From positions 512,001-576,000 of the forward strand of contig CAWCBP010000001.1 of the NCBI GenBank assembly GCA_963793865.1: a DNA stretch of 64,000 nt, read 5' to 3'. The notes under the pieces were generated by a model that saw only the letters and a program-made list of their open reading frames with translations, did no database searches and had not been told where the DNA came from. A program made the position numbers and the translations under genes. Below are positions 1 to 64,000 of the stretch, piece after piece; positions within the stretch are counted from its first letter, which is position 1; the number at the start of each line of letters is the position of its first letter. The DNA is from an uncultured delta proteobacterium. GTDB lineage: Bacteria; Desulfobacterota; WTBG01.

Positions 1-102
1 AAAGCCCCCCCTGAAAACCCGGCTTATGATAAGTCAGTTGATGATCTTCAGGACGCCGCCGAACCGCAACCGAAGACGAATGAACCGTCTGCCGGGGATT
101 GA
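1..102 (+). CDS. 3' end of an unknown CDS (partial)
   Basis: Frame +1 is open from base 1 (KAPPENPAYDKSVDDLQDAAEPQPKTNEPSAGD) to TGA at 100-102; acidic/Pro-rich tail. Confidence 0.45.
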   Translation, partial: KAPPENPAYDKSVDDLQDAAEPQPKTNEPSAGD

Positions 103-156
103 GCACGTCTGCGGGAGCGGAGAGGCGTGAGGTATCATGGCAATTCGTTGAAATAC

Positions 157-233
157 GGCGGTGTAGCTCAGGTGGTTAGAGCATGCGGCTCATATCCGCA
201 GTGTCCGGGGTTCAAGTCCCTGCACCGCCACCA
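157..233 (+). tRNA. tRNA-Met(CAT), probably elongator
   Basis: Acceptor stem GGCGGTG/CACCGCC, D-arm TAGCTCAGGTGGTTAGAGC, anticodon arm TGCGG-CTCATAT-CCGCA, T-loop GTTCAAGTC, encoded CCA end. G1-C72 is paired and the anticodon stem lacks the three G-C pairs of initiators. Ile2 not fully excluded. Confidence 0.95.
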
Positions 234-358
234 CTTTTTTCTGCTGAGCCACATGAGGGTAGGGGGGGCTGTTTTGCTTATGCGAAACGGCCTTTTTCGT
301 CTCACCCGGGTGCGTGATCCGCGGCGGTATGCAGCTGCAGCAAAAAAGTGAAAAAAGC

Positions 359-388
359 TTGACAGCCGCGGAACAAAAATATTATAGA
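359..388 (+). promoter_or_regulatory. putative sigma70 promoter of the ferredoxin/por/nuo-like operon
   Basis: TTGACA (359-364), 18 nt, TATAGA (383-388) in an AT-rich stretch upstream of the gene at 490. Confidence 0.45.
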
Positions 389-489
389 TACCATCTTAGT
401 TTTTTTTTGCGCCCGGGAGCGGGCGCATAACCGGATTGCAGTGCCGAAACCTGATGAAAAGCAGGCACGGCGCTTAAAGGAGACACAGG

Positions 490-660
490 GTGATTCGCAT
501 TGACAGGGAAAAGTGTGTTGGGTGCGGCGGGTGCGTGGATCTCTGCCCCCGGACGGCCATCTGTTTTGTCAAGGACCGCGCATTCGTGGATGTGCAGCTC
601 TGCCTGGAGTGCCGGACATGCGTGAAAGTCTGCCCGGTGAAGGCGCCGTCAGAGGTGTAG
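490..660 (+). CDS. 2x[4Fe-4S] ferredoxin, 56 aa (missed by the ORF track)
   Basis: GTG start after AAGGAG; MIRIDREKCVGCGGCVDLCPRTAICFVKDRAFVDVQLCLECRTCVKVCPVKAPSEV with two CxxCxxCxxxCP motifs. Confidence 0.9.
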   Translation: MIRIDREKCVGCGGCVDLCPRTAICFVKDRAFVDVQLCLECRTCVKVCPVKAPSEV

Positions 661-727
661 GTTTGCGGTCACGGCGATTATGAACATGGTTCATGGTTAG
701 TGCAGGTAAACTTTTTGCAAAGGAGAT

Positions 728-1015
728 GTGATTTTGGAATCGACTGCGGGATTTCAGAAAAAGATGATCAGCTGCTCGTTGCTTGATCAGGGCCGGGGCA
801 TGCCATTTCGGCCGGGAGACGCGCGGGAGTGGACGCCGGAGTGGGACAAGGACAAGTGCATCCGCTGCGGGCTCTGTTTTGTGTACTGTCCCGACGGCGC
901 GGTGTTCCGCAATCAGGAGGGTTATTTTGAAGCTGATACCGACAAGTGCAAGGGCTGCGGCATATGCCACCGGGAATGCTGGTTCGGGGCCATCAGCATG
1001 TTCAAGGAGGAATGA
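728..1015 (+). CDS. 2-oxoacid:ferredoxin oxidoreductase delta-subunit-like ferredoxin (PorD-like)
   Basis: AGGAG RBS; PEWDKDKCIRCGLCFVYCPD...CKGCGICHREC is typical of PorD. Confidence 0.85.
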   Translation: MILESTAGFQKKMISCSLLDQGRGMPFRPGDAREWTPEWDKDKCIRCGLCFVYCPDGAVFRNQEGYFEADTDKCKGCGICHRECWFGAISMFKEE

Positions 1016-1017
1016 CA

Positions 1018-1743
1018 ATGGATAAGTACAGTCTCTATGTTTCTAATTTCCTGCCTTGCAAGGAATACTTCAGCCCTGAGCTGAACCAGGCATGCCCGGG
1101 CTGCGGGCTGGCGCTGGCCATCCGCCAGACATACAAGGCCCTGGGCATGAGCATTGAAAAGGGGGCCTGGGCGTCAGCAGAGCATGGAAAGGCCGGCGCT
1201 GCCGGTTCCGGGCTCTTTGGAACGGGCGCAACCGATGTCACCTTTTTGACCATTCCCAAGGCCCGGGGGAAGCTGGTGATCTGCTGCGATAACGAAGCGG
1301 GCGGATCTCTCGCCGACCTGCTTGAGAAACCCATGCCCCAGCTCGCCGCGTCACAGGGTTTCAGCTATGTGGCCACGGCCTGTCCCAGCTATCCCTTTGA
1401 CCTGTACGACAAGATGAAGCGGGCCTTCAAAAGCACTGCCGACGCCTATGTGCACGTGCTCTGTCCCTGCCCGCCGGGCTGGAAGTTTGACGCGGATTTC
1501 ACGGTGAAACTGGGGCGGCTGGCGGTGGAAAGCCGGGCATTCCCCCTGTATGAAGCGGGCGCGGGCGCGTACGGCCTCACGGTGAAGACGGGGAAGCCCA
1601 GGCCGCTTGCCGACTATCTCAAGGCGCAGGGGCGGTTTGAAAAGCTGAGCGAGGGGGAAATGGCCGAGGCGCAGGCATCGGTTGACCGTGCGTATAAACA
1701 TCTGGAAGGCATGATACAGCAGTATCTCGACGCGGTTGCGTAA
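1018..1743 (+). CDS. 2-oxoacid:ferredoxin oxidoreductase beta-subunit-like protein (PorB-like, degenerate TPP motif)
   Basis: ACPGCG, DNEA, YVATACPSYP, HVLCPCPPGW, FPLYE and YLKAQGRF match PorB. The GDG motif reads GTG and the centre is shortened. AGGAGG RBS before ATG 1018. Confidence 0.75.
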   Translation: MDKYSLYVSNFLPCKEYFSPELNQACPGCGLALAIRQTYKALGMSIEKGAWASAEHGKAGAAGSGLFGTGATDVTFLTIPKARGKLVICCDNEAGGSLADLLEKPMPQLAASQGFSYVATACPSYPFDLYDKMKRAFKSTADAYVHVLCPCPPGWKFDADFTVKLGRLAVESRAFPLYEAGAGAYGLTVKTGKPRPLADYLKAQGRFEKLSEGEMAEAQASVDRAYKHLEGMIQQYLDAVA

Positions 1744-1786
1744 GATGAGTGTCCCGGCTTCGGGATATCGTTGAAAGGAGCAGGTA

Positions 1787-2536
1787 ATGTCTAAGAGTAC
1801 GAGGATGAAACCAGGCGCAAAGAAGAGCTCACAAAAAAAGGCTTCGTCTCCTGCGACTGCTCAAGCGCCCCAGGCTGCGGCCCCGGGCTCATGGGCGGGC
1901 AGCAGCAAGGCCATGTTTGAGCTCATGATCAAGGAGGTGCCGGAATCGCTGCAGGATGTGTTCCGGGTGAAACTGATGGATATACTCGGGCAGAAGGCGA
2001 AGGGCGGTGCCTACCAGGAAGCCCAGGTTGTGGAGATCGTCAATGAAATCGTGCCCGAGCCGTTCAAGTCCAACATCCTCAAGGGTTTCGCCACCATGGG
2101 GGGTGTTGACATAAGCCTGGTTGAAGGCATCGTGGCTTCATATCCCGGCGGCCAGGAATCCGTCCCCGCCATACTTCACGCCCTGAAGGCCAAGTTCGGC
2201 CATGTGCCGGAAGAGGCGCTGCGGGTGGTGAGCCAGAAGAAAAATGTGTTCATGAGCACCCTCTACCGGCTGGTGACCTCATTCACGGCGTTCCCAACCG
2301 ATTTGCCCAGGAAATACACGGTGAGCGTCTGTGACGGCACGGGGTGCCACCTCAAGGGCAGCGCTTCAATGCTGAAAAAGCTTGAGGAGAAAGCGGCCTC
2401 GCCGGACGCGGACATTAACTTGGAAAAGGTGAGATGCCTGGGCTGCTGCGACCTTTCGCCCGCGGTGCTGGTGAACGGTGAAATGTACAGCGGTGATGAT
2501 GCCCATGCCAAGATTTCAGAAATGTTAGGTGAATGA
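1787..2536 (+). CDS. NuoE/HydC-like [2Fe-2S] subunit with extra N-terminal helical domain
   Basis: VCDGTGCHLKGS...VRCLGCCDLSPAVLVNG at the C-terminus; about 105 aa N-terminal extension. Confidence 0.85.
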   Translation: MSKSTRMKPGAKKSSQKKASSPATAQAPQAAAPGSWAGSSKAMFELMIKEVPESLQDVFRVKLMDILGQKAKGGAYQEAQVVEIVNEIVPEPFKSNILKGFATMGGVDISLVEGIVASYPGGQESVPAILHALKAKFGHVPEEALRVVSQKKNVFMSTLYRLVTSFTAFPTDLPRKYTVSVCDGTGCHLKGSASMLKKLEEKAASPDADINLEKVRCLGCCDLSPAVLVNGEMYSGDDAHAKISEMLGE

Positions 2537-2549
2537 TAAAGGGGAGTCT

Positions 2550-4260
2550 ATGAAACAGGATAAACCGCTTGACCTGAACGCGATACAAAAGAAGGGGCTC
2601 AGCATGCTGGCGCCGGCGCGTGCCCGGATTACCGTCGGCATGGCAACCTGCGGATTGGCCAAGGGCGCGGGGAAGATTTTTGAAGCCCTGAAGTATGAGA
2701 TCAAGAAGCAGAAAGCCAAGGCTGACCTGGTGGTGGTGGGGTGCAACGGCCTTTGCTATGCCGAACCCATTGTTGAAGTGATCTGCCCGGGAAAGCCGCG
2801 CATCACCTATGGCCGGGTGAGCGTGGAACGGGTTCCTGACCTGGTGGCCTCGGTGGCAAAGGGAGGCGTGGTCAAGGATCTGGCCCTGATGAGGATGGAC
2901 CGGTTAACCGCGGAAGGCGGTGCATCGATCAAATATGCCGGGGCGAAGGTCCCCAAGGACGCGGCCGCGCTCAAAGAATGCGGGAAGCTTGATTTTTTCA
3001 AAAAGCAGATGAAGCTCATCAGCAAAAACGCCGGAACGGTCAGCCCGGAGCAGGTTGAGGAATACTGCGCGCTGGGCGGCTACCAGGCGCTGCTGAAAGC
3101 CGTTACCTCCATGAGCCCGGATGAGGTCATCAGGGAAGTAACCGTGTCCAAGCTCCGCGGCCGGGGCGGCGCCGGATTCCCGGCGGGCATTAAGCTGCAG
3201 GCATGCCGTCAGGCGGCCGGGGATGCCAAGTACATTGTCGCCAACGGCAGCGAAGGCGATCCCGAAATCGGCATGCACCGGAGCTTTCTGGAATCGGATC
3301 CCCACGCGGTCATAGAGGGGATGGCCATCGCCGGCTACGCGGTGGGTGCATCGGAAGGCTACATTTATTTGAATGACCGGTACCAGGTGGCCCACGAGCG
3401 GCTCACCCGGGCCATCGAGGGGGCGGAAGCCCTGGGACTTATCGGGAGCAATATAGCGGGTTCGGGATTTTCTTTCTCCCTGCGGGTGAAGCGGGGAGGA
3501 GGCGCGTACGTGTGCGGCGAGGAAACGGCGCTGCTCAACGCGCTGGAAGGCTCGTTCGGCGAGCCGAGACCGCGGCCCCCGTATCCCGCGGAGAGCGGGC
3601 TTTTCAACAAGCCCACCGTGGTCAACAATCTCGAGACCCTGGCAACCATTCCCGCCATTATCGCCGGGGGCGGGGAAGCGGTACGCGGGCATCGGCACGC
3701 CGGGCAGCACCGGCACGAAAATCGTGGCCCTGTCCGGGCATGTGGCCAGGAGCTGCTGGGTGGAGGTCCCGCTGGGCATGGAGATCGGGGAGATCATTGA
3801 AACCTTCGGCGGCGGCGCCGCCAACGGAAAGAAGATAAAAGGTTTCCAGGCGGGAGGCCCGTCAGGCGGCATTCTGCCGGCCAAACTGCTGAAGATCAAG
3901 CTTGACTACGATCGCCTGGCCAAGGAAGGAAGCCTGCTGGGTTCGGGCGGGCTGGTGGTCATGGATGAGGATACTGACCTGCTGGAGATGGCAAAATTTT
4001 TCACCGACTTTTTTGCCGACGAGTCCTGTGGAAAGTGCAGCATCTGCAGGGAAGGCACCAAGCGGCTCCAGCAGATCATCACTGATGTGATGGAAGGGCA
4101 GGGAACAAGCGAGCACATCGCCCTGGTCAAGCGCCTGGCATCAGCACTGTCGGATACCGGCGCCTGCGCCCTGGGCAAAACCGCAGCGGTGCCCTTTATA
4201 TCGGTGCTCAACCATTTCCCGCAGGTGATCGAAGGCAAACTGCTCAGGAAGAAAGCGTAA
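2550..4260 (+). CDS. NuoF/HydB-like FMN/NAD(P)H-binding subunit (frameshift near 3681)
   Basis: N-terminal thioredoxin-like Fe-S domain (TCG...GCNGLCYAEP), LRGRGGAGFP, GAYVCGEETAL, GGPSGG, ESCGKCSICREG...CALG. ORFs 2529-3800 and 3724-4260 join on removing one base (EA|YAGIGTPGSTGTK). Confidence 0.88.
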
Positions 4261-4300
4261 GGTCATAAACGGCGTAGCGATACGAGAGAGGATGATATTT

Positions 4301-5239
4301 ATGGTGAGCTTAAAGATAAATGGAAGGAAGATAAAGGCAGCGGAGGGCATGACCATCCTTCAGGCGGCGCGGGTCAATGACATTGAGATACCCACGCTGT
4401 GTTCGAATGACGCGCTCAAGCCCTATGGCGCCTGCCGCCTCTGCGTGGTGGAGATCGGGAAAAACGGGAGGGTGACGGTGGACACATCCTGCACCTACCC
4501 GGTGAGCGACGGGCTGGAGGTGCAAACCAACACCCCCCGCATCAGGGAAGCGCGCAAGATGATTCTCGAGCTCCATCTGGCGCGCTGCCCCAACGTGCAG
4601 ATTGTCCAGGAGCTGGCCGCGGAGTACGGGGTGACCGAAAGCGCCCAGCAGATGGGAAAGGATAATGAGTACTGCATACTCTGCGGGCTGTGCGTCCGCG
4701 CCTGCAACGACGTGGTCAAGGCGGGCGCCATCCAGTTTGCGGGACGCGGCCCGGGCAAGATGGTGGACTCGCCCTTCAGCAAGACCGCGGATGACTGCAT
4801 TGCCTGCGGCTCATGCGCCTTTATCTGTCCCACCGGCATCATCAAGAAAAATGACCTGTTTTCCACCGCGCTCTGCACGCCGGACGGATGCGATCAAACC
4901 GGCCCGCAGCGCGAGATCCTGAACTGGAAGGTGGAGCACAAACTGAAGTGCTGCAAAAAGTGCGGCAATCCCTACGCGCCGGAGCCGCATCTGGAAAAGG
5001 TGAAGCGGGAAAAGAATCTGCCCAATGAATTTTTTGACATCTGCCCCTCGTGCCGGCAGTATCCGGTGGTTGACCCGGACAAGTGCCTGGGCTGCGGCGG
5101 CTGCATGGAGAACTGCCCCTGCGGCGCGCTGGAGCTCGAGGACAAGGGCGGTTATGATAAAAAGGCGCAGCTCTATCCGCAGAACTGCACCGCCTGCCAC
5201 AGCTGCGAGCTCATCTGTCCCATGCAGGCCATCAGCTAG
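4301..5239 (+). CDS. NuoG/HydA N-terminal-like Fe-S subunit with extra C-terminal ferredoxin domain; no H-cluster or Mo/W domain
   Basis: IPTLC...GACRLCVVE...SC [2Fe-2S]; CILCGLCVRAC and CIACGSCAFICP; CKKC...CPSC; CLGCGGCMENCP and CTACHSCELICP. Confidence 0.85.
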   Translation: MVSLKINGRKIKAAEGMTILQAARVNDIEIPTLCSNDALKPYGACRLCVVEIGKNGRVTVDTSCTYPVSDGLEVQTNTPRIREARKMILELHLARCPNVQIVQELAAEYGVTESAQQMGKDNEYCILCGLCVRACNDVVKAGAIQFAGRGPGKMVDSPFSKTADDCIACGSCAFICPTGIIKKNDLFSTALCTPDGCDQTGPQREILNWKVEHKLKCCKKCGNPYAPEPHLEKVKREKNLPNEFFDICPSCRQYPVVDPDKCLGCGGCMENCPCGALELEDKGGYDKKAQLYPQNCTACHSCELICPMQAIS

Positions 5240-5288
5240 AGAGTTGCCCCAATTCTGAATGACTATGTAAGCATCCAAGGAGGAAGTA

Positions 5289-6587
5289 ATGACGGTTTAC
5301 GATCTTGCCATTGTGGGCGCCGGTCCCGGAGGTGTGCATGCTGCCAAGTGGGCGGCCAAGAAGGGGCTCAAGACGATTCTCATTGAGAAGCGCAAAGACA
5401 TCTCCAAAATCACCCGTTACTGCAGCGAGCATTTGATACTCGATGAAGGCTATAACGGGGATACGGTTTTGGTGGATCCTAAAAAAGGCACCATCACCTC
5501 GACGGCGAACGGGTGGGTGGTTGACTATAAAGGCGGTTTGTTCCCCTGCATTGATAAATGGTACTACTCTCCCAAGGGCAGGGCCATCCACTTCGCCTGG
5601 CCTGACCGGCGGCCGTATGCCTACAAGTACGACAAGGGCTTTCTGCTGGGGAGCCTGCTCGAGGAATGCCTGGCGCTGGGGGTCACCTTCCAAAATGAAA
5701 CCAGCGGCTATGACGCGGTCGACAGCGCCCAGGGGGTCGAGATCAAGTGCGTGAGCAGGGGAAAGAAGGAGAAGGTGAAGGCGAAAAAGCTCATCATCGC
5801 CGACGGGTGCAACACCCGCCTGGGGCAGGCAATGGGTTTCAACGCCAGCCGCGGTTACATGGGCTTTGCCCTGTGCATGGCCAGCTACATGTCCGGCGTG
5901 AAGAAATACAACCCTGAAGAATGGGTGCTCTGGTACGGCAGGTGCTACGGCTCAAATCTCGCCCCCATCATCGGCACCGGGCCGGCCGGCCATTTTGAGG
6001 ACTGGGCGGATGTGATCAACCTCGGCAGCCCCCGGGACCTGCCGGTGGAGGCATTTGGCCGGTTCACCAAAAACAGTCCCATAGCCGACCGGTTTGCAAA
6101 CGCCAAGGTTGAAGAGCGGTACTGCTGTTCGGTCAAGGCCTTTACCCCCATTGCCCGTCCCTATAAAAGTAATACTATAATTATAGGAGATTCTGCCGCG
6201 TTTGTTGAAGTGCAGGGTCAGGGGGCTCTGAGCTGCGGTTATAAGGCCGCGGAGGCGGTTGCCAGGGAACTCAAGGGTGAAAAGGGGTTCGAGGAATACG
6301 CCGACTGGTGGCTTAAATCGTTTGAGTTCAATGACAAGGGGATGATGCAGGTGCAGCAGGGATATGCCTTTGTGCCCACCTATACCGATGACGAGCTTGA
6401 CTACCTTTTCGGCCTGTGTGAGGACGTGCTCCTGGACGGGAGCTTCAGCCAGTACAAGTCATCCCGGATGATATGGGACGCAATCCTGCGCGACCCGAAG
6501 AAAATTGAGCGGGAACACCCCGCCACCTATGCAAAAATCAAGAGCGTCCGCAGCAGCACCCTTGAAAGCAGCCTCAAGGACGGCTAA
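5289..6587 (+). CDS. geranylgeranyl reductase/FixC-family NAD(P)/FAD-dependent oxidoreductase
   Basis: YDLAIVGAGPGG Rossmann motif, LIIADG, IIIGDSAAF; AGGAGG RBS. Confidence 0.85.
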   Translation: MTVYDLAIVGAGPGGVHAAKWAAKKGLKTILIEKRKDISKITRYCSEHLILDEGYNGDTVLVDPKKGTITSTANGWVVDYKGGLFPCIDKWYYSPKGRAIHFAWPDRRPYAYKYDKGFLLGSLLEECLALGVTFQNETSGYDAVDSAQGVEIKCVSRGKKEKVKAKKLIIADGCNTRLGQAMGFNASRGYMGFALCMASYMSGVKKYNPEEWVLWYGRCYGSNLAPIIGTGPAGHFEDWADVINLGSPRDLPVEAFGRFTKNSPIADRFANAKVEERYCCSVKAFTPIARPYKSNTIIIGDSAAFVEVQGQGALSCGYKAAEAVARELKGEKGFEEYADWWLKSFEFNDKGMMQVQQGYAFVPTYTDDELDYLFGLCEDVLLDGSFSQYKSSRMIWDAILRDPKKIEREHPATYAKIKSVRSSTLESSLKDG

Positions 6588-6609
6588 GACGCGGGCGTTT
6601 GCTGAATCA

Positions 6610-6645
6610 AACAAAAGCCGGGGATTTGCTTCCCCGGCTTTTGTT
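6610..6645. terminator. bidirectional intrinsic terminator
   Basis: AACAAAAGCCGGGGA-loop-TCCCCGGCTTTTGTT between convergent genes. Confidence 0.8.
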
Positions 6646-6662
6646 CTTTCTTATGCCGTCCT

Positions 6663-7844
6663 CTAGAAGCGGTACATCACGGTGGGGGCGATGGCGAAAA
6701 GACCGGAAAAATTTGATCCCATGTCCAGCACCAGCTGAAATGACGGCGACAGTTCGATGTTGGTTCCAATGTGCGTGCTCCACGGTTTCGAGGTCTTCTC
6801 CCGCACCCTGAACTTGACCGTACCCAAAACCGGAACGCGGGGGTCCCCCTTTATGGTGTTGGTGGTATCCCAGTAGGTTTCCCCCAGCCAGAGGTTGAGC
6901 TTACAGTCAGCCGCCTGCGTTCTCCAGCCGAGGCGGACGGAGTTCAGCATCGCCTTCACATCAGGGCTCAGGCTGTTGCCCAGGGGAATATTTCCCTGCA
7001 GCGCGCTGATGGTGTAATTCCAATCGTATGAGGCAAAGAATTTTTTATATCCCCCGACGAGGGTGTAACCCACGCCGTAGGTGACGCCGGTCAGGTCAAT
7101 GTGTATGTCAAGATCCCGGGGGTGTTTGCCAAACCGCTTGCGCAGGCGATCGTAGGGGGCAAGGCCTACTGAAGCATCGGCATCCTCGCGGGTGTACCCG
7201 AACAGCCCATAGACGTTCAAAAAGGGGAACAGCCAGGCGTCAAGGCGCAGCGCCCAGTTCAGCTCCCTGCTCTTCACCTTGATGTCGGTCAGCCCGTCCA
7301 CGGCAATGGCCCGGCCCTTGATGGAAACCTGCGCGTCGCTCACGCTGATGTGCCGCCTGCCGTGATAGAAACTCGGCATTACTCCGAAGGCAAGGGGAAG
7401 GGTATGCCCCTTTGCTTCAGCCTCCTCTCCTAAAATCGGTAAAATCGTTTGCCATTTATGTGACGGGTTTGACCCCCCGGTGCCGGCGTCGTCAGCGGCA
7501 GCATCAGGTGCAGCGGCCTGCCGGTGCGCATCACCGTTCTCCGCGTTCTGTGCAATCATGCTGCTCAGCCGCAGCTGCAACGGGTCTGAAGTTTCTGTTT
7601 CGTCAAAGAGAGGAAGCCGTGAGTGCGGTTTAATAACGCCATTCTCCTGTAATGGCGTATCCTCGATTATTGCTGCATGATTGGACAGCACCGGTTCATT
7701 TTCTGCCGACACGATAAGAGGCCGGATGATAATCATGGATAAAATAAAAATGGCGCACCTGCACAGACTGCACAACGTCTCAAAGCGCGCGCCTGAATGA
7801 GTCCCGGATGTTTTTATCGGAGGGTATGGAAAGCACATTATCAT
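6663..7844 (-). CDS. putative outer-membrane beta-barrel protein (start uncertain)
   Basis: Amphipathic aromatic strands (LDAWLFPFLNVYG, YGVGYTLVGGY), C-terminal YRF, acidic low-complexity N-terminal linker. Confidence 0.6.
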   Translation of the reverse strand: MIMCFPYPPIKTSGTHSGARFETLCSLCRCAIFILSMIIIRPLIVSAENEPVLSNHAAIIEDTPLQENGVIKPHSRLPLFDETETSDPLQLRLSSMIAQNAENGDAHRQAAAPDAAADDAGTGGSNPSHKWQTILPILGEEAEAKGHTLPLAFGVMPSFYHGRRHISVSDAQVSIKGRAIAVDGLTDIKVKSRELNWALRLDAWLFPFLNVYGLFGYTREDADASVGLAPYDRLRKRFGKHPRDLDIHIDLTGVTYGVGYTLVGGYKKFFASYDWNYTISALQGNIPLGNSLSPDVKAMLNSVRLGWRTQAADCKLNLWLGETYWDTTNTIKGDPRVPVLGTVKFRVREKTSKPWSTHIGTNIELSPSFQLVLDMGSNFSGLFAIAPTVMYRF

Positions 7845-8150
7845 ATCTATGGTCTGTTGCTATAATCAAACAGAAAGAAGAATTCGATTTACGGAAAGTT
7901 GTATTTATCGGTTGACAGAGGCTCAGGCGGATGATAGTTAATTTCGAACCATAGCGCAGCCCTTATGAATAAAGAAAGCGGATGTAAGATATGGTAGCAG
8001 AATCCGAATGGGCAGTCAAATTTTTATGGAACTATTGTAGTGAATGCCGTTGCATTTGAGGGGCCGGCCCCGGTCCGTTGCGTAACGGCAGCGTGAGGAA
8101 ATGAAGGCGAGGCCGGACAGGAATACCCACCGTGCGAGAGGAGTTTGGTT

Positions 8151-8918
8151 ATGGCAAAGGTAGCATGGAATGAGATGACTGCGTTCGCAAAAGTTATTGT
8201 GGAGGATTACAAGCTGTTTGAAGGACTGGAGCTGGTGCCGCTTGAGACCTACCAGGGCATGGACACCAGGCCGGCCTGGGAGTTTAAAACCCCCATGGCC
8301 ACCGGCTTCTACAAGCCGTACCTCATCAAGGGAAGCGACCGGATCGAGAAGATCACCATCGGGGAGCTGCATTACATGGGACGGGCCAAGTACTGCGCCC
8401 TGAACATGACCGCGAGCAACGATTACGACCTGCCCATCTATGCCTGCGAGTTTGACGAGACGGCGCCGCGGGTGGGCGTGACCATGGATTTAATGCCCAC
8501 GGTGGACATCGCCCGGCACGAGGAGTACCTGCAAAAATACTACCGGGAGATAGCGCCGCTGTGGCGGAAGTACCGAACCATACCCGGATTTACCCTTGAA
8601 GGCCGCTGTCTGGTGCAGAGAAGGTACGCGCCCTGGCCCTGGGCGCGCGAGTCGCTCTCTCCCTTCAGCCTTGACGGGCGGGTGGAGGAGAAGGAGGACC
8701 GGGTGAAGCTGATGGAGGCGGTGGTGGCCTATGCCCGGGTGTGGCTTAACCTGCTGAAGAAGGCGGAGCCCATCCGGGATGAGGGGTACCGGCAGGAGAT
8801 GCTGCGCAGAAAAAGCAAAACCCAGAAATATTACCGCGATCTTGACCCGGGCGGAGAGGTGATGAAAAAGATTTTCGGCGCGGAAAAAAGCCACCTCTTC
8901 GTGAGCCTTGTCTTTTAA
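8151..8918 (+). CDS. ferredoxin-dependent bilin reductase / RCC reductase family protein, copy 1
   Basis: YDLPIYACEF...MDLMP...EEYLQKYY and C-terminal YYRDLDPGGEVMKKIFGAEKSHLFVSLVF resemble PebA/PebB/PcyA/HY2/RCCR motifs as recalled; 255 aa fits the family. Confidence 0.72.
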   Translation: MAKVAWNEMTAFAKVIVEDYKLFEGLELVPLETYQGMDTRPAWEFKTPMATGFYKPYLIKGSDRIEKITIGELHYMGRAKYCALNMTASNDYDLPIYACEFDETAPRVGVTMDLMPTVDIARHEEYLQKYYREIAPLWRKYRTIPGFTLEGRCLVQRRYAPWPWARESLSPFSLDGRVEEKEDRVKLMEAVVAYARVWLNLLKKAEPIRDEGYRQEMLRRKSKTQKYYRDLDPGGEVMKKIFGAEKSHLFVSLVF

Positions 8919-8931
8919 AGGAGGTAGAGAA

Positions 8932-9660
8932 ATGGATGCAGGCGTAAAATGGACACCCTATCTGGAAAAAATGAAGGGATTGATTGATTCGCTGCAGCCC
9001 ACCGCGCTTCAGGAGTGGAAGGGGCAGAATCTTGCGCCCGCCCTGGAGTTTGCCAGGGGCCAAGCGCGGGGAGGGTTCAGCGCATACCGCGCTGACAAGC
9101 TGGAAAAAATAGGCATCGGCTCATTTGTCCATGCCGGCAACAGGCACTTTGCCTTCTGCAGCATCATGCCCGGGGAAGCCTATGACCTGCCCCTGTTTCT
9201 CTCGCGTCTCGATGAGGGGCCGGAGGAGGTCATTTTCCTGGTTGATATCATCCCCGCGGTGGACAGCCTGGTGGATGAGGAATACCGCAAGAAGTATATC
9301 GAGTCGGTGCAGCCCCTCTGGGACCGGTTTGCCGCCCTGCCCGGCATCTGTCCCGAGGAAAGCGATGTCATCCGCTCACTCGCCTCCATCATTTACACCG
9401 CGGCCCGGGTTCCCATCGAGAAGGAGGGGATGCGCCTGGCGGCCCTTGCCCCGCACACTGAATATCTCAAGAGCTACCTCGCGTTTCTTCCCGAGGCGGT
9501 GCCGGTTACCGATGAGGCGAAGAAAAAGGAGCTGGCGGCAAAACGCGCGGCGCTGCGCGCAACCCTGCGTGCCCATTTTTTCAAGGAAATGCTGCCGGGT
9601 CCGGCACGGGAAGAACTGGGTGATGGCATGATCGAACTGCTTAATGCTGTCTATTTTTAG
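8932..9660 (+). CDS. ferredoxin-dependent bilin reductase / RCC reductase-like protein, copy 2 (divergent)
   Basis: Paralogue of copy 1 (EKIGIG, YDLPLF, VDIIPAVD...EEYRKKY...PLW...LPG, AVPV.DE); VIRSLAS recalls the RCCR VRS..SP segment; AGGAGG RBS. Confidence 0.65.
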   Translation: MDAGVKWTPYLEKMKGLIDSLQPTALQEWKGQNLAPALEFARGQARGGFSAYRADKLEKIGIGSFVHAGNRHFAFCSIMPGEAYDLPLFLSRLDEGPEEVIFLVDIIPAVDSLVDEEYRKKYIESVQPLWDRFAALPGICPEESDVIRSLASIIYTAARVPIEKEGMRLAALAPHTEYLKSYLAFLPEAVPVTDEAKKKELAAKRAALRATLRAHFFKEMLPGPAREELGDGMIELLNAVYF

Positions 9661-9673
9661 GGAGGGATGAGAC

Positions 9674-10084
9674 ATGTCGGTTATGGAAATGCTTGCGGCA
9701 GGAGCCGATTTTACCAACGCGGATGAAACGGCGCAGGGGATGATGGCTGATTTCAGCGACCACAAGGTGGGCATGAAGCTTGACGCGGACGAGTTCACCC
9801 AGGTGGTAAAAGACGGCAAGCTCTATCTGGAGCAGGGGATCCGCGAGGACTGCCACGTGGTGCTGAAGCTGAAAACGGCCGATCTCTGCAGCGCCATCGA
9901 CAACACCTTCGATCTCATGGAAATCAAGGACAAGGGGGAGCTGTTGAAGGGCGATATGACCGATCCCAACGTTCCCGTCCACCTCATGGCCACCTTTCCC
10001 TTTTTCGATGCCATGGTCCGGCTGTATGAATCCGATCCCCGCTTTAAAAAAATGGTTGATGAGGTTAAGTCTACTTTGGGATGA
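9674..10084 (+). CDS. SCP2 sterol/lipid-binding-domain-like protein
   Basis: 136 aa; VVKDGKLYLEQG...DCHVVLKL...KGELLKGD resembles the SCP2 fold pattern. Confidence 0.5.
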   Translation: MSVMEMLAAGADFTNADETAQGMMADFSDHKVGMKLDADEFTQVVKDGKLYLEQGIREDCHVVLKLKTADLCSAIDNTFDLMEIKDKGELLKGDMTDPNVPVHLMATFPFFDAMVRLYESDPRFKKMVDEVKSTLG

Positions 10085-10096
10085 GGTGCCCTGCAT

Positions 10097-10303
10097 ATGG
10101 TGAAACATCTGGTCGATCTGGAAAAGTGCCGCGGCTGCGGGCAGTGCCTTGAGCAGTGCGGACTGGAACTGTGGGTTCTGGTGGAAACACCGGACGGAAA
10201 GAAAAAAGCCAAGGCAATCGAAGAGGCGGGCATGATCTGCCACTGCTGTCTTTCCTGCCAGGACGCCTGCCCGGAAAAAGCGATCACCATTCTTGACGAG
10301 TAA
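10097..10303 (+). CDS. ferredoxin (2x[4Fe-4S] type)
   Basis: CRGCGQCLEQC and CHCCLSCQDACP; GAGG RBS. Confidence 0.88.
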   Translation: MVKHLVDLEKCRGCGQCLEQCGLELWVLVETPDGKKKAKAIEEAGMICHCCLSCQDACPEKAITILDE

Positions 10304-10380
10304 CGGGCCGGTGGCCGCTCATGAGCGTGTGAGCATCGGCGCAACCTGATTGTAATGATGAATGATGAGAAGGAGTAAAG

Positions 10381-11729
10381 ATGCCCAGGGAATATGATCT
10401 GGTGGTGGTCGGCGCGGGGCCTGCCGGTTTGATGGCCGCCAAAACAGCAGCCGAACACGGGCTGAGCGTGGCCCTGATCGAGCGGAAAGAGCACATTACT
10501 GATATCAACCGTGCCTGCAGCATGATGGTGGTGACCCTGACCGGGAAATATCTGGAGGAGCGGGTACGCTTAAACAGCCGGGACAGGAAGCTTTGCTTCC
10601 CGGGATACGGTTTTACCGTCAACTATGACGGCCCCCACCGTGACTTTTACACCTGGGCCATATACTCCCACCGGGGCAACAAAATTCAGCTCGGCAACTA
10701 TGAAGAGAACGAGCGCAAGGGCGAGAGCGGCAGGGTGAGCGCGACGTACGATAAGGGGGCGCTGCTGCGCTGCCTCCTGGAGGAGGCCCGCGCCCTGAAG
10801 GTTGATGTCTACAACCCGTATAATGTAATCCGGACCGATCTGCAGGGAGGCAGGGTGACGGTTTTCACCCGCGAGGGAAGATCCTTCAGGGGCACCTTCG
10901 TCATCGCCGCCGACGGTCGCGCCTCCAGAATAGCCCACACCCTGGGCTGCAACCGGGATCGGAAGTATTTCGGCACTGCGGTGACCCTGGGGTATGAAAT
11001 GGTGGGGGTAAAGCCGCCGGAAAAATTTGCCCTCTTCCAGATATTTCTCGACGAGACACCTTCCAAGCGGGTGTGGATGACGCCGCGGACGACGAAGGAC
11101 ACCTACTTCGTCATGACCACCTCGCTCACCCCCGGCGCAGACCTCGCGGGCGCCTTTGAGCGGTTTTCGAAAAAGGGTTTTTTCGCGCTCCTGGTTCGAA
11201 AAGGCAGAGATAAAGCGCACCCTGACTTCCGCGGGCAACGCGCTCTCACACATAGTCGATCCCTACAAGGACCAGGTGCTGCTTGTCTCCGACGCGGTGT
11301 GGTGCCAGGAGGCGGAGATGACCGGGGCGGTCATCAGCGGCTGGAAGGCGGCCAGCTGCCGTCAGCTTCGCCCTGGCCGATGGAAAGATATCGCGGGAAG
11401 GGGTTTCATCCTACCTCCGCTGGTGGAAAGAAGAGGTGCTGGATAAATACGATTACCGGAGCATGATGCGCAATGCCGTGCTTCCCCTCCGGCTCACCCC
11501 TGACGAGATTGACTTCGTGCTGAGCCTGGTTAAAAAATCACTGCCCAGCATCCTTGATCCTTATGAGACCCCCAAGCTGGTCGGCGGCGCCCTGGCGGAG
11601 ATAATGCCGGCCGTTGCCAAACAGCGGCCCGCCATTCATCAGAAGCTTGCAGGGATGCGCAATGTGCCGCTGGCCGCCGTTTTTGACGGATGCATCAGGG
11701 CGGGCTTCCCCATGCAGGCCCGCGGCTAG
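10381..11729 (+). CDS. geranylgeranyl reductase/FixC-family flavoprotein, paralogue of 5289-6587 (frameshifts near 11188 and 11356)
   Basis: YDLVVVGAGPAG, VIAADG; the fragments give a collinear continuation DPYKDQVLLVSDA...YLRWWKEE...EIDFVLSL. Confidence 0.8.
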
Positions 11730-11825
11730 CCGCCCCACTGCGGCGATAATCCGGGACGAGCAGTCAGCGGGGTGCAGCACAATGCCTGCCACACCCCGCC
11801 TTTCATTTTCCCCGCCCTTTCCACA

Positions 11826-13557
11826 ATGATGCGCAATGAGCATGACTCCTCCGCTGAAAAGAAAAAAATAATTCCGGCACGGCTGCCGGAGGGAATGTAC
11901 CAGGCATTGGAAGCATGTCGTTGGCAAGGAGTGGATTTCCCGCGACCGGGCGGTTCTGGAAACCTACAGCAAGCTCTCGCTCGACGCGGAAGGGTTTTTA
12001 AAGAAGCACGCCCGGAACGGCTCAAGCATTCCCGCCTGCGTGGTGCTGCCGGGCGGCACCGATGAAGTGCGGTCCGTGGTGAGGATCGCCCGGCGATACC
12101 GGGTTCCCGTCATACCCTTCACCAACGGCCAGATGATGAGCGCCCCCACCTTTCCCGTTCCCATGCTCTGCATTCACCTGAGCCGGATGAACCGGGTGCT
12201 GGCCATCGATGAGCAGCTCATGACGGCCACGCTTGAACCCTATGCGGACTACGGGCAGCTTCTGGCCGAGGCTGCAAAAGTGGGGCTCTGGAATGGAGGG
12301 ACGCCGCTGGCAACCACCCTGTGCAAGCTTTCGTCCCAGGTGGCCTTTGCGGGCATCTGGCAGACCAGCAAGAAATACGGCCTGCTGGACAGAAACATCG
12401 TGGACATAAAGCTGGTGCTGCCCACGGGTGAAATCATGAGCACCGGTTCCCCCGCGGTTGCGGGCGTTGACCGCGTATGGGAGAGCGGACCGGGCCCTGA
12501 CCTCACCGGGGTGGTGCGCGCCAGCGCCGGGACCACCGGCATCATTACCGAGGTGACCGTCAAGCTGCACACCTGGGTCGGCGGGGAGCTGATGCCGGAA
12601 CCGCGGGCGGGAAGGCCCTGCATTCCCTGCTATGCCGATGAGCGCTACGACCATGCCCCCGCGCCGCCCCGGCACCGCATCCACTGGATAGAGTTTCCCG
12701 ACTGCGAATCCGAAATCAGGGCATACCGGGCCATCGCCCACGCGGGCATCGGCATCGGGCTCAATGCCTCGGGGGTGTATTCCTCCTATTACTGCTCCCC
12801 AACCCAGAAAATGACCGAGGAGCGGGCGACGGGCAATTTTTTCCCCGCCTTCAACCTCTATGTCATCTGCGCGGGCATCGTATCAGAGGGCCAGCTGGCC
12901 TATGAGGAAAAGGTGCTCAGGGAGATAGCGGAAGAGCAGGGCGGCAGGTTTCTCTCCCGCGACCATAAGCCGGAGGTGCTGCAGGCGCTCGCCCCGTGGA
13001 ACCTGGACTGCATCAGGAATGTCTGCGGCTATCGCATGAACCGGCGCATGTACGCGGGCGGGAGCCTTCCCGCGGGTCCGCCCGAGGTGGCCCTCTATCA
13101 CAGCCGGCTCTGGCGTGAAGTGCTCGAGCGCTTCGGTGAGACGCACGTCACCGACCGCGGAGGGGCGGAAACGACCCCCTTTGTGTACGGCATAGAGCCG
13201 GCGGGGCGCTACACCCTCTCGGAGACGGATATCTACCCGGATCCGATGGACCCTCATTCGCTGGAACAATGCGTCGCCATTACCATGTACAGCGCGGTTA
13301 AAAATGGCGCCGAGCGGCACTGCGCGCCCTTCGGCTTCGGCGGTCCGGCTGAACCATTGGTCACCTTTTTCCCCGAGCAGGGTCCCAATGTCCATCTCCT
13401 GCTGAGAAAATTAAGAAAGGTCTTTGACCCACAGGGCATCTGCAGCCCCGGCAGGCAGGTGCTTACCGAGGAAGAGCTCAAGGAATATCCGGCGGAGGCG
13501 GTTGCCAGACTGAATGAACTGCGGAAGTTTTTTAACATGGGCACGATTGAAAGGTAA
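11826..13557 (+). CDS. FAD-binding oxidoreductase (PCMH/VAO/GlcD-like), paralogue of 15348-17060 (frameshift near 11916)
   Basis: N-terminus YQALEA|VVGKEWISRDRAVLETYS matches the paralogue; VLPGGTDEV, VLPTGEI, GPDL, GTTGIITE, FDPQGICSPGR. Confidence 0.82.
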
Positions 13558-13696
13558 ATCCGAAGCACGAAATCCCTGAGATATGGGATATGCGATTTGT
13601 GATATGGGCTGAAAAATATTTTTTAATCCCAAATCACAGATCTCACATCACACATCAGTATGTAGTTTCGGATTTCGATATTCGGATTTCGGATTT
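13556..13696. repeat. nested inverted arrays of heptamer repeats
   Basis: Outer AAATCCG-type units (13556-13576) mirror CGGATTT units (13669-13696); inner TGNGATW units (13577-13611) mirror NATCNCA units (13625-13657) around AAAAATATTTTT. Confidence 0.75.
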
Positions 13697-13844
13697 GAGT
13701 ATCGGGGGTTGCCCAGCCTGCTGTTGAATTACGTGTTACGGGACTCACATGACCAAGCCTGAAAACTGCCTCCTATTAGTGCTTGACTAATGAGGGCTGA
13801 TTCACTATAGATACCCAATCGGAATACATCAAGGAGAACCGTAT

Positions 13845-15317
13845 ATGGCGCTGACACGGAAACAGCTGGTGGATATTTTTGGCGATAAGCGGGTTATGGA
13901 CGATGCCGCAACGCTTGAGGCATATTCCCATGATCAGTCCTTTGCGCCGAAACGCATGCCTGATTTTGTGGTGTTCCCCGGGACGGTCGAGGAAGTGCAG
14001 CGGGTGGTGAGGCTGGCCAATGAGACCCGGACCCCGCTCATTCCCTACAGCTCGGGATTGAATTTTCATGGCGCGGCCCTCCCCGACCACGGCGGGATAA
14101 TCGTCAACCTTTCGCGCATGAACAGGATCATTCAGATCGATGAAGAGAACTGGTCCGCGGTAATTGAACCGGGGGTTACCTATGCGCAGCTCCAGGCCGC
14201 CCTGATGGAAAAGGGATTCCGGGTGATGATTCCATTCGGCGTGCCCCCCGGGCGTTCCGTGCTTACCAGCTTCCTGGAACGGGATCCGGTCATGGCGGCG
14301 CCCAGCTTTGAATCGGGCAATTTTCTCATCATGGACACCGAGATGGTGCTTCCCGACGGCGAGCTGTTTAAAACCGGCACATGGTGCGCGGGGGGCGCTC
14401 CGGGAGGACCGCTGGGCCCGGTGAGAAACGTCATCTTCCGCCTCTGGACCGGCGCTCAGGGCACACTCGGCATCATGACCAAGATGAATGTCAAGATTGA
14501 GCCTTTTATCAAGGAACGGAAGATGTATTTCTTAAGCTTCAACGCGCTGGCTGATGCACGTGAGCCTTTGAAAAGGATACAGCGGAGGGAAATCGGCCTG
14601 GAGTGCTTTCTCCTGAACCGGTTTAACCTGGCTTCCCTCGTGAGCCATGAGTGGGCGGTGCCGGATACATTCCCCGCCGCACCCAAACCTTCCGAGAGCT
14701 TTGAACGATACCGGGGCATTCTCCCGGCCTGGGTGCTGGCACTCTGTATTATCGGTGCGCCCAGACATCCCGAGGAAAAGATTGCCTATGAGACAGAGGC
14801 ATTACAAGAGGTGTGTCACGGTCTTAATGTCGAAGTTAAAGAAACCATTCCCCAGGTGAGCGGGTTGAGCCGGCTGATGCTCAACGAGATTCTTTATCCC
14901 TGGGGTATTCTCAAGAAATTCAATTACCGGGGATCGGTGCACAGCCTGAGCTTTAAATGCTCGCTGGGGTCGCTGGCGGAGATGGAAGAGATTGTGCGGA
15001 ACGAGTGCGAAGCGGCCGGTTACAGCGTATCTGCTTTCGGCGGTTACCTGCTCCCGCTGGAACGGGGCAGGGCGGTGCACTGTGAGTTTGACCTCCACTG
15101 TGACCTGAAGAATGATCCGGAAGCCCGGAACGTTAAGAACCTCTGGACCGGGACCGCGCAGACACTGATCAACCACGGGGCATATTTTGACCGTCCTTAC
15201 GGGCCGTGGGCGGAAATGATCTATGGGCGGGCGGGTGAGTATACCACCAAGCTTCGGCAGATCAAGCAGGAGCTTGATCCCAACGGCATTCTCAACCCCG
15301 GAAAATTGTGCTTCTAA
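13845..15317 (+). CDS. FAD-binding oxidoreductase (PCMH/VAO/GlcD-like)
   Basis: PDFVVFPGTVEEV, NLSRMNRII, IEPGVTY, VLPDGE, GAQGTLGIMT, LDPNGILNPGK. Confidence 0.88.
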   Translation: MALTRKQLVDIFGDKRVMDDAATLEAYSHDQSFAPKRMPDFVVFPGTVEEVQRVVRLANETRTPLIPYSSGLNFHGAALPDHGGIIVNLSRMNRIIQIDEENWSAVIEPGVTYAQLQAALMEKGFRVMIPFGVPPGRSVLTSFLERDPVMAAPSFESGNFLIMDTEMVLPDGELFKTGTWCAGGAPGGPLGPVRNVIFRLWTGAQGTLGIMTKMNVKIEPFIKERKMYFLSFNALADAREPLKRIQRREIGLECFLLNRFNLASLVSHEWAVPDTFPAAPKPSESFERYRGILPAWVLALCIIGAPRHPEEKIAYETEALQEVCHGLNVEVKETIPQVSGLSRLMLNEILYPWGILKKFNYRGSVHSLSFKCSLGSLAEMEEIVRNECEAAGYSVSAFGGYLLPLERGRAVHCEFDLHCDLKNDPEARNVKNLWTGTAQTLINHGAYFDRPYGPWAEMIYGRAGEYTTKLRQIKQELDPNGILNPGKLCF

Positions 15318-15347
15318 ATTCTGAAGGCTTGTAAGAAAGGATGATCT

Positions 15348-17060
15348 ATGTCAGAGCCCAAAGCAAAGGTAATCCCCAACAGGGTTTCACGGGAAGTCTT
15401 CCAGGCGCTGCAGGATGTGGTGGGCCCCGAGTGGATTTCGGAAGACCGTGCGGTTATTGAAACCTACAGCCGCTTTTCGGTGGACACCGGCGGCGTTTTG
15501 AGAAAGCACCAGCGGGACGCCACGATGATCCCCGCATGCATTGTCCTGCCGGGATCGACCGAAGAGGTGCAGGCGATCATGCGCATCGCCAACCGCTTCG
15601 GGGTTCAGGTCATTCCCTTTACCAACGGGATGATCGCTTTCAACGGGCCGACCACACCGCTTCCCACTATTTGTGTTCACGTGAGCAGGCTGAACCGCGT
15701 GCATATAGACGAGGAAAATCTCACCGCCACCCTGGAGGCTTATGGTGACTACGGACAGCTGCAGGCGGAAGCGATGAAGCGGGGTCTCTGGAACGGAGGA
15801 ACACCCCTCGCCACCACCCTCTGCAAATTATCCTCCCAGTCGGCATTCGCCGGCATCTGGCAGACCGATCTTAAGTACGGAACGCTCACCAGGAACATCG
15901 TGAGCATCAAGGTGGTGCTTCCTACCGGCGATATCCTGATAACCGGGTCGGACACCGTTTCAGGCACCAACTGTCTCTGGGAATACGGGCCCGGCCCGGA
16001 CCTGCTGAGCCTGGTGAGAGGCGGAGCGGGCACGACCGGCATTATCACCGAAATAAAAGTCAAGCTTCATTCCTGGACGGGGGGTGTCGAGCTGCCTGAA
16101 CCGCCTGCCGGCCGCCCCTCCATTCCCGACTACCATGATCCCCGATACGACACCGCCCCCCCTCCTGACCGGGTAAAGCTCCTCTGGGTTGAATTTCCCG
16201 ACTACGATTCGGAGGTCAAGGCGCTCCACGCGGTTGCCCAGTCGGGCATCGGCATGGGGCTTAATGCCACCGGGGTCTACAACTCATACTACTGCTCCCA
16301 GACCCAGGCCATGACCATGGAGAGGATTGCCGACAAGTTTTTCCCCCCATTCAACCTCTATGTGATCCTCTACGGCGTTACCTCGAAGGCGCAGATGGAG
16401 TACGAGGAGAAGGTGTTTCGCGAGATCATGGCGGAGCACAACGCCACTTTCCTCACCCCGGAGCACAAGGGGGATGTGCTGTACGCGCTCGCGCCCTGGA
16501 ACCTGGACTGCATCAGGCATGTGACCGGCTTCCGGATGAACCGCTTTTTTTACGGGGGTTCCGTCGTCCCCGGGGGATTGCTCAAGGACACCGCCTATAA
16601 AACAAGGGAAATCTGGGGGCGTACCGTTAACACCATGGGGGAAACCTTCATTACCGACCGGGGCGGCATCGATGACACGCCCTTTCTTTACGCAATCGAA
16701 CGGGGAAGCAGACACTGGCTGTCGGAGGCGGATGTGTATCCTGATCCGCTTGACCCGGAGAAGCTCAACCGGGCGCGGGGTCTCACCGTTGCCGCGGTGG
16801 CTGATTTTGTCTCGCAGAAATACCCTGCCATCGGAATCGGCGTGGCCATTGAACCGCTGACCACTTTTTTCCCCGAACACGGGCCCAATGTGCACCTGCT
16901 CTTCAGAAAACTGAGAAGGATTTTTGATCCCGGCAGCATTTGCGCGCCCGGCAGGCAGGTGTTCAGCGAGGAAGAGATGAAGGCTTTGCCGCAGGAGATG
17001 ATTGACGGCATTAACGGACTGCGCGCCCATTACAAAATGCCTCCGGTGGAGAGGAAGTAG
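15348..17060 (+). CDS. FAD-binding oxidoreductase (PCMH/VAO/GlcD-like)
   Basis: PACIVLPGSTEEV, VLPTGDIL, GPGPDL, GTTGIITE, FDPGSICAPGR. Confidence 0.88.
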   Translation: MSEPKAKVIPNRVSREVFQALQDVVGPEWISEDRAVIETYSRFSVDTGGVLRKHQRDATMIPACIVLPGSTEEVQAIMRIANRFGVQVIPFTNGMIAFNGPTTPLPTICVHVSRLNRVHIDEENLTATLEAYGDYGQLQAEAMKRGLWNGGTPLATTLCKLSSQSAFAGIWQTDLKYGTLTRNIVSIKVVLPTGDILITGSDTVSGTNCLWEYGPGPDLLSLVRGGAGTTGIITEIKVKLHSWTGGVELPEPPAGRPSIPDYHDPRYDTAPPPDRVKLLWVEFPDYDSEVKALHAVAQSGIGMGLNATGVYNSYYCSQTQAMTMERIADKFFPPFNLYVILYGVTSKAQMEYEEKVFREIMAEHNATFLTPEHKGDVLYALAPWNLDCIRHVTGFRMNRFFYGGSVVPGGLLKDTAYKTREIWGRTVNTMGETFITDRGGIDDTPFLYAIERGSRHWLSEADVYPDPLDPEKLNRARGLTVAAVADFVSQKYPAIGIGVAIEPLTTFFPEHGPNVHLLFRKLRRIFDPGSICAPGRQVFSEEEMKALPQEMIDGINGLRAHYKMPPVERK

Positions 17061-17067
17061 CAGAGTA

Positions 17068-17095
17068 CGGATTGCAGATTTCGGAATGCGGATTT
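17068..17095 (+). repeat. four CGGATTT-like heptamer repeats
   Basis: CGGATTG CAGATTT CGGAATG CGGATTT just after the stop codon. Confidence 0.6.
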
Positions 17096-17207
17096 TTGTC
17101 CTGTTGTAATTTGATGTTGCGTGATTCGTTTTTCGAGCATTTGAAATGCGGATGCTGAAGTCGTTTCAACCCGATGTTATCGAGCTGTTGCATGATTTCT
17201 TGTAAAG

Positions 17208-17248
17208 AATAAATTACAAAACAAGTTTTTTGTAAATTATTATTGACA
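17208..17248 (+). promoter_or_regulatory. inverted-repeat operator next to a TTGACA -35
   Basis: AATAAATTACAAAA-N6-TTTTGTAAATTATT (one mismatch), immediately followed by TTGACA at 17243, upstream of the XRE regulator. Confidence 0.5.
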
Positions 17249-17334
17249 GGAATAAAAGGCGGTGATAAGAACCCTCCTGATATGCTAATAAAAAGATAAC
17301 AAGCTAAGTTATTTTAAGATATTTTATAGCGCCC

Positions 17335-17910
17335 GTGGAAATAGATATAGGGTCTAAATTATTACGGTTGAGGAAGGAGCAGGGACAATCCCTACGGGCA
17401 TTGTCGACGCTGAGCGGCATCTCTGCTAATGCCATCAGCCTTATAGAGAGAAATAAAATCTCACCTACCATTTCCACCCTGACAAAATTGATTGTCACCC
17501 TCAATTCCAATCTTACCTTTTTATTCGAAAATCACAATACCAAGAATGCCATTTATTTGAAGCATAACAGCAATCCGCAGATAGTATCAAGGAACTCCAA
17601 GGTAAAGCTTGCAAGTCTCGGTAACGGTTTGCCCAATCAGAAAATAGAACCGGTAATCGCTACCTTTGATAAGGGAGCTAAAAGTGGAAGCAAAACCATT
17701 ACCCATCAGGGGAATGAGCTGGTTTATTGCCTTGAGGGCAGGATTAGATTTGAAGTTGATGGGCAGCACTATCTCCTGGAACCCGGTGACAGCCTTTTCT
17801 TTAACGGTACAAAACCCCACTGCTGGGAGAATGCAAGCAAAGGCAAATCAAGGGTATTGGCGGTCATGGCAACCAAACATTGGCTGCAAAAGGAGACTGC
17901 TGCCGGATAA
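17335..17910 (+). CDS. XRE-family HTH-cupin transcriptional regulator
   Basis: IGSKLLRLRKEQGQSLRALS...SLIERNKISPTISTL HTH plus HQGNELVYCLEG...GDSLFF...PHCWEN cupin. Confidence 0.9.
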   Translation: MEIDIGSKLLRLRKEQGQSLRALSTLSGISANAISLIERNKISPTISTLTKLIVTLNSNLTFLFENHNTKNAIYLKHNSNPQIVSRNSKVKLASLGNGLPNQKIEPVIATFDKGAKSGSKTITHQGNELVYCLEGRIRFEVDGQHYLLEPGDSLFFNGTKPHCWENASKGKSRVLAVMATKHWLQKETAAG

Positions 17911-18113
17911 ACGCGACTGCACCGGTCATGCGCTCTTGCCTGAAAGGGCCTTAAACGCATGGGCTGTGTACATCGCGGGCCGGCAATTCCATTCTGCGTG
18001 ACCAATAAAACCTTGCAAGGGAACTTCTTGATACGCAACGATGCAATATTACTTTTAATCATTGCAGATAACCAAAGCCAGTAATCCAGTTTATACTATC
18101 CGGAGGATCCAGT

Positions 18114-19239
18114 ATGATTAACAATTATAAATTTTTTGTTATACTAGTCGTCTGCGCTTTGTTACCTTCAACACTCGGCTGCAAGCAGAAGAAGTCAACC
18201 TTTAAGGTTCCTCACATACCTTCCATTATCGGGGAAAATCTTACCAAGGTGGTCGCGTTTGATGAAGACAACATCCTCATAGCCGGTGACTACAGCTATC
18301 TGGCCACTACCGGCCAGGGCAGCCAGATCAGGTATGAAAACAGCAAAAAGGACTTCTGGACGGTTCAGAACACCGGCCTGTCGGGAGAGCTTATCTGCGA
18401 TATCAGTTTCCCCGACCGGCAGAACGGCTGGGCGGTGGGCATTCTGGGCAACGTCATACACACCTCGGACGGGGGTAAGACCTGGGAGCGGCAGGCAAGC
18501 GGCACCAAAAGGCATCTGTTTACCGTCCACTTTCCCGACAGCAACAACGGCTGGGCGGCGGGCGATGTGATGACCGTCATCCATACCGCTGACGGCGGAA
18601 AGACCTGGGAGCCCCAAACCGTGCAGCAGAGCACCGATGAGAATGTCTTTGCGGCGGAGGTAATTTACAACGGGGTATTCTTTCATGATGCCAATGAAGG
18701 GTGGCTGGTCGGGGAGTTCGGTTCCATCTATCACACCATGGATGGCGGCAAGAACTGGGAAAACCGTCCCTGTGAGGCTTTGGCGCCAAAGATGGCTGAG
18801 GATGAATGGGAGCTGCCGAAGCTGACCCTCTTTGACATCCGTTTTGCCGACAGGCAGCGGGGCTTCATTTTAGGTGTTGACGGGACCCTGCTTAAAACAG
18901 ACGATGGCGGCAAGGAGTGGAAAAAAATTGACAGCGCCTCCACCAACTCCCTCTTTTCCATCGCCATGGTAGGAGACAAGTGCTGGGCGGTGGGTGACCG
19001 GGGGGCCTACATCATGTCCGGCGACGGCGGAAACACCTGGACCAAGCAATGATGACGCCATTCACACCAAGGGCTGGCTTACGTCGGTTGCGTTTGTGAA
19101 TGAAACCGTGGGCTGGGTGGTTGGGAAGTCAGGAGCGGTCTTTAAAACCATTGACGGGGGCAAGACATTTGAATGGCTCTCGGGTGTCTCCTATGACTGG
19201 CCGGAATTTAAACCGCCCAAGGAGCTGGTTGGCGAGTAG
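18114..19239 (+). CDS. YCF48-related (BNR/Asp-box) lipoprotein (frameshift near 19049)
   Basis: Lipobox TLGC; repeated GWAVG...T.DGGKTW; the continuation WVVGKSG...TIDGGKTF lies in the next frame. Confidence 0.88.
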
Positions 19240-19300
19240 TTACTGTACCGTTACCGGTTAGGGTATTGTTGCCTGATTATTATTTAATAAGGGGAAGCTC

Positions 19301-21674
19301 ATGAAAAAGTTTGCTGATTTTGTAATTGAGAGAAGGGGACTGGTGCTCATCATTATGGGGCTGATAACGCTTTTCTTTGCATTCAATATGGTCAATTTGA
19401 AGGTGTATACCAAATTTGCCGACCTGTTGCCGCAGGGGCACGAGTATATAAAAACCTACAACGGGATCCGGGCCAAGTTCGGCGGCGCCAACACCGTGAC
19501 CATGATCTTCCAGGTGCGCAAGGGGGACATCTTCAATCCCGCCACCCTGAAAAAGATCCGGGAGATAACCGATGAGCTGTATTACCTCCCTGCGGTGGAC
19601 CGGTTTAAAATTACTTCGCTGGCGGTGAATACGGTGGTGGATATGAAACTCATCTCCGGCGGGTACGATTTTGTTCCCCTGATGTTTCCCAACGTGCCCA
19701 AAACCCAGGTGGAAGCGGACGAGTTGAAGGAGAAGGTATATGCCAGCGTTTTTTACGGCGGCCTGGTCTGGTTTGACAACAAAAAGACCCTGATCACCGC
19801 CGATTTCTTCGATGACGAGATTGACTACTCGGTGGTCTTCAAGGAGCTGATCAGGATTCAGAAGAAATACGAGGATGATAATCATATCCTGAGCATGGCC
19901 GGGGAGCCGCTGCACCTGGGATACATTAACAGCTACGTGGGCACCATCATGACCATCATGGGCATGACCCTGGTGGTGATGCTGGCGCTGTTTCTCTTCT
20001 ACTTCCGCTCGTTCCGGGGCATGGTGCTGCCGGTGTTGATGGCCATAATCAGCGGCATCTGGGGCATCGGGTTTCTGGTGCTGCTGGGCTACAGCCTGGA
20101 CCCGCTGGTGATGGTCTTTCCTTTCCTGGTTGCGGCCATGGCCGCCTGCCACTCGGTGCAGGTGATCAAGCGCTATATTGAAGAGTGCGGCATCACCAAG
20201 GATGTGAAGGCCTCGTGCAAGAAGGTGATCGAGGAGCTTTTCGTCCCGGGCTTTGTGAGCATCATCACCGACGCGACCGGGATCATGCTCATCGCGCTCA
20301 CCCCCATCAAGATCATGCAGATGATCACCATTGTCTGCACCTTCTGGTCCATCGTGACGGTTCTGATCGTCATGTGCCTTTTGCCGGCGATGCTTTCCTA
20401 TTTATCATTTCCCCATAAGTCAATTGCCCGGGCTGAAAAGAAGAGCAACCTTGACTTCGGGCTGATGCGCCTGGGGGCGTGGATTGCCCGGTGGGGCTGC
20501 TGGCCGATTCTGGCGGTCTTTTTGCTGCCTGTTTATCTTCGGCGCCTATTATGCCCGGACCATCCAGGTGGGAGACGCGGTACCCGGCTCCTCGCTGCTC
20601 TGGCCCTGGCACCGCTTCAACCGTGACGGATTCCGCATCTCCTTCGCCATGCCCATCTTAAGCCCGCTGCTGGTGGTGATGGAGGGTGAAAAATATCGCG
20701 ACCTGGTGAGCTGTCCGGGTAAACCCTACATGATGTGCGGGGACAACTTCAAGGAGATGGAACGCTTCGAGCGCTACATGAAGGAGACGCCGGGGAGGCT
20801 GGTGATGTTCACCCGCTCGGTGATCAGCACCTTTTCCGGGGCGGGCTGGCTGGCCCACGAGGGCGATCCCAACTGGTACTTCTTCCCGACCAATGACCGG
20901 GAGACCATCTACAGCTTCCGCAGGGTTACCGAGATGGGCACGCCCGGCACCGCCGACCGGTTCTGCGATCCCGGCGAGGACACGGCGGCCAACATCATCA
21001 TTTACTGCCGGGACAAGATGACCCCCACCATCAAGACGGTGATGGGCAGGATTAAGGAGTACATGGAGACGCGTTCCCAGCTGGCGCCTCCCATGCACTA
21101 CAAGCTCTGCGGAGGCGAGTTCGGGGTGCAGGCGGCCATCAATGAGATTATCGAGGAATACCAGTACACCACCGGAACCTGGGCGCTCATCCTCATTTTC
21201 GCCTTCTGCTGCATCTTTTACAAGAGCTTCATGGCCGGTATTATCCTCATTCTGCCGCTCATCGTGTCCAATTCCATTGCCTTCGCCATGATGGCCACCG
21301 GCTTTTTCTGGGCGATACCCACCCCGATCACCATTACCACCAGCACCCTGCCGGTCACCGCGGTGGGGATCGGGCTGGGGGTTGACTTCGGGGTGTACCT
21401 GTTGAGCCGGATCAAGGATGAGTACGGGCTGGTCCATGACCTGAGCAAGGCCATCGAGAACGCCATGCTCACCACCGGCAAGGCGGTGGTGTATTTGTCG
21501 ACCACCCTTACCGTGGGCATTTTCTTCTGGGTGATTTCGCCTTTGATGTTCCAGGCCATGATGGGGCTGTTTCTGGCCATCGTGCTGTTCCTGAACATGG
21601 TCGGGGCGCTGCTGCTGGTACCCAGCTTCGTGGTGTTGTTGAAGCCGAAGTTCATCACCGGGCAGGCAAAGTAA
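19301..21674 (+). CDS. MMPL/RND-family membrane transporter (frameshift near 20524)
   Basis: Two hydrophobic repeats with periplasmic loops; FGGAN, GIGLGVDFGVY, TTGKAV motifs. Confidence 0.88.
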
Positions 21675-21841
21675 TTGTTCAGCAAATGTACCGAAGTTAA
21701 TCGTGATCTTGATATCCATTGCTGAGGTCGCCGATGCTTATTAGTAAAGGGGCGGGAATAAGATTGATCCATTGATTCCTTGCATCACTATGTTCTCAAA
21801 CGGTGATTGCAGCTTGAGCGCTTTAATTTTTTAATCATTTA

Positions 21842-21870
21842 TTGACAAGAATTGGTAATGCTGGTAAAAA
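21842..21870 (+). promoter_or_regulatory. putative sigma70 promoter for DUF1302/DUF1329
   Basis: TTGACA-N17-TAAAAA with an extended -10 TG. Confidence 0.45.
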
Positions 21871-21926
21871 AGTCACAATGCTTAAAATAATTATATAAAC
21901 CTTTCTCAATGGACAAGGGGGGTATC

Positions 21927-23612
21927 ATGCATAAACGATTGTGGGGTATTCTCTTCATATCCTTCCTGGCAGTGCTCTTTGTTAACCCTTCGGCATCGCT
22001 TGCCCGCTTTTACCTCCTTGACAAAAAAATAGAGATTAACGGCGTCATCGAGGAAAAGTGGAATTTCAAGTATGGCATGAAGGAGTGGGAGAAGGGAAGG
22101 GCATCAGATGTTTACGGCAATAAGAAATGGGCGTCAGACGGCGGTAAGGTGGAAAACCCGGCCATGATGAAAACCCATCTGCATCTTGAGGCCCTTTACC
22201 ACGCCTATCAGCAGGGGAATACGGTGCTTGATTTTTATACCCTGTTTGAATGGTTCTATGACGTAGCCCCTGATATCAATGGTTCCTGGGGCCGCGGTAT
22301 GTCTTCCTATGACCGCAACAAGTATCAGACCCCGCACGGATGGGAAATGATCCGGGAACTGTACCTGAATTACGTCAGCGGTCCCTGGACGCTCCGCCTT
22401 GGTAAGCAAATGGTGGTCTGGGGCGAGACGGGCCTGCAGCGGACGGCGGATGTGGTTAACCCGCTGGATACCAAGTCTCACATGATGGGGGTGGATGACT
22501 GGGAGGATTTCAAGAAGGGGCTCTGGATGTTCCGGGGCTTTTACCAGACGAGTTTCAAAAACGACCTTACCCTGGAGACGATCTTTGTTCCCTATGATGT
22601 GCAGGCCATGGACCTTCCCCCGGAAGGCACGATGTATAACACCACCTATACCGGTGGGTTTACGTCGAGAATGTGGCGGCGGTGGAAGCATGATGAAGTC
22701 AATGAGCGCGGCCTGCACGATGCACAGGGGGGCTTCCGGATCAGGGGATTTAACAAGGACTGGGACTGGACCGTTCTCTGGTACAACGGCTATGAAGCAA
22801 CCCCGGTATGCGTTGACTGGGGACAGCGGGCTGATTCCTACCTGCCGAAAACTGCTTTCGGCTGGCAGAATGTTGCGCTGGGAATCGGGGGGTTCAATCT
22901 CTTTGCGGCGGAATACAACTACACTAAGGCTACAACCGGCGTCAGCCTTGCCTATCCCAAAAACAGGATGTTCAGGTACTATCGGGGCAATAATATAGGC
23001 GCCACTGCTACAAGATACATCTACACCTTGCCCGTTTTCGGCCTGTTTGAAATACCCCTGAAATCAAACGTCCGGTTTGAAGCAGCTTATAAGCCTGGCA
23101 CCCATTTCAACCGGATGGAAGTAGTAGGAGCAAGTACCTGGCTGGTGAAAAATGTCACCCGCAGGGATCTCATCGGCTATGCCATGGAAATCGGTCATGA
23201 TTTCATGCCCCGGTTTATATGCAAGTATAACGGTGAACGGAGCGTTGATGTGACCTTTGGAATGTTTCAGGACTGGATATTGAACCATGACCGCAATCTC
23301 AACGTGTCAGGGTATAACCGGGGAGCTGGTGATGTCAGCACCACCTCCTTCAGCCTTGATGCCACCACGGACTGGATGAATCAGGAACTCATGACCAAGT
23401 TTAACTATTCATATAACACCAGCGGATACGGGTCTTTCTGGGCATTTTTTCAGTACGCGCCCGGCCAGCACTGGAGATTTACCCTGCTGCCCCGGATAAC
23501 CTGGTCCAATTCCGGACCCTTTAACAACAAGGCAGATCTTAGACACCAAGCCCAAACGAACAGTAATGATACACTCAATTATATCCACTTTAAAATCGGC
23601 TATCTGTTCTAA
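21927..23612 (+). CDS. DUF1302-like outer-membrane beta-barrel
   Basis: Signal peptide, IRELY...LRLGKQMVVWGE...DVVNPLD, C-terminal KIGYLF; neighbours are YCF48, MMPL and DUF1329. Confidence 0.8.
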   Translation: MHKRLWGILFISFLAVLFVNPSASLARFYLLDKKIEINGVIEEKWNFKYGMKEWEKGRASDVYGNKKWASDGGKVENPAMMKTHLHLEALYHAYQQGNTVLDFYTLFEWFYDVAPDINGSWGRGMSSYDRNKYQTPHGWEMIRELYLNYVSGPWTLRLGKQMVVWGETGLQRTADVVNPLDTKSHMMGVDDWEDFKKGLWMFRGFYQTSFKNDLTLETIFVPYDVQAMDLPPEGTMYNTTYTGGFTSRMWRRWKHDEVNERGLHDAQGGFRIRGFNKDWDWTVLWYNGYEATPVCVDWGQRADSYLPKTAFGWQNVALGIGGFNLFAAEYNYTKATTGVSLAYPKNRMFRYYRGNNIGATATRYIYTLPVFGLFEIPLKSNVRFEAAYKPGTHFNRMEVVGASTWLVKNVTRRDLIGYAMEIGHDFMPRFICKYNGERSVDVTFGMFQDWILNHDRNLNVSGYNRGAGDVSTTSFSLDATTDWMNQELMTKFNYSYNTSGYGSFWAFFQYAPGQHWRFTLLPRITWSNSGPFNNKADLRHQAQTNSNDTLNYIHFKIGYLF

Positions 23613-23647
23613 TAACCGGCAGCATTGAGGGAAGGGAGGAAAGGAAT

Positions 23648-24989
23648 ATGAAGGAAAGCAGGAAATGGTGTAGTGTTGTAATGGTAATAATTATGGCGCT
23701 CGTTTTCACCGGCGCGATTGCGAGCCGGGGTGCTGCTGTGACCACCGAGGAACAGCTGAAAAATTGGCCGGCGGCCTGTTATCAGGGCGCGGACCTGGAA
23801 AAGGTGCGCGAGTGGGAAAAGACCTGGGTGGGGAAGAGGATCAACAAGGATAACATCGACCAGGTGAAGGAATTTTTATCAGACCAGTTTTACGAAATGT
23901 TTAAGAACCCTGCCGATTGGGGTGCCGATGATATATGGTTTGAAATTGTCCCCTACAAGCAGATTCTTCCCACCCCGGGACAGGAAGCCATGACCAGAAA
24001 GTATGCGCCGACGGCCACGCTGGACCCCAATCCCCGCAAGGCGTTCTGGGATGGTGGGGTTGGCCCAAATGAGTTTCTGGTGGGCTGGGAAACGGGTGCG
24101 TCAGCCGGCTTTCCCTTCCCCTTCCCCCAGTCGGGAGTGGAAATGGCATGGAACCTTGAATCAATCACCAATGGTGATTCCAAGTCGTACAGCAGGGATG
24201 GCGTGGTGGTGAATCCCCGCACCAGGACGGAGCGGCGCGCCGTTCAGCCGTACATCCATGATTTTTATACCGGCCGGTGTGATTATGAACCGCTTCTCAA
24301 AAAACCCGACAACCCCAAGGGGATACGCCGGGCCATGTATCTGTACATAGACGAGCCTCTGGATGTGAGAGGGACCAGGTACATGGAATTGCGCTACCTC
24401 GACCTTACCAAACCCGATGATGTGTGGGTGTGGTTCCCGCTCTTCCGCAGGATACGGCGCATGGGCTTTGCCTACAAATCAGATACCATTGACGGCACTG
24501 ATCTTGGTCCCGATGACGAGGGCGGTTGGAACGGTCATATTAACAGAAAGAACTGGAACATTGTCGGGCGGAAAGAGATGATGCTGGGCCGGCATACCAG
24601 ACACGAAAAAATACACCAAGGTAACCGGACAGGCCCTCTGGAGCGGCATGCAGCTGGAGCGAACAAACGCTTACGTCCTGGAGTCGAAATTCAAGGAGAA
24701 AGACGCGGTATACAGCAAGGAAATTATGTATATGGATCCCGAGTCCTGGCATTGTCTGCAGAAGGTCACCTGGGACCGGCAGGGGAGAGTATGGAGGCAT
24801 TTCCTGTTCCACACCATGATTTATAACGATCCCAAGAAAAACATTGACCATGTGCATACCTTTGAATTGTATTCCAGCGACCTGCAGCGCAGGCACGGAT
24901 GCCCTTCCCTGGATCTGGTCAAGGAGATCGGCATTGACATAAAGAATGACTTCTGGACCATTCAGAACCTGCAGAAGATGGGGTACTAA
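23648..24989 (+). CDS. DUF1329 (LolA-like) periplasmic protein (frameshift near 24599)
   Basis: INKDNIDQ, GFPFPFPQSGVEMAWN, EPLDVRG, WVWFPLFRRIRR, WDRQGRVWR. Confidence 0.85.
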
Positions 24990-25019
24990 CCTCGGAGCAG
25001 TTTGCGCAGCATGATCATA

Positions 25020-25052
25020 AGAAAGCCCTCATCGTTTTGAGGGCTTTCTTTA
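25020..25052. terminator. intrinsic terminator between convergent genes
   Basis: AAGAAAGCCCTCA-loop-TGAGGGCTTTCTT. Confidence 0.75.
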
Positions 25053-25118
25053 TTGGGTTCGGCCGGAGGTCGTTTCAAGTCATCCTGCGACATCGATCGC
25101 AGTGTCCGGAAATGGCTG

Positions 25119-26063
25119 TTATGCGTGCACGGCGATGCAGGGTTCATCAGGGCTGCGATGTATTTCAACCGTCAGGTGGGCAAGGTCTTTAAATCCGGAT
25201 AGAAGCTTTTTGTAATGCACCGGATCTTGGGGGAAGTGGGTGACGATGGAGATGATGGCGGACATCTGGTGGGAGCCGACAATCCAGACATGAATATCCG
25301 CCACCCGGTTGTCGGCATCAGCTTCAATGGCGGATTTAATGGCGGCAACCGTCTCCTTGTCGGCCACGCGGTCAAGCAGAATCGCGCTGGTGTCGCGCAG
25401 CAGCCCGTATGACCACCTGGCAATGACCAGCGACCCCACAATGCCCATAAGGGGATCCATCCATACCCATCCAAAAAACTTTCCCGTGGTCAGTGCAATA
25501 ATTGCCAGCACCGATGTCAGGGCATCCGCGAGCACATGTAAATAAGCCGCCCGCACATTGTGATCTCGGTGACCGCTCATGGAAAAATCATTTTCGTGGC
25601 TATGAGGGTCTTCGTCCCTGAGCATGAAGGCGCTCGCGAGATTGACCATCAGGCCCACAACGGCAACGCCTATGGCGGCATTAAATTGTATGGGAACGGG
25701 GGAGAAAATTCGCTGAATTGATTCGAAACCCATGAACAGTGCTATCACCAGCAGCACCACGGCGCTGGTGAAGCCCCCCAAAACTCCCACCTTGCCGGTG
25801 CCGAAGCTGTAATCGGGGTTCTCAGCGTTGCGGCGGGCAAACCTGCAGGCAAACGCCGCGATGCCGAGCGCCCCGGCATGGGTGCCCATGTGCCAGCCGT
25901 CGGCCAGGAGGGCCATGGAGCCGAACAGCAGGCCGGTAAAAATTTCTATGACCATCATGGAGACGGTGAGCAGAACGACGCGCAGAATATTGCGCTCGCT
26001 ACGGGCGTCCGGCTGGTCAAAGCAATGCTTGTGCTGCCATTTGTAGAGATTATAGATATGCAT
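25119..26063 (-). CDS. dmeF: CDF-family Co/Ni efflux transporter (DmeF-like)
   Basis: SMALLADGWHMGTHA, FGTGKVGVLGGF, DHNVRAAYLHVLADALTS, DIHVW. Confidence 0.85.
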   Translation of the reverse strand: MHIYNLYKWQHKHCFDQPDARSERNILRVVLLTVSMMVIEIFTGLLFGSMALLADGWHMGTHAGALGIAAFACRFARRNAENPDYSFGTGKVGVLGGFTSAVVLLVIALFMGFESIQRIFSPVPIQFNAAIGVAVVGLMVNLASAFMLRDEDPHSHENDFSMSGHRDHNVRAAYLHVLADALTSVLAIIALTTGKFFGWVWMDPLMGIVGSLVIARWSYGLLRDTSAILLDRVADKETVAAIKSAIEADADNRVADIHVWIVGSHQMSAIISIVTHFPQDPVHYKKLLSGFKDLAHLTVEIHRSPDEPCIAVHA

Positions 26064-26252
26064 GGTTTAGGCTCCCCGGTAGCCGTGCTGCCTGCTCCCG
26101 TTTAGGTTTCCAGAATACCACAGCGGCAGAACAGGCGCAATTTTTATTGCTGACCGTTCACGCGGCATGCGCACGGGGAGCAGCGGCCTGAGGCGCGAAC
26201 ACTTTCTTTATATGCATTCTCCATACAACCTGTCTGATATTTGTGAAATAGA

Positions 26253-26275
26253 GTAGGGGCGACCGGCCGGTCGCC
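26253..26275. repeat. GTAG-type REP-like palindrome (degenerate copy)
   Basis: GTAGGGGCGACCGGCCGGTCGCC, identical over 23 nt to the copy at 33450. Confidence 0.7.
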
Positions 26276-26436
26276 TCCGCACCTGATTGAGATAATTCGG
26301 CTCGCAGGGATGCAGCTCTGAGAAAACTTTCTTGACATAGCTTTAGCAGGTGATTTATGTAACAGCACCAGTGCTTGTCACTTCGGATAAGCTCCGCGCG
26401 GCCCTTTCATTTTCAGTTATCGGGAGGAATTTATTT

Positions 26437-26967
26437 ATGCAAAATTTCCTGCTGCTGTTTTATGCGTTTATCAAGGTGGGTATTCTGGGGTATGGGGGCG
26501 GCCACTCCATCATCCCCTTTATCCAGGTTGAGGCGGTTGAGAATTATAAATGGATCAGCATGGAGGAATTTACCGATACCCTGGCCATGGCAAATACACT
26601 ACCCGGACCCATTGCGGTGAAGATGTCATTCATGGTGGGATATAAAACAGCGGGCCTGAGCGGCGCAATGGTCTGCCTGCTGGGACTGCTCCTGCCCTCG
26701 CTGCTGATGATGCTGGCCCTCACCTCATTGTATTTGCGCTACAAGGATTTACCGGCGGTAGAGGGGCTGCTCAAGGGGGTGAGGCCGGTGGTATTTGCGC
26801 TCCTCGTGCTGGTAACCTGCCAAATCTGGCCGTCAAGTATCGTTTCCTGGCCGACCGCGCTGATCGCTGCGGTCTCACTCTGCCTTATGGGCTTTTTCAA
26901 CGTCCATCCTGCCATGCTTATGGTGGCGGGGGCGGCGATAGGATTTGCCTTCTGGGGACGCGGTTAG
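26437..26967 (+). CDS. short-chain chromate transporter (CHR family)
   Basis: KVGILGYGGG, ANTLPGPIA, GVRPVV; GGAGG RBS. Confidence 0.85.
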   Translation: MQNFLLLFYAFIKVGILGYGGGHSIIPFIQVEAVENYKWISMEEFTDTLAMANTLPGPIAVKMSFMVGYKTAGLSGAMVCLLGLLLPSLLMMLALTSLYLRYKDLPAVEGLLKGVRPVVFALLVLVTCQIWPSSIVSWPTALIAAVSLCLMGFFNVHPAMLMVAGAAIGFAFWGRG

Positions 26968-26999
26968 GGGATCGCTGTCACGCCGGTCAGGAATAAACG

Positions 27000-27032
27000 A
27001 AAAAAATCCCCCGACTCATTCGGGGGATTTTT
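27000..27032. terminator. bidirectional intrinsic terminator
   Basis: AAAAATCCCCCGA-loop-TCGGGGGATTTTT between convergent genes. Confidence 0.8.
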
Positions 27033-27069
27033 GCAACTCACGGTACCGGCTGGCAGTCCATCCTGAGGT

Positions 27070-28179
27070 TCAAGCAGCCTTGCCAAGCGCTTTCACCCGT
27101 GCCTTTTCCTCCGGCGCCCTCCTGAAGCTTATTACCCCTTTAAAAGGACATGCTTCCATGCAGCTGAAGCAGAGGCAGCAACTTGCGGGCATTTCATTGT
27201 CCTGGTTGCGGATATCGATGAAAAAGGGGCATGCCTCCTCGGCTTTACAAATCTTACATTCTTTGCACAAAGATTTGTTATACCGCAGGCGCCAGAGGCT
27301 TCCCTGTCCGCACATGGCCCGGTAGGATGAGAGCCAGCAAAAATAGGTGCAGACTTTCCGCCAGGGCATGAAAAGAGAAAGACCGATGAGCCCGTACATA
27401 AATGCAACCGGATACCACATGACCCCGGTGAGATCAAAAACCGTTTCAGAAAAGAACATGGGAAACCAGCAGAGGAGCAGGGTAAAAGGCAGATACGGCG
27501 CACTCTTGTCTATCTGGCCGCTGATATACATTGCAGATGTATGGCTCTGCTCTTCAATGGCCTTCGGGAGATTACTGATGGGCCTCTTGAAGGTCAGGTT
27601 TTTATAAAAGGCATCCTGCATAGTGGCATTGGGGCACAGCCATCCGCACAGGACCCGGCCCATGATAAAGGGAAGGATGGCCACGGTGAACACATGGAAC
27701 ATTCCCCAGAAGAGGAGATCACCCCGGGAGCCTTTGATAAAGGCAAACGCAGTAACGGTTGCCCATAGCATAAATATGAATGTCTGGACAACAGTTCGCG
27801 CGCTTACTATCTTGAGACGTTGTTTTTTAGCGGGCTCTTCATCCGCTGTTCCGGTGATGAGGAATAGAAATGGGAGCAGGCTGATGAGCATGACCAGTAA
27901 AAACTGGATTGCGTTTTGCCCGCTCGGTTCCTTCTCAATCAGAATGGGGTAGGTTAACATTCCGATGATTGCCGGCAGGAGCCAGAGGTGGGCTGCCAGC
28001 TTCACCCGGCTCAGGAAATAAGGCTGGTGCAGCAGAAGAAAGAAGCCTGCGCCGAAAGTAAAGATAATGCCGGGCTGGAGAGCCTTAATCGAGGTAAAAA
28101 CCCCGGCGAGGTAGACAATTATTGCAGCGATCAGTGCGTATTTATTGATGTTGATAAAACGCTGTTTGGTTATAACCAT
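27070..28179 (-). CDS. membrane 4Fe-4S protein (NapH/MauN/CcoG-like polyferredoxin)
   Basis: Many TM helices, GRVLCGWLCP, RKVCTYFC, C-terminal CKECKIC...ACP and CCLCFSCMEACP; AGGAGAGG RBS before MVITKQ. Confidence 0.82.
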   Translation of the reverse strand: MVITKQRFININKYALIAAIIVYLAGVFTSIKALQPGIIFTFGAGFFLLLHQPYFLSRVKLAAHLWLLPAIIGMLTYPILIEKEPSGQNAIQFLLVMLISLLPFLFLITGTADEEPAKKQRLKIVSARTVVQTFIFMLWATVTAFAFIKGSRGDLLFWGMFHVFTVAILPFIMGRVLCGWLCPNATMQDAFYKNLTFKRPISNLPKAIEEQSHTSAMYISGQIDKSAPYLPFTLLLCWFPMFFSETVFDLTGVMWYPVAFMYGLIGLSLFMPWRKVCTYFCWLSSYRAMCGQGSLWRLRYNKSLCKECKICKAEEACPFFIDIRNQDNEMPASCCLCFSCMEACPFKGVISFRRAPEEKARVKALGKAA

Positions 28180-28190
28180 GGTACCTCTCC

Positions 28191-28838
28191 TTAGTGAGCA
28201 AGAGCTGCTTGCAGTTTCGGCAGGAGTATTTGCCATTCCCCAGCCGTGATCATGAGCCCGGAGGCCAGATATATTGCCATGAAAACAATGCCGACGCAGA
28301 TGACCCCCCATCTCCTGGTGCGTACCACCCCGGTTCTTCTGCCCAGCATCCACAGGCATATCATGTAGAAGCAGAAGTTTAAAACGATGTAGTTCCGGGG
28401 ACCTTGAATGGCGCTTTTGGTGAGGGCTTCTACCGTTTGCGTGCCCATGTTTTCCACCAGCGTTTTAACCGCGTGGGAGAGGGTTCCGTTCAAAACGGCA
28501 ATGGGCAGGAGTGTTACCGCGGTAAAACGAAGCGTGTCCACATATTTGCGATCCCGCAAAACAATGTGCATGAAAATTGCAAGAATGGCTATGAGACTGA
28601 ACCCGATCACCGCTCCTGCCGTATTGGTAAAGAAGCGCTGCAGGTTCTCATTATCGGTTTGGAAGATTGTTTTCAAATATTCCGCGAGGTTTATGAGAAA
28701 TGCCGGAAACTGGGCCCGAAAAAGGTCCACCGTTTTCTCATCAGCAATCCCATATGCCTTGCCGAACATGTAGCCGGGAATGAAGATTTCTAAAGCCCTG
28801 GCCCACTTGGCAAGCGGTGTCGTATAGTTGTTTTCCAT
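28191..28838 (-). CDS. hypothetical membrane protein
   Basis: 215 aa, about 4 hydrophobic segments, GGAGG RBS, operon spacing. Confidence 0.7.
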   Translation of the reverse strand: MENNYTTPLAKWARALEIFIPGYMFGKAYGIADEKTVDLFRAQFPAFLINLAEYLKTIFQTDNENLQRFFTNTAGAVIGFSLIAILAIFMHIVLRDRKYVDTLRFTAVTLLPIAVLNGTLSHAVKTLVENMGTQTVEALTKSAIQGPRNYIVLNFCFYMICLWMLGRRTGVVRTRRWGVICVGIVFMAIYLASGLMITAGEWQILLPKLQAALAH

Positions 28839-28881
28839 CAGTTTTCCTCCGCATCACTTACGTGGATATTAGATGTATGGT

Positions 28882-29694
28882 CTATTCGGCCGGCTTCTCC
28901 GGTTCCGGTGTTTCCATTTTCACCTCAGCGTCTTGTGCCTCTTCCTTGTAAAGGCCCTTCGCGATCATGTCCTCCTTGAGTTTGTCGAAGTATTCGATTT
29001 CCTCCTGTAATGCCTTAAGCTCCTGCTTCATGTGGGGCCCTTCGTATTTCAGGTAAAAGGACTGGGGTGTCTTCCACTGGCCGGAGCCCATAATGACAAG
29101 AGAAACGGCTATGTAGAGGATGCAGCCCATGACGGTTTTCTTTTCGAGCGATGCCGCTTTGCGTGCCAGGTAAAGGAGTACAAGGCAGGCAATGGCTGCT
29201 ATACCAGTGACATAATTGGCGATAACCGGCATCATCTCAAGGGGAATGCGGGATGAGTAATTCTCCATGTAGAGCTCGAAGGACCAGATGCTGAGAAATG
29301 TCATCAGAAATACGGCAACCGGGTTCTTTATGGCCTTCGTGCGCCATAGAATCTTCAGCAGGATCCACCCGGCAACAACATAGTAATAACCGCCCAGGGA
29401 CTTTATATCCAGGCTGCTGAACTGGGTGATGACACCTTCCGGTACCGGAAGAGATGCCATCTCCCCGAGAAAGGGCCATCCGAAAAGTGCCGCGAAATAG
29501 CCATAGAGATATGCCTTGCTTTCCTTGGCTTCCGTGCAGGTGCGATAGAAAAGAAAACCGAAGATCGTTGCCAGTATTGGCACGTAAAAAAGATTATAAT
29601 TGGCAACCGGCTTCATCCTCAGGGGAATCATGGTGAGAACCGAAATGAGAAAGCAGCCTTGTCCGGCAAGGGCAATGAGTATGGCTCGTAACAT
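28882..29694 (-). CDS. hypothetical polytopic membrane protein with charged C-terminal coil
   Basis: About 7 TM segments; AAGGAG RBS. Confidence 0.7.
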   Translation of the reverse strand: MLRAILIALAGQGCFLISVLTMIPLRMKPVANYNLFYVPILATIFGFLFYRTCTEAKESKAYLYGYFAALFGWPFLGEMASLPVPEGVITQFSSLDIKSLGGYYYVVAGWILLKILWRTKAIKNPVAVFLMTFLSIWSFELYMENYSSRIPLEMMPVIANYVTGIAAIACLVLLYLARKAASLEKKTVMGCILYIAVSLVIMGSGQWKTPQSFYLKYEGPHMKQELKALQEEIEYFDKLKEDMIAKGLYKEEAQDAEVKMETPEPEKPAE

Positions 29695-29762
29695 CGCTTA
29701 GCTCCTTTGGATAATTTTGTCAGGGGAAACAGGTGGTCTTTAATAAGCGGGATTGCTTGTAA

Positions 29763-29791
29763 GCTATAGCTAATGCCTGTAGCTATGTCAA
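29763..29791 (-). promoter_or_regulatory. sigma70 promoter with internal palindrome
   Basis: Minus strand TTGACA-N17-TATAGC, with ATAGCTA-N7-TAGCTAT spanning the spacer. Confidence 0.55.
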
Positions 29792-29824
29792 GCAAATATT
29801 CCCCCTTATGATATGTATCTGCTG

Positions 29825-30571
29825 CTATGTTATACTGTTTTTGCCGACAGGCGGTTTCGCCAACCGGACAAGGTAGTAGCGGTTCTTTTCAAGCACCTTG
29901 ACCATGACGCTGCCGATGCAGGGCCGCACCAGCAGTCCATCCTCATTGGTGCCGAGAAGGTTGAAGAGCTCAACGCAGCAGGTGCCGATATGGGTGCTGT
30001 CGGCAACCGAGTAGGGGGCGTTCATGAATTCCTGCCCCGCCCTGAATCTGGGGTCTGCAAAGTTGGAGTGCACCGCATCCCAGCCTGCCAGGAGATCTCC
30101 AAAAGAAGAGAGCTTTTTCTCCGACAGGTTGTTGAGACCCTTTACAATGGCCTCACCCATTTCCCTGGGGAATGCGCCCCATTCTGCAGGAATGCGGGAG
30201 CGGAACTTTGGATTATTGGCCAATTCAAACAGCTCTCCCTCGGGAGGAAAATCAATCGGTTCGAAGTCTGATTTCTCAATGGTCGTTTCCAGGAAAGGCT
30301 CATACTGTTTTTCGAGCGGGAAAGAAGTGACCACCAGCATTTCCCCCGCATGACGCGAAGCACGGTACCATGGCGCCGCATCGTGTTTGCAGATAACCTC
30401 CCATGTTGCCGGCTCAGCGTATCCGGCCTCGCCCCTGAGGGCCTCGCAGGGATTTTTCTCCGCGCGTGTCATGGCAATGTTGTGATGTGCCAATTCCCGC
30501 TGCAGCTCAGCCAGCGCTGATCCGTCCATCCAGTAGCAATGCTTCCATGCTCCGTTTTTCTTTTCCGGCAT
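29825..30571 (-). CDS. hypothetical protein (Cys-containing, weak DUF169-like C-terminus)
   Basis: 248 aa ORF with AGGAG RBS; TCCVELF...VRPCIGS. Confidence 0.6.
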   Translation of the reverse strand: MPEKKNGAWKHCYWMDGSALAELQRELAHHNIAMTRAEKNPCEALRGEAGYAEPATWEVICKHDAAPWYRASRHAGEMLVVTSFPLEKQYEPFLETTIEKSDFEPIDFPPEGELFELANNPKFRSRIPAEWGAFPREMGEAIVKGLNNLSEKKLSSFGDLLAGWDAVHSNFADPRFRAGQEFMNAPYSVADSTHIGTCCVELFNLLGTNEDGLLVRPCIGSVMVKVLEKNRYYLVRLAKPPVGKNSIT

Positions 30572-30688
30572 TTTTCTCTCCTTCGCTCCTCATGTCACTC
30601 GCACTGGTTATCGTCCGGCTGCATTTTTGTAGCGCATGCCCCCTTTACTTGTCAACCGAAATAATGGGGACCCCGGTCTGTTTATCCC

Positions 30689-30718
30689 TTGACAGGGCGG
30701 ACGCCATCTACATATAAT
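30689..30718 (+). promoter_or_regulatory. near-consensus sigma70 promoter
   Basis: TTGACA-N18-TATAAT. Confidence 0.65.
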
Positions 30719-30813
30719 ATTCTCATGTAATAGGCGTCCGGTAAAAGCTACTTTTTCAACACCCTGATAGATTCAGGTAAATGAGGGGGATAATTTTTCA
30801 CAGGAGGTGTGCC

Positions 30814-31314
30814 ATGAGGTTTCGGAACTGTATGCAATTGCTGGTGACGGGAGGTTTGTGTGTTGCTGTGCTTTTGAGTGTTTCAATTCCTGCGGGTGCT
30901 GCACCGGGCAGGTATGCAGCGCAGCCGGCGATGACCGGGCTGCTTCTGTCCTCGGCGGGCGTGGAGACGGAAGCGGTTGAATTGTACCGTGATGATGATA
31001 TCCGCAGGGCACTTTATATTCCCGATGTAAGGGGGAATGAGGTCCTCATCGGATTTCCGGATGCGGGGATAGGGCTGGAGGTGCCATTTCTCCTGGTTGT
31101 CAATGGGGAAGAGCTCACGGTGAAGGTAACCGCGGCGGGAGCGTTGACCGTGCTTGAAGGCGACCCGTCGGTCCTGCCGGCGGATGTCGGCGATTTTGTA
31201 GATTGCCTGGTGAACAATATCGTTGACCTTGTGAGATCCATCATAGAGATAAACATCGGCGGGATTATAGGCAACGTTTTGGAGTTGGTGGTCTGTGTAT
31301 TTGCGATTCTCTAG
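30814..31314 (+). CDS. hypothetical exported protein
   Basis: AGGAGG RBS, signal peptide (..PAGA|A), amphipathic C-terminal helices with two Cys. Confidence 0.65.
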   Translation: MRFRNCMQLLVTGGLCVAVLLSVSIPAGAAPGRYAAQPAMTGLLLSSAGVETEAVELYRDDDIRRALYIPDVRGNEVLIGFPDAGIGLEVPFLLVVNGEELTVKVTAAGALTVLEGDPSVLPADVGDFVDCLVNNIVDLVRSIIEINIGGIIGNVLELVVCVFAIL

Positions 31315-31411
31315 CAGGCTGTTAAAAACACCCATCTGATTTGCGGCTGAAAAGACCCTCCCCCGTTGAGCCTTTGATCAGCCTGAAGAAAACACTTTTT
31401 CAAAAGCCTGC
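31314..31411. mobile_element. MITE-like element with imperfect terminal inverted repeats
   Basis: GCAGGCTGTTAAAAA ... TTTTTCAAAAGCCTGC, about 98 bp, non-coding; the left-end motif CTAGCAGGCTGTT recurs at 60318. Confidence 0.45.
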
Positions 31412-31481
31412 CGGACGCATGTCTGTGTAAATCGTGCGAAGCAGAGGTGGGGGCGGTTCCAATGCCCCGCATCTCTGCTTT

Positions 31482-32318
31482 TCATTTTTTTTTGCCGTTT
31501 TCCCCGTGCGATTGTTCCAGCCACTCCTCAATGATTGACCAGTATCTGCCGGGATCATGAAAGGGCAGCCCGTTGTGGTCAGCCCCTTCGAAAAGATGCC
31601 GTTCCTTTGGCGCGTTGGCTGCTTCATATAATGCCGCGCTGTCCTTTGCATCAACAATTTCGTCCGCGGTACCGTGCAGGAAAAGCAGGGGGGCATGCAC
31701 TTTTGCGATCTTGGCATCATTGTCAAACCTGTCCCTGAGGATGAGGTTCGCGGGAAAGCAGTTCAACGGGAAATGATAGCCGGCAACGGAAGCAAGAGAC
31801 CTGAACGGGGTGACCAGGATCAGTCCTCTGCATCGGTGGCGCTCGGCGAGTTCAATGGCCACGCCGCACCCCAGCGATTCTCCATAGAACACCACCCGGT
31901 CAGGCCCCAGATTCTTCTCCTGTGCGAGCCATGCCAGGGAAGCCTCGGCATCGAGATAGAGGTTTTTTTCCGTCGGCACACCTTCACTCTTTCCATACCC
32001 GTGATAGTCGATGAGAAGAGCCGCGCACCCAATCCGGCTGAACTCGCGCAGGAGAAAATCCCGGTGCGTTATGTTCCCGGCGTTGCCGTGGAATATGAGT
32101 ACCGCCGGCTTATCATCCCTGCCGGAAATGAACAGACCGTTAATGACGCATCCGTCATCGCAGGTAATAAATACCTCTTCCTGACCCGCAGCATAGGGAG
32201 GGAAGCTAAACTGCTTATCACATTTGTGAGGGTAATAGATGACCGATCGCTGGAACAGAAAAAGGAGCAGCGCCACGCAGCCGTAAACGATGAAAAGGGA
32301 CAATATTATTTTTGTCAT
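31482..32318 (-). CDS. alpha/beta hydrolase (BEM46/ABHD13-like)
   Basis: N-terminal TM, FHGNAGN, DYHGYGKSEG, GESLG, HGTADEIV, GADHN. Confidence 0.9.
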   Translation of the reverse strand: MTKIILSLFIVYGCVALLLFLFQRSVIYYPHKCDKQFSFPPYAAGQEEVFITCDDGCVINGLFISGRDDKPAVLIFHGNAGNITHRDFLLREFSRIGCAALLIDYHGYGKSEGVPTEKNLYLDAEASLAWLAQEKNLGPDRVVFYGESLGCGVAIELAERHRCRGLILVTPFRSLASVAGYHFPLNCFPANLILRDRFDNDAKIAKVHAPLLFLHGTADEIVDAKDSAALYEAANAPKERHLFEGADHNGLPFHDPGRYWSIIEEWLEQSHGENGKKK

Positions 32319-32530
32319 GGCAACATATTTTTTCTTTCCCGCTCAAGAAAGCTCATCCTGGTTTCCATGGTGCGGATGATTTCCTTGATCTTGATCTGCA
32401 TGGAGGCGAGGGCCTGCTCGTTCTGGATGTCAATTAATTTGGCATGCCAGAAGGCGATGGCATCCTTTTCGGTGACGAGGCGGTCGATGTCCACTTTCTT
32501 CCTCATCATGTCTTCAAACTGTTTGTCCAC
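32315..32530 (-). CDS. small hypothetical helical protein
   Basis: 71 aa, AGGAG RBS, stop overlaps the hydrolase start (ATGA). Confidence 0.65.
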   Translation of the reverse strand: MDKQFEDMMRKKVDIDRLVTEKDAIAFWHAKLIDIQNEQALASMQIKIKEIIRTMETRMSFLERERKNMLP

Positions 32531-32726
32531 GGTACATTTCTCCTGTTAATGGTTGTTTTCGTCCTTCCGCCCCGGGGTGAGCCGTCAACGTGAAGATCGG
32601 CAATGAAGGCGATTTTCAGGGAAAAGACTTGTCGTCATGACATGTTTTGATTTATGATCAATGTGAACAATCATGCCGGCGTGCCTGTCTTATTAACTCA
32701 GTATCTTGATTCTGGCAAGGAGAAAT

Positions 32727-33364
32727 ATGGTTACCATAATCCTGATCAGACACGGTGAGACGGACTGGAACCGGGAACAGGTCTTCAGGGGCAAAATTGA
32801 CGTGCCCCTGAATGAGGTCGGCCTGTCCCAGGCACGCGGCGTAAAGAAGGCGCTTGAGGGGGTAGCCATTGACGTGATCTATGCAAGCCCGCTCTCACGG
32901 GCCTTGGATACTGCCAGGGTGCTTTCCGAAGGAAGTGCACTGGATGTCAGGACAGACGAAGGTTTCAGCGATGTTGATTTTGGTTCCTGGCAGGGTTTAT
33001 CTCATCAAAAGGTCAAAGAGCAATTCCCGGATCTCTATGCCACCTGGGTTACTGATCCCCAGCTGGTAATGTTTCCCCGGGGTGAAACCCTGCTCAAGGT
33101 GCAGAAAAGGTCCATGGCCGCCCTCGATCGCGCCATAGAAAGCAGCCCGGGATAAAACCATCGCCGTCGTTTCCCACCGGGTTGTCAATAAAGTCATTTT
33201 ATGCGCGGTGCTTGGGCTTGATCTCTCCCGCTTCTGGCATGTGAAGCAGGACACCTGCGCCATAAACCGGTTTGAGCGCCGTGAAGGCGGCTATTACCTC
33301 ACCCTCCTCAATGATACCTGTCATTTGAGGGAGCGTGGCGGGTGCATCGTTGGCAGATTTTTAA
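32727..33364 (+). CDS. histidine phosphatase (CobC/GpmB-like; frameshifts near 33152 and 33334)
   Basis: LIRHGETDWN, SPLSRA, VDFGSWQG; VVSHRVVNK in the shifted frame; probable end ...LADF*. Confidence 0.85.
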
Positions 33365-33449
33365 CTGGGTGTCAAGTTTCCAAAATTTCTTGTCTCGTTG
33401 CTGTTACCCTGAAGGTGGGCGGGACATCACATCTTTGAAACAAAAATGC

Positions 33450-33476
33450 GTAGGGGCGACCGGCCGGTCGCCCCTA
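33450..33476. repeat. GTAG-type REP-like palindrome
   Basis: GTAGGGGCGACCGG-CCGGTCGCCCCTA, a perfect palindrome between convergent genes. Confidence 0.75.
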
Positions 33477-33508
33477 TGCTGCAAGTTGAAGATATCGAAT
33501 GCTTTATA

Positions 33509-34351
33509 TTACGTGTAGCTGTGCAGGCCTGAAAGAACATAGTTTACCCCCAGGAAGGTGAAGATAACGCCGCAGAAGCCAATGATGGAGAGCACGGCCG
33601 TCCTGGTTCCCCTCCATCCCCTGGTCAGCCTGGCGTGGAGAAAGGTTGCGTAAATGAACCAGGTGATAAGCGACCAGGTTTCCTTGGGGTCCCAGCTCCA
33701 GTAGCTTCCCCAGGCGTAGTTTGCCCAGACCGCGCCGGTGATAATGCCGATTCCCAGCAGCAGGAACCCCACCGCGTTGGCCTTATAGATGATCTCATCA
33801 AGCAGGGTGGCGGCGGGGAGGGTGCCCTCTTCATCGGCTTCCTCCCGTATCTCACCTTTTCTTTTTTTAAGCAGGAAGGCGATGCTGGCGCCGAAGGAAA
33901 CGGCAAAGGCCGCGTAGGAGAGAAAGCAGGTGAGCACGTGATAGGTAAGCCAGTTGCTCTGCAGGGCGGGAATCAGCGGTTCGATTTCATCCTGAACGTT
34001 GGTTGATAGAGAAGCGTAGGCCATGGCGATGGATGCGATGGGAAACACGAAAGCGCCCAGGGTGATATTTTTAAAGCGCTGCTCCATGATCAGGAGAACA
34101 AGCACCATGCACCAGGACATGGATGCAAGGGTCTCATACAAATTGGCCAGCGGGATGTGTCCGTATCCCGCCTGGTAGGATTCATACCAGCGCAGCCCCA
34201 ATCCGGCGGTGTGGGCCAGGAGGCCGATGACGGTAATGGCCTTTATGGCCATGGCCAGCCGGGGATGTTTGAAAAAGAGGTAGTAGAAATAAAGCACCAT
34301 GGTAAACAGATAGATGAAGGTGGTGATGCCGAGAAAAAACGAGCTGTTCAT
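33509..34351 (-). CDS. ccsA: system II cytochrome c synthase, WWD subunit (CcsA/ResC)
   Basis: GHIPLANLYE, PALQSNWLTYHV, GAVWANYAWGSYWSWDPKETWS, GLHSY. Confidence 0.95.
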   Translation of the reverse strand: MNSSFFLGITTFIYLFTMVLYFYYLFFKHPRLAMAIKAITVIGLLAHTAGLGLRWYESYQAGYGHIPLANLYETLASMSWCMVLVLLIMEQRFKNITLGAFVFPIASIAMAYASLSTNVQDEIEPLIPALQSNWLTYHVLTCFLSYAAFAVSFGASIAFLLKKRKGEIREEADEEGTLPAATLLDEIIYKANAVGFLLLGIGIITGAVWANYAWGSYWSWDPKETWSLITWFIYATFLHARLTRGWRGTRTAVLSIIGFCGVIFTFLGVNYVLSGLHSYT

Positions 34352-34366
34352 TATGATTTTCTCCTT

Positions 34367-35776
34367 TTAGGCAATGCTGTCCGCCTTATCCAGCCGCTTC
34401 AGTTCCTGCTGTATCCGGGTGAAGGTTTGAGAGAAGGATAGCATATTCTTGCTGCTGGAGCCAGCCATGGTGAGGGTAAAATCGCCCTTTTTGGGTTCAA
34501 CCGCTATCCACAGTCTTTGATGGCTTAAAAAGCAGATAACATAGCATCCCACGCAGAGCAGGAAACAGCCCAGCCACACCACCCACACGCCGGGGTCCCG
34601 GGTGAGCTGCAGGCCGGTATATTCTTTTGCTGAAACATTGAGCAGGGTAAACCGGTAGGGACCTTTTCCTGCCCCGTGAAAGTCGGGGAAATTTTGAAAA
34701 ATCCACTGCTCCTCGAGGAGGGAGCCTTCTTTAAAGAGGGCGATCTGGGCGGCGGGATTTTTCAGCTCCTGGGAGCGGCTGACTACCTGGTTGTCCTTTC
34801 CCAGGGAAAAGTCGGGTACGAAGCGTTTCACTTCAATTTCATACCCCGGCTCATCAAGGGGGATTCGCTGGCCTGCCGCAGCCTGGTAATTCCTGGACTG
34901 GTCTCCTGCCGCCCTGTTCTGTACCCCCAGGGTGAGCGATCCCTGGCCGGAGGTGGTTCCGTAGCTGGACTGGTAGATCCATACCCCCTTGTACTGCAGG
35001 GGGTCGTTTACCTCGATGCGCTTCTTTTTCACCTCTTTGCCCCCGTCAATAATGGCAAGTTCGCTGGTGAAATCCTTGGGCCTCTGGCCGCCTGCGTAGA
35101 AGGTAACCTGGAAATCATCACAGCGGATGGAGAAATCGAGTTTTTTCTCCCGGGTGGTGCCCCGGAGCACCATGGTGTCGTTTGACGATCCCTCCACCAC
35201 CTGCATGTACCCCTGGTAGCCCAGATTGCCGAGGATGCCCCCGATGATGATGAAGACAATCCCGAAGTGGGTGATGTAAAACCCCAGCCTGGAAAATTTG
35301 CCTCCTTCCGCGAAGAGACGGTAGGTGCCGGAGGGAGATAAGGCCGCGGTCTTGACCGGCAGATGCTTTTTTACCGTGCTGATGATCATCTCCCACGCCT
35401 GCTGGTCACATGATTTAAGGCGCTGGGTTTTTTTCAGCGGGAGCGTTTGCAGGAGCTGCTCGTCCAGGTCCTTCTCTTCTTTTGTCATCATCCGCCAGAA
35501 GGCGGGGAAGCGGTTAAGCGAGCAGCAGATGAGGTTGAGGGTGAAGAGCGTCAGCAGCGCAATAAACCACCAGGAGTGATACATGTTGTCGATGTTGAGA
35601 AGGTGAATCAGCTTGTAGGTTGAAGGCTTATAGAAGCGGAGATACACTGCAGCCGCTTCGTTTTGCGGGATGATGGTGCCCACAATGGAGGTGATGGATA
35701 TGATGATCAAAATGGTGATGGTCAGCTTGAGAGAGATAAAGAAAGACCACACCTGCTTCATAAATGAGTTTTTCAA
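34367..35776 (-). CDS. resB: system II cytochrome c biogenesis protein ResB/Ccs1
   Basis: SIVGTIIPQ, YHSWWF, ITHFG, VNDPLQYKG..IYQSSY, YTGLQLTRDPG. Confidence 0.93.
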   Translation of the reverse strand: MKNSFMKQVWSFFISLKLTITILIIISITSIVGTIIPQNEAAAVYLRFYKPSTYKLIHLLNIDNMYHSWWFIALLTLFTLNLICCSLNRFPAFWRMMTKEEKDLDEQLLQTLPLKKTQRLKSCDQQAWEMIISTVKKHLPVKTAALSPSGTYRLFAEGGKFSRLGFYITHFGIVFIIIGGILGNLGYQGYMQVVEGSSNDTMVLRGTTREKKLDFSIRCDDFQVTFYAGGQRPKDFTSELAIIDGGKEVKKKRIEVNDPLQYKGVWIYQSSYGTTSGQGSLTLGVQNRAAGDQSRNYQAAAGQRIPLDEPGYEIEVKRFVPDFSLGKDNQVVSRSQELKNPAAQIALFKEGSLLEEQWIFQNFPDFHGAGKGPYRFTLLNVSAKEYTGLQLTRDPGVWVVWLGCFLLCVGCYVICFLSHQRLWIAVEPKKGDFTLTMAGSSSKNMLSFSQTFTRIQQELKRLDKADSIA

Positions 35777-35818
35777 GGCAATCCCCTTTGGCGGTTGTCG
35801 CGTTGCGGCCGTACTTTC

Positions 35819-36775
35819 TCAGTCCGGGAGCTGTAAGACCCGCACCCTGTCGGCGAGCATTTCCACCACATACAGTTTCCGGTTTTTGTCGATGAAGATG
35901 CCGGTGGGCGTTTTGAATTTTATAACCGTACCGCTTTCATCGCCCAGCACCCATAAGAACCTGCCCTGGCCATCGAACACCTGGATGACCCCCAGATAGC
36001 TGTCGCTTACAAATACCCTGCCGGCAGGGTCGATCGCCACCCCCTTCGGCCTGTAAAGCTGTCCCGGTTCAACCCCGAAACTCCCGATGCCGGCGAGGTA
36101 TGCGCCCTCCGGGTCAAGGACCTTCACCCGGGTGTTGATGACCTCCACGATATACAGATTGCCCCCGCTATCCATGTCCAGCATGAAGGGATAGCGGAAC
36201 TCCTTTTTTTCCATGCCCATGACCCCTTCGCTTCTGAGGAATTTCATGGACTGAAGATCGTAGATGATAACACGATGATTGTCATTGTCAACAACGTAGC
36301 ATCGCTTAAGGAGGCTATTTACCGCCACGTCGGTAGGATCGGATGCCCTGCTGTGATCGCGGTCAATATCGGTTGAGAGCTGTGAGAGGTATGAGCCGTC
36401 AGGGGTGAAGATCTGCACCCGGTGATTGCCGGCATCAGCCACATAGACCCGGTTGCCGGCATCAATCCCGATCCCCAGCGGGAAGTTGAATTCTCCGCTG
36501 CCGCTTCCGCTTGTGCCGAACGAGAAGAGATTGTTTCCCGCGGTGCTGTATACCTTCACCCGGTTGTTCACCCCGTCCAGAACGTAGACCCTCTCGTTGG
36601 TTCCGGCCGCCACGTCGCTCGGCTGCCGTAACTCCCCCTGAATCAGGCCAAGAGTTTTCGTTTTTAAAACAGGAACGGAAGCGGCATGGCTGTATGTCCG
36701 GGGAGCACATACGCCCAGAAGGATGGTGAGCAAAACGGATACGATGGTACACAAATTCTGCACGCACAACCTCAT
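35819..36775 (-). CDS. exported NHL-repeat beta-propeller protein (copy 1)
   Basis: Signal peptide; repeats of PSDVA...YVLDGVNNRV, GEFNFPLGI...YVADAGNHRVQ, LYRPKGVA. Confidence 0.9.
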   Translation of the reverse strand: MRLCVQNLCTIVSVLLTILLGVCAPRTYSHAASVPVLKTKTLGLIQGELRQPSDVAAGTNERVYVLDGVNNRVKVYSTAGNNLFSFGTSGSGSGEFNFPLGIGIDAGNRVYVADAGNHRVQIFTPDGSYLSQLSTDIDRDHSRASDPTDVAVNSLLKRCYVVDNDNHRVIIYDLQSMKFLRSEGVMGMEKKEFRYPFMLDMDSGGNLYIVEVINTRVKVLDPEGAYLAGIGSFGVEPGQLYRPKGVAIDPAGRVFVSDSYLGVIQVFDGQGRFLWVLGDESGTVIKFKTPTGIFIDKNRKLYVVEMLADRVRVLQLPD

Positions 36776-36792
36776 GCCGGTTAAGAAGATAA

Positions 36793-37587
36793 TCAGTCGT
36801 CCGCCCGGGGTTCTTTTGTCCTGCCTGCCGCATCAGGATCGAACATGGTGGGGAGATAAAATTTAGTGTACTCGTCTATCAGCTTAATTACCTCGAGCTG
36901 AAACAGCTGATCGATTCTGCCCTGGCTGTAACCGAGCGCGCTCAGGGCAAGGTATCCCTGCGGACGATGGCACTCCTTGCAGGTTACCGCATCCTTGGAA
37001 ATATGCTGCATCAGCTCTTCCTGAATCTTCTTTCTCTGCTCTTCCGTATAGGTGTCTCTCAGTTTCATGAACTCCAGGGCCAGCGCTTCCCTGGGGAATA
37101 TGTCCAGCCGGCTGCCCCCCCGCAGGGGAACGATTTTCGCGCCGTAATTTCCCTGCGCGCCCTTGATTTCCGTCAGCGCCCGGCCGGTTTTGTCATCAAA
37201 CCATTGGAAGCCGAAGGACTCTCCTTCCTTCGGCCTGATGTGGCAGGTTTCGCAGGCAAGATAGAACGAGTGCATGTTATAGAACGCACGCACGTCCTGT
37301 GACTTGGCATGGCAGAAATTGCCGTGGCAGCGCAGGCACATGGGGGCGTTTTCTTCGTCACTGTAAGCGGCCTGATCGGGAATGTGAAAGCGACCTGTTT
37401 CCAGGGGGCGTTCTATGGTCTTGGTAAATTTTTCGCTGCTGGTGTATTCGGGCAGCACCGCCCTGGTTTTGGACGGGAAATAGAGGAACTTGGCCAGCGC
37501 GATGAGGCTGAAAATCACCAGCAGGGACAGGAGCAGGCCCGCGCAATTAAGCAGCATTTTCAAAAGGACACCTGATGATCGTTTCAT
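36793..37587 (-). CDS. membrane-anchored triheme cytochrome c (module A, part 3)
   Basis: N-terminal TM; CLRCH, CETCH, CKECH. Confidence 0.85.
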   Translation of the reverse strand: MKRSSGVLLKMLLNCAGLLLSLLVIFSLIALAKFLYFPSKTRAVLPEYTSSEKFTKTIERPLETGRFHIPDQAAYSDEENAPMCLRCHGNFCHAKSQDVRAFYNMHSFYLACETCHIRPKEGESFGFQWFDDKTGRALTEIKGAQGNYGAKIVPLRGGSRLDIFPREALALEFMKLRDTYTEEQRKKIQEELMQHISKDAVTCKECHRPQGYLALSALGYSQGRIDQLFQLEVIKLIDEYTKFYLPTMFDPDAAGRTKEPRADD

Positions 37588-37607
37588 GGAACGCTTTCCT
37601 CTGAGAG

Positions 37608-38367
37608 CTACATGTCAGGGATGGTGGAGAGTCTTCCGCCAGGCTTGGCTGATGCGGCCTGTTCAGCTTCTTTGATGCGCCGGTACTGTAAAGGATGCTC
37701 TTCCTCCAGTTCATGCTCCGCTATCAGCCCGTCCAGCCAGATGGTGGACATGGGAAACTTGCCCGGCTTGAGGTGAACCTCATAAAAGTGCCACACCATG
37801 ATGGCGGAGGAGGCGAGGATGGCTTCCATGGTGTGGACGAGTATGGAAAGATCAAAAATGAATTTGGGGAAATACTGGGGAAACCAGAGAAAGAATCCGG
37901 TGAGGGTAATGATGATGTTGCCGATCCATCCCGTCCAGTATTCCAGCTTTTCCTTGTAATTGAAGCGGTCAAAGAGCGGTTTCGTGCCGTTAATGCGCAG
38001 ATAGTAAAGCATGTTTTGCATGAAGTCTTTGGCATCCTTGAGCGACGGTATCATGTCAAGCAGGTAGCCTCTTCCGGAGCGGGTAAGAAGGATATACCAG
38101 ATTTGATAGAGGATGTTGGCACTCATGATAACGGCGGCGATGCGGTGGAGTATCCCCCGCCAGTAGAAAACCGGTTCCCGGTAGGTGCCGAAGACATTCA
38201 GAATACTTTCAGGGAACTCCACCATGAATCCGGTTATGGCCAGGGTTACAAAGGTGGTCCAGACAAGGTGGTGCTGAACCCGCTCGTGGAAGGTAAGCCG
38301 CACATATGCTTTTTCCTTTTCGGTCGGGGAACTTCCGGGGCTCCCGGGTGATGGTGAGTTTATTCAT
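37608..38367 (-). CDS. FdnI/HydC-type cytochrome b (module A, part 2; frameshift near 38325)
   Basis: ERVQHH, LHR, RFNYKEKLEYW, VH...WH; the ATG overlaps the upstream stop (ATGA). Confidence 0.85.
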
Positions 38368-39556
38368 AAGTGGGCACCTCTCTTATTCATTTCCCTCCTG
38401 GTGGCGAGAAAATCAAGAAATTGATGAACGATCATGAAGCTGATGAGTCCGCCGATAAGCAGCATATAAAAATACCGTGATCAAACGAAGCATGAGCAGC
38501 CGGGTAGTAATCAAGAGTGGTCAGCTCTTTCTGCGCCTTCTCTTCAAAAGGGATACGAAACGGTTTCAGTTCACCCGACTTGATCTGCTCTTGCTTTTCC
38601 AGGGTCGCCAGCTTGAGGTCAAAGATCGCCGCCTTTGCACCCGAGGGATGAATCTTTCCCTGGGCGAAGGCGGGGGTGGCGTCGATGTGACACTCCTGGA
38701 CGCCGTTGGGGTTGCTGCAGGTGCGAACCAGGTTGTCCCTGGATACCGCCGAGCGGGGATCGTCCTTGGGCATGATGGTATGGGAAAAATACCCCACCGG
38801 CGCGTGGCAGTCGATGCAGTTGGGGGCGTCGGGATTGCCGTATTTTATGGATTGCCAGTGGAAGGTGTCGCGGTACGTGCCCGTTGCCTCCAGGCCGTGA
38901 CGCTTCATCTTTTCCTCGTCCTCGTGGCATGACGCGCACAGTTCAACCATGTCTTTGGAAGTGCGGCGCTCTTTTATGCGGTGGGTGAGATGGGTAAAAT
39001 AAGTCCTGGTCCATGCCTCTTCCTCGTGGCAGCCCAGGCAGCGCTCGAGTATCTCCCGGGAAATGTCCTCCAGTTGACTGCCGAGGTGTATGGGGTCGAG
39101 AATGCGATTTTCGTGGCAGTAGGTACAGGTGGGCAGGTCTTCGGCATGTTCCTTCTCCTTTCCGTCAGCCATCCTGCCATGGACGCTGTTATCATATTCC
39201 TCGATCATCCTGGCGTGGGAAAACTTTCTTTCCACCGACGGTTCCACCAGGTGACATTCCGTGGCGCAGTCAACCTTTTTGACGTCCCCGTGAGGAAATT
39301 CTTCAATGTCCACATGGCACCCCCTGCAGCGGACGCGTCCGTGGGCGGAATGACCGTATCTGTCCTGATTGACATAGAAGAGGCGCTTGGTTCCGGACTC
39401 ATCGATTCTGCCCAGGCCGGAGTACTTGTGGCACAGGTCGCAGTTCTCAACGTCGGCCGCCGGGAGCGGTGCGCGGAGCAGTAATGAAGCGGCAAGCACC
39501 GAGGCAACAAGGGCCGCCCTCAATAAAACCGGTTTGAATTTCATAGGCTGCTGCAC
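38364..39556 (-). CDS. multiheme cytochrome c with C-terminal TM (CbcA/CbcL-like; module A, part 1; frameshifts near 38503 and 38476)
   Basis: Signal peptide; 6 CxxCH plus CATECH and CSNPNGVQECH; repaired tail YFYMLLIGGLISFMIVHQFLDF. Confidence 0.82.
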
Positions 39557-39649
39557 CTCTTCATGCAGGGATGGTACCGTGATTAGTTATAAATGGATTG
39601 GCAGACAGTTGTCAAGCGCCGGCGCAGGCCGGCCATTCAAGCTGCCGCT

Positions 39650-41287
39650 CTACTTATAGGCCTCAGGCTCCTTTTTCAGCAGATACGGGAAGTCGCTGCT
39701 GTGCGGGTTGTGACAGTGCGTGCAGCTCTTTCCGGCAAAACCGGGCAGGGTGTCATGAATGTCGGCCGGCTTGCCCGGTTTCCCCCTGATGAGCTGCCAA
39801 ATATAGTTGTGGCATTGATAACAGGCGGTGATGCCCTTTTCATAGACGACCGTGCTGTGGTCTTCTCCATGGCAGTAGCGGCAGGACAGCTGCTGATCGG
39901 GGAGGAGCTTCCGGAACAGCTGCAGATAATAATCGTGCAGGTCTTCGCCGGCCGCCTGCCCGCTCTCCGCCGGTGCTGTCTCCTCCTCCGGCCGGGTGAT
40001 GAGGGGATGGCAGGCCTTGCAGAGCTTTTGCTGGTCGCTGACGATATGGGCCGCGTACTGACTGCCGTGCTGGCTGTGGCAGAGGAGGCAGTTGCCTTCC
40101 TCCGTGTCGCCGTGCTTGAAAGTGCCCGCTACCAGCGAGGCGTCGTGACAATCGGCCAGGAAACACATTTTATAGACGGCCGGCGGCTCCGGATGCTCAC
40201 GGGTGATGGAGTGGCAGGCCCGGCATTTTTTCTCCAAAAAAGACTTGTGGTAGGAGGGGACGTCCCCCCTGGCCCCGGTGACGGTGAGTTCCTTGTCTTC
40301 TATGACGATGGCGGTCTCTCTCCGGGGAAGGTCCTCCTTCTCCTTGTGGCAGGCAACGCAGAGATCAAAGGAACCATCCAGCCTCAAGCGCAGTTTTTCA
40401 TCTGCGACCTTTGCCGCCGCCTCCCGCTTAATGATGCCCTTCTCATGGGGATTGTGACAGGTGCCGCAGAAGATTTCACCCCGAAAGAGCGGCAGACTGA
40501 CCTCATGTTTCTCTTCAGCCGACCTGATTGCGCTTTGCATTTCCTCCGGGGCGACAGCTATGTGGTTTGCGCGCGCCGGGTGGAACGTTTCCTCCTCCCC
40601 GTGGCAGGCAGCGCAAAAGGTGGAGGTTTCGGTTTTGAAGGAGACATCGGCGATGGATGCCGCTGCATCAGCATCGGGCGCCGACTGATGGCAGTAAAGA
40701 CAGCGATCCCTGAGCACATTTCCTGCCCCGTCGCGCTGCTGGTGAGGGTTGGTCTTTGCGTATGCTTCCCGGTTGTGGCAGCGAAAGCAGAGATCCACGG
40801 TTTTTTTATAGGGTGCTCCCCGGAGGAAGTTTATGTTTTCGAACTGCACCGAGGGCTGCGCCCGGCACTGCAGATAGACGTCATGACATGTCCTGCAGGT
40901 TACGTTTCCCCCGTAGAGGGGAAGCCCGGAGGGAATGTTGACCGCGCCTCCGGGTGGGGGAGGGGTAATGCCCGCGGGATGCAGGTCCCCCTTGAGGGAT
41001 TCGCTTCCGTGGCAGGAATTGCACATGGCGATGTCGTCCCCGCCGTACTTGAGCCGCTTGTCCGCATCGCCCTCACGGGGTGTTCCCTCATGACACACGT
41101 CGCAGTCCTTCCCGGTGAAGTGCGGATCAATGATTTCTTCCGGCGGACGCGGCCGGCCGGGGGAAAGAACCCCGTTCTCCTGCCCCCGGGAGATGCCGGG
41201 AAGCGTCACGCCGCCCAGCAGTGCTGTGGCCGCAATCAGGATGATGAGGACACGCATGATTTTGGTCTCAGGTGTGATTTGGTGCAT
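39650..41287 (-). CDS. periplasmic multiheme cytochrome c (14 CxxCH + 1 CX4CH)
   Basis: Signal peptide; motifs counted by eye, including CFLADCH. Confidence 0.9.
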   Translation of the reverse strand: MHQITPETKIMRVLIILIAATALLGGVTLPGISRGQENGVLSPGRPRPPEEIIDPHFTGKDCDVCHEGTPREGDADKRLKYGGDDIAMCNSCHGSESLKGDLHPAGITPPPPGGAVNIPSGLPLYGGNVTCRTCHDVYLQCRAQPSVQFENINFLRGAPYKKTVDLCFRCHNREAYAKTNPHQQRDGAGNVLRDRCLYCHQSAPDADAAASIADVSFKTETSTFCAACHGEEETFHPARANHIAVAPEEMQSAIRSAEEKHEVSLPLFRGEIFCGTCHNPHEKGIIKREAAAKVADEKLRLRLDGSFDLCVACHKEKEDLPRRETAIVIEDKELTVTGARGDVPSYHKSFLEKKCRACHSITREHPEPPAVYKMCFLADCHDASLVAGTFKHGDTEEGNCLLCHSQHGSQYAAHIVSDQQKLCKACHPLITRPEEETAPAESGQAAGEDLHDYYLQLFRKLLPDQQLSCRYCHGEDHSTVVYEKGITACYQCHNYIWQLIRGKPGKPADIHDTLPGFAGKSCTHCHNPHSSDFPYLLKKEPEAYK

Positions 41288-41294
41288 GGTGATG

Positions 41295-43843
41295 TTACGG
41301 AGCGGTTTCTTCCTCCACCCGGGATGACGGTTTTTCCTTCATTCTCCCCTTTATGGAATGAAAGTACTTGAACTTGAAAAGCGCCTCCTCACCGTGGCAG
41401 CCGGCACAGAAGCTGAAGGCGGCGTCCTTTCTCAGAAAACTATTGGTTGCATTTCCTTCCAGCTTTTCTCCTGAACCCCTGGCGGGGGAACGGGCATCCC
41501 AGAGGTGCACATCGTGGCAGGTGGAACAGACGATATCCCCCCGGACATTTTTGTCGCCCTCGGGAGTAAAGATGGGATAGCGGTCAATGAATTTCTTGAA
41601 TGCATCTTCCTTAAGCTCACTTGACCGTTCCTGCATCATGGCCATATAAAGCCGGGAGGGATGAAGCCCGTATTCCAGGAGTTTTTCACCGGCGCAGTGA
41701 TCCGCGGCGTGACAACTGGTACAGAGGCCGACCATGAGATTCTCTGAAGCGGTAAATTCTTCCTTCCAGCTTTCCGGGAGCAAAGGCCCAACCTCCCGGT
41801 TCCAGATAAACGGTCCGATCGAAGCGTTATGAACCGCGTGGCACTGTCTGCAGAGTCCCGATTCCGCCGGCAGCGCCCCCTGTACGTTCTTTGCGTCAGC
41901 GGCAGATATGCGGAGGTCATGTTCTGTGTCCCGGATGTGGCTCTTGTCCGGGTGACATTCGGCACACAGGGGGGAATTGCCGCCGCTGCTGAGCCTGAGA
42001 AAACTGTCTTCCTCCCTTCCCTCATCTCCTTTCTTCTGCGGATTAGCCGGATTCCATTGATGAGAATTATGGCAGGTTGAGCAGACGATAACTCCCTGCG
42101 GGTCTTGTTTTCCCTCGACCAGATAAAGAGGAAGTTTTATGTTGGAATCATTGTCCACGGATACGGCGAGAGAATGAAAATAATTCCCTATGGTTTTTTT
42201 TCCGCCGCAGCTTCCTTCCCGGTGGCATTCCAGGCACAGCTTGGCCATAATGGGATCATCACCTTCCGGCAGGCGCCTTCCCCACATCAAGACGTGGACG
42301 CGCCTCCATGCGCCAGATGGCAGCAGCCGCAGATGCCCGATTGCGCGGGGGATTGATCAAGCAGGTTTTTCTCTTCAGGCGCTGACTGGGAAAGGTCATG
42401 GTCTGTTTTAAGCAGGGAATCCTGCTGCTTATGACATCCGAGGCAGAGCGCGGAGGCTTGATTGGGGGTCCGCAGGAAGCTGTTGCTGCTATCTCCCTTT
42501 TCATCTTTGGAACCTTTTTTGTCCGGGTTGAGCGGATCCCACTGGTGGCTGTTGTGACAGCTGGAACAGTAGACTGCGCCTCCACTGTCTCTGCTGCCGG
42601 TATCTGAATAGAGGGGGAATTCTGCCGTGCTTTTCTCGTCCTTCGGTTGCACCCCGATGGGGTGGCCGGTTTCGGGAATGGGTGCCGCATCAGCGCACGC
42701 ATCCTGTGCGTGGCAGCTTTTACAGATGCCGACCGCGGGCTTTTCTTCGCCGCTCCATTGGCGGGCCCACATGAAGGGACCTGATCCCTCGTGGGTGAAA
42801 TGACAGCAGCTGCAGGGGCCTGACCGGGATGCGGTCTGACCGCGGCTGTTTTCGGCATCGGGCGCCATCACGCGCAGATCATGCTTGTTGTTCCTGAGAA
42901 GCTTTTCCTGGGACGCATGGCATTGCAGGCAGAGCGAGTCCTGCCCGTTGGTCGCGCTCAACAGGGATTCATGTGCTGCGGGGCTGTGTGCTGAGTGACA
43001 GGTAACGCAGACAATCTCACCCCGGGAACCGAGCCGTACTTTCTCTCCATTATCCCATGTGTCGGGAATCTTAGCATCCGCCGGCTTAAGATCAACGCTG
43101 TGCGAAAACAGATTTCTTTTCGGATCCTGATTGAGCCCGGGGAATGTGCCGTGGCATGCCTCGCAGAGCACGGGATAGGCGCCCGGCTGGTCGACCGGCA
43201 GAACCAGCCTTTCGTCGGTGAACCCTCCATGGGCCACATGGCAGCTTTCGCAGATAACCTGGTTGGGTTCATCCCCGGTGTACCCGCCATATGCCGCAAT
43301 GAGATCAGGGACAGCAAGGGTGGTTTTGTTGACAGGATGGTTTCCCTGTTCCGGGCCGCCCTCCTTGTCGACGTGACACATGGTGCACATGGCGGAATTC
43401 CGGTTGGACGTCCGCAGAAAGATGGTTTTTTCGATGCCCGGCTCGCTTGAAACACCGTGGGCGCTGTGGCAGGTGGCGCAGTCCATCTTTCCTTCCCCGT
43501 CAAGGGGAAAGATTTCCGGAATCTTGATCTTTTCCGAGGGAATGATGCCCACCTGGTGCTTTCGGTCGTTATGAACCTTCTTGCGGGAATCAACGGTGGA
43601 GCCGTCGTGGCAGGAAAAGCACATGTCTGCCTCCGCTGCCGTATCCTGTGCGGCAAAGGGGACCAGCGCGGTGCCTCTTTTCCCGATGAAGAAGGTTTCG
43701 ACCCAGCCGTAGTGACAGATGGCGCACTCCTTGGCCGAATCAGGTTTGAGGGTGGTGGTTGTTGTTGTGGCGCGGGCTGAGGATGCCGCTAGGAAAAAAA
43801 AGAAAATGTTTGCCAGAAGGAGCGCCTTGCTTTTGTGCCTCAT
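41295..43843 (-). CDS. large multiheme cytochrome c, about 20 hemes (frameshift near 42292)
   Basis: 13 CxxCH in 42287-43843 plus 7 in 41295-42290; the junction CHLAHGG|LMWGR is collinear with the paralogues. Confidence 0.85.
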
Positions 43844-43844
43844 G

Positions 43845-44663
43845 TTACCGGGGAAGGGTAGTTTTTACCGATTGTGCACATCTGAACCCCGTGTTGAAGT
43901 TTCCCAGATCCGGGGCATTTTTATAGCGATTGGCTATCCGCAGGCCCGATTCTTCGTTGTACCAGGCGCCACCCCTCACAACCTTTCTTTCGCCGCGCTG
44001 TGGTCCCCGGGGCCTTTCACCGGGGCTCATGGAGTAATAGGTATCGCTGTACCAATCCTCACACCATTCCCCCACATTGCCCGCCATATCATAGAGGCCG
44101 TATCCATGCGGTTCAAAACTTTTTACCGGGGTAATCCCGAAGGACGCATAATTTGCCTTGGTCTTGTCTATTTCATCACCCCAGGGGTATCTCCTGCCAT
44201 CGGCACCTCCCCGGGCCGCCTTTTCCCACTCGGCCTCGGTGGGAAGTCTTTTACCGGCCCACCGGGCAAAGGCAGAGGCGTCATACCAGCTCACTCCTAC
44301 CACAGGATCCTCCGGCCGGTCATACTCCGGATTCCAGAGCTGATGGGGAGGATATCCGGTTTCGCTCAGGAAACGGCCGTAGCGGGCACAGGTTACCTCG
44401 GCTGCATCAATATAAAACGCATCCAGATACACTTTATGGAGAGGCCGTTCATCTCCCTCTCCTTCTTCGGAGCCCATCATAAAGTGGCCTGCGGGGATGA
44501 GAACCATGGCCCCCGGGTCTTTATCAGCCGTGAGACCGGTCGGCAGGCCCTGATCAACGGATTCTGCCTGGGGGGCAGGGACCGGGACACGTGCGCGACA
44601 TGAACAGACGATGACCAGGAGAACTGCGATGAAGATGGTTGATTTTCCCGGATATGGTTTCAT
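43845..44663 (-). CDS. FGE-sulfatase (SUMF1) domain lipoprotein
   Basis: VCSC lipobox-like; IPAGHFMMGS, RLPTEAEWEKAARG, GLYDMAGNVGEW, RGGAW, GFRC. Confidence 0.88.
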   Translation of the reverse strand: MKPYPGKSTIFIAVLLVIVCSCRARVPVPAPQAESVDQGLPTGLTADKDPGAMVLIPAGHFMMGSEEGEGDERPLHKVYLDAFYIDAAEVTCARYGRFLSETGYPPHQLWNPEYDRPEDPVVGVSWYDASAFARWAGKRLPTEAEWEKAARGGADGRRYPWGDEIDKTKANYASFGITPVKSFEPHGYGLYDMAGNVGEWCEDWYSDTYYSMSPGERPRGPQRGERKVVRGGAWYNEESGLRIANRYKNAPDLGNFNTGFRCAQSVKTTLPR

Positions 44664-44917
44664 AGCGTGCTCAACAATCACGGGCGTAATGATGCGGGTA
44701 AATCGTAAGTCTCGCGCCACCCTACCGCCAAGAGTACAGGCCTGAATAAAAAATGAGGTGGATACGCATTGTTTTTTTGCATTTATTTCCGGAATCTGCT
44801 ATTGAGAAACAATATGCATATTTAGTATGTTTTTTGACAGGAAGTCAAGGTGTAATTCAAAAAACCGGAGAGGCCTGTTTGCTCGTCCCCCGCATTACAT
44901 TTTTTTCACAAAGACCG

Positions 44918-45820
44918 ATGGTTTTCAGCCAAGGTGTGCGCATACTCATAATGGTGATCTGCCTGGGAGGGGCGTGCACGCCGTACCGGGATATCCTTTC
45001 ACCGGTAAATCTTATGCCCGATGCAACCTATGTAGGTTCGGAAGAATGTGCCGTTTGCCATGATGATGTGTTCGAATACTATCGGGAGACCATTCATTAC
45101 CGGGTCCGGGCATTCGAGGTTACCGGTCAGGAGAGGGGATGCGAAGGGTGCCACGGGCCGGGAAGTGCCCACGTGACGTCGAAAGGCAAGATCGAACATA
45201 CCATCAGTTTTGACAGGCTTAAACCGGCTGAGAGCTCTGCTGTCTGCCTCACCTGCCACAGGAATGATCCGCTCTTCAGCTGGGAAGGTAACCTTCATGC
45301 CATGCATGATGTGGGATGCAATCAATGCCACAAGTCCCATAAGATCACTCAGGAAAAGATGTTATACAAGGGTGAGCCTGCGCTCTGCTATGACTGCCAT
45401 CAGCAGATGAAGGTGCTGGCGGAATTTCCATCGCACCATCCCATACGGGAAGGCAAAATGAAATGCAGCGCCTGCCACAGCACCCACGGTGCCGAGGAAA
45501 ATGGCCTGAAGGAGATTACCGTCAATGACCTCTGTTACGAGTGCCATACCGATAAGCAGGGCCCCTTCTTGTATGAGCACCCCCCGGTCGAAGAAGATTG
45601 TGAACTCTGCCATGACGCGCACGGCACCATTGCCAACAATCTGTTGAAACAGAACCAGCCCTTTCTCTGCCTGCGCTGCCATCGCGGGCATAAAGGCTTT
45701 GACGGAGGGGGTTCGCATCCAACCCTCTCATCCATGATGACCTCCTGCACGCAGTGCCATTCGCAAATTCACGGCAGCGATCTCTACTCCCAGCTGGGGG
45801 AAGGCGGGCTTACCCGCTGA
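44918..45820 (+). CDS. MtrA/DmsE-family decaheme cytochrome c
   Basis: Exactly 10 CxxCH; YVGSEECAVCH, SHHPIREG, GPFLYEHPPV, CTQCHSQIHGS. Confidence 0.93.
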   Translation: MVFSQGVRILIMVICLGGACTPYRDILSPVNLMPDATYVGSEECAVCHDDVFEYYRETIHYRVRAFEVTGQERGCEGCHGPGSAHVTSKGKIEHTISFDRLKPAESSAVCLTCHRNDPLFSWEGNLHAMHDVGCNQCHKSHKITQEKMLYKGEPALCYDCHQQMKVLAEFPSHHPIREGKMKCSACHSTHGAEENGLKEITVNDLCYECHTDKQGPFLYEHPPVEEDCELCHDAHGTIANNLLKQNQPFLCLRCHRGHKGFDGGGSHPTLSSMMTSCTQCHSQIHGSDLYSQLGEGGLTR

Positions 45821-45893
45821 CGGCCGTTATGCGGGTGCGTGTGCGGGTTTGGCATCATGGTGGCACTCAACACGTGGTACGGAAGATGACGGC

Positions 45894-47729
45894 ATGCCAT
45901 TAAAGAGCGCTTGCACATCCGTTATGCTGCTGATGGTCGCGATTGCCTTCCCGCGCGCTGTGCCGGCGGAGCTTCTGTCGGAATTTTTTGATCAGGGGCA
46001 TTATTCCCTTGACACCAGGGCAGGGTATCACCACGCTTCGGTAAGCGGCTACCGGGGCAAAGTGGGCGAGTATGAATCGCTTGATTCCGGCATGGAAGGC
46101 GGCTTCACCCTGCACTCCTACAGCGCTGGCAATTATCTGGATCTGGCCGGAACGCTGCGGGATGAGAATGACCAGAACTATCTGCTCGATTTTGACGCGA
46201 GCAGGATCTTTGAAACCGAGACCACCTACACCAGGTTTAAACACTACCTGGATCACGATCCCCTGGCCAACCAGGATTTCTTCACCGATTACGACCCCTT
46301 CAGCAGCAATGCCATGATCAGGGAGGAGATCAAAAGCGAAAACACGCTGCGCGTTCCCTTTATTCCCCACCTGAAATTTAACGCCGATTTCAGGGAGCTC
46401 AACAAGCGGGGCCACCAGCAGGCCACCACCGTCAGCAAATGCACCCAGTGCCATGTCGTATCCAAAAACAAGCGCATCGACCAGAGCACCAGGGATGTTG
46501 ACGTCGGGGCGGAAATGACCATCGGGCTGCTCACCTTTAACTATAATTACCTGCAGAGAAGCTTCAGCGAGGGAGCGACTCCTCCCATAGCCTTCTACGG
46601 ATTTTCCTCCTCATTTCCGGTAGAGGGATTTCAGTACTACAGCAGCGTTTCGGATTCCCGGACCTCAAGCAACCGGTTCCGGACCAAGGCCGTGCTGCCC
46701 CTGCGCTCCTCTGTAAGTTTTGACTATCAAACGGGAAGCAATCATAGCCGGGAGACGCACTCGGAGCGCGATTTTGACAGTTTTGCCGCACGCTTCTCCA
46801 CAACGGCCTTCAAGTATGTATCCCTGAGCTTTAATTATCATGACTATCACATGGATAATGACATTCCCGGCTCCATGGAGCGGGATTTTACCAGGAGCTC
46901 GTTTTCCTTTAAAACCCTGCCCTGGAAGAAGAGCTTTTTTACCGGGGGATATCGCTGGGAGGACATTGACCGGAAGGAGAGCGCGCAGGAATCAACCACG
47001 CGGGAGGTTGCCACGATCGGTTTTTTAAGCAGGCCCCACCGTACGGTCGATCTGAATGTGCGCTACCGGAACGAGAGAACCCATGACCCGTTTGTGAATG
47101 AAGAATGGAAATTGTTCCGGTCTCTCATGACCAGCGAGCCCACCAGGAGGGATGAAACGCGGGTTGCCCTCAACTGGAGCCCGAGAGGGAACCTGGCGCT
47201 TTCATCGTTCATCGTCTATGAACAGGCGGACAGCAGCCGCTATGAGGTTGATGAGGAGCGGGTGGAAATGATGGTGAGCCTCTGGTACGCCCCCCGGGAG
47301 AACCTCACCGTCACCGGCTCATACGGTCTGATTGACACCGAGATTGAAACGGAAGCGGCCTCCAGAACCGTTCACGGCACCCGCCTCGACGACCTTTCGC
47401 TTGATGACCGCGTGCCCTATGATGACCGGAGCAGCTGCTACAATCTTTTACTCAACTACCGTTTTTTACCCAACCTTGCCCTGAACAGCTCCATCACCTT
47501 TGTCCATTCCAGCGCTGATTTTGATTCCAGCATTTACGACCACAACATAGGGGAGTATTCGGATTTAAACATCGAACGGCTTGATGCCTCTTTCGGGCTG
47601 GAATATCTTTACAAGCCTTACATCAGCTTTTACGGCAGATATAATGTAAGGGACTACAATGACCGGGAAACAAACGACCTTGATGGAGAGCTCCACTTTA
47701 TCAGCCTGGGAATGCAGTACAGCTTCTGA
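45894..47729 (+). CDS. MtrB/PioB-like outer-membrane porin carrying one CxxCH
   Basis: Signal peptide, KVGEY near the N-terminus, Tyr/Phe-rich beta strands, C-terminal YSF, SKCTQCHV; directly downstream of the decaheme gene. Confidence 0.85.
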   Translation: MPLKSACTSVMLLMVAIAFPRAVPAELLSEFFDQGHYSLDTRAGYHHASVSGYRGKVGEYESLDSGMEGGFTLHSYSAGNYLDLAGTLRDENDQNYLLDFDASRIFETETTYTRFKHYLDHDPLANQDFFTDYDPFSSNAMIREEIKSENTLRVPFIPHLKFNADFRELNKRGHQQATTVSKCTQCHVVSKNKRIDQSTRDVDVGAEMTIGLLTFNYNYLQRSFSEGATPPIAFYGFSSSFPVEGFQYYSSVSDSRTSSNRFRTKAVLPLRSSVSFDYQTGSNHSRETHSERDFDSFAARFSTTAFKYVSLSFNYHDYHMDNDIPGSMERDFTRSSFSFKTLPWKKSFFTGGYRWEDIDRKESAQESTTREVATIGFLSRPHRTVDLNVRYRNERTHDPFVNEEWKLFRSLMTSEPTRRDETRVALNWSPRGNLALSSFIVYEQADSSRYEVDEERVEMMVSLWYAPRENLTVTGSYGLIDTEIETEAASRTVHGTRLDDLSLDDRVPYDDRSSCYNLLLNYRFLPNLALNSSITFVHSSADFDSSIYDHNIGEYSDLNIERLDASFGLEYLYKPYISFYGRYNVRDYNDRETNDLDGELHFISLGMQYSF

Positions 47730-47768
47730 CCGGGTTCATGCTGCAGGGGCTCGGGGAGAGGGAAGACA

Positions 47769-48365
47769 ATGAAAGTCCCCACCATGGTTCTGGTGTGCCT
47801 CCTGTGCTCCTGCCTGCACGGTGCGGCTGCCGAGGCGCTGCTGGTTTCGCTCAGCCCGCAGGAGGTGGAAGAAGCGTTGCGGCAGGGCAGGGAGAAGGGA
47901 GACCAGGTGGCTGAATATGTCAACCGCATCTATGGTTTCGGGAAGGAGGACAGGCACGGCGAAAATGGCATTATCAGAACCAAGTGGAGCAAACTGGTGG
48001 TGCTTTCAGGTTTGCTGGCCGCACGGGGGGGCAAACCCTCGGAGAAGGATCTTAACGGCATTATAACCAGCACCGACCTGCAGATTGATCTTCACGCCTT
48101 TGGGGATCGGGTGGGTTTCGCGGATTCGTACACAACCTACCTCGTCCAGTCGGGAAGGCGCGTTGATCCTGAAAAAATTGCCGCTGACGATGTTGTGTAT
48201 CCCGCCGGAGACGGGGCCGTGGTTTCCGGGTTCCCGGGGTATCACGCCACCGTCCGTTCCTACTTCCTCTATGATAAGATTAATCCCGCCGGCAGGGCGG
48301 AGATTGTTTTAGTGAAAAACAAGAAAAAAATTTCCTTTGAGGTCAATTTGGCTGATTTCAAGTAG
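47769..48365 (+). CDS. hypothetical exported protein
   Basis: 198 aa, signal peptide (AEA|L), operon spacing. Confidence 0.7.
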   Translation: MKVPTMVLVCLLCSCLHGAAAEALLVSLSPQEVEEALRQGREKGDQVAEYVNRIYGFGKEDRHGENGIIRTKWSKLVVLSGLLAARGGKPSEKDLNGIITSTDLQIDLHAFGDRVGFADSYTTYLVQSGRRVDPEKIAADDVVYPAGDGAVVSGFPGYHATVRSYFLYDKINPAGRAEIVLVKNKKKISFEVNLADFK

Positions 48366-48473
48366 GAGAGGAGGGGTCTTTTACCCCCTTGACGGGGGCG
48401 ACTGTTTTGCTCAGGCGGTTCCGGAACTGCCGGCTCGCAACCAATTAACATGTTCGTATAAAGGAGGTCAGGC

Positions 48474-49158
48474 GTGAGAACAATATGCAGAATTGGATAT
48501 GTAATTGTCCTTGCAGCGGCGGTTGCTGCCGTTTCCCCGCGCGGCAGTGCTGCCAATCAAAAGGTTGACTCCTCAGGCTGCTTGCCGTGTCATGAGCTGG
48601 GCGTGTTCGGTGCGGATGACGGGTCCATTCACGGCAGCCACAGCAATTGCGCTGACTGCCATGACGGCTCGCCGGGGGCGGGTAATGTGTTTTCCTCATC
48701 CTGCATTGAATGCCACCCCGCATCCGGTTCGGCAAAGTGCGATCTGGTCGATTTCCATGAAGAGGCGACCGGTTATGTGCCCTCGGGGGCATCGTGCCTT
48801 GACTGTCACAGTGACTGCGGCGGTTCAACCACCACCACCACTGCACTCCTGCCAACCATCAAAGGGAACCGGTATGAGGTGTTGTTCGTCGGTCCCGTTC
48901 AAGGAAGGCTGCAACAGCACGACCATCGACTTTCGCTCTGATAATGTGATGGTGCTGGATTGCATGGATGGGTACGGTACCTATGTTTCAGTGGGGAACG
49001 TTTTCACCGCGGTGTACTGGTCAAACAATTATTTCCTGGGGAACGGCCTGGGCATGGTTTTGAGCGGGGCTGCGGTCAATTCCTATATCGTGGGTGGCGG
49101 TCTGGCATATTATGGAAGGATTCTGAGTATCGTATTGCTGTCCGGATATATCCTGTAA
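48474..49158 (+). CDS. exported tetraheme cytochrome c with Thr linker and C-terminal beta domain (frameshift near 48897)
   Basis: AGGAGG RBS; CLPCH, CADCH, CIECH, CLDCH; GGSTTTTTA; continuation FKEGCNSTTIDF...SGYIL. Confidence 0.75.
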
Positions 49159-49226
49159 ATGTGGTGTGGGCAACGGCGCTTTTTATCGTCTTAATTTTGC
49201 ATGATGGTCATTTTCCTCTCAGCACT

Positions 49227-50632
49227 CTATGGGTACTCACAGGCGGAAGCGGCACAGTATGCGTTGCAGGGGTTAAGGAGAGCACTTCTGCCGAAATCCA
49301 GCTTGAACAGAGATGCATCGGTTCCGTCCACATCCCCGTCACAGTTAAAATCACCGTTGCAGGGGCTAAGGCCGGTGCAGGGATCCAGTATAGTACTTCT
49401 CCCGAAATCAGTCGTGAAGGTCCGGGCGTCGGTGCCGTCCACATCGCTGTCTGTATCAAAATTTCCCTCGCAGTCGCAGATATACAAAGATCCGGGACTG
49501 ACCAGGCCGTATCCGAAGGTGCTGTCCAATCCGGGCTCCCCCAGATCAATGGCACTGTTCTGCAGCATCTCCCGTACTTCATCGTGTATGCCGTTGCCGT
49601 TGACGTCAACCGGATTGGCGGCGAAGAACAGGGCGGCAATGCCGCTCACATGAGGTGCCGCCTGGGAGGTGCCGCTCAGAAAAGCATAGTCACCCCCCCG
49701 CACTGTTGACAGGATGTTCTCGCCCGGTGCCGCCAGCTCCAGGGCCGGACCTATCGGGGAAAAATAAGCCGTTTGGTCACCGGCATCGGTGGCGGTTACT
49801 GCTATCACCGATGAATAGGCTGCCGGATATTTTACTTCACCTCCGCTGGTATTTCCCCCCGCGGCCACCAGCAGCACCCCCGCAGCATATGCAGCATCAC
49901 ACGCATCGTGCAGGGACTGAAAGTCAGGTCCCTCCAGGCTCATGTTGGCGATGTGCATTCCATTATCAACCGCCCATTCTATGCCGGCAATAACCCACCC
50001 CAGCGTGCCGAAGCCGGCGCCGTCGAGCACCCTCAGGGCGTAAAGGTCCGCCTCAGGGGCGACTCCGATCACGCCGCTTCCGTTCCCTTCAGCCGCGATT
50101 ATCCCTGCAACGTGGGTGCCGTGGCTGATGGTGGTTTCATCATCGGGGATGGTGTCGTTAAAGACAAAATCAAAGCCGCCCCTGTAGTTATCGTCCAGGT
50201 CCGGATGGAGCTGATAGGTGTAGGTGGGCGGGGTTGTCGGTGGATCTGCAGGAATCCTGTCAAATATCCCGCAATCGATTACGGCAATTTTCACCCCTGC
50301 TCCCTTGTTTCCGGCGGCGTGTGCCATGTTTGCACTTATATGGAGCACGCCCCATGAGTCCTGTATTCATCGGAAGCCTTAAAGATGCCATCCGGTTCTA
50401 CATAAGCGACAGTACGGTGATTGACTATTGCATCAATGCCCTGGTCGGGGAGCGTAACCGCCATGGCCGGAATCAGATTATAACGGCGCTTAACAATTCC
50501 CCTGGCACCGCGCACCAGCTCCATCTCGGCGATACCCGGTGTCCGGCGAAAGACGACGATACAATCCTTTTCTGCTGACGCTGCAGATTGAGGCACTATC
50601 AGCAGGAGCAAAACGAGCAGGGTATATTTCAT
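49227..50632 (-). CDS. secreted S8 subtilisin with propeptide and C-terminal dockerin/EF-hand-like repeats (frameshift near 50360)
   Basis: IAVIDCG, HGTHVAG, SGTSQAAPHV triad; propeptide ..YVEPD; two DVDGTDA..F..DFGRS repeats. Confidence 0.9.
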
Positions 50633-50865
50633 ATGTATAGGTGAGATCCCGTTGTTGATAAAAGTGATTGTATTATATCATGTTTGAGTTTATAGTTCAA
50701 CTCCGGTGTTCGTGGGGCACTGCATCTGCTGAATATAGTTGCAAACGGGCGCCCATTACGTTATTAATTAACATTTACAAAAATGATGCACAATCCTCGC
50801 GTTTTCGGGAACCCGCACGCATGATCGACTTCAAGCCGCTTACGAGAATTTTTCATTCTCAAGGG

Positions 50866-51961
50866 ATGGCCCGTGCTGCAGTCGTGTCCCTGCTTGTTCC
50901 GGCGATGCATTTTCCTCCTTGCGGGCCGTGCCCGGGCGGTTGACGAAGAGAATTGCCTTTTCTGTCACGGGTATCGGGGGCTGAGCTATATCACCAGCGA
51001 AGGGAAGGACGCCGCCGGCGGTCAGGAAGGGGAATTCAGGCTGCTGTACGTTACCGAAGACCTTTATCTTAACAGCCCTCATGGTAATTTGAAATGTTCC
51101 GACTGCCACACCGGTATTGAAAAATTTCCTCATGGAGAGGTGAAAAAGGTTGACTGCCTGATTGTCTGTCATATGAATGAGCCCTCCTCAGGACTTCCCT
51201 TCTCCCACCAGCAGGTGGGCGAGCACCTTGCCCGCAGCGTTCACAGCCGGCTTGACAAGGATGACAAACCCAAGGAGCATCAGGACGATTATCCTACCTG
51301 CATAACCTGTCACCAGGATCCGCTCTACCGGCCCCTCTCATTTCTTAAAGAAAACATGCCCGGCCTTGAGGAGAAGACCATTCAGCGCTGTTCGGTCTGC
51401 CATGAGGAAAACGCTTTCATGGTGAAGTTTTTCAGCCACTTTACCTCGCGAATGCAGCAGCTTCGCAAGCCCGGGGAAGTGGTGGAGATGTGCGGCAGGT
51501 GTCACGGCGATACCCGGATGATGGAGCGCCACGGACTTTCCAACCTGCTGAAATCCTACATGGAGACCTACCATGGCAAGGCGTTAGCCTTCGGTGACGA
51601 AATGGCGGCCGATTGCATCGATTGCCATGTACTGCACGGGCAGTCAGTCCACGATATCAAGTCCATGGATGATCCCGCGTCGGCTTCCTATCACGAGAAC
51701 ATTTTCAAAACCTGTTCGGACATTGACTGTCATCCGGGATCGGCAATGAACCTGGCTGGCTACAAGGCTCACGTGGTGCTCACCCCCTCAAAAAATCCGG
51801 TTGAATTTTACGTCGCCTGTTTTTTTGTGCTATTGACCCTGGGAAGCTTTATACCACTCATGATCTTTACCGTGCTGGATATGGCACGGAATGTTTTTCC
51901 CAACGCGGTGCTGCCGGTTTTGTTCTTTAAGAGACGAAGAATCCGCAAGAAGACGACATGA
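50866..51961 (+). CDS. multiheme cytochrome c with C-terminal TM (module B, part 1; probable frameshift near 50908 in the signal peptide)
   Basis: 6 CxxCH plus CLIVCH and CSDIDCH; repaired signal MARAAVVSLLVPAMIFLLAGRARA|V; start could be 50821. Confidence 0.85.
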
Positions 51962-53637
51962 GAAAGATTAACGTCATTGAAAAAAACGGAAATCTCTATT
52001 TCCAGCGTCTGACCCTAAATCAGCGATTGCAGCATATTGCCATTTTTTTATCCTTCACCGTGCTGGCTGTAACCGGTCTTCCCCTGAAGTTTCATCATAC
52101 CTTGTGGGGCGAACGGCTGTACGGGTATGTGGGCGGTATTAGCATTGCCCCCTTCATTCACCGGGTCAGTGCCGTTGCCATGACCCTCGCTTTTGTCTAC
52201 CACTTTTTGTACATTCTTGTATGCGCCTGGAAGTATTATCTCCTGCCGTTGCGTGAACGGGGAGAACTGTCGCTTACAAGCGGACTTCAGGCCCTGATGC
52301 GTATGCCCATGGTGCCAAACCTCACTGACATTAAAGAACTGCGCGCCGCCCTGAAATATTTTTTCTTTCTTACCAGGAAGCGTCCCTCACTGGTAGCGCA
52401 CGGGCTGAAAGAGAAGTTCGGTTACCTGGCGGTTTTCTGGGGCATACCGGTTATCGGCGCCTCGGGTTATTTTCTCTGGGGAGAGTCATTCTTTACCCGG
52501 TTTTTTTCCGGTAACGTGCTCAATTTCGCCTATATCGCGCACAGTGATGAGGCGCTGCTTGCCTCCATTGTAATCTTCATCTGGCATATTTACAATGTGC
52601 ATCTGACGCCGGCTGTTTTCCCCATGGGCAAGGCCTGGCTTTACGGCTTCGTGGGTGAAAAGGAGATGATCCAGTATCATTACCAGGATTACCTGAACGC
52701 CATGAAGGATGCAGGCTGCGAGGACCGGATCAAACCTCTCAGGGAGAGCTATGTGTACGAGGGAGGAATCTTACGGACGATTTTCATGAAGGGGTTCATG
52801 TCCGTTATGTTCGTGGCGGTTCTTGGAGCTTCCTTCATTATTTGCAAGGTTATTTATGAATCGGTGTTTGTCTTCGGCTACCAGATTGTTACCACGGAGT
52901 CAGCCCCCGCGGTAGAGCCGCTGGTGCAGCCCGACTTTATCCAGGAGATTGTCCTTGAGGACGAGGAGCAGAAGACCTTTTACCGGGGATACCGGTTCGT
53001 GCAGGAGAAAATGATCAAGGATCACTATCACCGCATCGAACTGGAAATTACCCCCGATGAGACCTCCCACTGCATTAAATGCCACGGTGACCTGCCTCAC
53101 GGCAAGTCCGAACATATCAGGGCGTTCCTCAACATGCACAATCTCTATTTTGCCTGTCAGACCTGCCATGTGCGGCCGTCCGCAGCGGAAGAACGGTTGC
53201 CGTACTACTGGTGTGACCGCAAAACCGGGGATGTGGTGCTCAACCCTGACATCGCCGACAAACCCATCGATTCACTGGGCATCCGCCTGACACCGTGTGT
53301 GACGTGCGGTGTTGCAATGGACCGGGATGCCGTTGCGCGCGAAAGGAAGAGTACGGAGAGTCTCATGGAGAGAATACAGGGAGAGGGCATTCCCAGAGCG
53401 GAGAAAAAGGAAATCGTGAAACAGATCCATGAGCATGTTGCCGAGCAGCCGCTGTCCTGCCGTGAGTGTCATACCCGGGAGAACCCGTTTCTCCCGTTCC
53501 GCACCGTAGGGTACTCTGAACAGCGAATTGCCCAGGTGGCAAGCGACCAGATAACCAAGATGATCAATGAATACAAGGAATTTTACACGCCCACATTCCT
53601 CGAACCGGGAAGAGGAACACGTGATGCCGGGGAGTAA
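51958..53637 (+). CDS. cytochrome b fused to triheme cytochrome c (module B, parts 2+3)
   Basis: QRLQH, IHR...YH, AH...WH, then CIKCH, CQTCH, CRECH in a single frame. Confidence 0.9.
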   Translation: MRKINVIEKNGNLYFQRLTLNQRLQHIAIFLSFTVLAVTGLPLKFHHTLWGERLYGYVGGISIAPFIHRVSAVAMTLAFVYHFLYILVCAWKYYLLPLRERGELSLTSGLQALMRMPMVPNLTDIKELRAALKYFFFLTRKRPSLVAHGLKEKFGYLAVFWGIPVIGASGYFLWGESFFTRFFSGNVLNFAYIAHSDEALLASIVIFIWHIYNVHLTPAVFPMGKAWLYGFVGEKEMIQYHYQDYLNAMKDAGCEDRIKPLRESYVYEGGILRTIFMKGFMSVMFVAVLGASFIICKVIYESVFVFGYQIVTTESAPAVEPLVQPDFIQEIVLEDEEQKTFYRGYRFVQEKMIKDHYHRIELEITPDETSHCIKCHGDLPHGKSEHIRAFLNMHNLYFACQTCHVRPSAAEERLPYYWCDRKTGDVVLNPDIADKPIDSLGIRLTPCVTCGVAMDRDAVARERKSTESLMERIQGEGIPRAEKKEIVKQIHEHVAEQPLSCRECHTRENPFLPFRTVGYSEQRIAQVASDQITKMINEYKEFYTPTFLEPGRGTRDAGE

Positions 53638-54574
53638 ACCGTTCATTCGTACGCTGCAGGCGTGCTGCCTGTTTTTTCTCGCTCTCGCCGGTGCGGGCAT
53701 GGTGCGGGCGCAGGGGCCAATGCCGGTTATTGCCTCGCGTCATCTCTTTGACCTGGAGGCCCAATTGTTGCATCCCAGCGACGTGGCGCTCGGTTTGGAG
53801 GGACGCATCTATGTCCTTGACGGCGTAAATAACCGCGTGGTTATCTTTACCTCGGCGGGGAAATATGCTGCTTCGTTCGGTGCCGGAGGGAAGGGGAGGG
53901 TCGGGCTGAAGAGCCCGCTGGGCCTGGACATCGACAGGGACGGCACGGTCTATATCGCCGATTCGGGCAATCGTCTCATTCAGGTATTCGGTCCCCTCGG
54001 AGAATTCAGGTTTGAGTTTCCGGTAAAGCCGCAGGGAAGCGGCCGGCCGGCTGACCCGGTGGATGTGGTGCTCGATGAGTCGCAGGACCGCTGCTACGTG
54101 ATCGACAACGACAACCACCGGATTCTGGTTTACGGTAAGGATGGGTCCGGCCCGCTCAAGGTGTGGGGCGGCAGCGGCGAGAAGCCGGGGGAGTTTCAAT
54201 ACCCCTTCCTGGGCACTCTGGACAGCCAGTCAACCCTCCTGGTGGTGGATGTTCTTAACACCCGGGTGCAGGCCATCAACACCGAAGGCAGGGCCATGGC
54301 TTACATAGGCAAGTGGGGAGTGGACCGGGGGCAATTTTACCGGCCCAAGGGTGTCGCCGTGGATAAAAAAGACCGCATCTATGTAAGTGACAGCTACCTG
54401 GGAGTGGTGCAGGTTTTTGAAAGATTTAGAAAATTTCTGGGTGTTGTGGGCAATCACGAAAAGCAGATGATAAAGTTTTCAACACCGGTGGGCATCACCA
54501 TAGGTGATGATTTAAGGCTGTACGTGGTGGAAATGCAGCTCAATAAAGTGTCGGTCTATCAGATAGTGGAATAG
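53624..54574 (+). CDS. exported NHL-repeat protein (copy 2)
   Basis: HPSDVA...YVLDGVNNRV, YRPKGVA, YVSDSYLG. Confidence 0.9.
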   Translation: MPGSKPFIRTLQACCLFFLALAGAGMVRAQGPMPVIASRHLFDLEAQLLHPSDVALGLEGRIYVLDGVNNRVVIFTSAGKYAASFGAGGKGRVGLKSPLGLDIDRDGTVYIADSGNRLIQVFGPLGEFRFEFPVKPQGSGRPADPVDVVLDESQDRCYVIDNDNHRILVYGKDGSGPLKVWGGSGEKPGEFQYPFLGTLDSQSTLLVVDVLNTRVQAINTEGRAMAYIGKWGVDRGQFYRPKGVAVDKKDRIYVSDSYLGVVQVFERFRKFLGVVGNHEKQMIKFSTPVGITIGDDLRLYVVEMQLNKVSVYQIVE

Positions 54575-54580
54575 GAGCCG

Positions 54581-56646
54581 ATGAAAACGGGATGTTCGCA
54601 ACCAGCGCGGGGATGTGACGGGTTGTGCAGCGCAGTGCTTGTATGCACCTGTGCCCTGTTGCTTTCCTGGTGTCTGCTTGCACCGGCACGGGCGCAGATG
54701 CTTCATCCCGACAAACCCGATTCGGCCAAAAAATGCGCGATCTGCCACCTTGAGTGGGTGTATCCCTTTTATGCCGAACATCGTGACGGCGAACTCATCG
54801 CCCGGTCCAAGGGAGAAGTGGTCGCCTCAGCGGAGATGTGCTTTTCCTGCCACGACGGTTCGGTAGCCGATTCCCGCAAAACCGTCTTTCATGATCCCGG
54901 CCATCGTGCAGGTGTGCTTCCTTCGGATAGAATTACCGTACCCAAAGACTTTCCTCTCGATAATCAGGGAAGACTTCAGTGCGCTACCTGTCACACGCCT
55001 CATGCCCTTGCGGGCAAGGCCGGTGAAGCCATAGAAATTTTTTTCAGGGTTACCAACCGGGATTCCAACCTGTGCCGGACCTGCCACCGCGATAAAGAAG
55101 GGGGCCCCGCGCGGGGCAATCACTCGATTAATGTGACGGTGTCAAAGCAACCTGATGCGGTCGTGCTTGCCGGCGGCCGCTTCGGTGATACCGTGCCGGA
55201 CGGGATTATTTGTGAAACCTGCCATGTTGCCCATGGCGGTGTGAACGACAAGTTTCTGGTGCTGTCTGCGGAAGATACCAGCCGTTCTGTTCTGTGCATT
55301 GCCTGTCATGGTTACAGCCCCCTTGCCCCGGGCAGCAGCCCGGCTGACGCGGGGAGCCACCCGGTTAATGTGAAGCCGCGGCGATGCAGGCTTCCCTCCC
55401 GCTGGTCAACCGGCGCGGCGGTGGTGGCGGGCAGCAACGGTGAGCTGATCTGCCGAACCTGCCACAGTCCGCACGGCGCTTTTGACAACAATCATCTGCT
55501 GGTTGAACACAACACCAGGGACTCCATCTGCCTGCAGTGCCACGGGGATAAAAAGTCCATTGCCGGCTCCAGCCATGATCTGAAAACCAGCGCCCCGGAT
55601 GAAACGAACATCAGGGGAGAGCCGGCGGCCTCGCTGGGGCCGTGTTCCTCCTGCCATCTCGTCCACCGGGGGGCGGGCCGGCTGATGTGGGCCCGGCAGC
55701 AGCGGATTGACCAGCGGCCGGGGGATAGCTGCCTGAACTGCCACTCACCCGATGGCGTGGCCAAAAAGATGCTGCCCGCTTCCTTTTCCCATCCTATGGG
55801 AATTACCGTATCGCTTCCGGGCAGATCGCTTTCGCTTCCCCTGTTCGATGGACGGGGAGAAAATGTGCAGGGGGAAATCCGCTGTACGACCTGCCATGAG
55901 TTGCACAATCCCCTGCCCTTATACCAGGACCCTGCCCGGGCAGGCACAACCCACAGCACGTTTCTTCGCCGGGGTGAGAAGGGCAGGTCCGGGGTGTGCA
56001 TTGACTGTCATCAGCGTTATGAACTGGTCGAGGATACGGATCATGACCTGCGATTGACGGCCCCATCTTTTAAGAATATCTCTGGGAAAACGCCGGAGCA
56101 GGGAGGCCTGTGCAGTTCCTGTCACGTGGCACACGGAGCACGTAATCAGAAGCACCTCTGGTCAGCTCCTCTCGGTCCGACCCTGATTGAGGGCTGGAAT
56201 CCGTCGTACACGACCCCCGATAATATTATGACCCGGTTATGCACGGGGTGTCATGCCCCGGAAGGGATTGCCGGGAAACACGTTCCTCAGTTTGGGCTGC
56301 ATCCCCGGGAGAACCTGCAGGTGGTGGGAGGGGAGCATCTCCTTTGAAAAGACCAAAGATGAGTTTCCGGTTTTTACCGATGATGGCGATATCGCCGCTA
56401 ACGGCGCTATTGTTTGCTCGACCTGCCATAATCCGCACCAGTGGAACCCCTCTGCCCGCGATAAAAGGGCCAGGCAGGCCGGCGGTGGACGGGGAAGGGA
56501 ATGTGACCAACAGCTTTTTGAGGCCCAACCTTCATACTAAGTTCTGCACCGGGTGCCACGGCGGCGAAAGCATAGTGATGTTCAAGTATTTTCACAGCGC
56601 CATCGGAAGGCAGAAAAAGCAAGAAAACGCTCCCTTTGCGCAATAA
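54581..56646 (+). CDS. multiheme cytochrome c, about 16 hemes (frameshifts near 56330 and 56466)
   Basis: 14 CxxCH in 54581-56347 plus CSTCH and CTGCH downstream; KPDSAKKCAICH start shared with the paralogues. Confidence 0.87.
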
Positions 56647-56667
56647 TAGCGACCGGATAACTCTGCA

Positions 56668-57646
56668 ATGAGCATGAAAAGAATGTGTTGTAACAGTAAC
56701 CTGATATGCGGTTTTATCACGCTGGCCGTCACCGTATTGCTGTGTTTCCCCGGCAGTCCCGCCCATGCCTATAAAGTGACGCGGGTTACACATCTCCTGG
56801 ATCTCTCCCAGGGATTCCTTCAGCCAAGCGACGTGGCCGTGGGCCAGAACGGCCTCATCTATGTGGTGGATGGCGTGAATAACCGCGTTGTGGTCTTTGA
56901 CCGGTCGGGAAAGATGAGCTTCAGCTTCGGCACAAGGGGATCTGACCGGGGGCAGTTCAATGCGCCGCTTGGGAATCAGCAACTGATCGGGGTGGTAACG
57001 TCTATATTGCCGATACAGGGAACCGCCGGGTGCAGATTTTTACCGCGCGGGGAAGTGTCACGTCCATTGTTCCCATCGCATCTGCGGCAGGTGAGAAACC
57101 GGCCGATCCGGTTGACTGTGCGGTTGATGACACCCGGCAGCGGCTCTATGTGGTCGATAACGACAACCATCACCTGCTGGTGTATTCACTGACTGACTTG
57201 AAGCTTGTGGAACGCTGGGGTTCCGAGGGTGACGGCACCCGTGCCTTCCGATATCCCTTCCTCACCGCACTTGGCGCCGATACCGCCGTGCTGGTGGTCG
57301 ATGTGCTCAATACCCGGGTCCAGGTCTGGTCACCCCGGGAGAAGTGATTTCCAGCATAGGGGGGTACGGGGTTGACCTCGGGCAGCTTTACCGGCCGAAG
57401 GGTGTGTGCATTAACGGAGAGAATACTGTTTTTGTGAGTGACAGCTATCTCGGCGCCATTCAGGTATTTAATCGCTTCGGCAATTTTCAATCGGTGGTGG
57501 CTGATGAGCAAGGGAATGTTTTGCAATGGACGGCACCGGTCGGCATAACCATAGACGACCGGCAGAACCTGTATGTGGTGGATATGCTGGCAAACCGGGT
57601 GCGAGTTTATCATATTGTGGATACGGTTGAAAAGGATAGGTTATAA
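56668..57646 (+). CDS. exported NHL-repeat protein (copy 3; frameshifts near 56974, 56981 and 57338)
   Basis: Three fragments collinear with copies 1 and 2. Confidence 0.82.
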
Positions 57647-60321
57647 TGAACAGACACCGGATGATCAGACTCTCTCTGTGTTTCAGCCTGTTTGCTTTAT
57701 TGTCCTTGCACGCTGCAGAACTTCTTGCCAGTGATCCGCAGAATTGTCTTTTTTGTCATAAGTACCGCAGGCTCAGAGTGTATGATGAGGCGGGAACGCT
57801 CAACAATTATTATGTTGATACCACGACTTTTCATCAGTCCATCCACCGTTCGGTAACCTGCATCGGGTGTCATAGCGATGTGAGCAAGGTGCCCCACGGT
57901 GAGGTTGAACACGTCGACTGTGCCAAGATCTGCCACCTGGACCGGTTTGCGGTCATGACCGGAGAGAATTTTTCCCACAGCGACGTGGCGAACAATCTGC
58001 GGCAGAGCGTGCACGGCGTGAAGCCTGATGACCCGCCTGAGGTTGCCCAGCTCAAACCCGATTGCAAATACTGTCATTTGAATGATCTGTATGCCCTGCC
58101 GGAGGAACTGCCCACCGATGCGGTGCTGAAGCGCTGTCTCAACTGCCACAAGGAGGAGGGCCTCCACGAGGTCTTCACCCACATATCACACCGTTTCAAA
58201 CTCAAGACCAGCCGACCGCCCCTGGAGATTGTGGAGCTCTGTTCGAGCTGTCATGCTGACCGGGACTTTCACACGGTCATGGGATTTACCGGGCCCAGGG
58301 CGGAGGCGGTTGAGACCTACAAGGAGACCATCCACTATCGGATTCTCCAGCTGGGGGGAAAGGATACGGCCCACTGTATCAGCTGCCACGCCTCTGAAAG
58401 CATACATGATATAAGACCTCCGTCCGATCCCCAATCCTCCCTCCATCCTGACAAACGCTATGAGACCTGCAGGGCGGGTGAGTGCCATACCGGCGCCAGC
58501 CCCATGATTGCATCAGTGGACAGCCACCTGAGCAAGCACAAGGACAAGGGGCCCGAGATTCATATCGTGGAAATCATCATGCAAGGGGTGATGTTCTTCA
58601 CGCTTTTCTTTCTCTTCACCCTCATGGGAATGGAAACCTACCGGCGGCTGCGAAACAGGGATGCCAGGTTTTTCCGCTGGCTGAGAAAGCCGAAGCCCCT
58701 GCATCAAACCGACCTGGAAGTAAAAGGACCCCGCTTCCGCATTCCCAATCTGCACCGCTATGTCACCTTCAACCCCAAAGGTGATTATACCCGCTATTCC
58801 ATGCACATTGTCATTAATCACACGCTCATGGTCATAGCCTTTACCGTATCGGTGATAACCGGGCTGCCGCTCTTTTTTCACAATTCTGCCTCTTTCCCAT
58901 CAGGTCATCGATCTTATGGGAGGCATCAATACAACCCGCTTACATCCACCGGCTGAGCGCGATACTCTTCACTGCCGATTGTATATACCACGTGCTGGTG
59001 CTCCTCTGCGGTTCCGTAAAAAAGCTGTTACAGAGTTCCTTTGATGTGAGGCGTACCCAGGTCCCGCTGCTCAAAGGATGCCAAGGATCTGTATCAGGAT
59101 TTTCGCTATTTTCTGGGCTTGAGCGCGACCCGGCCGCCAATGGAAAAGTTCATGTATAAACAGAAGGTGCACTATCTGGCCATGGTCTGGGGATGTTCGG
59201 TGCTTACCCTCTCCGGCTGCTGCCTGCTCTTCCCCGAGCTGATGGTGAAGTATCTGCCCTTTCCCAAGGTATCATTTAACGTGCTTCGGCTGATGCACGC
59301 CGAGGAATCCGTTCTGGCATTTTTGGTAATAACCCTGTGGCACATGTATAACGTGCACGTTGCGCCTGGCCGCTTCCCGGTGCAGTGGACCTTCTGGAAC
59401 GGGAAGATCAACAAGGACCATCAAATCGAAGAGCACTATCTCGAGTACGAGCGACAGGTGAAGGAGGGCATCGCGCAGGACGAGGCGGCAGGGCTGCCCG
59501 CAGCTCCTGCCGGTTCCCGCCCCTCAGAGCCGGTCAAAAAATCTTCATTTGAGGCCTGGCTGATTTTTGTCATGACGCTTTTTCTTGCAGCCGGAGCCAG
59601 CGGCTATTTGACGTTCCGGGTGCAGTTTGAAAAGAAAAAGGAGCCCCCCGCCGCAAAAACGATAGAGGCTTCCTACCAGACCCTGCGCGTCAAAGACCAG
59701 GAGCGGAAGCAGCTGCATGAACATTTCCATCTCACCACCGAGGACCGCAACCTGGAGGCGTGGGCGGAAAAGGATGCCTGCATCATCTGCCATTCCCCGT
59801 ATCCCCACGGGAAAAAGTCCAAGGCCAAGGCGCTGATGAACCTGCATACCGAGTTTTTAACCTGCCAGTCCTGCCATATAAAAATAGAGCAGGGAGAGCA
59901 GATACGATTCGGCTGGATCAATCCCACCGGATTCAAGCCCACCGGGAAGCCGTATGGCACAACCATCGATCCGCAAACCGGCATGTTTGCGCAGACGGAT
60001 GATCACTATTCAAAACTAACCCCCTTCCGAAAGGTTGATGGGGCGTGGGGGCCGGTCATACCGCAGACGGCAGCAGAGCTGGATCTCAAGCCGACCGTTG
60101 ATTACAGCCATATTGAGGATTGGGAAAAGTACCATACGGAAACCGAACTCGATGAATTCGTGCGGTGCTCGTCCTGCCATGCTCCCGCCGGGATCCTGGA
60201 TTTTGCCGGCCTCGGCTTTGAGCCCGCCCGGGTGAACCAGCTGGAAAGGCTCGAGGTGAGCGGCATGTTTACCAATTACGAGGTGTTTTACTTTCCCGAT
60301 CTGTTTCAGGATAAATTCTAG
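57646..60321 (+). CDS. fused multiheme c - cytochrome b - triheme c protein (module C; +1 insertions near 58891, 58940 and 59075)
   Basis: 6 CxxCH plus CAKICH and CRAGECH run in frame into cyt b helix 1 (VINHTLM); the second half of cyt b runs in frame into CIICH, CQSCH, CSSCH. Confidence 0.82.
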
Positions 60322-60331
60322 CAGGCTGTTG

Positions 60332-62342
60332 ATGAGTATGAGAAGCAGTATATTTCTCTTTTCAGTTCTGGTGTGGCAGACTGCGGTCGCGGTTTCAGGC
60401 GCCGATGGGCAGACAATGGACCATGCCCGGAAGGCGGATACGGCGAAGAAGTGCAGCATCTGCCATTACCGCTGGGTGTACACCTTCTATGTGGAGCACC
60501 GTCCAACGCCCATTGCGCCGCTGCAGGAGAAAAAGGTCGAGGGAGAACAGCGGATGTGCCTTTCCTGTCATGACGGCTCGGTTCGTGATTCACGCGACAG
60601 GATCTGCAATGATCCGGGTCACCGGGTCGGGGTAAAGCCTTCCGCAGCGATTCGGATTCCGGAGAACTTCCCGCTGGATGAGCAGGGCGGGCTGCTCTGC
60701 GTCACCTGTCATACCCCTCATGCACTGACCAAAGACGACGATCGCCTGGTGGAATTTTTTCTGCGCGCGCCGAATACCAACTCCTCGCTCTGCAAGCAGT
60801 GCCATATAACCAGGCAGGGAGGAAAGACGCAGGGGAATCATCCGATTGACATAGCAGCCCCTTCAAATCCTGCTCCCATCATCGAGGCGGGAGGCAGGAT
60901 GGGGACCGAGCGCCCGTATCAGATAATCTGCGAGACCTGCCATATTCCCCACGGGGGGGTGAACAACAAGTTTCTGGTGCTTTCGGTGGAGGATCCCAGG
61001 ACCAGATCAGTGCTGTGCGAGGTGTGCCATACCGCAAAGCCGGGGCTGGCAGCCGATGCCTCACTCAACCGCTTTTCCCACCCGATGGATCTGACCGCCG
61101 ATAGTCGGGTGAGCATACCGAAAAAGTGGAAAGGGGGAGGCGCCGTGGTGCTCGGGAGCGGCGGTGAACTGGTATGCCGTACCTGCCATATACCGCATGG
61201 TGCGGCCGACAAAGACTACCTGCTTGCCGAGCGCAACCAGCAGGATTCCCTCTGCGTGCAGTGTCACGCTGATCAGCGGGGGATCGCCGATGCCAGCCAC
61301 TACCGGAAGGTAATCAGCCGGGATGAACGGAATATCAAAGGGCAGGCGGCATCAGCCCTCGGCCCCTGTTCCCCCTGTCACCTGGTGCATCAAGGAACGG
61401 ATGAGCTGATGTGGGCGCGGCGAGTGCCAAAGCCGTCTGCTCCGCCCGGGGAAATCTGCAAGAGCTGCCACTCGCCGGAGGGCGAGGCCAAAGAGGTGGT
61501 TCCTGCTCCCTATTCGCATCCCATGAATAGTGCCGCGTCGCTTCCCGGCACATCGCTCGTGCTTCCGCTCTTTGCCGGGCCGGGGAAAAACCGGGAGGGG
61601 GAAATCCGCTGCAGCACCTGCCATGATTTTCACAACCCCCTTCCCCTGCGGCCTGGTAGGGCACCTGCCGCTGAAAAGCAGGGCGCCTATCTGCGCCTGT
61701 CGGCGGATGGCGCTTCAGCCCTTTGCGTGAACTGCCACCCCGGCCAGGCTTTGGTTAAGGGAACGGATCATGACCTCGGAGTGACCGCCCCCGATTATAT
61801 TGCCGGCCTTGAGAAACCGGTTGCGCCGGGTGATACATGCGCATGCTGTCACCGGGCGCACGCAACCAAACCGCTTCCCTATCTCTGGTCTGCGCCCCTT
61901 GGACCCGAGCGTGATTGAAGGCTGGGAAAAGACGGCTACGGCACAGAGCGATGTGATGGTCATGATGTGTACCGGCTGTCACGCACCGGGAAGGGTTGCC
62001 CAGGCAGCGGTTCCGAGTTTTGGCCTCCATCCCCGCGAGAAGACGGTACCGGGGATGCCGGTGGTGGAAATGACGGAGGTAACTGGCAGGTTTCCTCTCT
62101 TTACCGATGAGGGTGAGAAAAAAGCAGAAGGACATATTGTTTGTGCAACCTGCCATAATCCCCATCAATGGGATCCCCGCCTGGATTCGCCGGGAGAGGG
62201 GAAGAACAGCAAGGGCAATGTGACAAACAGTTTTTTAAGACCAAACCTCGCTGCCGAGTTTTGCAGCGGATGTCATGGATTGGAAGCCATCACCAGATTC
62301 ACTTATTTTCACAGCCCGCAGGGAAGAAAAACCGGCAATTGA
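60332..62342 (+). CDS. multiheme cytochrome c, about 16 hemes (frameshift near 61907)
   Basis: 13 CxxCH plus CTGCH, CATCH, CSGCH; paralogue of 54581-56646. Confidence 0.87.
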
Positions 62343-62402
62343 GCCGATGGCCGGTCAGCGTGCCCCTGGTGCCGGCACATCTCTCTTTCGAAAACGATGT
62401 CT

Positions 62403-64000
62403 ATGAATGCAATCGTATATGCATGTCGAGATCAATCGGGGTGCCGGGATGGCGTCGCACCCCATGTGCCGTGTCCTTCTTCCATGCGATCCAGGCGGTT
62501 CGGCTGCTGCTGGCTCGTCATACCCCTTATCTGTCTGATGATGATCTGCGTGGGGGGCGTAACCCCTGTGTGCGCCGGGGAAATGCAGCACGAGATAGTC
62601 AATCCCCACTGGACCGGCAAATACTGTGCCGAATGTCACCTCGAAGACAATCCCCAGGGCAAAGAGGCGGCGCTCCGGTTTAACGGCGACTCGGTTCAAA
62701 TCTGCAACCGCTGTCATGAGACTGAGTTTGCGCGCCCCGATGTGCACCCGGTGGGCGTCGCCCTTGCGGAAGGCATGGAAAAAACCATGCCCGAAACATT
62801 TCCCCTCGATGAAGGGAAACTGAGCTGTCTTACCTGTCATGATGTCCTTTCCCAGATGAAAGCCGATGTTGTGCTCAAGACCACCAACCGCAAATTTATC
62901 AGGGGGGCGCCCTATGAAACGCTTTCCACCTTTTGTTTTTTCTGCCATAGGCAGGAGGAATACAAGAAAACCAATCCTCATCAGCAGCTTGACAATGAAG
63001 GAAGGATAATTGAAGAGCGCTGTCTTTTCTGTCACCAATCGGTGCCTGACCCGCTGCGGGCTAAAAATATACATGATGTTTCCTTTACAACAACCCTCTC
63101 ACAGTATTGTGTCAATTGCCATTTTCAACAAAAGACCGCACATCCCGCCCGGGCAGATCATCTGGTGGCGCTCCCCGATTTTCTGAAGGCATCCGTGCCG
63201 GAGCGCGCCAGGGCGCAGCATGCCGAACTGCCGCTTGACGGTGACCGCATCTTCTGCGGCACCTGCCATAATCCCCATGAAAAAGGGGTTATACAGAGGC
63301 GCGAGGCCGCTGCCGGCGCGGGGGAAGAATATTTTCTCAGGCTCAATGGCGGTTACCCTCTCTGCGTTACCTGCCACCAGGACAAGGAGTTGAAGCAGGC
63401 GGAAGGGTCGCTCCGCACGACCGAAGGGCCGCCGGGTCTGCCCCAGGAGCTGATATCGTCACATAAGCCGGCAGCTGAGTATAAGTGCAAACGCTGCCAC
63501 GCGATAACCGCAGACAACCGGGAACGGCCGCGGGCACTCTCGCTCTGCTTTACAACCGATTGTCATAAGACAGAAATGCTCAATCAGGAATTTGTCCATG
63601 AAATAACCGTGGGGGAGAACTGTTACCTGTGCCACTCCTCCCATTCTTCCACCTATGCAAAACTGCTCAGGCTTGACAGGGGAAAACTGTGCCGGAGCTG
63701 CCACCCGCTGATGCGCGACAGCACCGGCAGACTGGCTGCCGGGCCGGATCAGCCTGGCGGAGATGCGTGGCGCATCGGTAACAGGGCAGCGCCGCTTCCG
63801 GTTGCGGATCAGAAAGCGGTAAGCCGAGGTGCATTTGAAAAAAGCAGCAAGGAGCATGCCGCGTTTACGCAGTTTATGCTCTCGACATCGATTCCGCCGG
63901 GTCGCGAGTGCGGCTTCTGCCATAGTCCTGACCATAAAAAGGAACTGGGGACCGTAGCGATGGATGTCTGTGCCCGCTGTCACACCTTTGTGCGGGACAC
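62403..64000 (+). CDS. multiheme cytochrome c, truncated by the window end; paralogue of 39650-41287 (absent from the ORF track)
   Basis: Manual translation is open to base 64000: NPHWTGKYCAECH... with 13 CxxCH plus CFTTDCH; start may be ATG 62484. Confidence 0.88.
   Translation, partial: MNAIVYACRDQSGCRDGVAPHVPCPSSMRSRRFGCCWLVIPLICLMMICVGGVTPVCAGEMQHEIVNPHWTGKYCAECHLEDNPQGKEAALRFNGDSVQICNRCHETEFARPDVHPVGVALAEGMEKTMPETFPLDEGKLSCLTCHDVLSQMKADVVLKTTNRKFIRGAPYETLSTFCFFCHRQEEYKKTNPHQQLDNEGRIIEERCLFCHQSVPDPLRAKNIHDVSFTTTLSQYCVNCHFQQKTAHPARADHLVALPDFLKASVPERARAQHAELPLDGDRIFCGTCHNPHEKGVIQRREAAAGAGEEYFLRLNGGYPLCVTCHQDKELKQAEGSLRTTEGPPGLPQELISSHKPAAEYKCKRCHAITADNRERPRALSLCFTTDCHKTEMLNQEFVHEITVGENCYLCHSSHSSTYAKLLRLDRGKLCRSCHPLMRDSTGRLAAGPDQPGGDAWRIGNRAAPLPVADQKAVSRGAFEKSSKEHAAFTQFMLSTSIPPGRECGFCHSPDHKKELGTVAMDVCARCHTFVRD

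Follow-up and report, generated by a model that had tools for sequence, protein, structure and literature searches.

A candidate module for ferredoxin-driven reduction of linear tetrapyrroles around a bilin-reductase-fold protein

Organization of the Locus

The block under study occupies positions 490-24989 (24.5 kb) of the window, the term used here for the whole 64,000 nt stretch of DNA that was analysed, and is a mosaic of a left operon (490-6587) and a right module (8151-24989). Every gene listed in the initial annotation was found in its place, and the near-total co-orientation described there holds for most genes, the exception being 6663..7844 on the minus strand. This probable outer-membrane beta-barrel gene has no Pfam match and diverges from the gene for FDBR1 (see below), lying behind a strong hairpin of 15 pairs with T-runs (6610..6645, no strand), a candidate two-way terminator that divides the left operon from the rest. 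Among the loci compared the gene is seen at this place in the host's genus only, and an Atlas match to a cluster, 20% of whose members have PF13505, is a lead only. Single-base indels interrupt the genes for NuoF, GGR2, FAD1, YCF48, MMPL and DUF1329; none of these occurs in a sister genome (91-94% DNA identity), so that errors of assembly are the probable cause. The window also contains a large multihaem cytochrome region.

The Left Operon

The left operon comprises seven genes on the plus strand and is closed by the terminator. The first encodes a 2x[4Fe-4S] ferredoxin (490..660) kept in all 14 operon copies examined, followed by a PorD-like ferredoxin subunit (764..1015; TIGR02179, 75 bits, above the cut-off of 60) and a PorB-derived Fe-S protein (1018..1743) in which the CPGC and CPCP cysteines are retained and the GDG thiamine-binding motif is absent, with neither PorA nor PorC adjoining. 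Next come a NuoE/HoxE-like [2Fe-2S] subunit (1787..2536; PF01257) with an extra N-terminal domain that also stands alone at C2:9476, a NuoF-like FMN/NADH subunit lacking the C-terminal ferredoxin domain (2550..4260; one-base insertion at ~3671, the gene being unbroken in locus L001) and a NuoG-N/HoxU-like polyferredoxin subunit (4292..5239). The last gene encodes GGR1, a distant geranylgeranyl-reductase-like flavoprotein (5289..6587; TIGR02032, 62 bits against a cut-off of 158.8), found after NuoG in 14/14 copies. The combination of NuoE/F/G-like with pyruvate-oxidoreductase-derived subunits is shared with Por-Bfu, a predicted member of the BfuABC family (PMC9304861), but the left operon retains just PorD and the thiamine-less PorB, its NuoF has no C-terminal ferredoxin clusters, and its last gene encodes a GGR-like flavoprotein.

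The whole 24.5 kb had initially been read as a single pathway, with the NADH/Fe-S block feeding reduced ferredoxin to the FDBR pair. In keeping with that reading, the two blocks adjoin in the host and in four relatives of the host's family, and because the PorB-like gene is found somewhere in each of the 26 genomes that have an FDBR1 orthologue, the left block could act in trans; at E<=1e-45 this gene was detected in 33 of 61 genomes, all within families f1, f3, f4 and f6. However, the terminator and divergent gene separate the blocks, which adjoin in only 4 of 28 loci, and the seven-gene operon always closes with GGR1, with no FDBR-like gene in the sequence around any of the 14 copies examined, of which five belong to genomes lacking an FDBR1 orthologue. 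The host genome has three places where a GGR-like gene is preceded by NuoEFG-like genes. The separate left operon and a non-conserved regulator (see below) speak against a single pathway across the 24.5 kb, and its full version, including the ferredoxin supply, is judged very improbable. The left block is a separate NADH-to-GGR1 operon, part of the same lineage-wide metabolism, and is not a dedicated electron donor of the FDBR module.

The Conserved FDBR Core

The right module, likewise on the plus strand, begins with FDBR1 (8151..8918), a bilin-reductase/RCCR-fold protein (PF05996-like, 52.3 bits, above the cut-off of 31), and its paralogue FDBR2 (8932..9660; 23.6 bits, below that cut-off). 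For the structure model of FDBR1 (pLDDT 91.5), the Foldseek matches listed at E<0.001 include HY2 (TM 0.77), PebB, RCCR, PcyA, PebA, PebS and CPO, together with chains of 8xqw/8xks, which we infer to be PcyA1, a component reported for the 8XKS complex (bioRxiv 2024.09.02.610899). In the text available for PMC13193486, FDBR, RCCR and CPO are the sole groups named for this fold, each tetrapyrrole-binding. Asn85, Glu100 and Asp232 of FDBR1 stand at the positions of PcyA His88, PcyA Asp105 and HY2 Asp256, Glu100 aligning with the strand Asp of PcyA/PebB and Asp232 with the DPG Asp of HY2/PebB. Glu100 is kept in 60/60 homologues and Asp232 in 48/60, and an active pre-PcyA enzyme is reported to carry Glu at the position equivalent to Glu100 (PMC13446030). 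FDBR1 is only 13-18% identical to known FDBRs and scores ~27 bits or less against the PebA/PebB models, whose cut-offs are 263-327. The two FDBR-like genes described initially are both present, with both catalytic acids kept in FDBR1 but missing from FDBR2, for which a non-catalytic or altered partner role is predicted; FDBR2 may nevertheless be active without the acids, as a pre-PcyA D91N variant reportedly was (PMC13446030).

FDBR2 is followed by a 136 aa SCP2-fold lipid-carrier-like protein (9674..10084) with no Pfam match, its fold taken from a structure model (pLDDT 92.7) whose best Foldseek matches are AF1534, TT1886 and UbiJ-SCP2, and by a dicluster ferredoxin (10097..10303), the predicted electron donor of FDBR1. 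These four genes are the conserved core: FDBR2 comes next after FDBR1 in 26/26 testable loci, with the SCP2-fold gene in 25/25 and the ferredoxin in 22/22 of the loci long enough to hold each.

Flavoproteins, Regulator and Transport Quartet

Downstream lie GGR2, a geranylgeranyl-reductase-like flavoprotein (10381..11729; one-base insertions at ~11188 and ~11356), and three PCMH/VAO-fold flavoproteins matching PF01565, FAD1 (11842..13557; two compensating indels near the start), FAD2 (13845..15317) and FAD3 (15348..17060). FAD1 and FAD3 are 57% identical. For FAD2, the profile alignment with p-cresol methylhydroxylase and a VAO-family enzyme runs from end to end. Of the 26 genomes that have an FDBR1 orthologue, 23 are listed with a GGR2 orthologue (at least 60%), against 0/7 clade members that have no FDBR1 orthologue; within the loci themselves PCMH genes lie inside only 10/28 and GGR2 inside 11/28, with many loci ending at contig edges. 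The XRE-cupin regulator (17335..17910), initially listed among the genes of the block, is missing from the sister genome and is a recent insertion outside the conserved module.

The block ends with a YCF48/BNR-repeat periplasmic protein (AmeC-like, 18114..19239; one-base insertion at ~19045), an MMPL/HAE3-type RND transporter (AmeD-like, 19301..21674; insertion at ~20526), a DUF1302-like outer-membrane protein (AmeA-like, 21909..23612) and a DUF1329/LolA-like periplasmic protein (AmeB-like, 23648..24989; insertion at ~24599). The DUF1302-like gene has no direct Pfam match, and its relatives (24-28% identity) match DUF1302, PF06980. The quartet directly follows the ferredoxin in 10/12 loci of family f6, which is not the host's; in family f4, where a corrinoid methyltransferase set comes after the core, it is missing downstream of the core in both loci that extend far enough. 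Across four families of the host's class, relatives of FDBR1 accompany genes for FDBR2, the SCP2-fold protein, the ferredoxin, GGR2, the quartet and PCMH-type enzymes, a co-occurrence whose absence would have refuted the initial reading. The genome-wide co-expansions represent inheritance of one clade and not independent events. Of the 24 FDBR/HemF-fold genes in the host genome, only one has a quartet gene within 6 kb, no more than expected by chance (p 0.52).

The same four types (DUF1302, DUF1329, YCF48/BNR and HAE3 RND transporter) occur in AmeABCD of Castellaniella defragrans and in P. putida PP_0765/0766 and PP_2018/2019, which the accounts available connect with monoterpenes and fatty esters, proposing a role in export, as an esterase or in the envelope, whereas the quartet studied here is tied to FDBR-like genes. 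AmeABCD, the best-studied quartet, is reported as a monoterpene efflux system (PMC6394551), and the transport direction of such quartets is contested in print. The transporter, SCP2, GGR-like and PCMH-like parts are of kinds that serve hydrophobic compounds in general.

Genome Context and the Nature of the Substrate

The host genome encodes ~17 FDBR-like and 7 HemF-like genes, a BchF above cut-off, BchB-like and BchE-like genes, ComA and CdhC, and the same genomes also carry ferrochelatase-like genes. The PF01126 family of haem oxygenases is absent from 61/61 genomes, host included, though haem oxygenases of other families may be present, and the host genome has 18 split-barrel proteins. In the host, neither a cytochrome or bd oxidase nor DsrA nor a reaction centre is present; no HutW scored above cut-off, and no linear-tetrapyrrole source was found thereby. 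The fold and genome context favour a tetrapyrrole substrate.

The module may instead handle a hydrophobic compound other than a tetrapyrrole, phenolic or isoprenoid for example. Candidates are alkylphenols, aromatics that are prenylated or derived from lignin, carotenoid fragments and N-heterocycles, and the FDBR fold would then have been taken over for the ferredoxin-dependent reduction of conjugated molecules in general. The FAD2 matches, an archaeal lipid reductase as nearest relative of the GGR-like genes, the growth substrates of known quartets and the family-f4 corrinoid methyltransferase set, which recalls O-demethylation of methoxy-aromatics, are consistent with this, and ~17 highly divergent paralogues suggest many substrates. 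However, all characterised enzymes of the fold are described as binding tetrapyrrole (PMC13193486), FDBR1 keeps the bilin-reductase acids, and a phenolic diet would leave the HemF-like, BchF and ferrochelatase-like genes unexplained, making a non-tetrapyrrole rather unlikely.

Alternatively, the module may make or dispose of the cell's own tetrapyrrole, be it a pigment, a cofactor or a haem turnover product, with the quartet as exporter. The efflux described for AmeABCD (PMC6394551) would fit this, haem flux is likely high because of the multihaem cytochrome region, and bch-like genes of a similar class have been read as pigment synthesis in the available text of bioRxiv 2021.03.22.436540. Against this, neither PF01126 haem oxygenase nor HutW above cut-off was found for ring opening, there is no reaction centre, and the extensive radiation of paralogues, next to aldehyde oxidoreductases and TetR/MarR regulators, resembles diet breadth rather than one product. 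We consider an own tetrapyrrole distinctly improbable.

Proposed Function of the Module

The reading that we prefer, with chances put at about even, is that 8151-24989 is a module by which an anaerobe takes up linear tetrapyrroles from outside and reduces them with electrons from ferredoxin. The candidate substrate is likely hydrophobic and made outside, a bilin or chlorophyll breakdown product derived from haem or chlorophyll, which may serve as food or just as an electron sink. Against this reading stand the low identity and profile scores of FDBR1, the generic nature of the accompanying parts, the efflux reported for AmeABCD, the chance-level proximity of quartet and FDBR/HemF-fold genes in the host, and the search for a linear-tetrapyrrole source, which found none. 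The YCF48/MMPL/DUF1302/DUF1329 system would carry it across the envelope, and the SCP2-fold protein, going by its fold, may be its cytoplasmic carrier. FDBR1 would then bind the substrate and receive single electrons from the adjacent ferredoxin, a reaction to which fold and residues point, with Glu100 and Asp232 as putative proton donors. FDBR2, lacking both acids, may be a binding or partner subunit, and GGR2 would saturate another side-chain double bond. Most speculatively, the PCMH-type enzymes might oxidise a methyl or methylene group with oxygen from water.

Relation to Known Systems

The closest systems are the FDBRs HY2/PebB (PDB 6kme/6kmd, 6qx6/6qwq), PcyA, PebA and pre-PcyA, which share the fold of FDBR1 (TM 0.70-0.77) and are also its best sequence matches. 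The acidic active-site positions are common to FDBR1 and the HY2/PebB/PcyA types, and a ferredoxin adjoins FDBR1. In contrast to these types, FDBR1 has 13-18% identity, scores far below family cut-offs, comes from genomes without PF01126 haem oxygenase and is accompanied by a dicluster ferredoxin, a degenerate partner, an SCP2 carrier and a transporter; in a quick tree it falls outside the PebA-like and PebB-like groups. RCCR (PDB 3aga) also shares the fold (TM 0.65-0.70), but the PF06405 score of FDBR1 (20.9) is below the cut-off of 24.9, and in plants the step of RCCR follows that of an oxygenase. FDBR1 shares 34% identity with Schekmanbacteria OGL44139.1, with which it groups in a tree without any RCCR sequence, and Ca. 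Schekmanbacteria sequences are reported to sit in an RCCR outgroup (PMC10151467). In the published text available, FDBR1-related sequences figure only as this uncharacterised outgroup.

The NCBIfam model of the gut bilirubin reductase BilR matches an OYE-type protein, and we take BilR to be an Old Yellow Enzyme with a fold unlike that of FDBR1. ChuW is a radical SAM enzyme, also of unlike fold, and neither BilR nor ChuW is in the window. The likeness of BilR (PMC10769871) and of the ChuW/ChuY anaerobic haem route (PMC10151467) to the proposed module is that both are described as bacterial, oxygen-free reduction of linear tetrapyrroles.

Ca. 'Anaeropigmentia' are described as Desulfobacterota with bch-like genes, CoM synthesis, Wood-Ljungdahl and no reaction centre (bioRxiv 2021.03.22.436540), a paper whose main text, as available, does not contain the word 'bilin'. 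The same paper lists cbb3 and bd oxidases, whereas the host has neither. The host resembles this class in its BchF, BchB-like, BchE-like, ComA and CdhC genes, a resemblance of gene content and not a phylogenetic placement.

Limits of the cluster and the separate left block

The initial annotation had read positions 490-24989 as one anaerobic pathway for the uptake and reduction of a tetrapyrrole or other hydrophobic compound, and all of the genes that it named were found within this interval. Nearly all are co-oriented as it had stated, here on the plus strand, the exception being 6663-7844 on the minus strand, for which an Atlas match gives an outer-membrane beta-barrel as a lead. The single operon was rejected, since a 15-pair hairpin (6610-6645) marks the end of the left block (490-6587, plus strand) and no FDBR-like gene was present in the fetched stretches of 14 copies of this block. 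A tRNA-Met (CAT) gene at 157-233 lies just 5′ of the cluster.

In the host genome (3.85 Mb, rated 98.6% complete, with the window at C1:512001-576000) single-base indels interrupt six genes, NuoF, GGR2, FAD1, YCF48, MMPL and DUF1329. Judged from sequence comparison these are probably assembly errors because a sister genome with 91-94% DNA identity lacks them, which also led to the rejection of a programmed feature; alternatively they may reflect recent real decay of the six genes. The XRE-cupin regulator (17335-17910, plus strand), originally counted as a member, is missing from the sister genome and is not part of the conserved module.

The left block order of ferredoxin, PorD, thiamine-less PorB, NuoE, NuoF, NuoG and GGR1 was kept in 14/14 copies, chosen from 33 genomes with long contigs favoured, and five of these came from genomes without an FDBR1 orthologue. 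Only four of 28 tallied loci, every one from the host's family, have this block beside the FDBR core. One pathway fed by the NADH block would fit the arrangement in that family but is most improbable when set against the hairpin and the 14 copies standing apart from FDBR-like genes. In the available passages of PMC9304861 a Bfu is defined by a BfuB with clusters B1-B5 including C-terminal ferredoxin-like clusters. These C-terminal clusters are absent from the block, with NuoF ending after the NADH_4Fe-4S domain both in the window and in the intact copy at L001. A four-subunit Por with a thiamine pyrophosphate site is likewise absent, there being only PorD and a PorB-like protein with no GDG motif. 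The block falls outside the Bfu and Por-Bfu definitions because its NuoF lacks the C-terminal clusters and its PorB the GDG motif, and a pyruvate oxidoreductase or a bifurcating Bfu/Por-Bfu was rejected on these missing features; its most fitting reading is an Fe-S wire that links NADH to GGR1.

The conserved FDBR core and its neighbourhood

The FDBR core comprises FDBR1 (8151-8918), FDBR2 (8932-9660), an SCP2-fold gene (9674-10084) and a ferredoxin (10097-10303), all on the plus strand. The comparison of neighbourhoods across genomes proposed in the initial annotation bore out the pairing, with FDBR2 3′ of FDBR1 in all 26 loci with downstream sequence from a tally of 28, while the SCP2-fold gene was present in 25/25 and the ferredoxin in 22/22 loci of sufficient length. 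This tally leaves out four other FDBR1-like copies (L068, L069, L073 and L036) whose surroundings differ or are unknown: two follow HemF-like genes, one follows an Old Yellow Enzyme (OYE) gene at a contig end and one is on a short locus. The modelled fold of the SCP2-fold protein matches the SCP2 family; by sequence the gene has no PF02036 match and its profile found nothing significant in the PDB.

Of the 12 loci from family f6, 10 have a transport quartet directly 3′ of the ferredoxin, and here GGR2 often lies 5′ in divergent orientation, while in two family f4 loci a corrinoid methyltransferase set follows the core instead of the quartet. At these f4 loci (L075:4464-9200 and L076:10276-14970) the core is followed by a corrinoid protein and URO-D/MtaA-like, MtrH-like and RACo activator genes, a set with the potential to cleave off a methyl ester or methoxy group. 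A GGR2 orthologue lies inside 11 and PCMH-type genes inside 10 of the 28 loci. Among the matches listed, a GGR2 orthologue (at least 60% identity) was found in 23 of 26 genomes with an FDBR1 orthologue and in none of seven clade members without FDBR1, a further 372 weaker GGR2 matches standing outside the orthologue listing. A recurring MFS transporter, a split-barrel protein and a large exported protein with a weak ferrochelatase match were seen 5′ of FDBR1 at L065, L066, L067 and L070, and the host copy of this MFS transporter carries a PCP_red-like domain.

Fold, residues and placement of FDBR1 and FDBR2

FDBR1 scored 52.3 bits against PF05996, above the gathering score of 31, and FDBR2 scored 23.6 bits, below it. 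The FDBR1 model (pLDDT 91.5) has the FDBR alpha/beta/alpha fold, with a TM of 0.77 to HY2 and matches to HY2, PebB, RCCR, PcyA, PebA and PebS spanning 0.55-0.77, the match to CPO being weaker; the fold of FDBR2 comes from profile-profile comparison with FDBR1 (probability 99.8). A match to 8xqw/8xks was considered as a non-tetrapyrrole use of the fold and rejected, as the 8XKS complex contains PcyA1.

In alignments to solved chains Glu100 of FDBR1 corresponds to the strand Asp of PcyA (Asp105) and PebB, and Asp232 to the DPG Asp of HY2 (Asp256) and PebB. The available passages of PMC13446030 treat both as key positions, with Glu found in one active enzyme. Glu100 is kept in 60/60 and Asp232 in 48/60 FDBR1 homologues, and 23 of 25 genome copies have Asp232, the remaining two forming one subtype. 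This second subtype (L069:8478-12426 and L073:8117-12142) has Ser at the Asp232 position and is flanked by two HemF-like genes on its 5′ side and an MFS transporter on its 3′ side. FDBR2 lacks acids at both positions in 22/22 sequences and has longer branches, from which a role as partner or binding subunit is predicted, a reading of residue loss tempered by the one Asp-to-Asn variant that kept activity in the passages of PMC13446030.

The FDBR-like proteins reached 25-33 bits against the PebA/PebB equivalogs NF009720, NF009722 and NF009723 (cut-offs 263-327), and FDBR1 scored 20.9 bits against the RCCR family PF06405 (cut-off 24.9) though the fold is similar. Among the best-scoring more distant matches, from a 50% library, is a cluster that contains Ca. 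Schekmanbacteria OGL44139.1, which shares 34% identity with FDBR1. In a quick tree FDBR1 and FDBR2 grouped with this protein at a support of 0.92 and apart from the PebA-like and PebB-like rows, both trees built being quick ones with no RCCR or PcyA row. Schekmanbacteria sequences stand in the RCCR outgroup of PMC10151467, with no function given in the passages available, while the searchable supplement text of PMC13193486, outside which figure labels may fall, holds no Desulfo, Deltaproteo or Schekman label. By these comparisons the window pair is not a member of PebA, PebB, HY2, PcyA or RCCR, though the module is predicted to work like an FDBR system.

GGR-like and PCMH-type flavoproteins

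The initial annotation had pointed to the GGR family and its member ChlP. GGR-like flavoproteins are indeed present, but against TIGR02032 (cut-off 158.8) GGR1 scored 62 bits, GGR2 (10381-11729, plus strand) 77 and an intact GGR2 relative 73, all below, and against the BchP/ChlP model TIGR02023 (cut-off 343.3) GGR1 scored 32 bits and GGR2 28. The link to ChlP is weak evidence for chlorophyll because both proteins lie so far below the family and ChlP cut-offs. The GGR2-type profile found 3oz2 as its best match (E 2.6e-24, positions 1-44 and 118-419), indicating a GGR along most of the chain, and by sequence GGR1 and GGR2 are distant GGR-like flavoproteins closest to this archaeal lipid reductase.

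FAD1-3 (11842-17060, plus strand) carry the PF01565 FAD domain and belong to the PCMH/VAO fold, with the FAD2 profile aligning end to end with p-cresol methylhydroxylase (1wve, profile positions 6-475). True p-cresol methylhydroxylase is marked by a phenolate pocket, a covalent flavin and a cytochrome c partner; no cytochrome gene is adjacent to the PCMH-type genes. The HxGDGN and GEHG metal motifs of lactate and glycolate enzymes, read from PDB alignments, are absent from FAD2, FAD3 and relatives of FAD1, with a GEHG string in 1 of 26 aligned sequences, and the FAD proteins scored 54-91 bits against TIGR00387 (cut-off 567.9). On these two grounds D-lactate or glycolate dehydrogenases (GlcD, LctD) were rejected. 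At other places in the host genome PCMH-type genes mostly stand next to a gene with a CCG domain; the window has none.

The transport quartet and a proposed mechanism

The quartet (18114-24989, plus strand) brings together the AmeABCD-type set of DUF1302, DUF1329, YCF48/BNR and HAE3 RND proteins. In the passages available, AmeABCD is reported as a monoterpene efflux system (PMC6394551) and similar Pseudomonas putida genes are required on fatty esters (bioRxiv 2020.07.04.188060), so that direction and cargo are contested in print for this type of quartet. Import by the quartet is thus inferred here. A stand-alone MMPL gene, 81-93% identical to that of the window and without the other three transport genes, lies at C8:702396-704771 of the host genome.

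We give about an even chance to a mechanism in which the quartet would bring in a hydrophobic linear tetrapyrrole from other organisms, the SCP2-fold protein would hold it and FDBR1 would reduce it with electrons from the adjacent ferredoxin, FDBR2 acting as a putative partner and GGR2 and the PCMH-type enzymes perhaps modifying side chains. Of this scheme the analysis establishes the folds, the residues, the order of the genes and the absences, while the cargo, its direction and the reactions are inferred. A non-pyrrole hydrophobic substrate would suit the monoterpene and fatty-ester roles and the lipid reductase likeness of the GGR proteins and less well the conserved acids of FDBR1, and is unlikely though worth keeping in mind. 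That the host makes or disposes of a tetrapyrrole of its own, with the quartet as exporter, would agree with efflux by AmeABCD and is improbable.

If the substrate is a tetrapyrrole, the four small adjacent genes at 8151-10303 would offer a direct bench handle on the sediment organisms that break down chlorophyll and bilins under anoxia, and the bch-like genes left unexplained in the available part of bioRxiv 2021.03.22.436540 would gain a degradative reading; if it is not, it would be the first case, among enzymes that the consulted literature names, of this fold acting on anything else. PMC10151467 argues, in the passages available, that all known enzymes of this fold are ultimately oxygen-dependent, and anaerobic bilin reduction is already known from other folds, in BilR (PMC10769871) and ChuW/ChuY (PMC10151467). 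An expanded set of this fold of FDBR1 occurs here in a host that has neither a terminal oxidase nor a PF01126 haem oxygenase, and the fold is tied to a transporter, to a carrier and to a ferredoxin of its own. No description of the module was found in the literature, although subscription papers and unreadable supplements may hold one.

Host genome and clade

The host has seven HemF-like genes and approximately 17 that are FDBR-like, of which one is a fusion with a ferredoxin. Gene pieces number 19 for GGR-like, 20 for PCMH-like and 34 for AOR, and a BchB-like nitrogenase-fold pair, a BchE-like gene and BchF are also present. Within this genome 14 of the 24 genes with an FDBR/HemF fold have a member of these partner families no more than 6 kb away, against 5.1 at random, with no enrichment near the transport quartet or chelatase-like genes alone (1/24 each). 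Of 61 genomes, 32 had FDBR1 matches, 30 had HemF-like genes, 33 had members of the GGR2 family and 11 had BchF over cut-off. The genomes with these matches all belong to four families of one class, and as they are kin these clade-wide counts amount to one observation. PF01126 haem oxygenase was found in 0/61 genomes, with a control match in 3/14. A Staygreen search matched no control genome and so is uncalibrated.

Searches of the host found no cytochrome oxidase, bd oxidase, DsrA, HutW over cut-off or either reaction-centre family; CdhC and ComA are present, and sulfate reduction was rejected as DsrA is lacking. As far as the available part of bioRxiv 2021.03.22.436540 describes it, Ca. Anaeropigmentia resembles the host except for its oxidases. 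It is a tentative suggestion that the module is one of the entry points of an undescribed pigment-eating life in a widespread strict-anaerobe clade, which would degrade chlorophyll derivatives, phycobilins and haem products in sediments and soils through radiations of bilin-reductase, HemF, BchF, DPOR-like and chelatase folds. If true, anoxic tetrapyrrole breakdown would gain its first named organisms and enzymes, and a pigment diet would explain the puzzle of photosynthesis genes without a reaction centre.

Several other loci in the host and its relatives were recorded. At L044:3969-15998 (host C14:239968-252000) a nitrogenase-fold pair, one member BchB-like with a PCP_red domain, lies 5′ of a second FDBR-SCP2-ferredoxin-FDBR block and a BchE-like radical SAM gene, and L059:7145-8143 encodes a fusion of a ferredoxin with an FDBR-like domain that scores 30.6 bits against the RCCR Pfam family, above its cut-off. 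FDBR-like genes lie beside an OYE at L046:9416-12153 and L068:8120-10948, the L046 enzyme having bilirubin reductase (382 bits, cut-off 750) and BaiCD (378 bits) as best NCBIfam matches and being assignable to neither. BilR, itself an OYE, has a fold other than that of FDBR.

Two genes at 27070-28838 on the minus strand of the window, one with Fe-S motifs, have their only paralogues at C2:20120-22490, between a BchF-like gene and an AOR. A large multihaem cytochrome region at 33509-63998, which also has maturation genes of the ResB/CcsB type, NHL-repeat proteins and genes of the GSU2203 and GSU2204 families, is possibly an extracellular electron-transfer conduit; a TGA at 47727 looks to be a true stop followed by a new start.

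Follow-up and report, generated by a model that had tools for sequence, protein, structure and literature searches.

Tandem genes related to ferredoxin-dependent bilin reductases, encoded with a ferredoxin in a non-photosynthetic Desulfobacterota lineage

Introduction

Ferredoxin-dependent bilin reductases (FDBRs) such as PcyA, PebA, PebB and HY2 are described as monomers, and they share their fold with HemF, whose active site lies on the opposite side of the sheet (PMC13446030), and with red chlorophyll catabolite reductase (RCCR), which acts in plants after an oxygenase. In the argument of Rockwell et al., no known enzyme of the FDBR/RCCR/HemF fold is ultimately independent of oxygen, so that these enzymes arose after oxygenic photosynthesis (PMC10151467). 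An earlier note on the DNA studied here regarded FDBRs and RCCR as known mainly from oxygenic phototrophs and their phages, which holds in part, as FDBR relatives from heterotrophs have already been published (PMC10151467). Among these, pre-PcyA genes (Pre-1/2/3), which branch basal to PcyA, are clustered with genes for heme oxygenase (HO), BBAG globins, V4R, Fe-S or B12-binding proteins; at the D256 position, a Ser is typical of Pre-1 (PMC10151467, PMC13446030). Uncharacterised Ca. Schekmanbacteria sequences fall in the FDBR/RCCR outgroup (PMC10151467), to which the proteins of the present lineage may belong.

The genome studied here probably represents the same lineage as Ca. Anaeropigmentia, with which it shares bchF, chlLNB/bchXYZ-like, chlP-like and bchE-like genes, ComA, the Wood-Ljungdahl pathway and the lack of a reaction centre, whereas the cbb3 and bd oxidases reported there were not found here. 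The paper on Ca. Anaeropigmentia contains no words starting with "bilin" or "biliverdin", and its Discussion favours a relic of phototrophy, not catabolism (bioRxiv 10.1101/2021.03.22.436540). Our literature search found no publication on the operon described below or on an expansion of FDBRs.

Results

The window, a stretch of 64,000 nucleotides, comes from a non-photosynthetic sediment bacterium of an uncultured Desulfobacterota lineage. As noticed earlier, it contains two adjacent paralogues of about 250 aa: FDBR1 (P0001, copy 1; 8151-8918, forward strand, 255 aa), the presumed catalytic subunit, and FDBR2 (P0002, copy 2; 8932-9660, forward strand, 242 aa), a degenerate paralogue and presumed non-catalytic partner. 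The two are 27% identical over 195 aa (E 8e-24), lie 13 bp apart and are each preceded by a ribosome-binding-like site. Both carry the YDLP and D..P...EEY..KY segments that had drawn attention to them, and no other protein among the 3617 predicted for the genome combines YDLP with EY..KY. A C-terminal DP/FG.E segment is present, as claimed, in copy 1 only, although its exact spacing differs from that given (Y...DP; the FG.E....F...F pattern was unmatched). Chance ORFs or an artefact are ruled out by 99 and 151 homologues of the two ORFs; orthologues are conserved at 50-98%.

FDBR1 matched the Pfam family Fe_bilin_red (PF05996) well over the cut-off of 31 (52.3 bits, E 7.7e-14) and RCC_reductase (PF06405) below the cut-off of 24.9 (20.9 bits, E 2e-4), while the Fe_bilin_red match of FDBR2 (23.7 bits, E 4.4e-5) stayed below the cut-off; both genes are FDBR relatives. 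The AF2 model of FDBR1 (pLDDT 93) is an alpha/beta/alpha sandwich, as the earlier note predicted, and superimposes on gtPebB, HY2, PcyA, PebA and RCCR with Z 21-24 and an rmsd of 2.1-2.8 over 222-230 residues; the fold of FDBR2 was modelled only within the complex. PebB/HY2 (gtPEBB 6QWQ; tomato HY2 6KMD/6KME) gave the best PDB sequence match (E 1.6e-8, 18-19% identity) and the best fold match (Z 24.3, rmsd 2.1-2.3, 224-228 aligned), and RCCR (2ZXK) reached Z 21.2 over 230 aligned residues. HemF, named earlier as a fold that might match better, is ruled out as such: it shares the fold and has divergent homologues in this genome, but its match is clearly weaker (Z 16.5 vs 24.3), and no HemF (PF01218) match to FDBR1 was found in Pfam at E 0.1. 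Outside the FDBR/RCCR/HemF group, the top chain had a Z of 5.5. We do not claim a sequence bridge between FDBR-like and HemF-like proteins, for which we obtained one HMM match (E 1e-5) and a profile-profile probability of 11.7%.

The proposal of a divergent branch was borne out by phylogeny. Neither FDBR1 nor FDBR2 clustered with the PcyA, PebA/PebS or PebB/HY2 sequences included, and a branch (SH-aLRT 96) separated the 17 known FDBRs from all other sequences in trees that were unrooted and built without RCCR, pre-PcyA and PcyX, so that an origin of the known FDBRs inside this radiation is not claimed. Forcing the FDBR1 clade together with these 17 was rejected (p-AU 2e-4), as was its grouping with PebB/HY2 (p-AU 1e-51), while sister clades of FDBR1 and FDBR2 gave a p-AU of 0.31 (IQ-TREE). 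Against the NCBIfam equivalogs for PebA/PebS and PebB/HY2, FDBR1 scored 25-27 bits (cut-offs 263-327), and no PcyA match was found at E 0.001.

FDBR1 is acidic at both the D105 and the D206/D256 positions: in the alignment with PebS, E100 stands at D105 and D232 at D206, equivalences that agree with Table 2 of PMC13446030. Among FDBR1 orthologues, E100 is kept in 91/91 and D232 in 79/91; FDBR1 retains the Asp of the DP motif of PebB/HY2 and differs from them by the Glu at the D105 site. The PcyA triad Glu76/His88/Asp105 is absent from FDBR1, which has G71, A83 and E100 at the aligned columns. The neighbour of G71, E72, is invariant. In PebB/HY2, the Arg and Lys of the "R..KDP" segment have a role in binding, as propionate-binding residues. 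They are replaced by Y228 and L231 in FDBR1, so biliverdin may not bind in the usual way. FDBR2 has R92 at the D105 position and no DP motif, and has hence lost both catalytic acids; Arg occupies this site in 83/121 rows of its alignment and a C-terminal DP occurs in 3/121. The earlier view of a tandem pair stands as regards family but needs correcting in one respect, since the two genes are not alike: copy 2 resembles a partner subunit, and the pair probably consists of a working enzyme and its helper. Several paralogues lack one or both acids.

Three runs of complex prediction for FDBR1 and FDBR2 each gave a score of 0.89, whereas the highest of 3 controls was 0.00, in a test whose mark was reached by 116/157 solved and 2/215 mismatched pairs and which close cousins can pass. 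At least 78% of contacts were shared, partner pLDDT was at least 91, and the interface residues D119, R166, S170, R220 and D111, L113, D145, R148 vary little or not at all. The models thus point to a heterodimer, a difference from the monomeric PebB/HY2. RCCR is homodimeric, with the acid pair E154/D291, and both the predicted dimer and the Glu and Asp of FDBR1 resemble these features.

The pair opens a conserved operon on the forward strand, in which FDBR2 and a gene for an SCP2 (sterol-carrier)-fold protein follow FDBR1 in 12/12 loci long enough, and a ferredoxin gene follows SCP2 in 10/10 related loci long enough. The SCP2-fold protein (9674-10084, 136 aa), a presumed carrier of hydrophobic substrate, had no Pfam match; its AF2 model (pLDDT 93) retrieved SCP2 proteins or the alkylsulfatase SdsA1 in the top 10 Foldseek rows and aligned with VIA at Z 10.0 (rmsd 2.9, 113 aligned). 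The ferredoxin noted two genes downstream was confirmed (10097-10303, 68 aa; Fer4 over the cut-off) as 2[4Fe-4S]-type, with two four-cysteine motifs (11/14/17/21 and 48/51/54/58), and is the presumed electron donor. Last comes a geranylgeranyl-reductase-like (GGR-like) FAD oxidoreductase (10381-11729; GG-red-SF match below the cut-off), intact at 448 aa in 4/4 relatives checked. Here two single-base insertions, around 11187 and around 11357, split its frame; they are probably errors of the assembly, the extra bases being absent from contigs of run X1. Pre-PcyA genes are likewise FDBR relatives of non-phototrophs, whereas the present genes have SCP2, ferredoxin and GGR-like neighbours (13 loci), no HO and 17 copies.

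Further genes on the same strand surround the cassette. An upstream module (490-6587; ferredoxin, PorD/PorB-like, NuoE/F/G-like and a second GGR-like flavoprotein by Pfam) adjoins it in 4/13 related loci and is a possible source of reduced ferredoxin. Downstream lie three FAD_binding_4 (VAO/GlcD-like) oxidoreductases (12040-17060; Pfam, NCBIfam), with a homologue near the cassette in 5/13 loci, and an XRE-cupin regulator with a putative YCF48/MMPL/DUF1302/DUF1329 uptake system (17335-24826; Pfam, the DUF1302/DUF1329 labels resting on similarity to Pfam-labelled paralogues), whose genes directly follow the cassette in one related locus (L027). PNPOx-like neighbours gave weak matches only as HugZ or F420-dependent reductases and were not accepted as such. 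Scans for promoters (4, expectation 1.7) and terminators (6, expectation 4.4) were not used as evidence. Runs X16, X19 and X20 gave no evidence of transcription: contigs of the sediment RNA run X16 touched 30/30 bins at a flat and low depth that could be DNA, and X19 and X20 covered 7/30 and 9/30 bins.

This genome has 17 FDBR-like genes, and 32/42 class genomes, which are kin and not independent samples, have 6-22 FDBR-family matches, compared with no match over the cut-off in 386 other genomes of the phylum. It also contains 5-6 divergent HemF-like genes (5 Pfam matches), two DPOR/COR-like N/B pairs with PCP_red tails, BchF and ComA; BchF occurs in 11/42 and an N/B protein in 22/42 class genomes. 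FDBR loci lay within 10 kb of HemF-like, N/B or BchF genes, sets picked after seeing the data, in 5/14 cases, where random draws gave 0.61 (p 0.0002). These five do not include the locus of the window. In G033 C35 and G036 C3, HemF-like genes are direct neighbours of FDBR1 orthologues. GGR-like genes, with 19 matches in the genome, were not enriched near FDBR loci (2/14 vs 1.2, p 0.35), and the genome G013 has 15 GGR-like matches and an N/B match but no FDBR match.

FDBRs draw their biliverdin from an HO in the same cell. No HO had been seen in the window, and we found none genome-wide nor in the class (PF01126, 0/42 genomes; controls positive in 3/14), a further difference from PebB/HY2; a HugZ-like match was weak (E 2e-4). 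Together with the lack of Mg/CobN chelatase and reaction centre matches in a genome that is 98.6% complete, this argues against synthesis of the cell's own pigment. The earlier description of the host as a non-phototrophic anaerobe is supported, since no reaction centre, COX1 or cytochrome bd was found, while a sulfate reducer is not (dsrA in 0/32 FDBR-positive genomes). Besides the absence of DsrA and these oxidases, the GGR-like genes, 24 VAO-like and 29 AOR-like ORFs (fragments included), 5 DUF1302 genes and an ACS motif give the genome a catabolic look. Ferrochelatase of canonical strength was found in 0/32 FDBR-positive vs 8/10 FDBR-negative genomes, which suggests an unusual haem supply. 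Searches for a ring-opening or metal-removing enzyme found none: HutW/ChuW gave 5 matches, 0 over the cut-off, and SGR dechelatase was found in 0/42 class genomes (controls also without match). Bilirubin reductase carries the motif HGDR. The OYE protein beside paralogue C14:217415 has HGHEG and scored 382 bits (cut-off 750), and was rejected as a bilirubin reductase.

Discussion

We consider the best reading, at about even chances, to be a ferredoxin-driven reductive step by which imported tetrapyrroles are scavenged or broken down anaerobically. FDBR1 and FDBR2 would form a heterodimeric ferredoxin-dependent reductase fed with single electrons by the co-encoded ferredoxin. A conjugated tetrapyrrole-type substrate would be held by FDBR1, whose E100 and D232 would protonate radical intermediates during a two-electron reduction of a double bond or methine bridge, with FDBR2 as non-catalytic partner. 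The SCP2 protein may act as carrier for this substrate, taken to be hydrophobic, and the GGR-like flavoprotein may either reduce a side chain in a neighbouring step or transfer electrons. Candidate substrates are bilins, phyllobilins and chlorin or haem derivatives, presumably not destined for a chromophore of the cell, and the cassette would be one step in a lineage-wide anaerobic import and transformation or degradation of environmental tetrapyrroles. A wider claim, which we hold more tentatively, is that the lineage as such degrades tetrapyrroles (chlorophyll, haem and bilin derivatives) anaerobically, with the cassette as a heterodimeric reductase in that pathway and expanded FDBR-, HemF-, ferrochelatase-, DPOR/COR-, BchF- and ChlP-like families performing the breakdown without oxygen. 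If true, it would explain the puzzle of bacteriochlorophyll genes without a reaction centre, and the FDBR fold would be shown to work, and to have branched out widely, in cells that make no use of oxygen-dependent chemistry.

It is rather unlikely that the fold was repurposed, so that the complex would use ferredoxin to reduce or dehydrogenate some other flat or hydrophobic compound (N-heteroaromatics, quinones, steroids, terpenoids) as part of a general network of anaerobic catabolism. The SCP2 partner, nearest neighbours of which none is pigment-specific (GGR-like, VAO-like, MMPL/DUF1302), the altered R..KDP segment, the deep divergence between paralogues and a GGR expansion without FDBRs (G013) are consistent with it. 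However, all characterised enzymes of the fold act on tetrapyrroles (PMC10151467), FDBR loci lie close to HemF-like, DPOR/COR-like and BchF genes more often than random draws would give, and BchF is described solely from bacteriochlorophyll a makers (PMC4783071). Less probable still is a biosynthetic or remodelling cassette for a modified tetrapyrrole of the cell's own, be it a novel cofactor, a pigment obtained by salvage or what remains of bacteriochlorophyll synthesis. Murphy et al. see chlLNB, bchXYZ, bchF, bchE and chlP without reaction centres as the relic of a phototrophic ancestor, and homologues of these genes in this genome, together with ComA, would fit such an origin, as would the ferrochelatase pattern and many multihaem cytochrome ORFs within the window. 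Conversely, no Mg-chelatase was found, one linear synthesis would need fewer FDBR-like and HemF-like genes than the genome has dispersed along with regulators and uptake systems, and the conservation of orthologues is unlike decay.

Tetrapyrroles might also be handled and not eaten, serving as an electron sink through bilin reduction, comparable to the reduction of bilirubin in the gut, or for metal or haem scavenging, or being only bound or channelled, which we regard as improbable. The lack of DsrA or a terminal oxidase as electron taker, the NuoEFG/PorD module, metal pumps adjoining a second cassette in the genome and the paralogues lacking one or both catalytic acids speak for this option, while the abundance of VAO-like and AOR oxidative enzymes beside the genes, the ACS motif, which suggests the Wood-Ljungdahl pathway as sink, and the poor fit of the OYE protein to bilirubin reductase speak against it. 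A conventional pre-PcyA-like synthase that converts biliverdin to PPhiB, PCB or PEB for photoreceptors or globins is very improbable: Pfam membership and the Glu at the D105 position shared with Pre-1 would suit it, but HO is missing in 42/42 class genomes, the NCBIfam scores are far below the cut-offs, the copies lie outside the known clades tested and no HO, BBAG or V4R cluster was recognised among the neighbours in 13 loci.

Returning to anaerobic scavenging, the pair may be part of an undescribed, oxygen-free processing of chlorophyll- or haem-derived pigments. To our knowledge, no enzymes for chlorophyll, haem and bilin turnover in anoxic sediments have been identified beyond the gut ChuW/ChuY and bilirubin reductase. 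The many FDBR-family matches per genome, with no HO or terminal oxidase found, offer a direct test of the view of Rockwell et al., and the operon, being small, soluble and equipped with its own ferredoxin, suits the standard anaerobic bilin reductase assay. A heterodimer of catalytic subunit and pseudoenzyme, if true, would also be a novelty in this family, whose members are described as monomers. Among atlas look-alikes of FDBR1, Actinomycetota were the commonest, a lead only at a recognition of 1676 (mark 2300). The FDBR paralogues in the genome are 10-43% identical, apart from one pair at 79%, so their substrates may have diverged, and one is fused to a dicluster ferredoxin (C1:67141-68142).

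Sequence, fold and phylogeny of the gene pair

The adjacent paralogues described in the earlier note are real: the ORFs of two copies resembling ferredoxin-dependent bilin reductases (FDBRs), FDBR1 (P0001; 8151-8918) and FDBR2 (P0002; 8932-9660) are 13 bp apart, and their products share 27% identity over 195 residues. Only these two of the genome's 3617 predicted proteins contain both YDLP and EY..KY, the quoted motifs being present with slightly different spacing. The suggested Pfam comparison placed FDBR1 above and FDBR2 below the Fe_bilin_red cut-off, and the protein collection held 99 homologues of FDBR1 and 151 of FDBR2, the few named ones being hypothetical proteins. The enzyme family is known and the operon previously undescribed; literature searches, with most subscription journals outside their coverage, returned nothing on this operon, FDBR expansion or a catabolic role.

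For FDBR1, an AlphaFold model (pLDDT 93, 92-row alignment) supported the proposed fold. It was closest to gtPebB and tomato HY2 (Z 24.3 each), followed by PcyA (22.4), PebA (21.8) and red chlorophyll catabolite reductase (RCCR; 21.2), with PebS (16.7) and HemF (16.5) lower, and therefore showed neither a missing match nor the better HemF match named beforehand as arguing against the proposal. The best Z outside the FDBR/RCCR/HemF group was 5.5, and Foldseek was concordant.

A divergent branch, as had been suggested, was recovered relative to 17 known-type FDBRs. The IQ-TREE quick tree comprised 53 rows: 16 paralogues from the genome itself, these 17 and 20 relatives (RCCR, pre-PcyA, PcyX and Ca. 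Schekmanbacteria sequences were in neither this tree nor the FastTree). A branch with SH-aLRT 96 set the known FDBRs apart, and FDBR1 and FDBR2 fell inside a 25-row group without known FDBRs (SH-aLRT 96); a 154-row FastTree was concordant with this, with weak support (0.62). AU tests, on groups defined after viewing the tree, rejected a union of the FDBR1 clade with either PebB/HY2 (p 1e-51) or the full set of known FDBRs (p 2e-4). PMC10151467 reports active pre-PcyA enzymes in heterotrophs, argues that the fold is oxygen-linked and places Ca. Schekmanbacteria sequences in an outgroup, of which FDBR1/FDBR2-type proteins may be members.

Active-site columns were taken from an alignment with annotated PebA, PebB, PcyA and PebS. 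PebS A77/N88/D105/D206 align with PcyA E/H/D/D, in agreement with the equivalences tabulated (Table 2) in PMC13446030, which also describes single changes that enable cyclic tetrapyrrole binding by Pre-3. At these columns FDBR1 has G71 (neighbouring the invariant E72), A83, E100 and D232; E100 is kept in 91/91 orthologues and D232 in 79/91, with Ser in the other 12. FDBR2 has R92 at the E100-equivalent site, where Arg occurs in 83/121 rows and R, Q, L, K and Y are the five most frequent residues; just 3/121 rows carry the C-terminal DP. In all 11 neighbouring pairs checked, copy 1 kept both E and DP, and DP was missing from copy 2. In FDBR1, Y228 and L231 replace the propionate-binding Arg and Lys of the 'R..KDP' segment found in PebB/HY2, and a basic pair, R220/K221, is conserved in their place.

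Conserved cassette and predicted heterodimer

FDBR1 and FDBR2 are followed by a 136-aa gene whose product has an SCP2 fold, a 2[4Fe-4S] ferredoxin gene (10097-10303, 68 aa) and a geranylgeranyl-reductase-like (GGR-like) flavoprotein gene (10381-11729). Among 13 related loci, which overlap with 42 genomes of the class, FDBR1 preceded FDBR2 and the 136-aa gene in 12/12 that were long enough, the ferredoxin lay downstream in 10/10 that were long enough, and a GGR-like gene (at least 63% identity) lay within ~2 kb in 8/12. An FDBR1 orthologue occurred in 26/42 class genomes (one split), with the small gene directly downstream in 22 of these. The cassette may lead into a new pathway.

The GGR-like gene is a single 448-aa frame in all four relatives checked, and its two frameshifts in the window are probably assembly errors; other splits in the assembly may therefore be errors too (frameshift-split genes lie at 2529-4260, 10381-11729 and 19301-21674). 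In three relatives, an unannotated, apparently secreted protein of 580-660 aa lies directly upstream of FDBR1 (L024:5210-6958, L026:2664-4655, L023:6281-7923), without a Pfam match at E 0.01. Two relatives (L021:10614-15452 and L025:4524-9197) carry, directly 3' of the cassette, a corrinoid methyltransferase module with B12-binding, URO-D-like, MtrH-like and RACo components; in the window's own genome (G000) such a module adjoins HemF-like and GGR-like genes (C11:137758-142450). Elsewhere in the window, a 33-bp dispersed repeat (13665-13697) was found on many contigs with differing flanks in all four runs examined, and, judging by the translations, ~33500-62300 holds a large ORF cluster for multihaem cytochromes c, cytochrome b-like and repeat proteins, and the biogenesis of cytochrome c.

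The FDBR1-FDBR2 complex prediction scored 0.89 in 3/3 runs, the best control reaching 0.00; shared contacts made up at least 78%, and partner pLDDT was at least 91. The score mark was attained by 116/157 solved complexes and 2/215 mismatched pairs, counts that are only approximate here because own alignments were used. The predicted interface is pseudo-symmetric, and its residues are invariant or nearly so within each family. Because close cousins can pass this test, the control set contained no homodimers and RCCR is a solved dimer, the prediction supports rather than shows a heterodimer. PMC13446030 describes FDBRs as monomeric, in contrast to the heterodimer predicted here.

Tetrapyrrole gene context and possible role

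In our favoured reading, held with about even confidence, an FDBR1-FDBR2 heterodimer would perform one step in the anaerobic use of imported pigments. Ferredoxin would drive a two-electron, acid-assisted reduction by FDBR1, FDBR2 would be its non-catalytic partner, and the SCP2 protein would carry a hydrophobic, tetrapyrrole-type substrate; we infer the substrate type, the reaction direction and the ferredoxin pairing. Within 10 kb of HemF-like, DPOR/COR-like subunit pair (N/B) or BchF genes lay 5/14 FDBR loci vs 0.61 at random (p 0.0002; the five do not include the window's locus, and the gene sets were picked after seeing the data), and GGR-like genes showed no enrichment in the same test. 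Among rival readings, a substrate that is not pyrrolic is unlikely but worth keeping in view, synthesis of the cell's own cofactor or pigment is less likely still, an electron sink or scavenging only is improbable, and conventional chromophore synthesis is very improbable.

G000 holds five HemF-like genes and a BchF-family hydratase above the Pfam cut-off (C2:18694-19146), the latter ~4 kb from an FDBR paralogue. It also has two NifH-like genes and two N/B pairs that carry PCP_red tails, all below equivalog cut-offs. In the class, HemF-like genes occurred in 30/42 genomes and BchF above cut-off in 11/42, all FDBR-positive, N/B matches in 22/42 and ComA in 28/42. Genome context searches found no reaction centres or CobN/Mg-chelatase, and HutW had no match above cut-off. 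Strong ferrochelatase matches occurred in 8/10 FDBR-negative vs 0/32 FDBR-positive class genomes; the latter had weak, often multiple ferrochelatase-like matches instead, possibly dechelatases. In G013, an FDBR-negative genome within an FDBR-positive family, HemF-like, SCP2 and BchF matches are missing as well, but 15 GGR-like matches and an N/B match remain.

DsrA was found in 0/32 FDBR-positive vs 5/10 FDBR-negative class genomes. According to bioRxiv 10.1101/2021.03.22.436540, Ca. Anaeropigmentia has bacteriochlorophyll genes and no reaction centre. It is likely the lineage of the present genome because the gene content matches, but it is reported with oxidases, whereas our genome context search found none (neither COX1 nor cytochrome bd). 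The lack of heme oxygenase noted earlier for the window extended to the genome and to all 42 class genomes, and the cell seems unable to make its own biliverdin or chlorophyll. As for the use of imported pigments, the genome encodes several DUF1302/DUF1329/MMPL-type uptake systems, many oxidoreductases and an ACS motif.

Paralogue expansion and distribution

The genome (3.85 Mb, 98.6% complete) had 14 Pfam matches to the FDBR family, 11 above cut-off, and an iterated profile search recovered 16 intact FDBR-like genes and one split gene, with 10-43% identity among paralogues save one pair at 79%. One encodes a 333-aa dicluster ferredoxin-FDBR-like fusion (C1:67141-68142, equivalent to L039:7145-8143; minus strand), whose relatives P0121, P0127 and P0219 also have a ferredoxin-like N-terminus. 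Another, with a hydrophobic N-terminal segment (C11:151023-151832; L003), may be membrane-anchored or periplasmic; its neighbours are a flavodoxin gene on one side and a YCF48/MMPL/DUF1302/DUF1329 cluster on the other. A second cassette (C14:239968-252000; L029, L030) comprises FDBR-like, SCP2-like, ferredoxin, FDBR-like and B12 radical SAM genes, immediately after an N/B pair and a heavy-metal ATPase. Close to an FDBR paralogue are old-yellow-enzyme genes (C14:218197-220155, C14:208365-210319) whose best NCBIfam matches, bilirubin reductase and BaiCD, both fall far below cut-off.

FDBR-family matches numbered 6-22 per genome in 32/42 class genomes. Of 401 genomes sampled across the phylum, with at most seven candidates scored in each, 13 passed the cut-off, all of them class members; 0/386 genomes outside the class did so (one weak match). 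Of the related records, 11/13 carry the name Deltaproteobacteria or Thermodesulfobacteriota. Ten studies of freshwater, sediment, wetland and soil supplied 15 DNA runs in which 39-64% of the sampled words were present.
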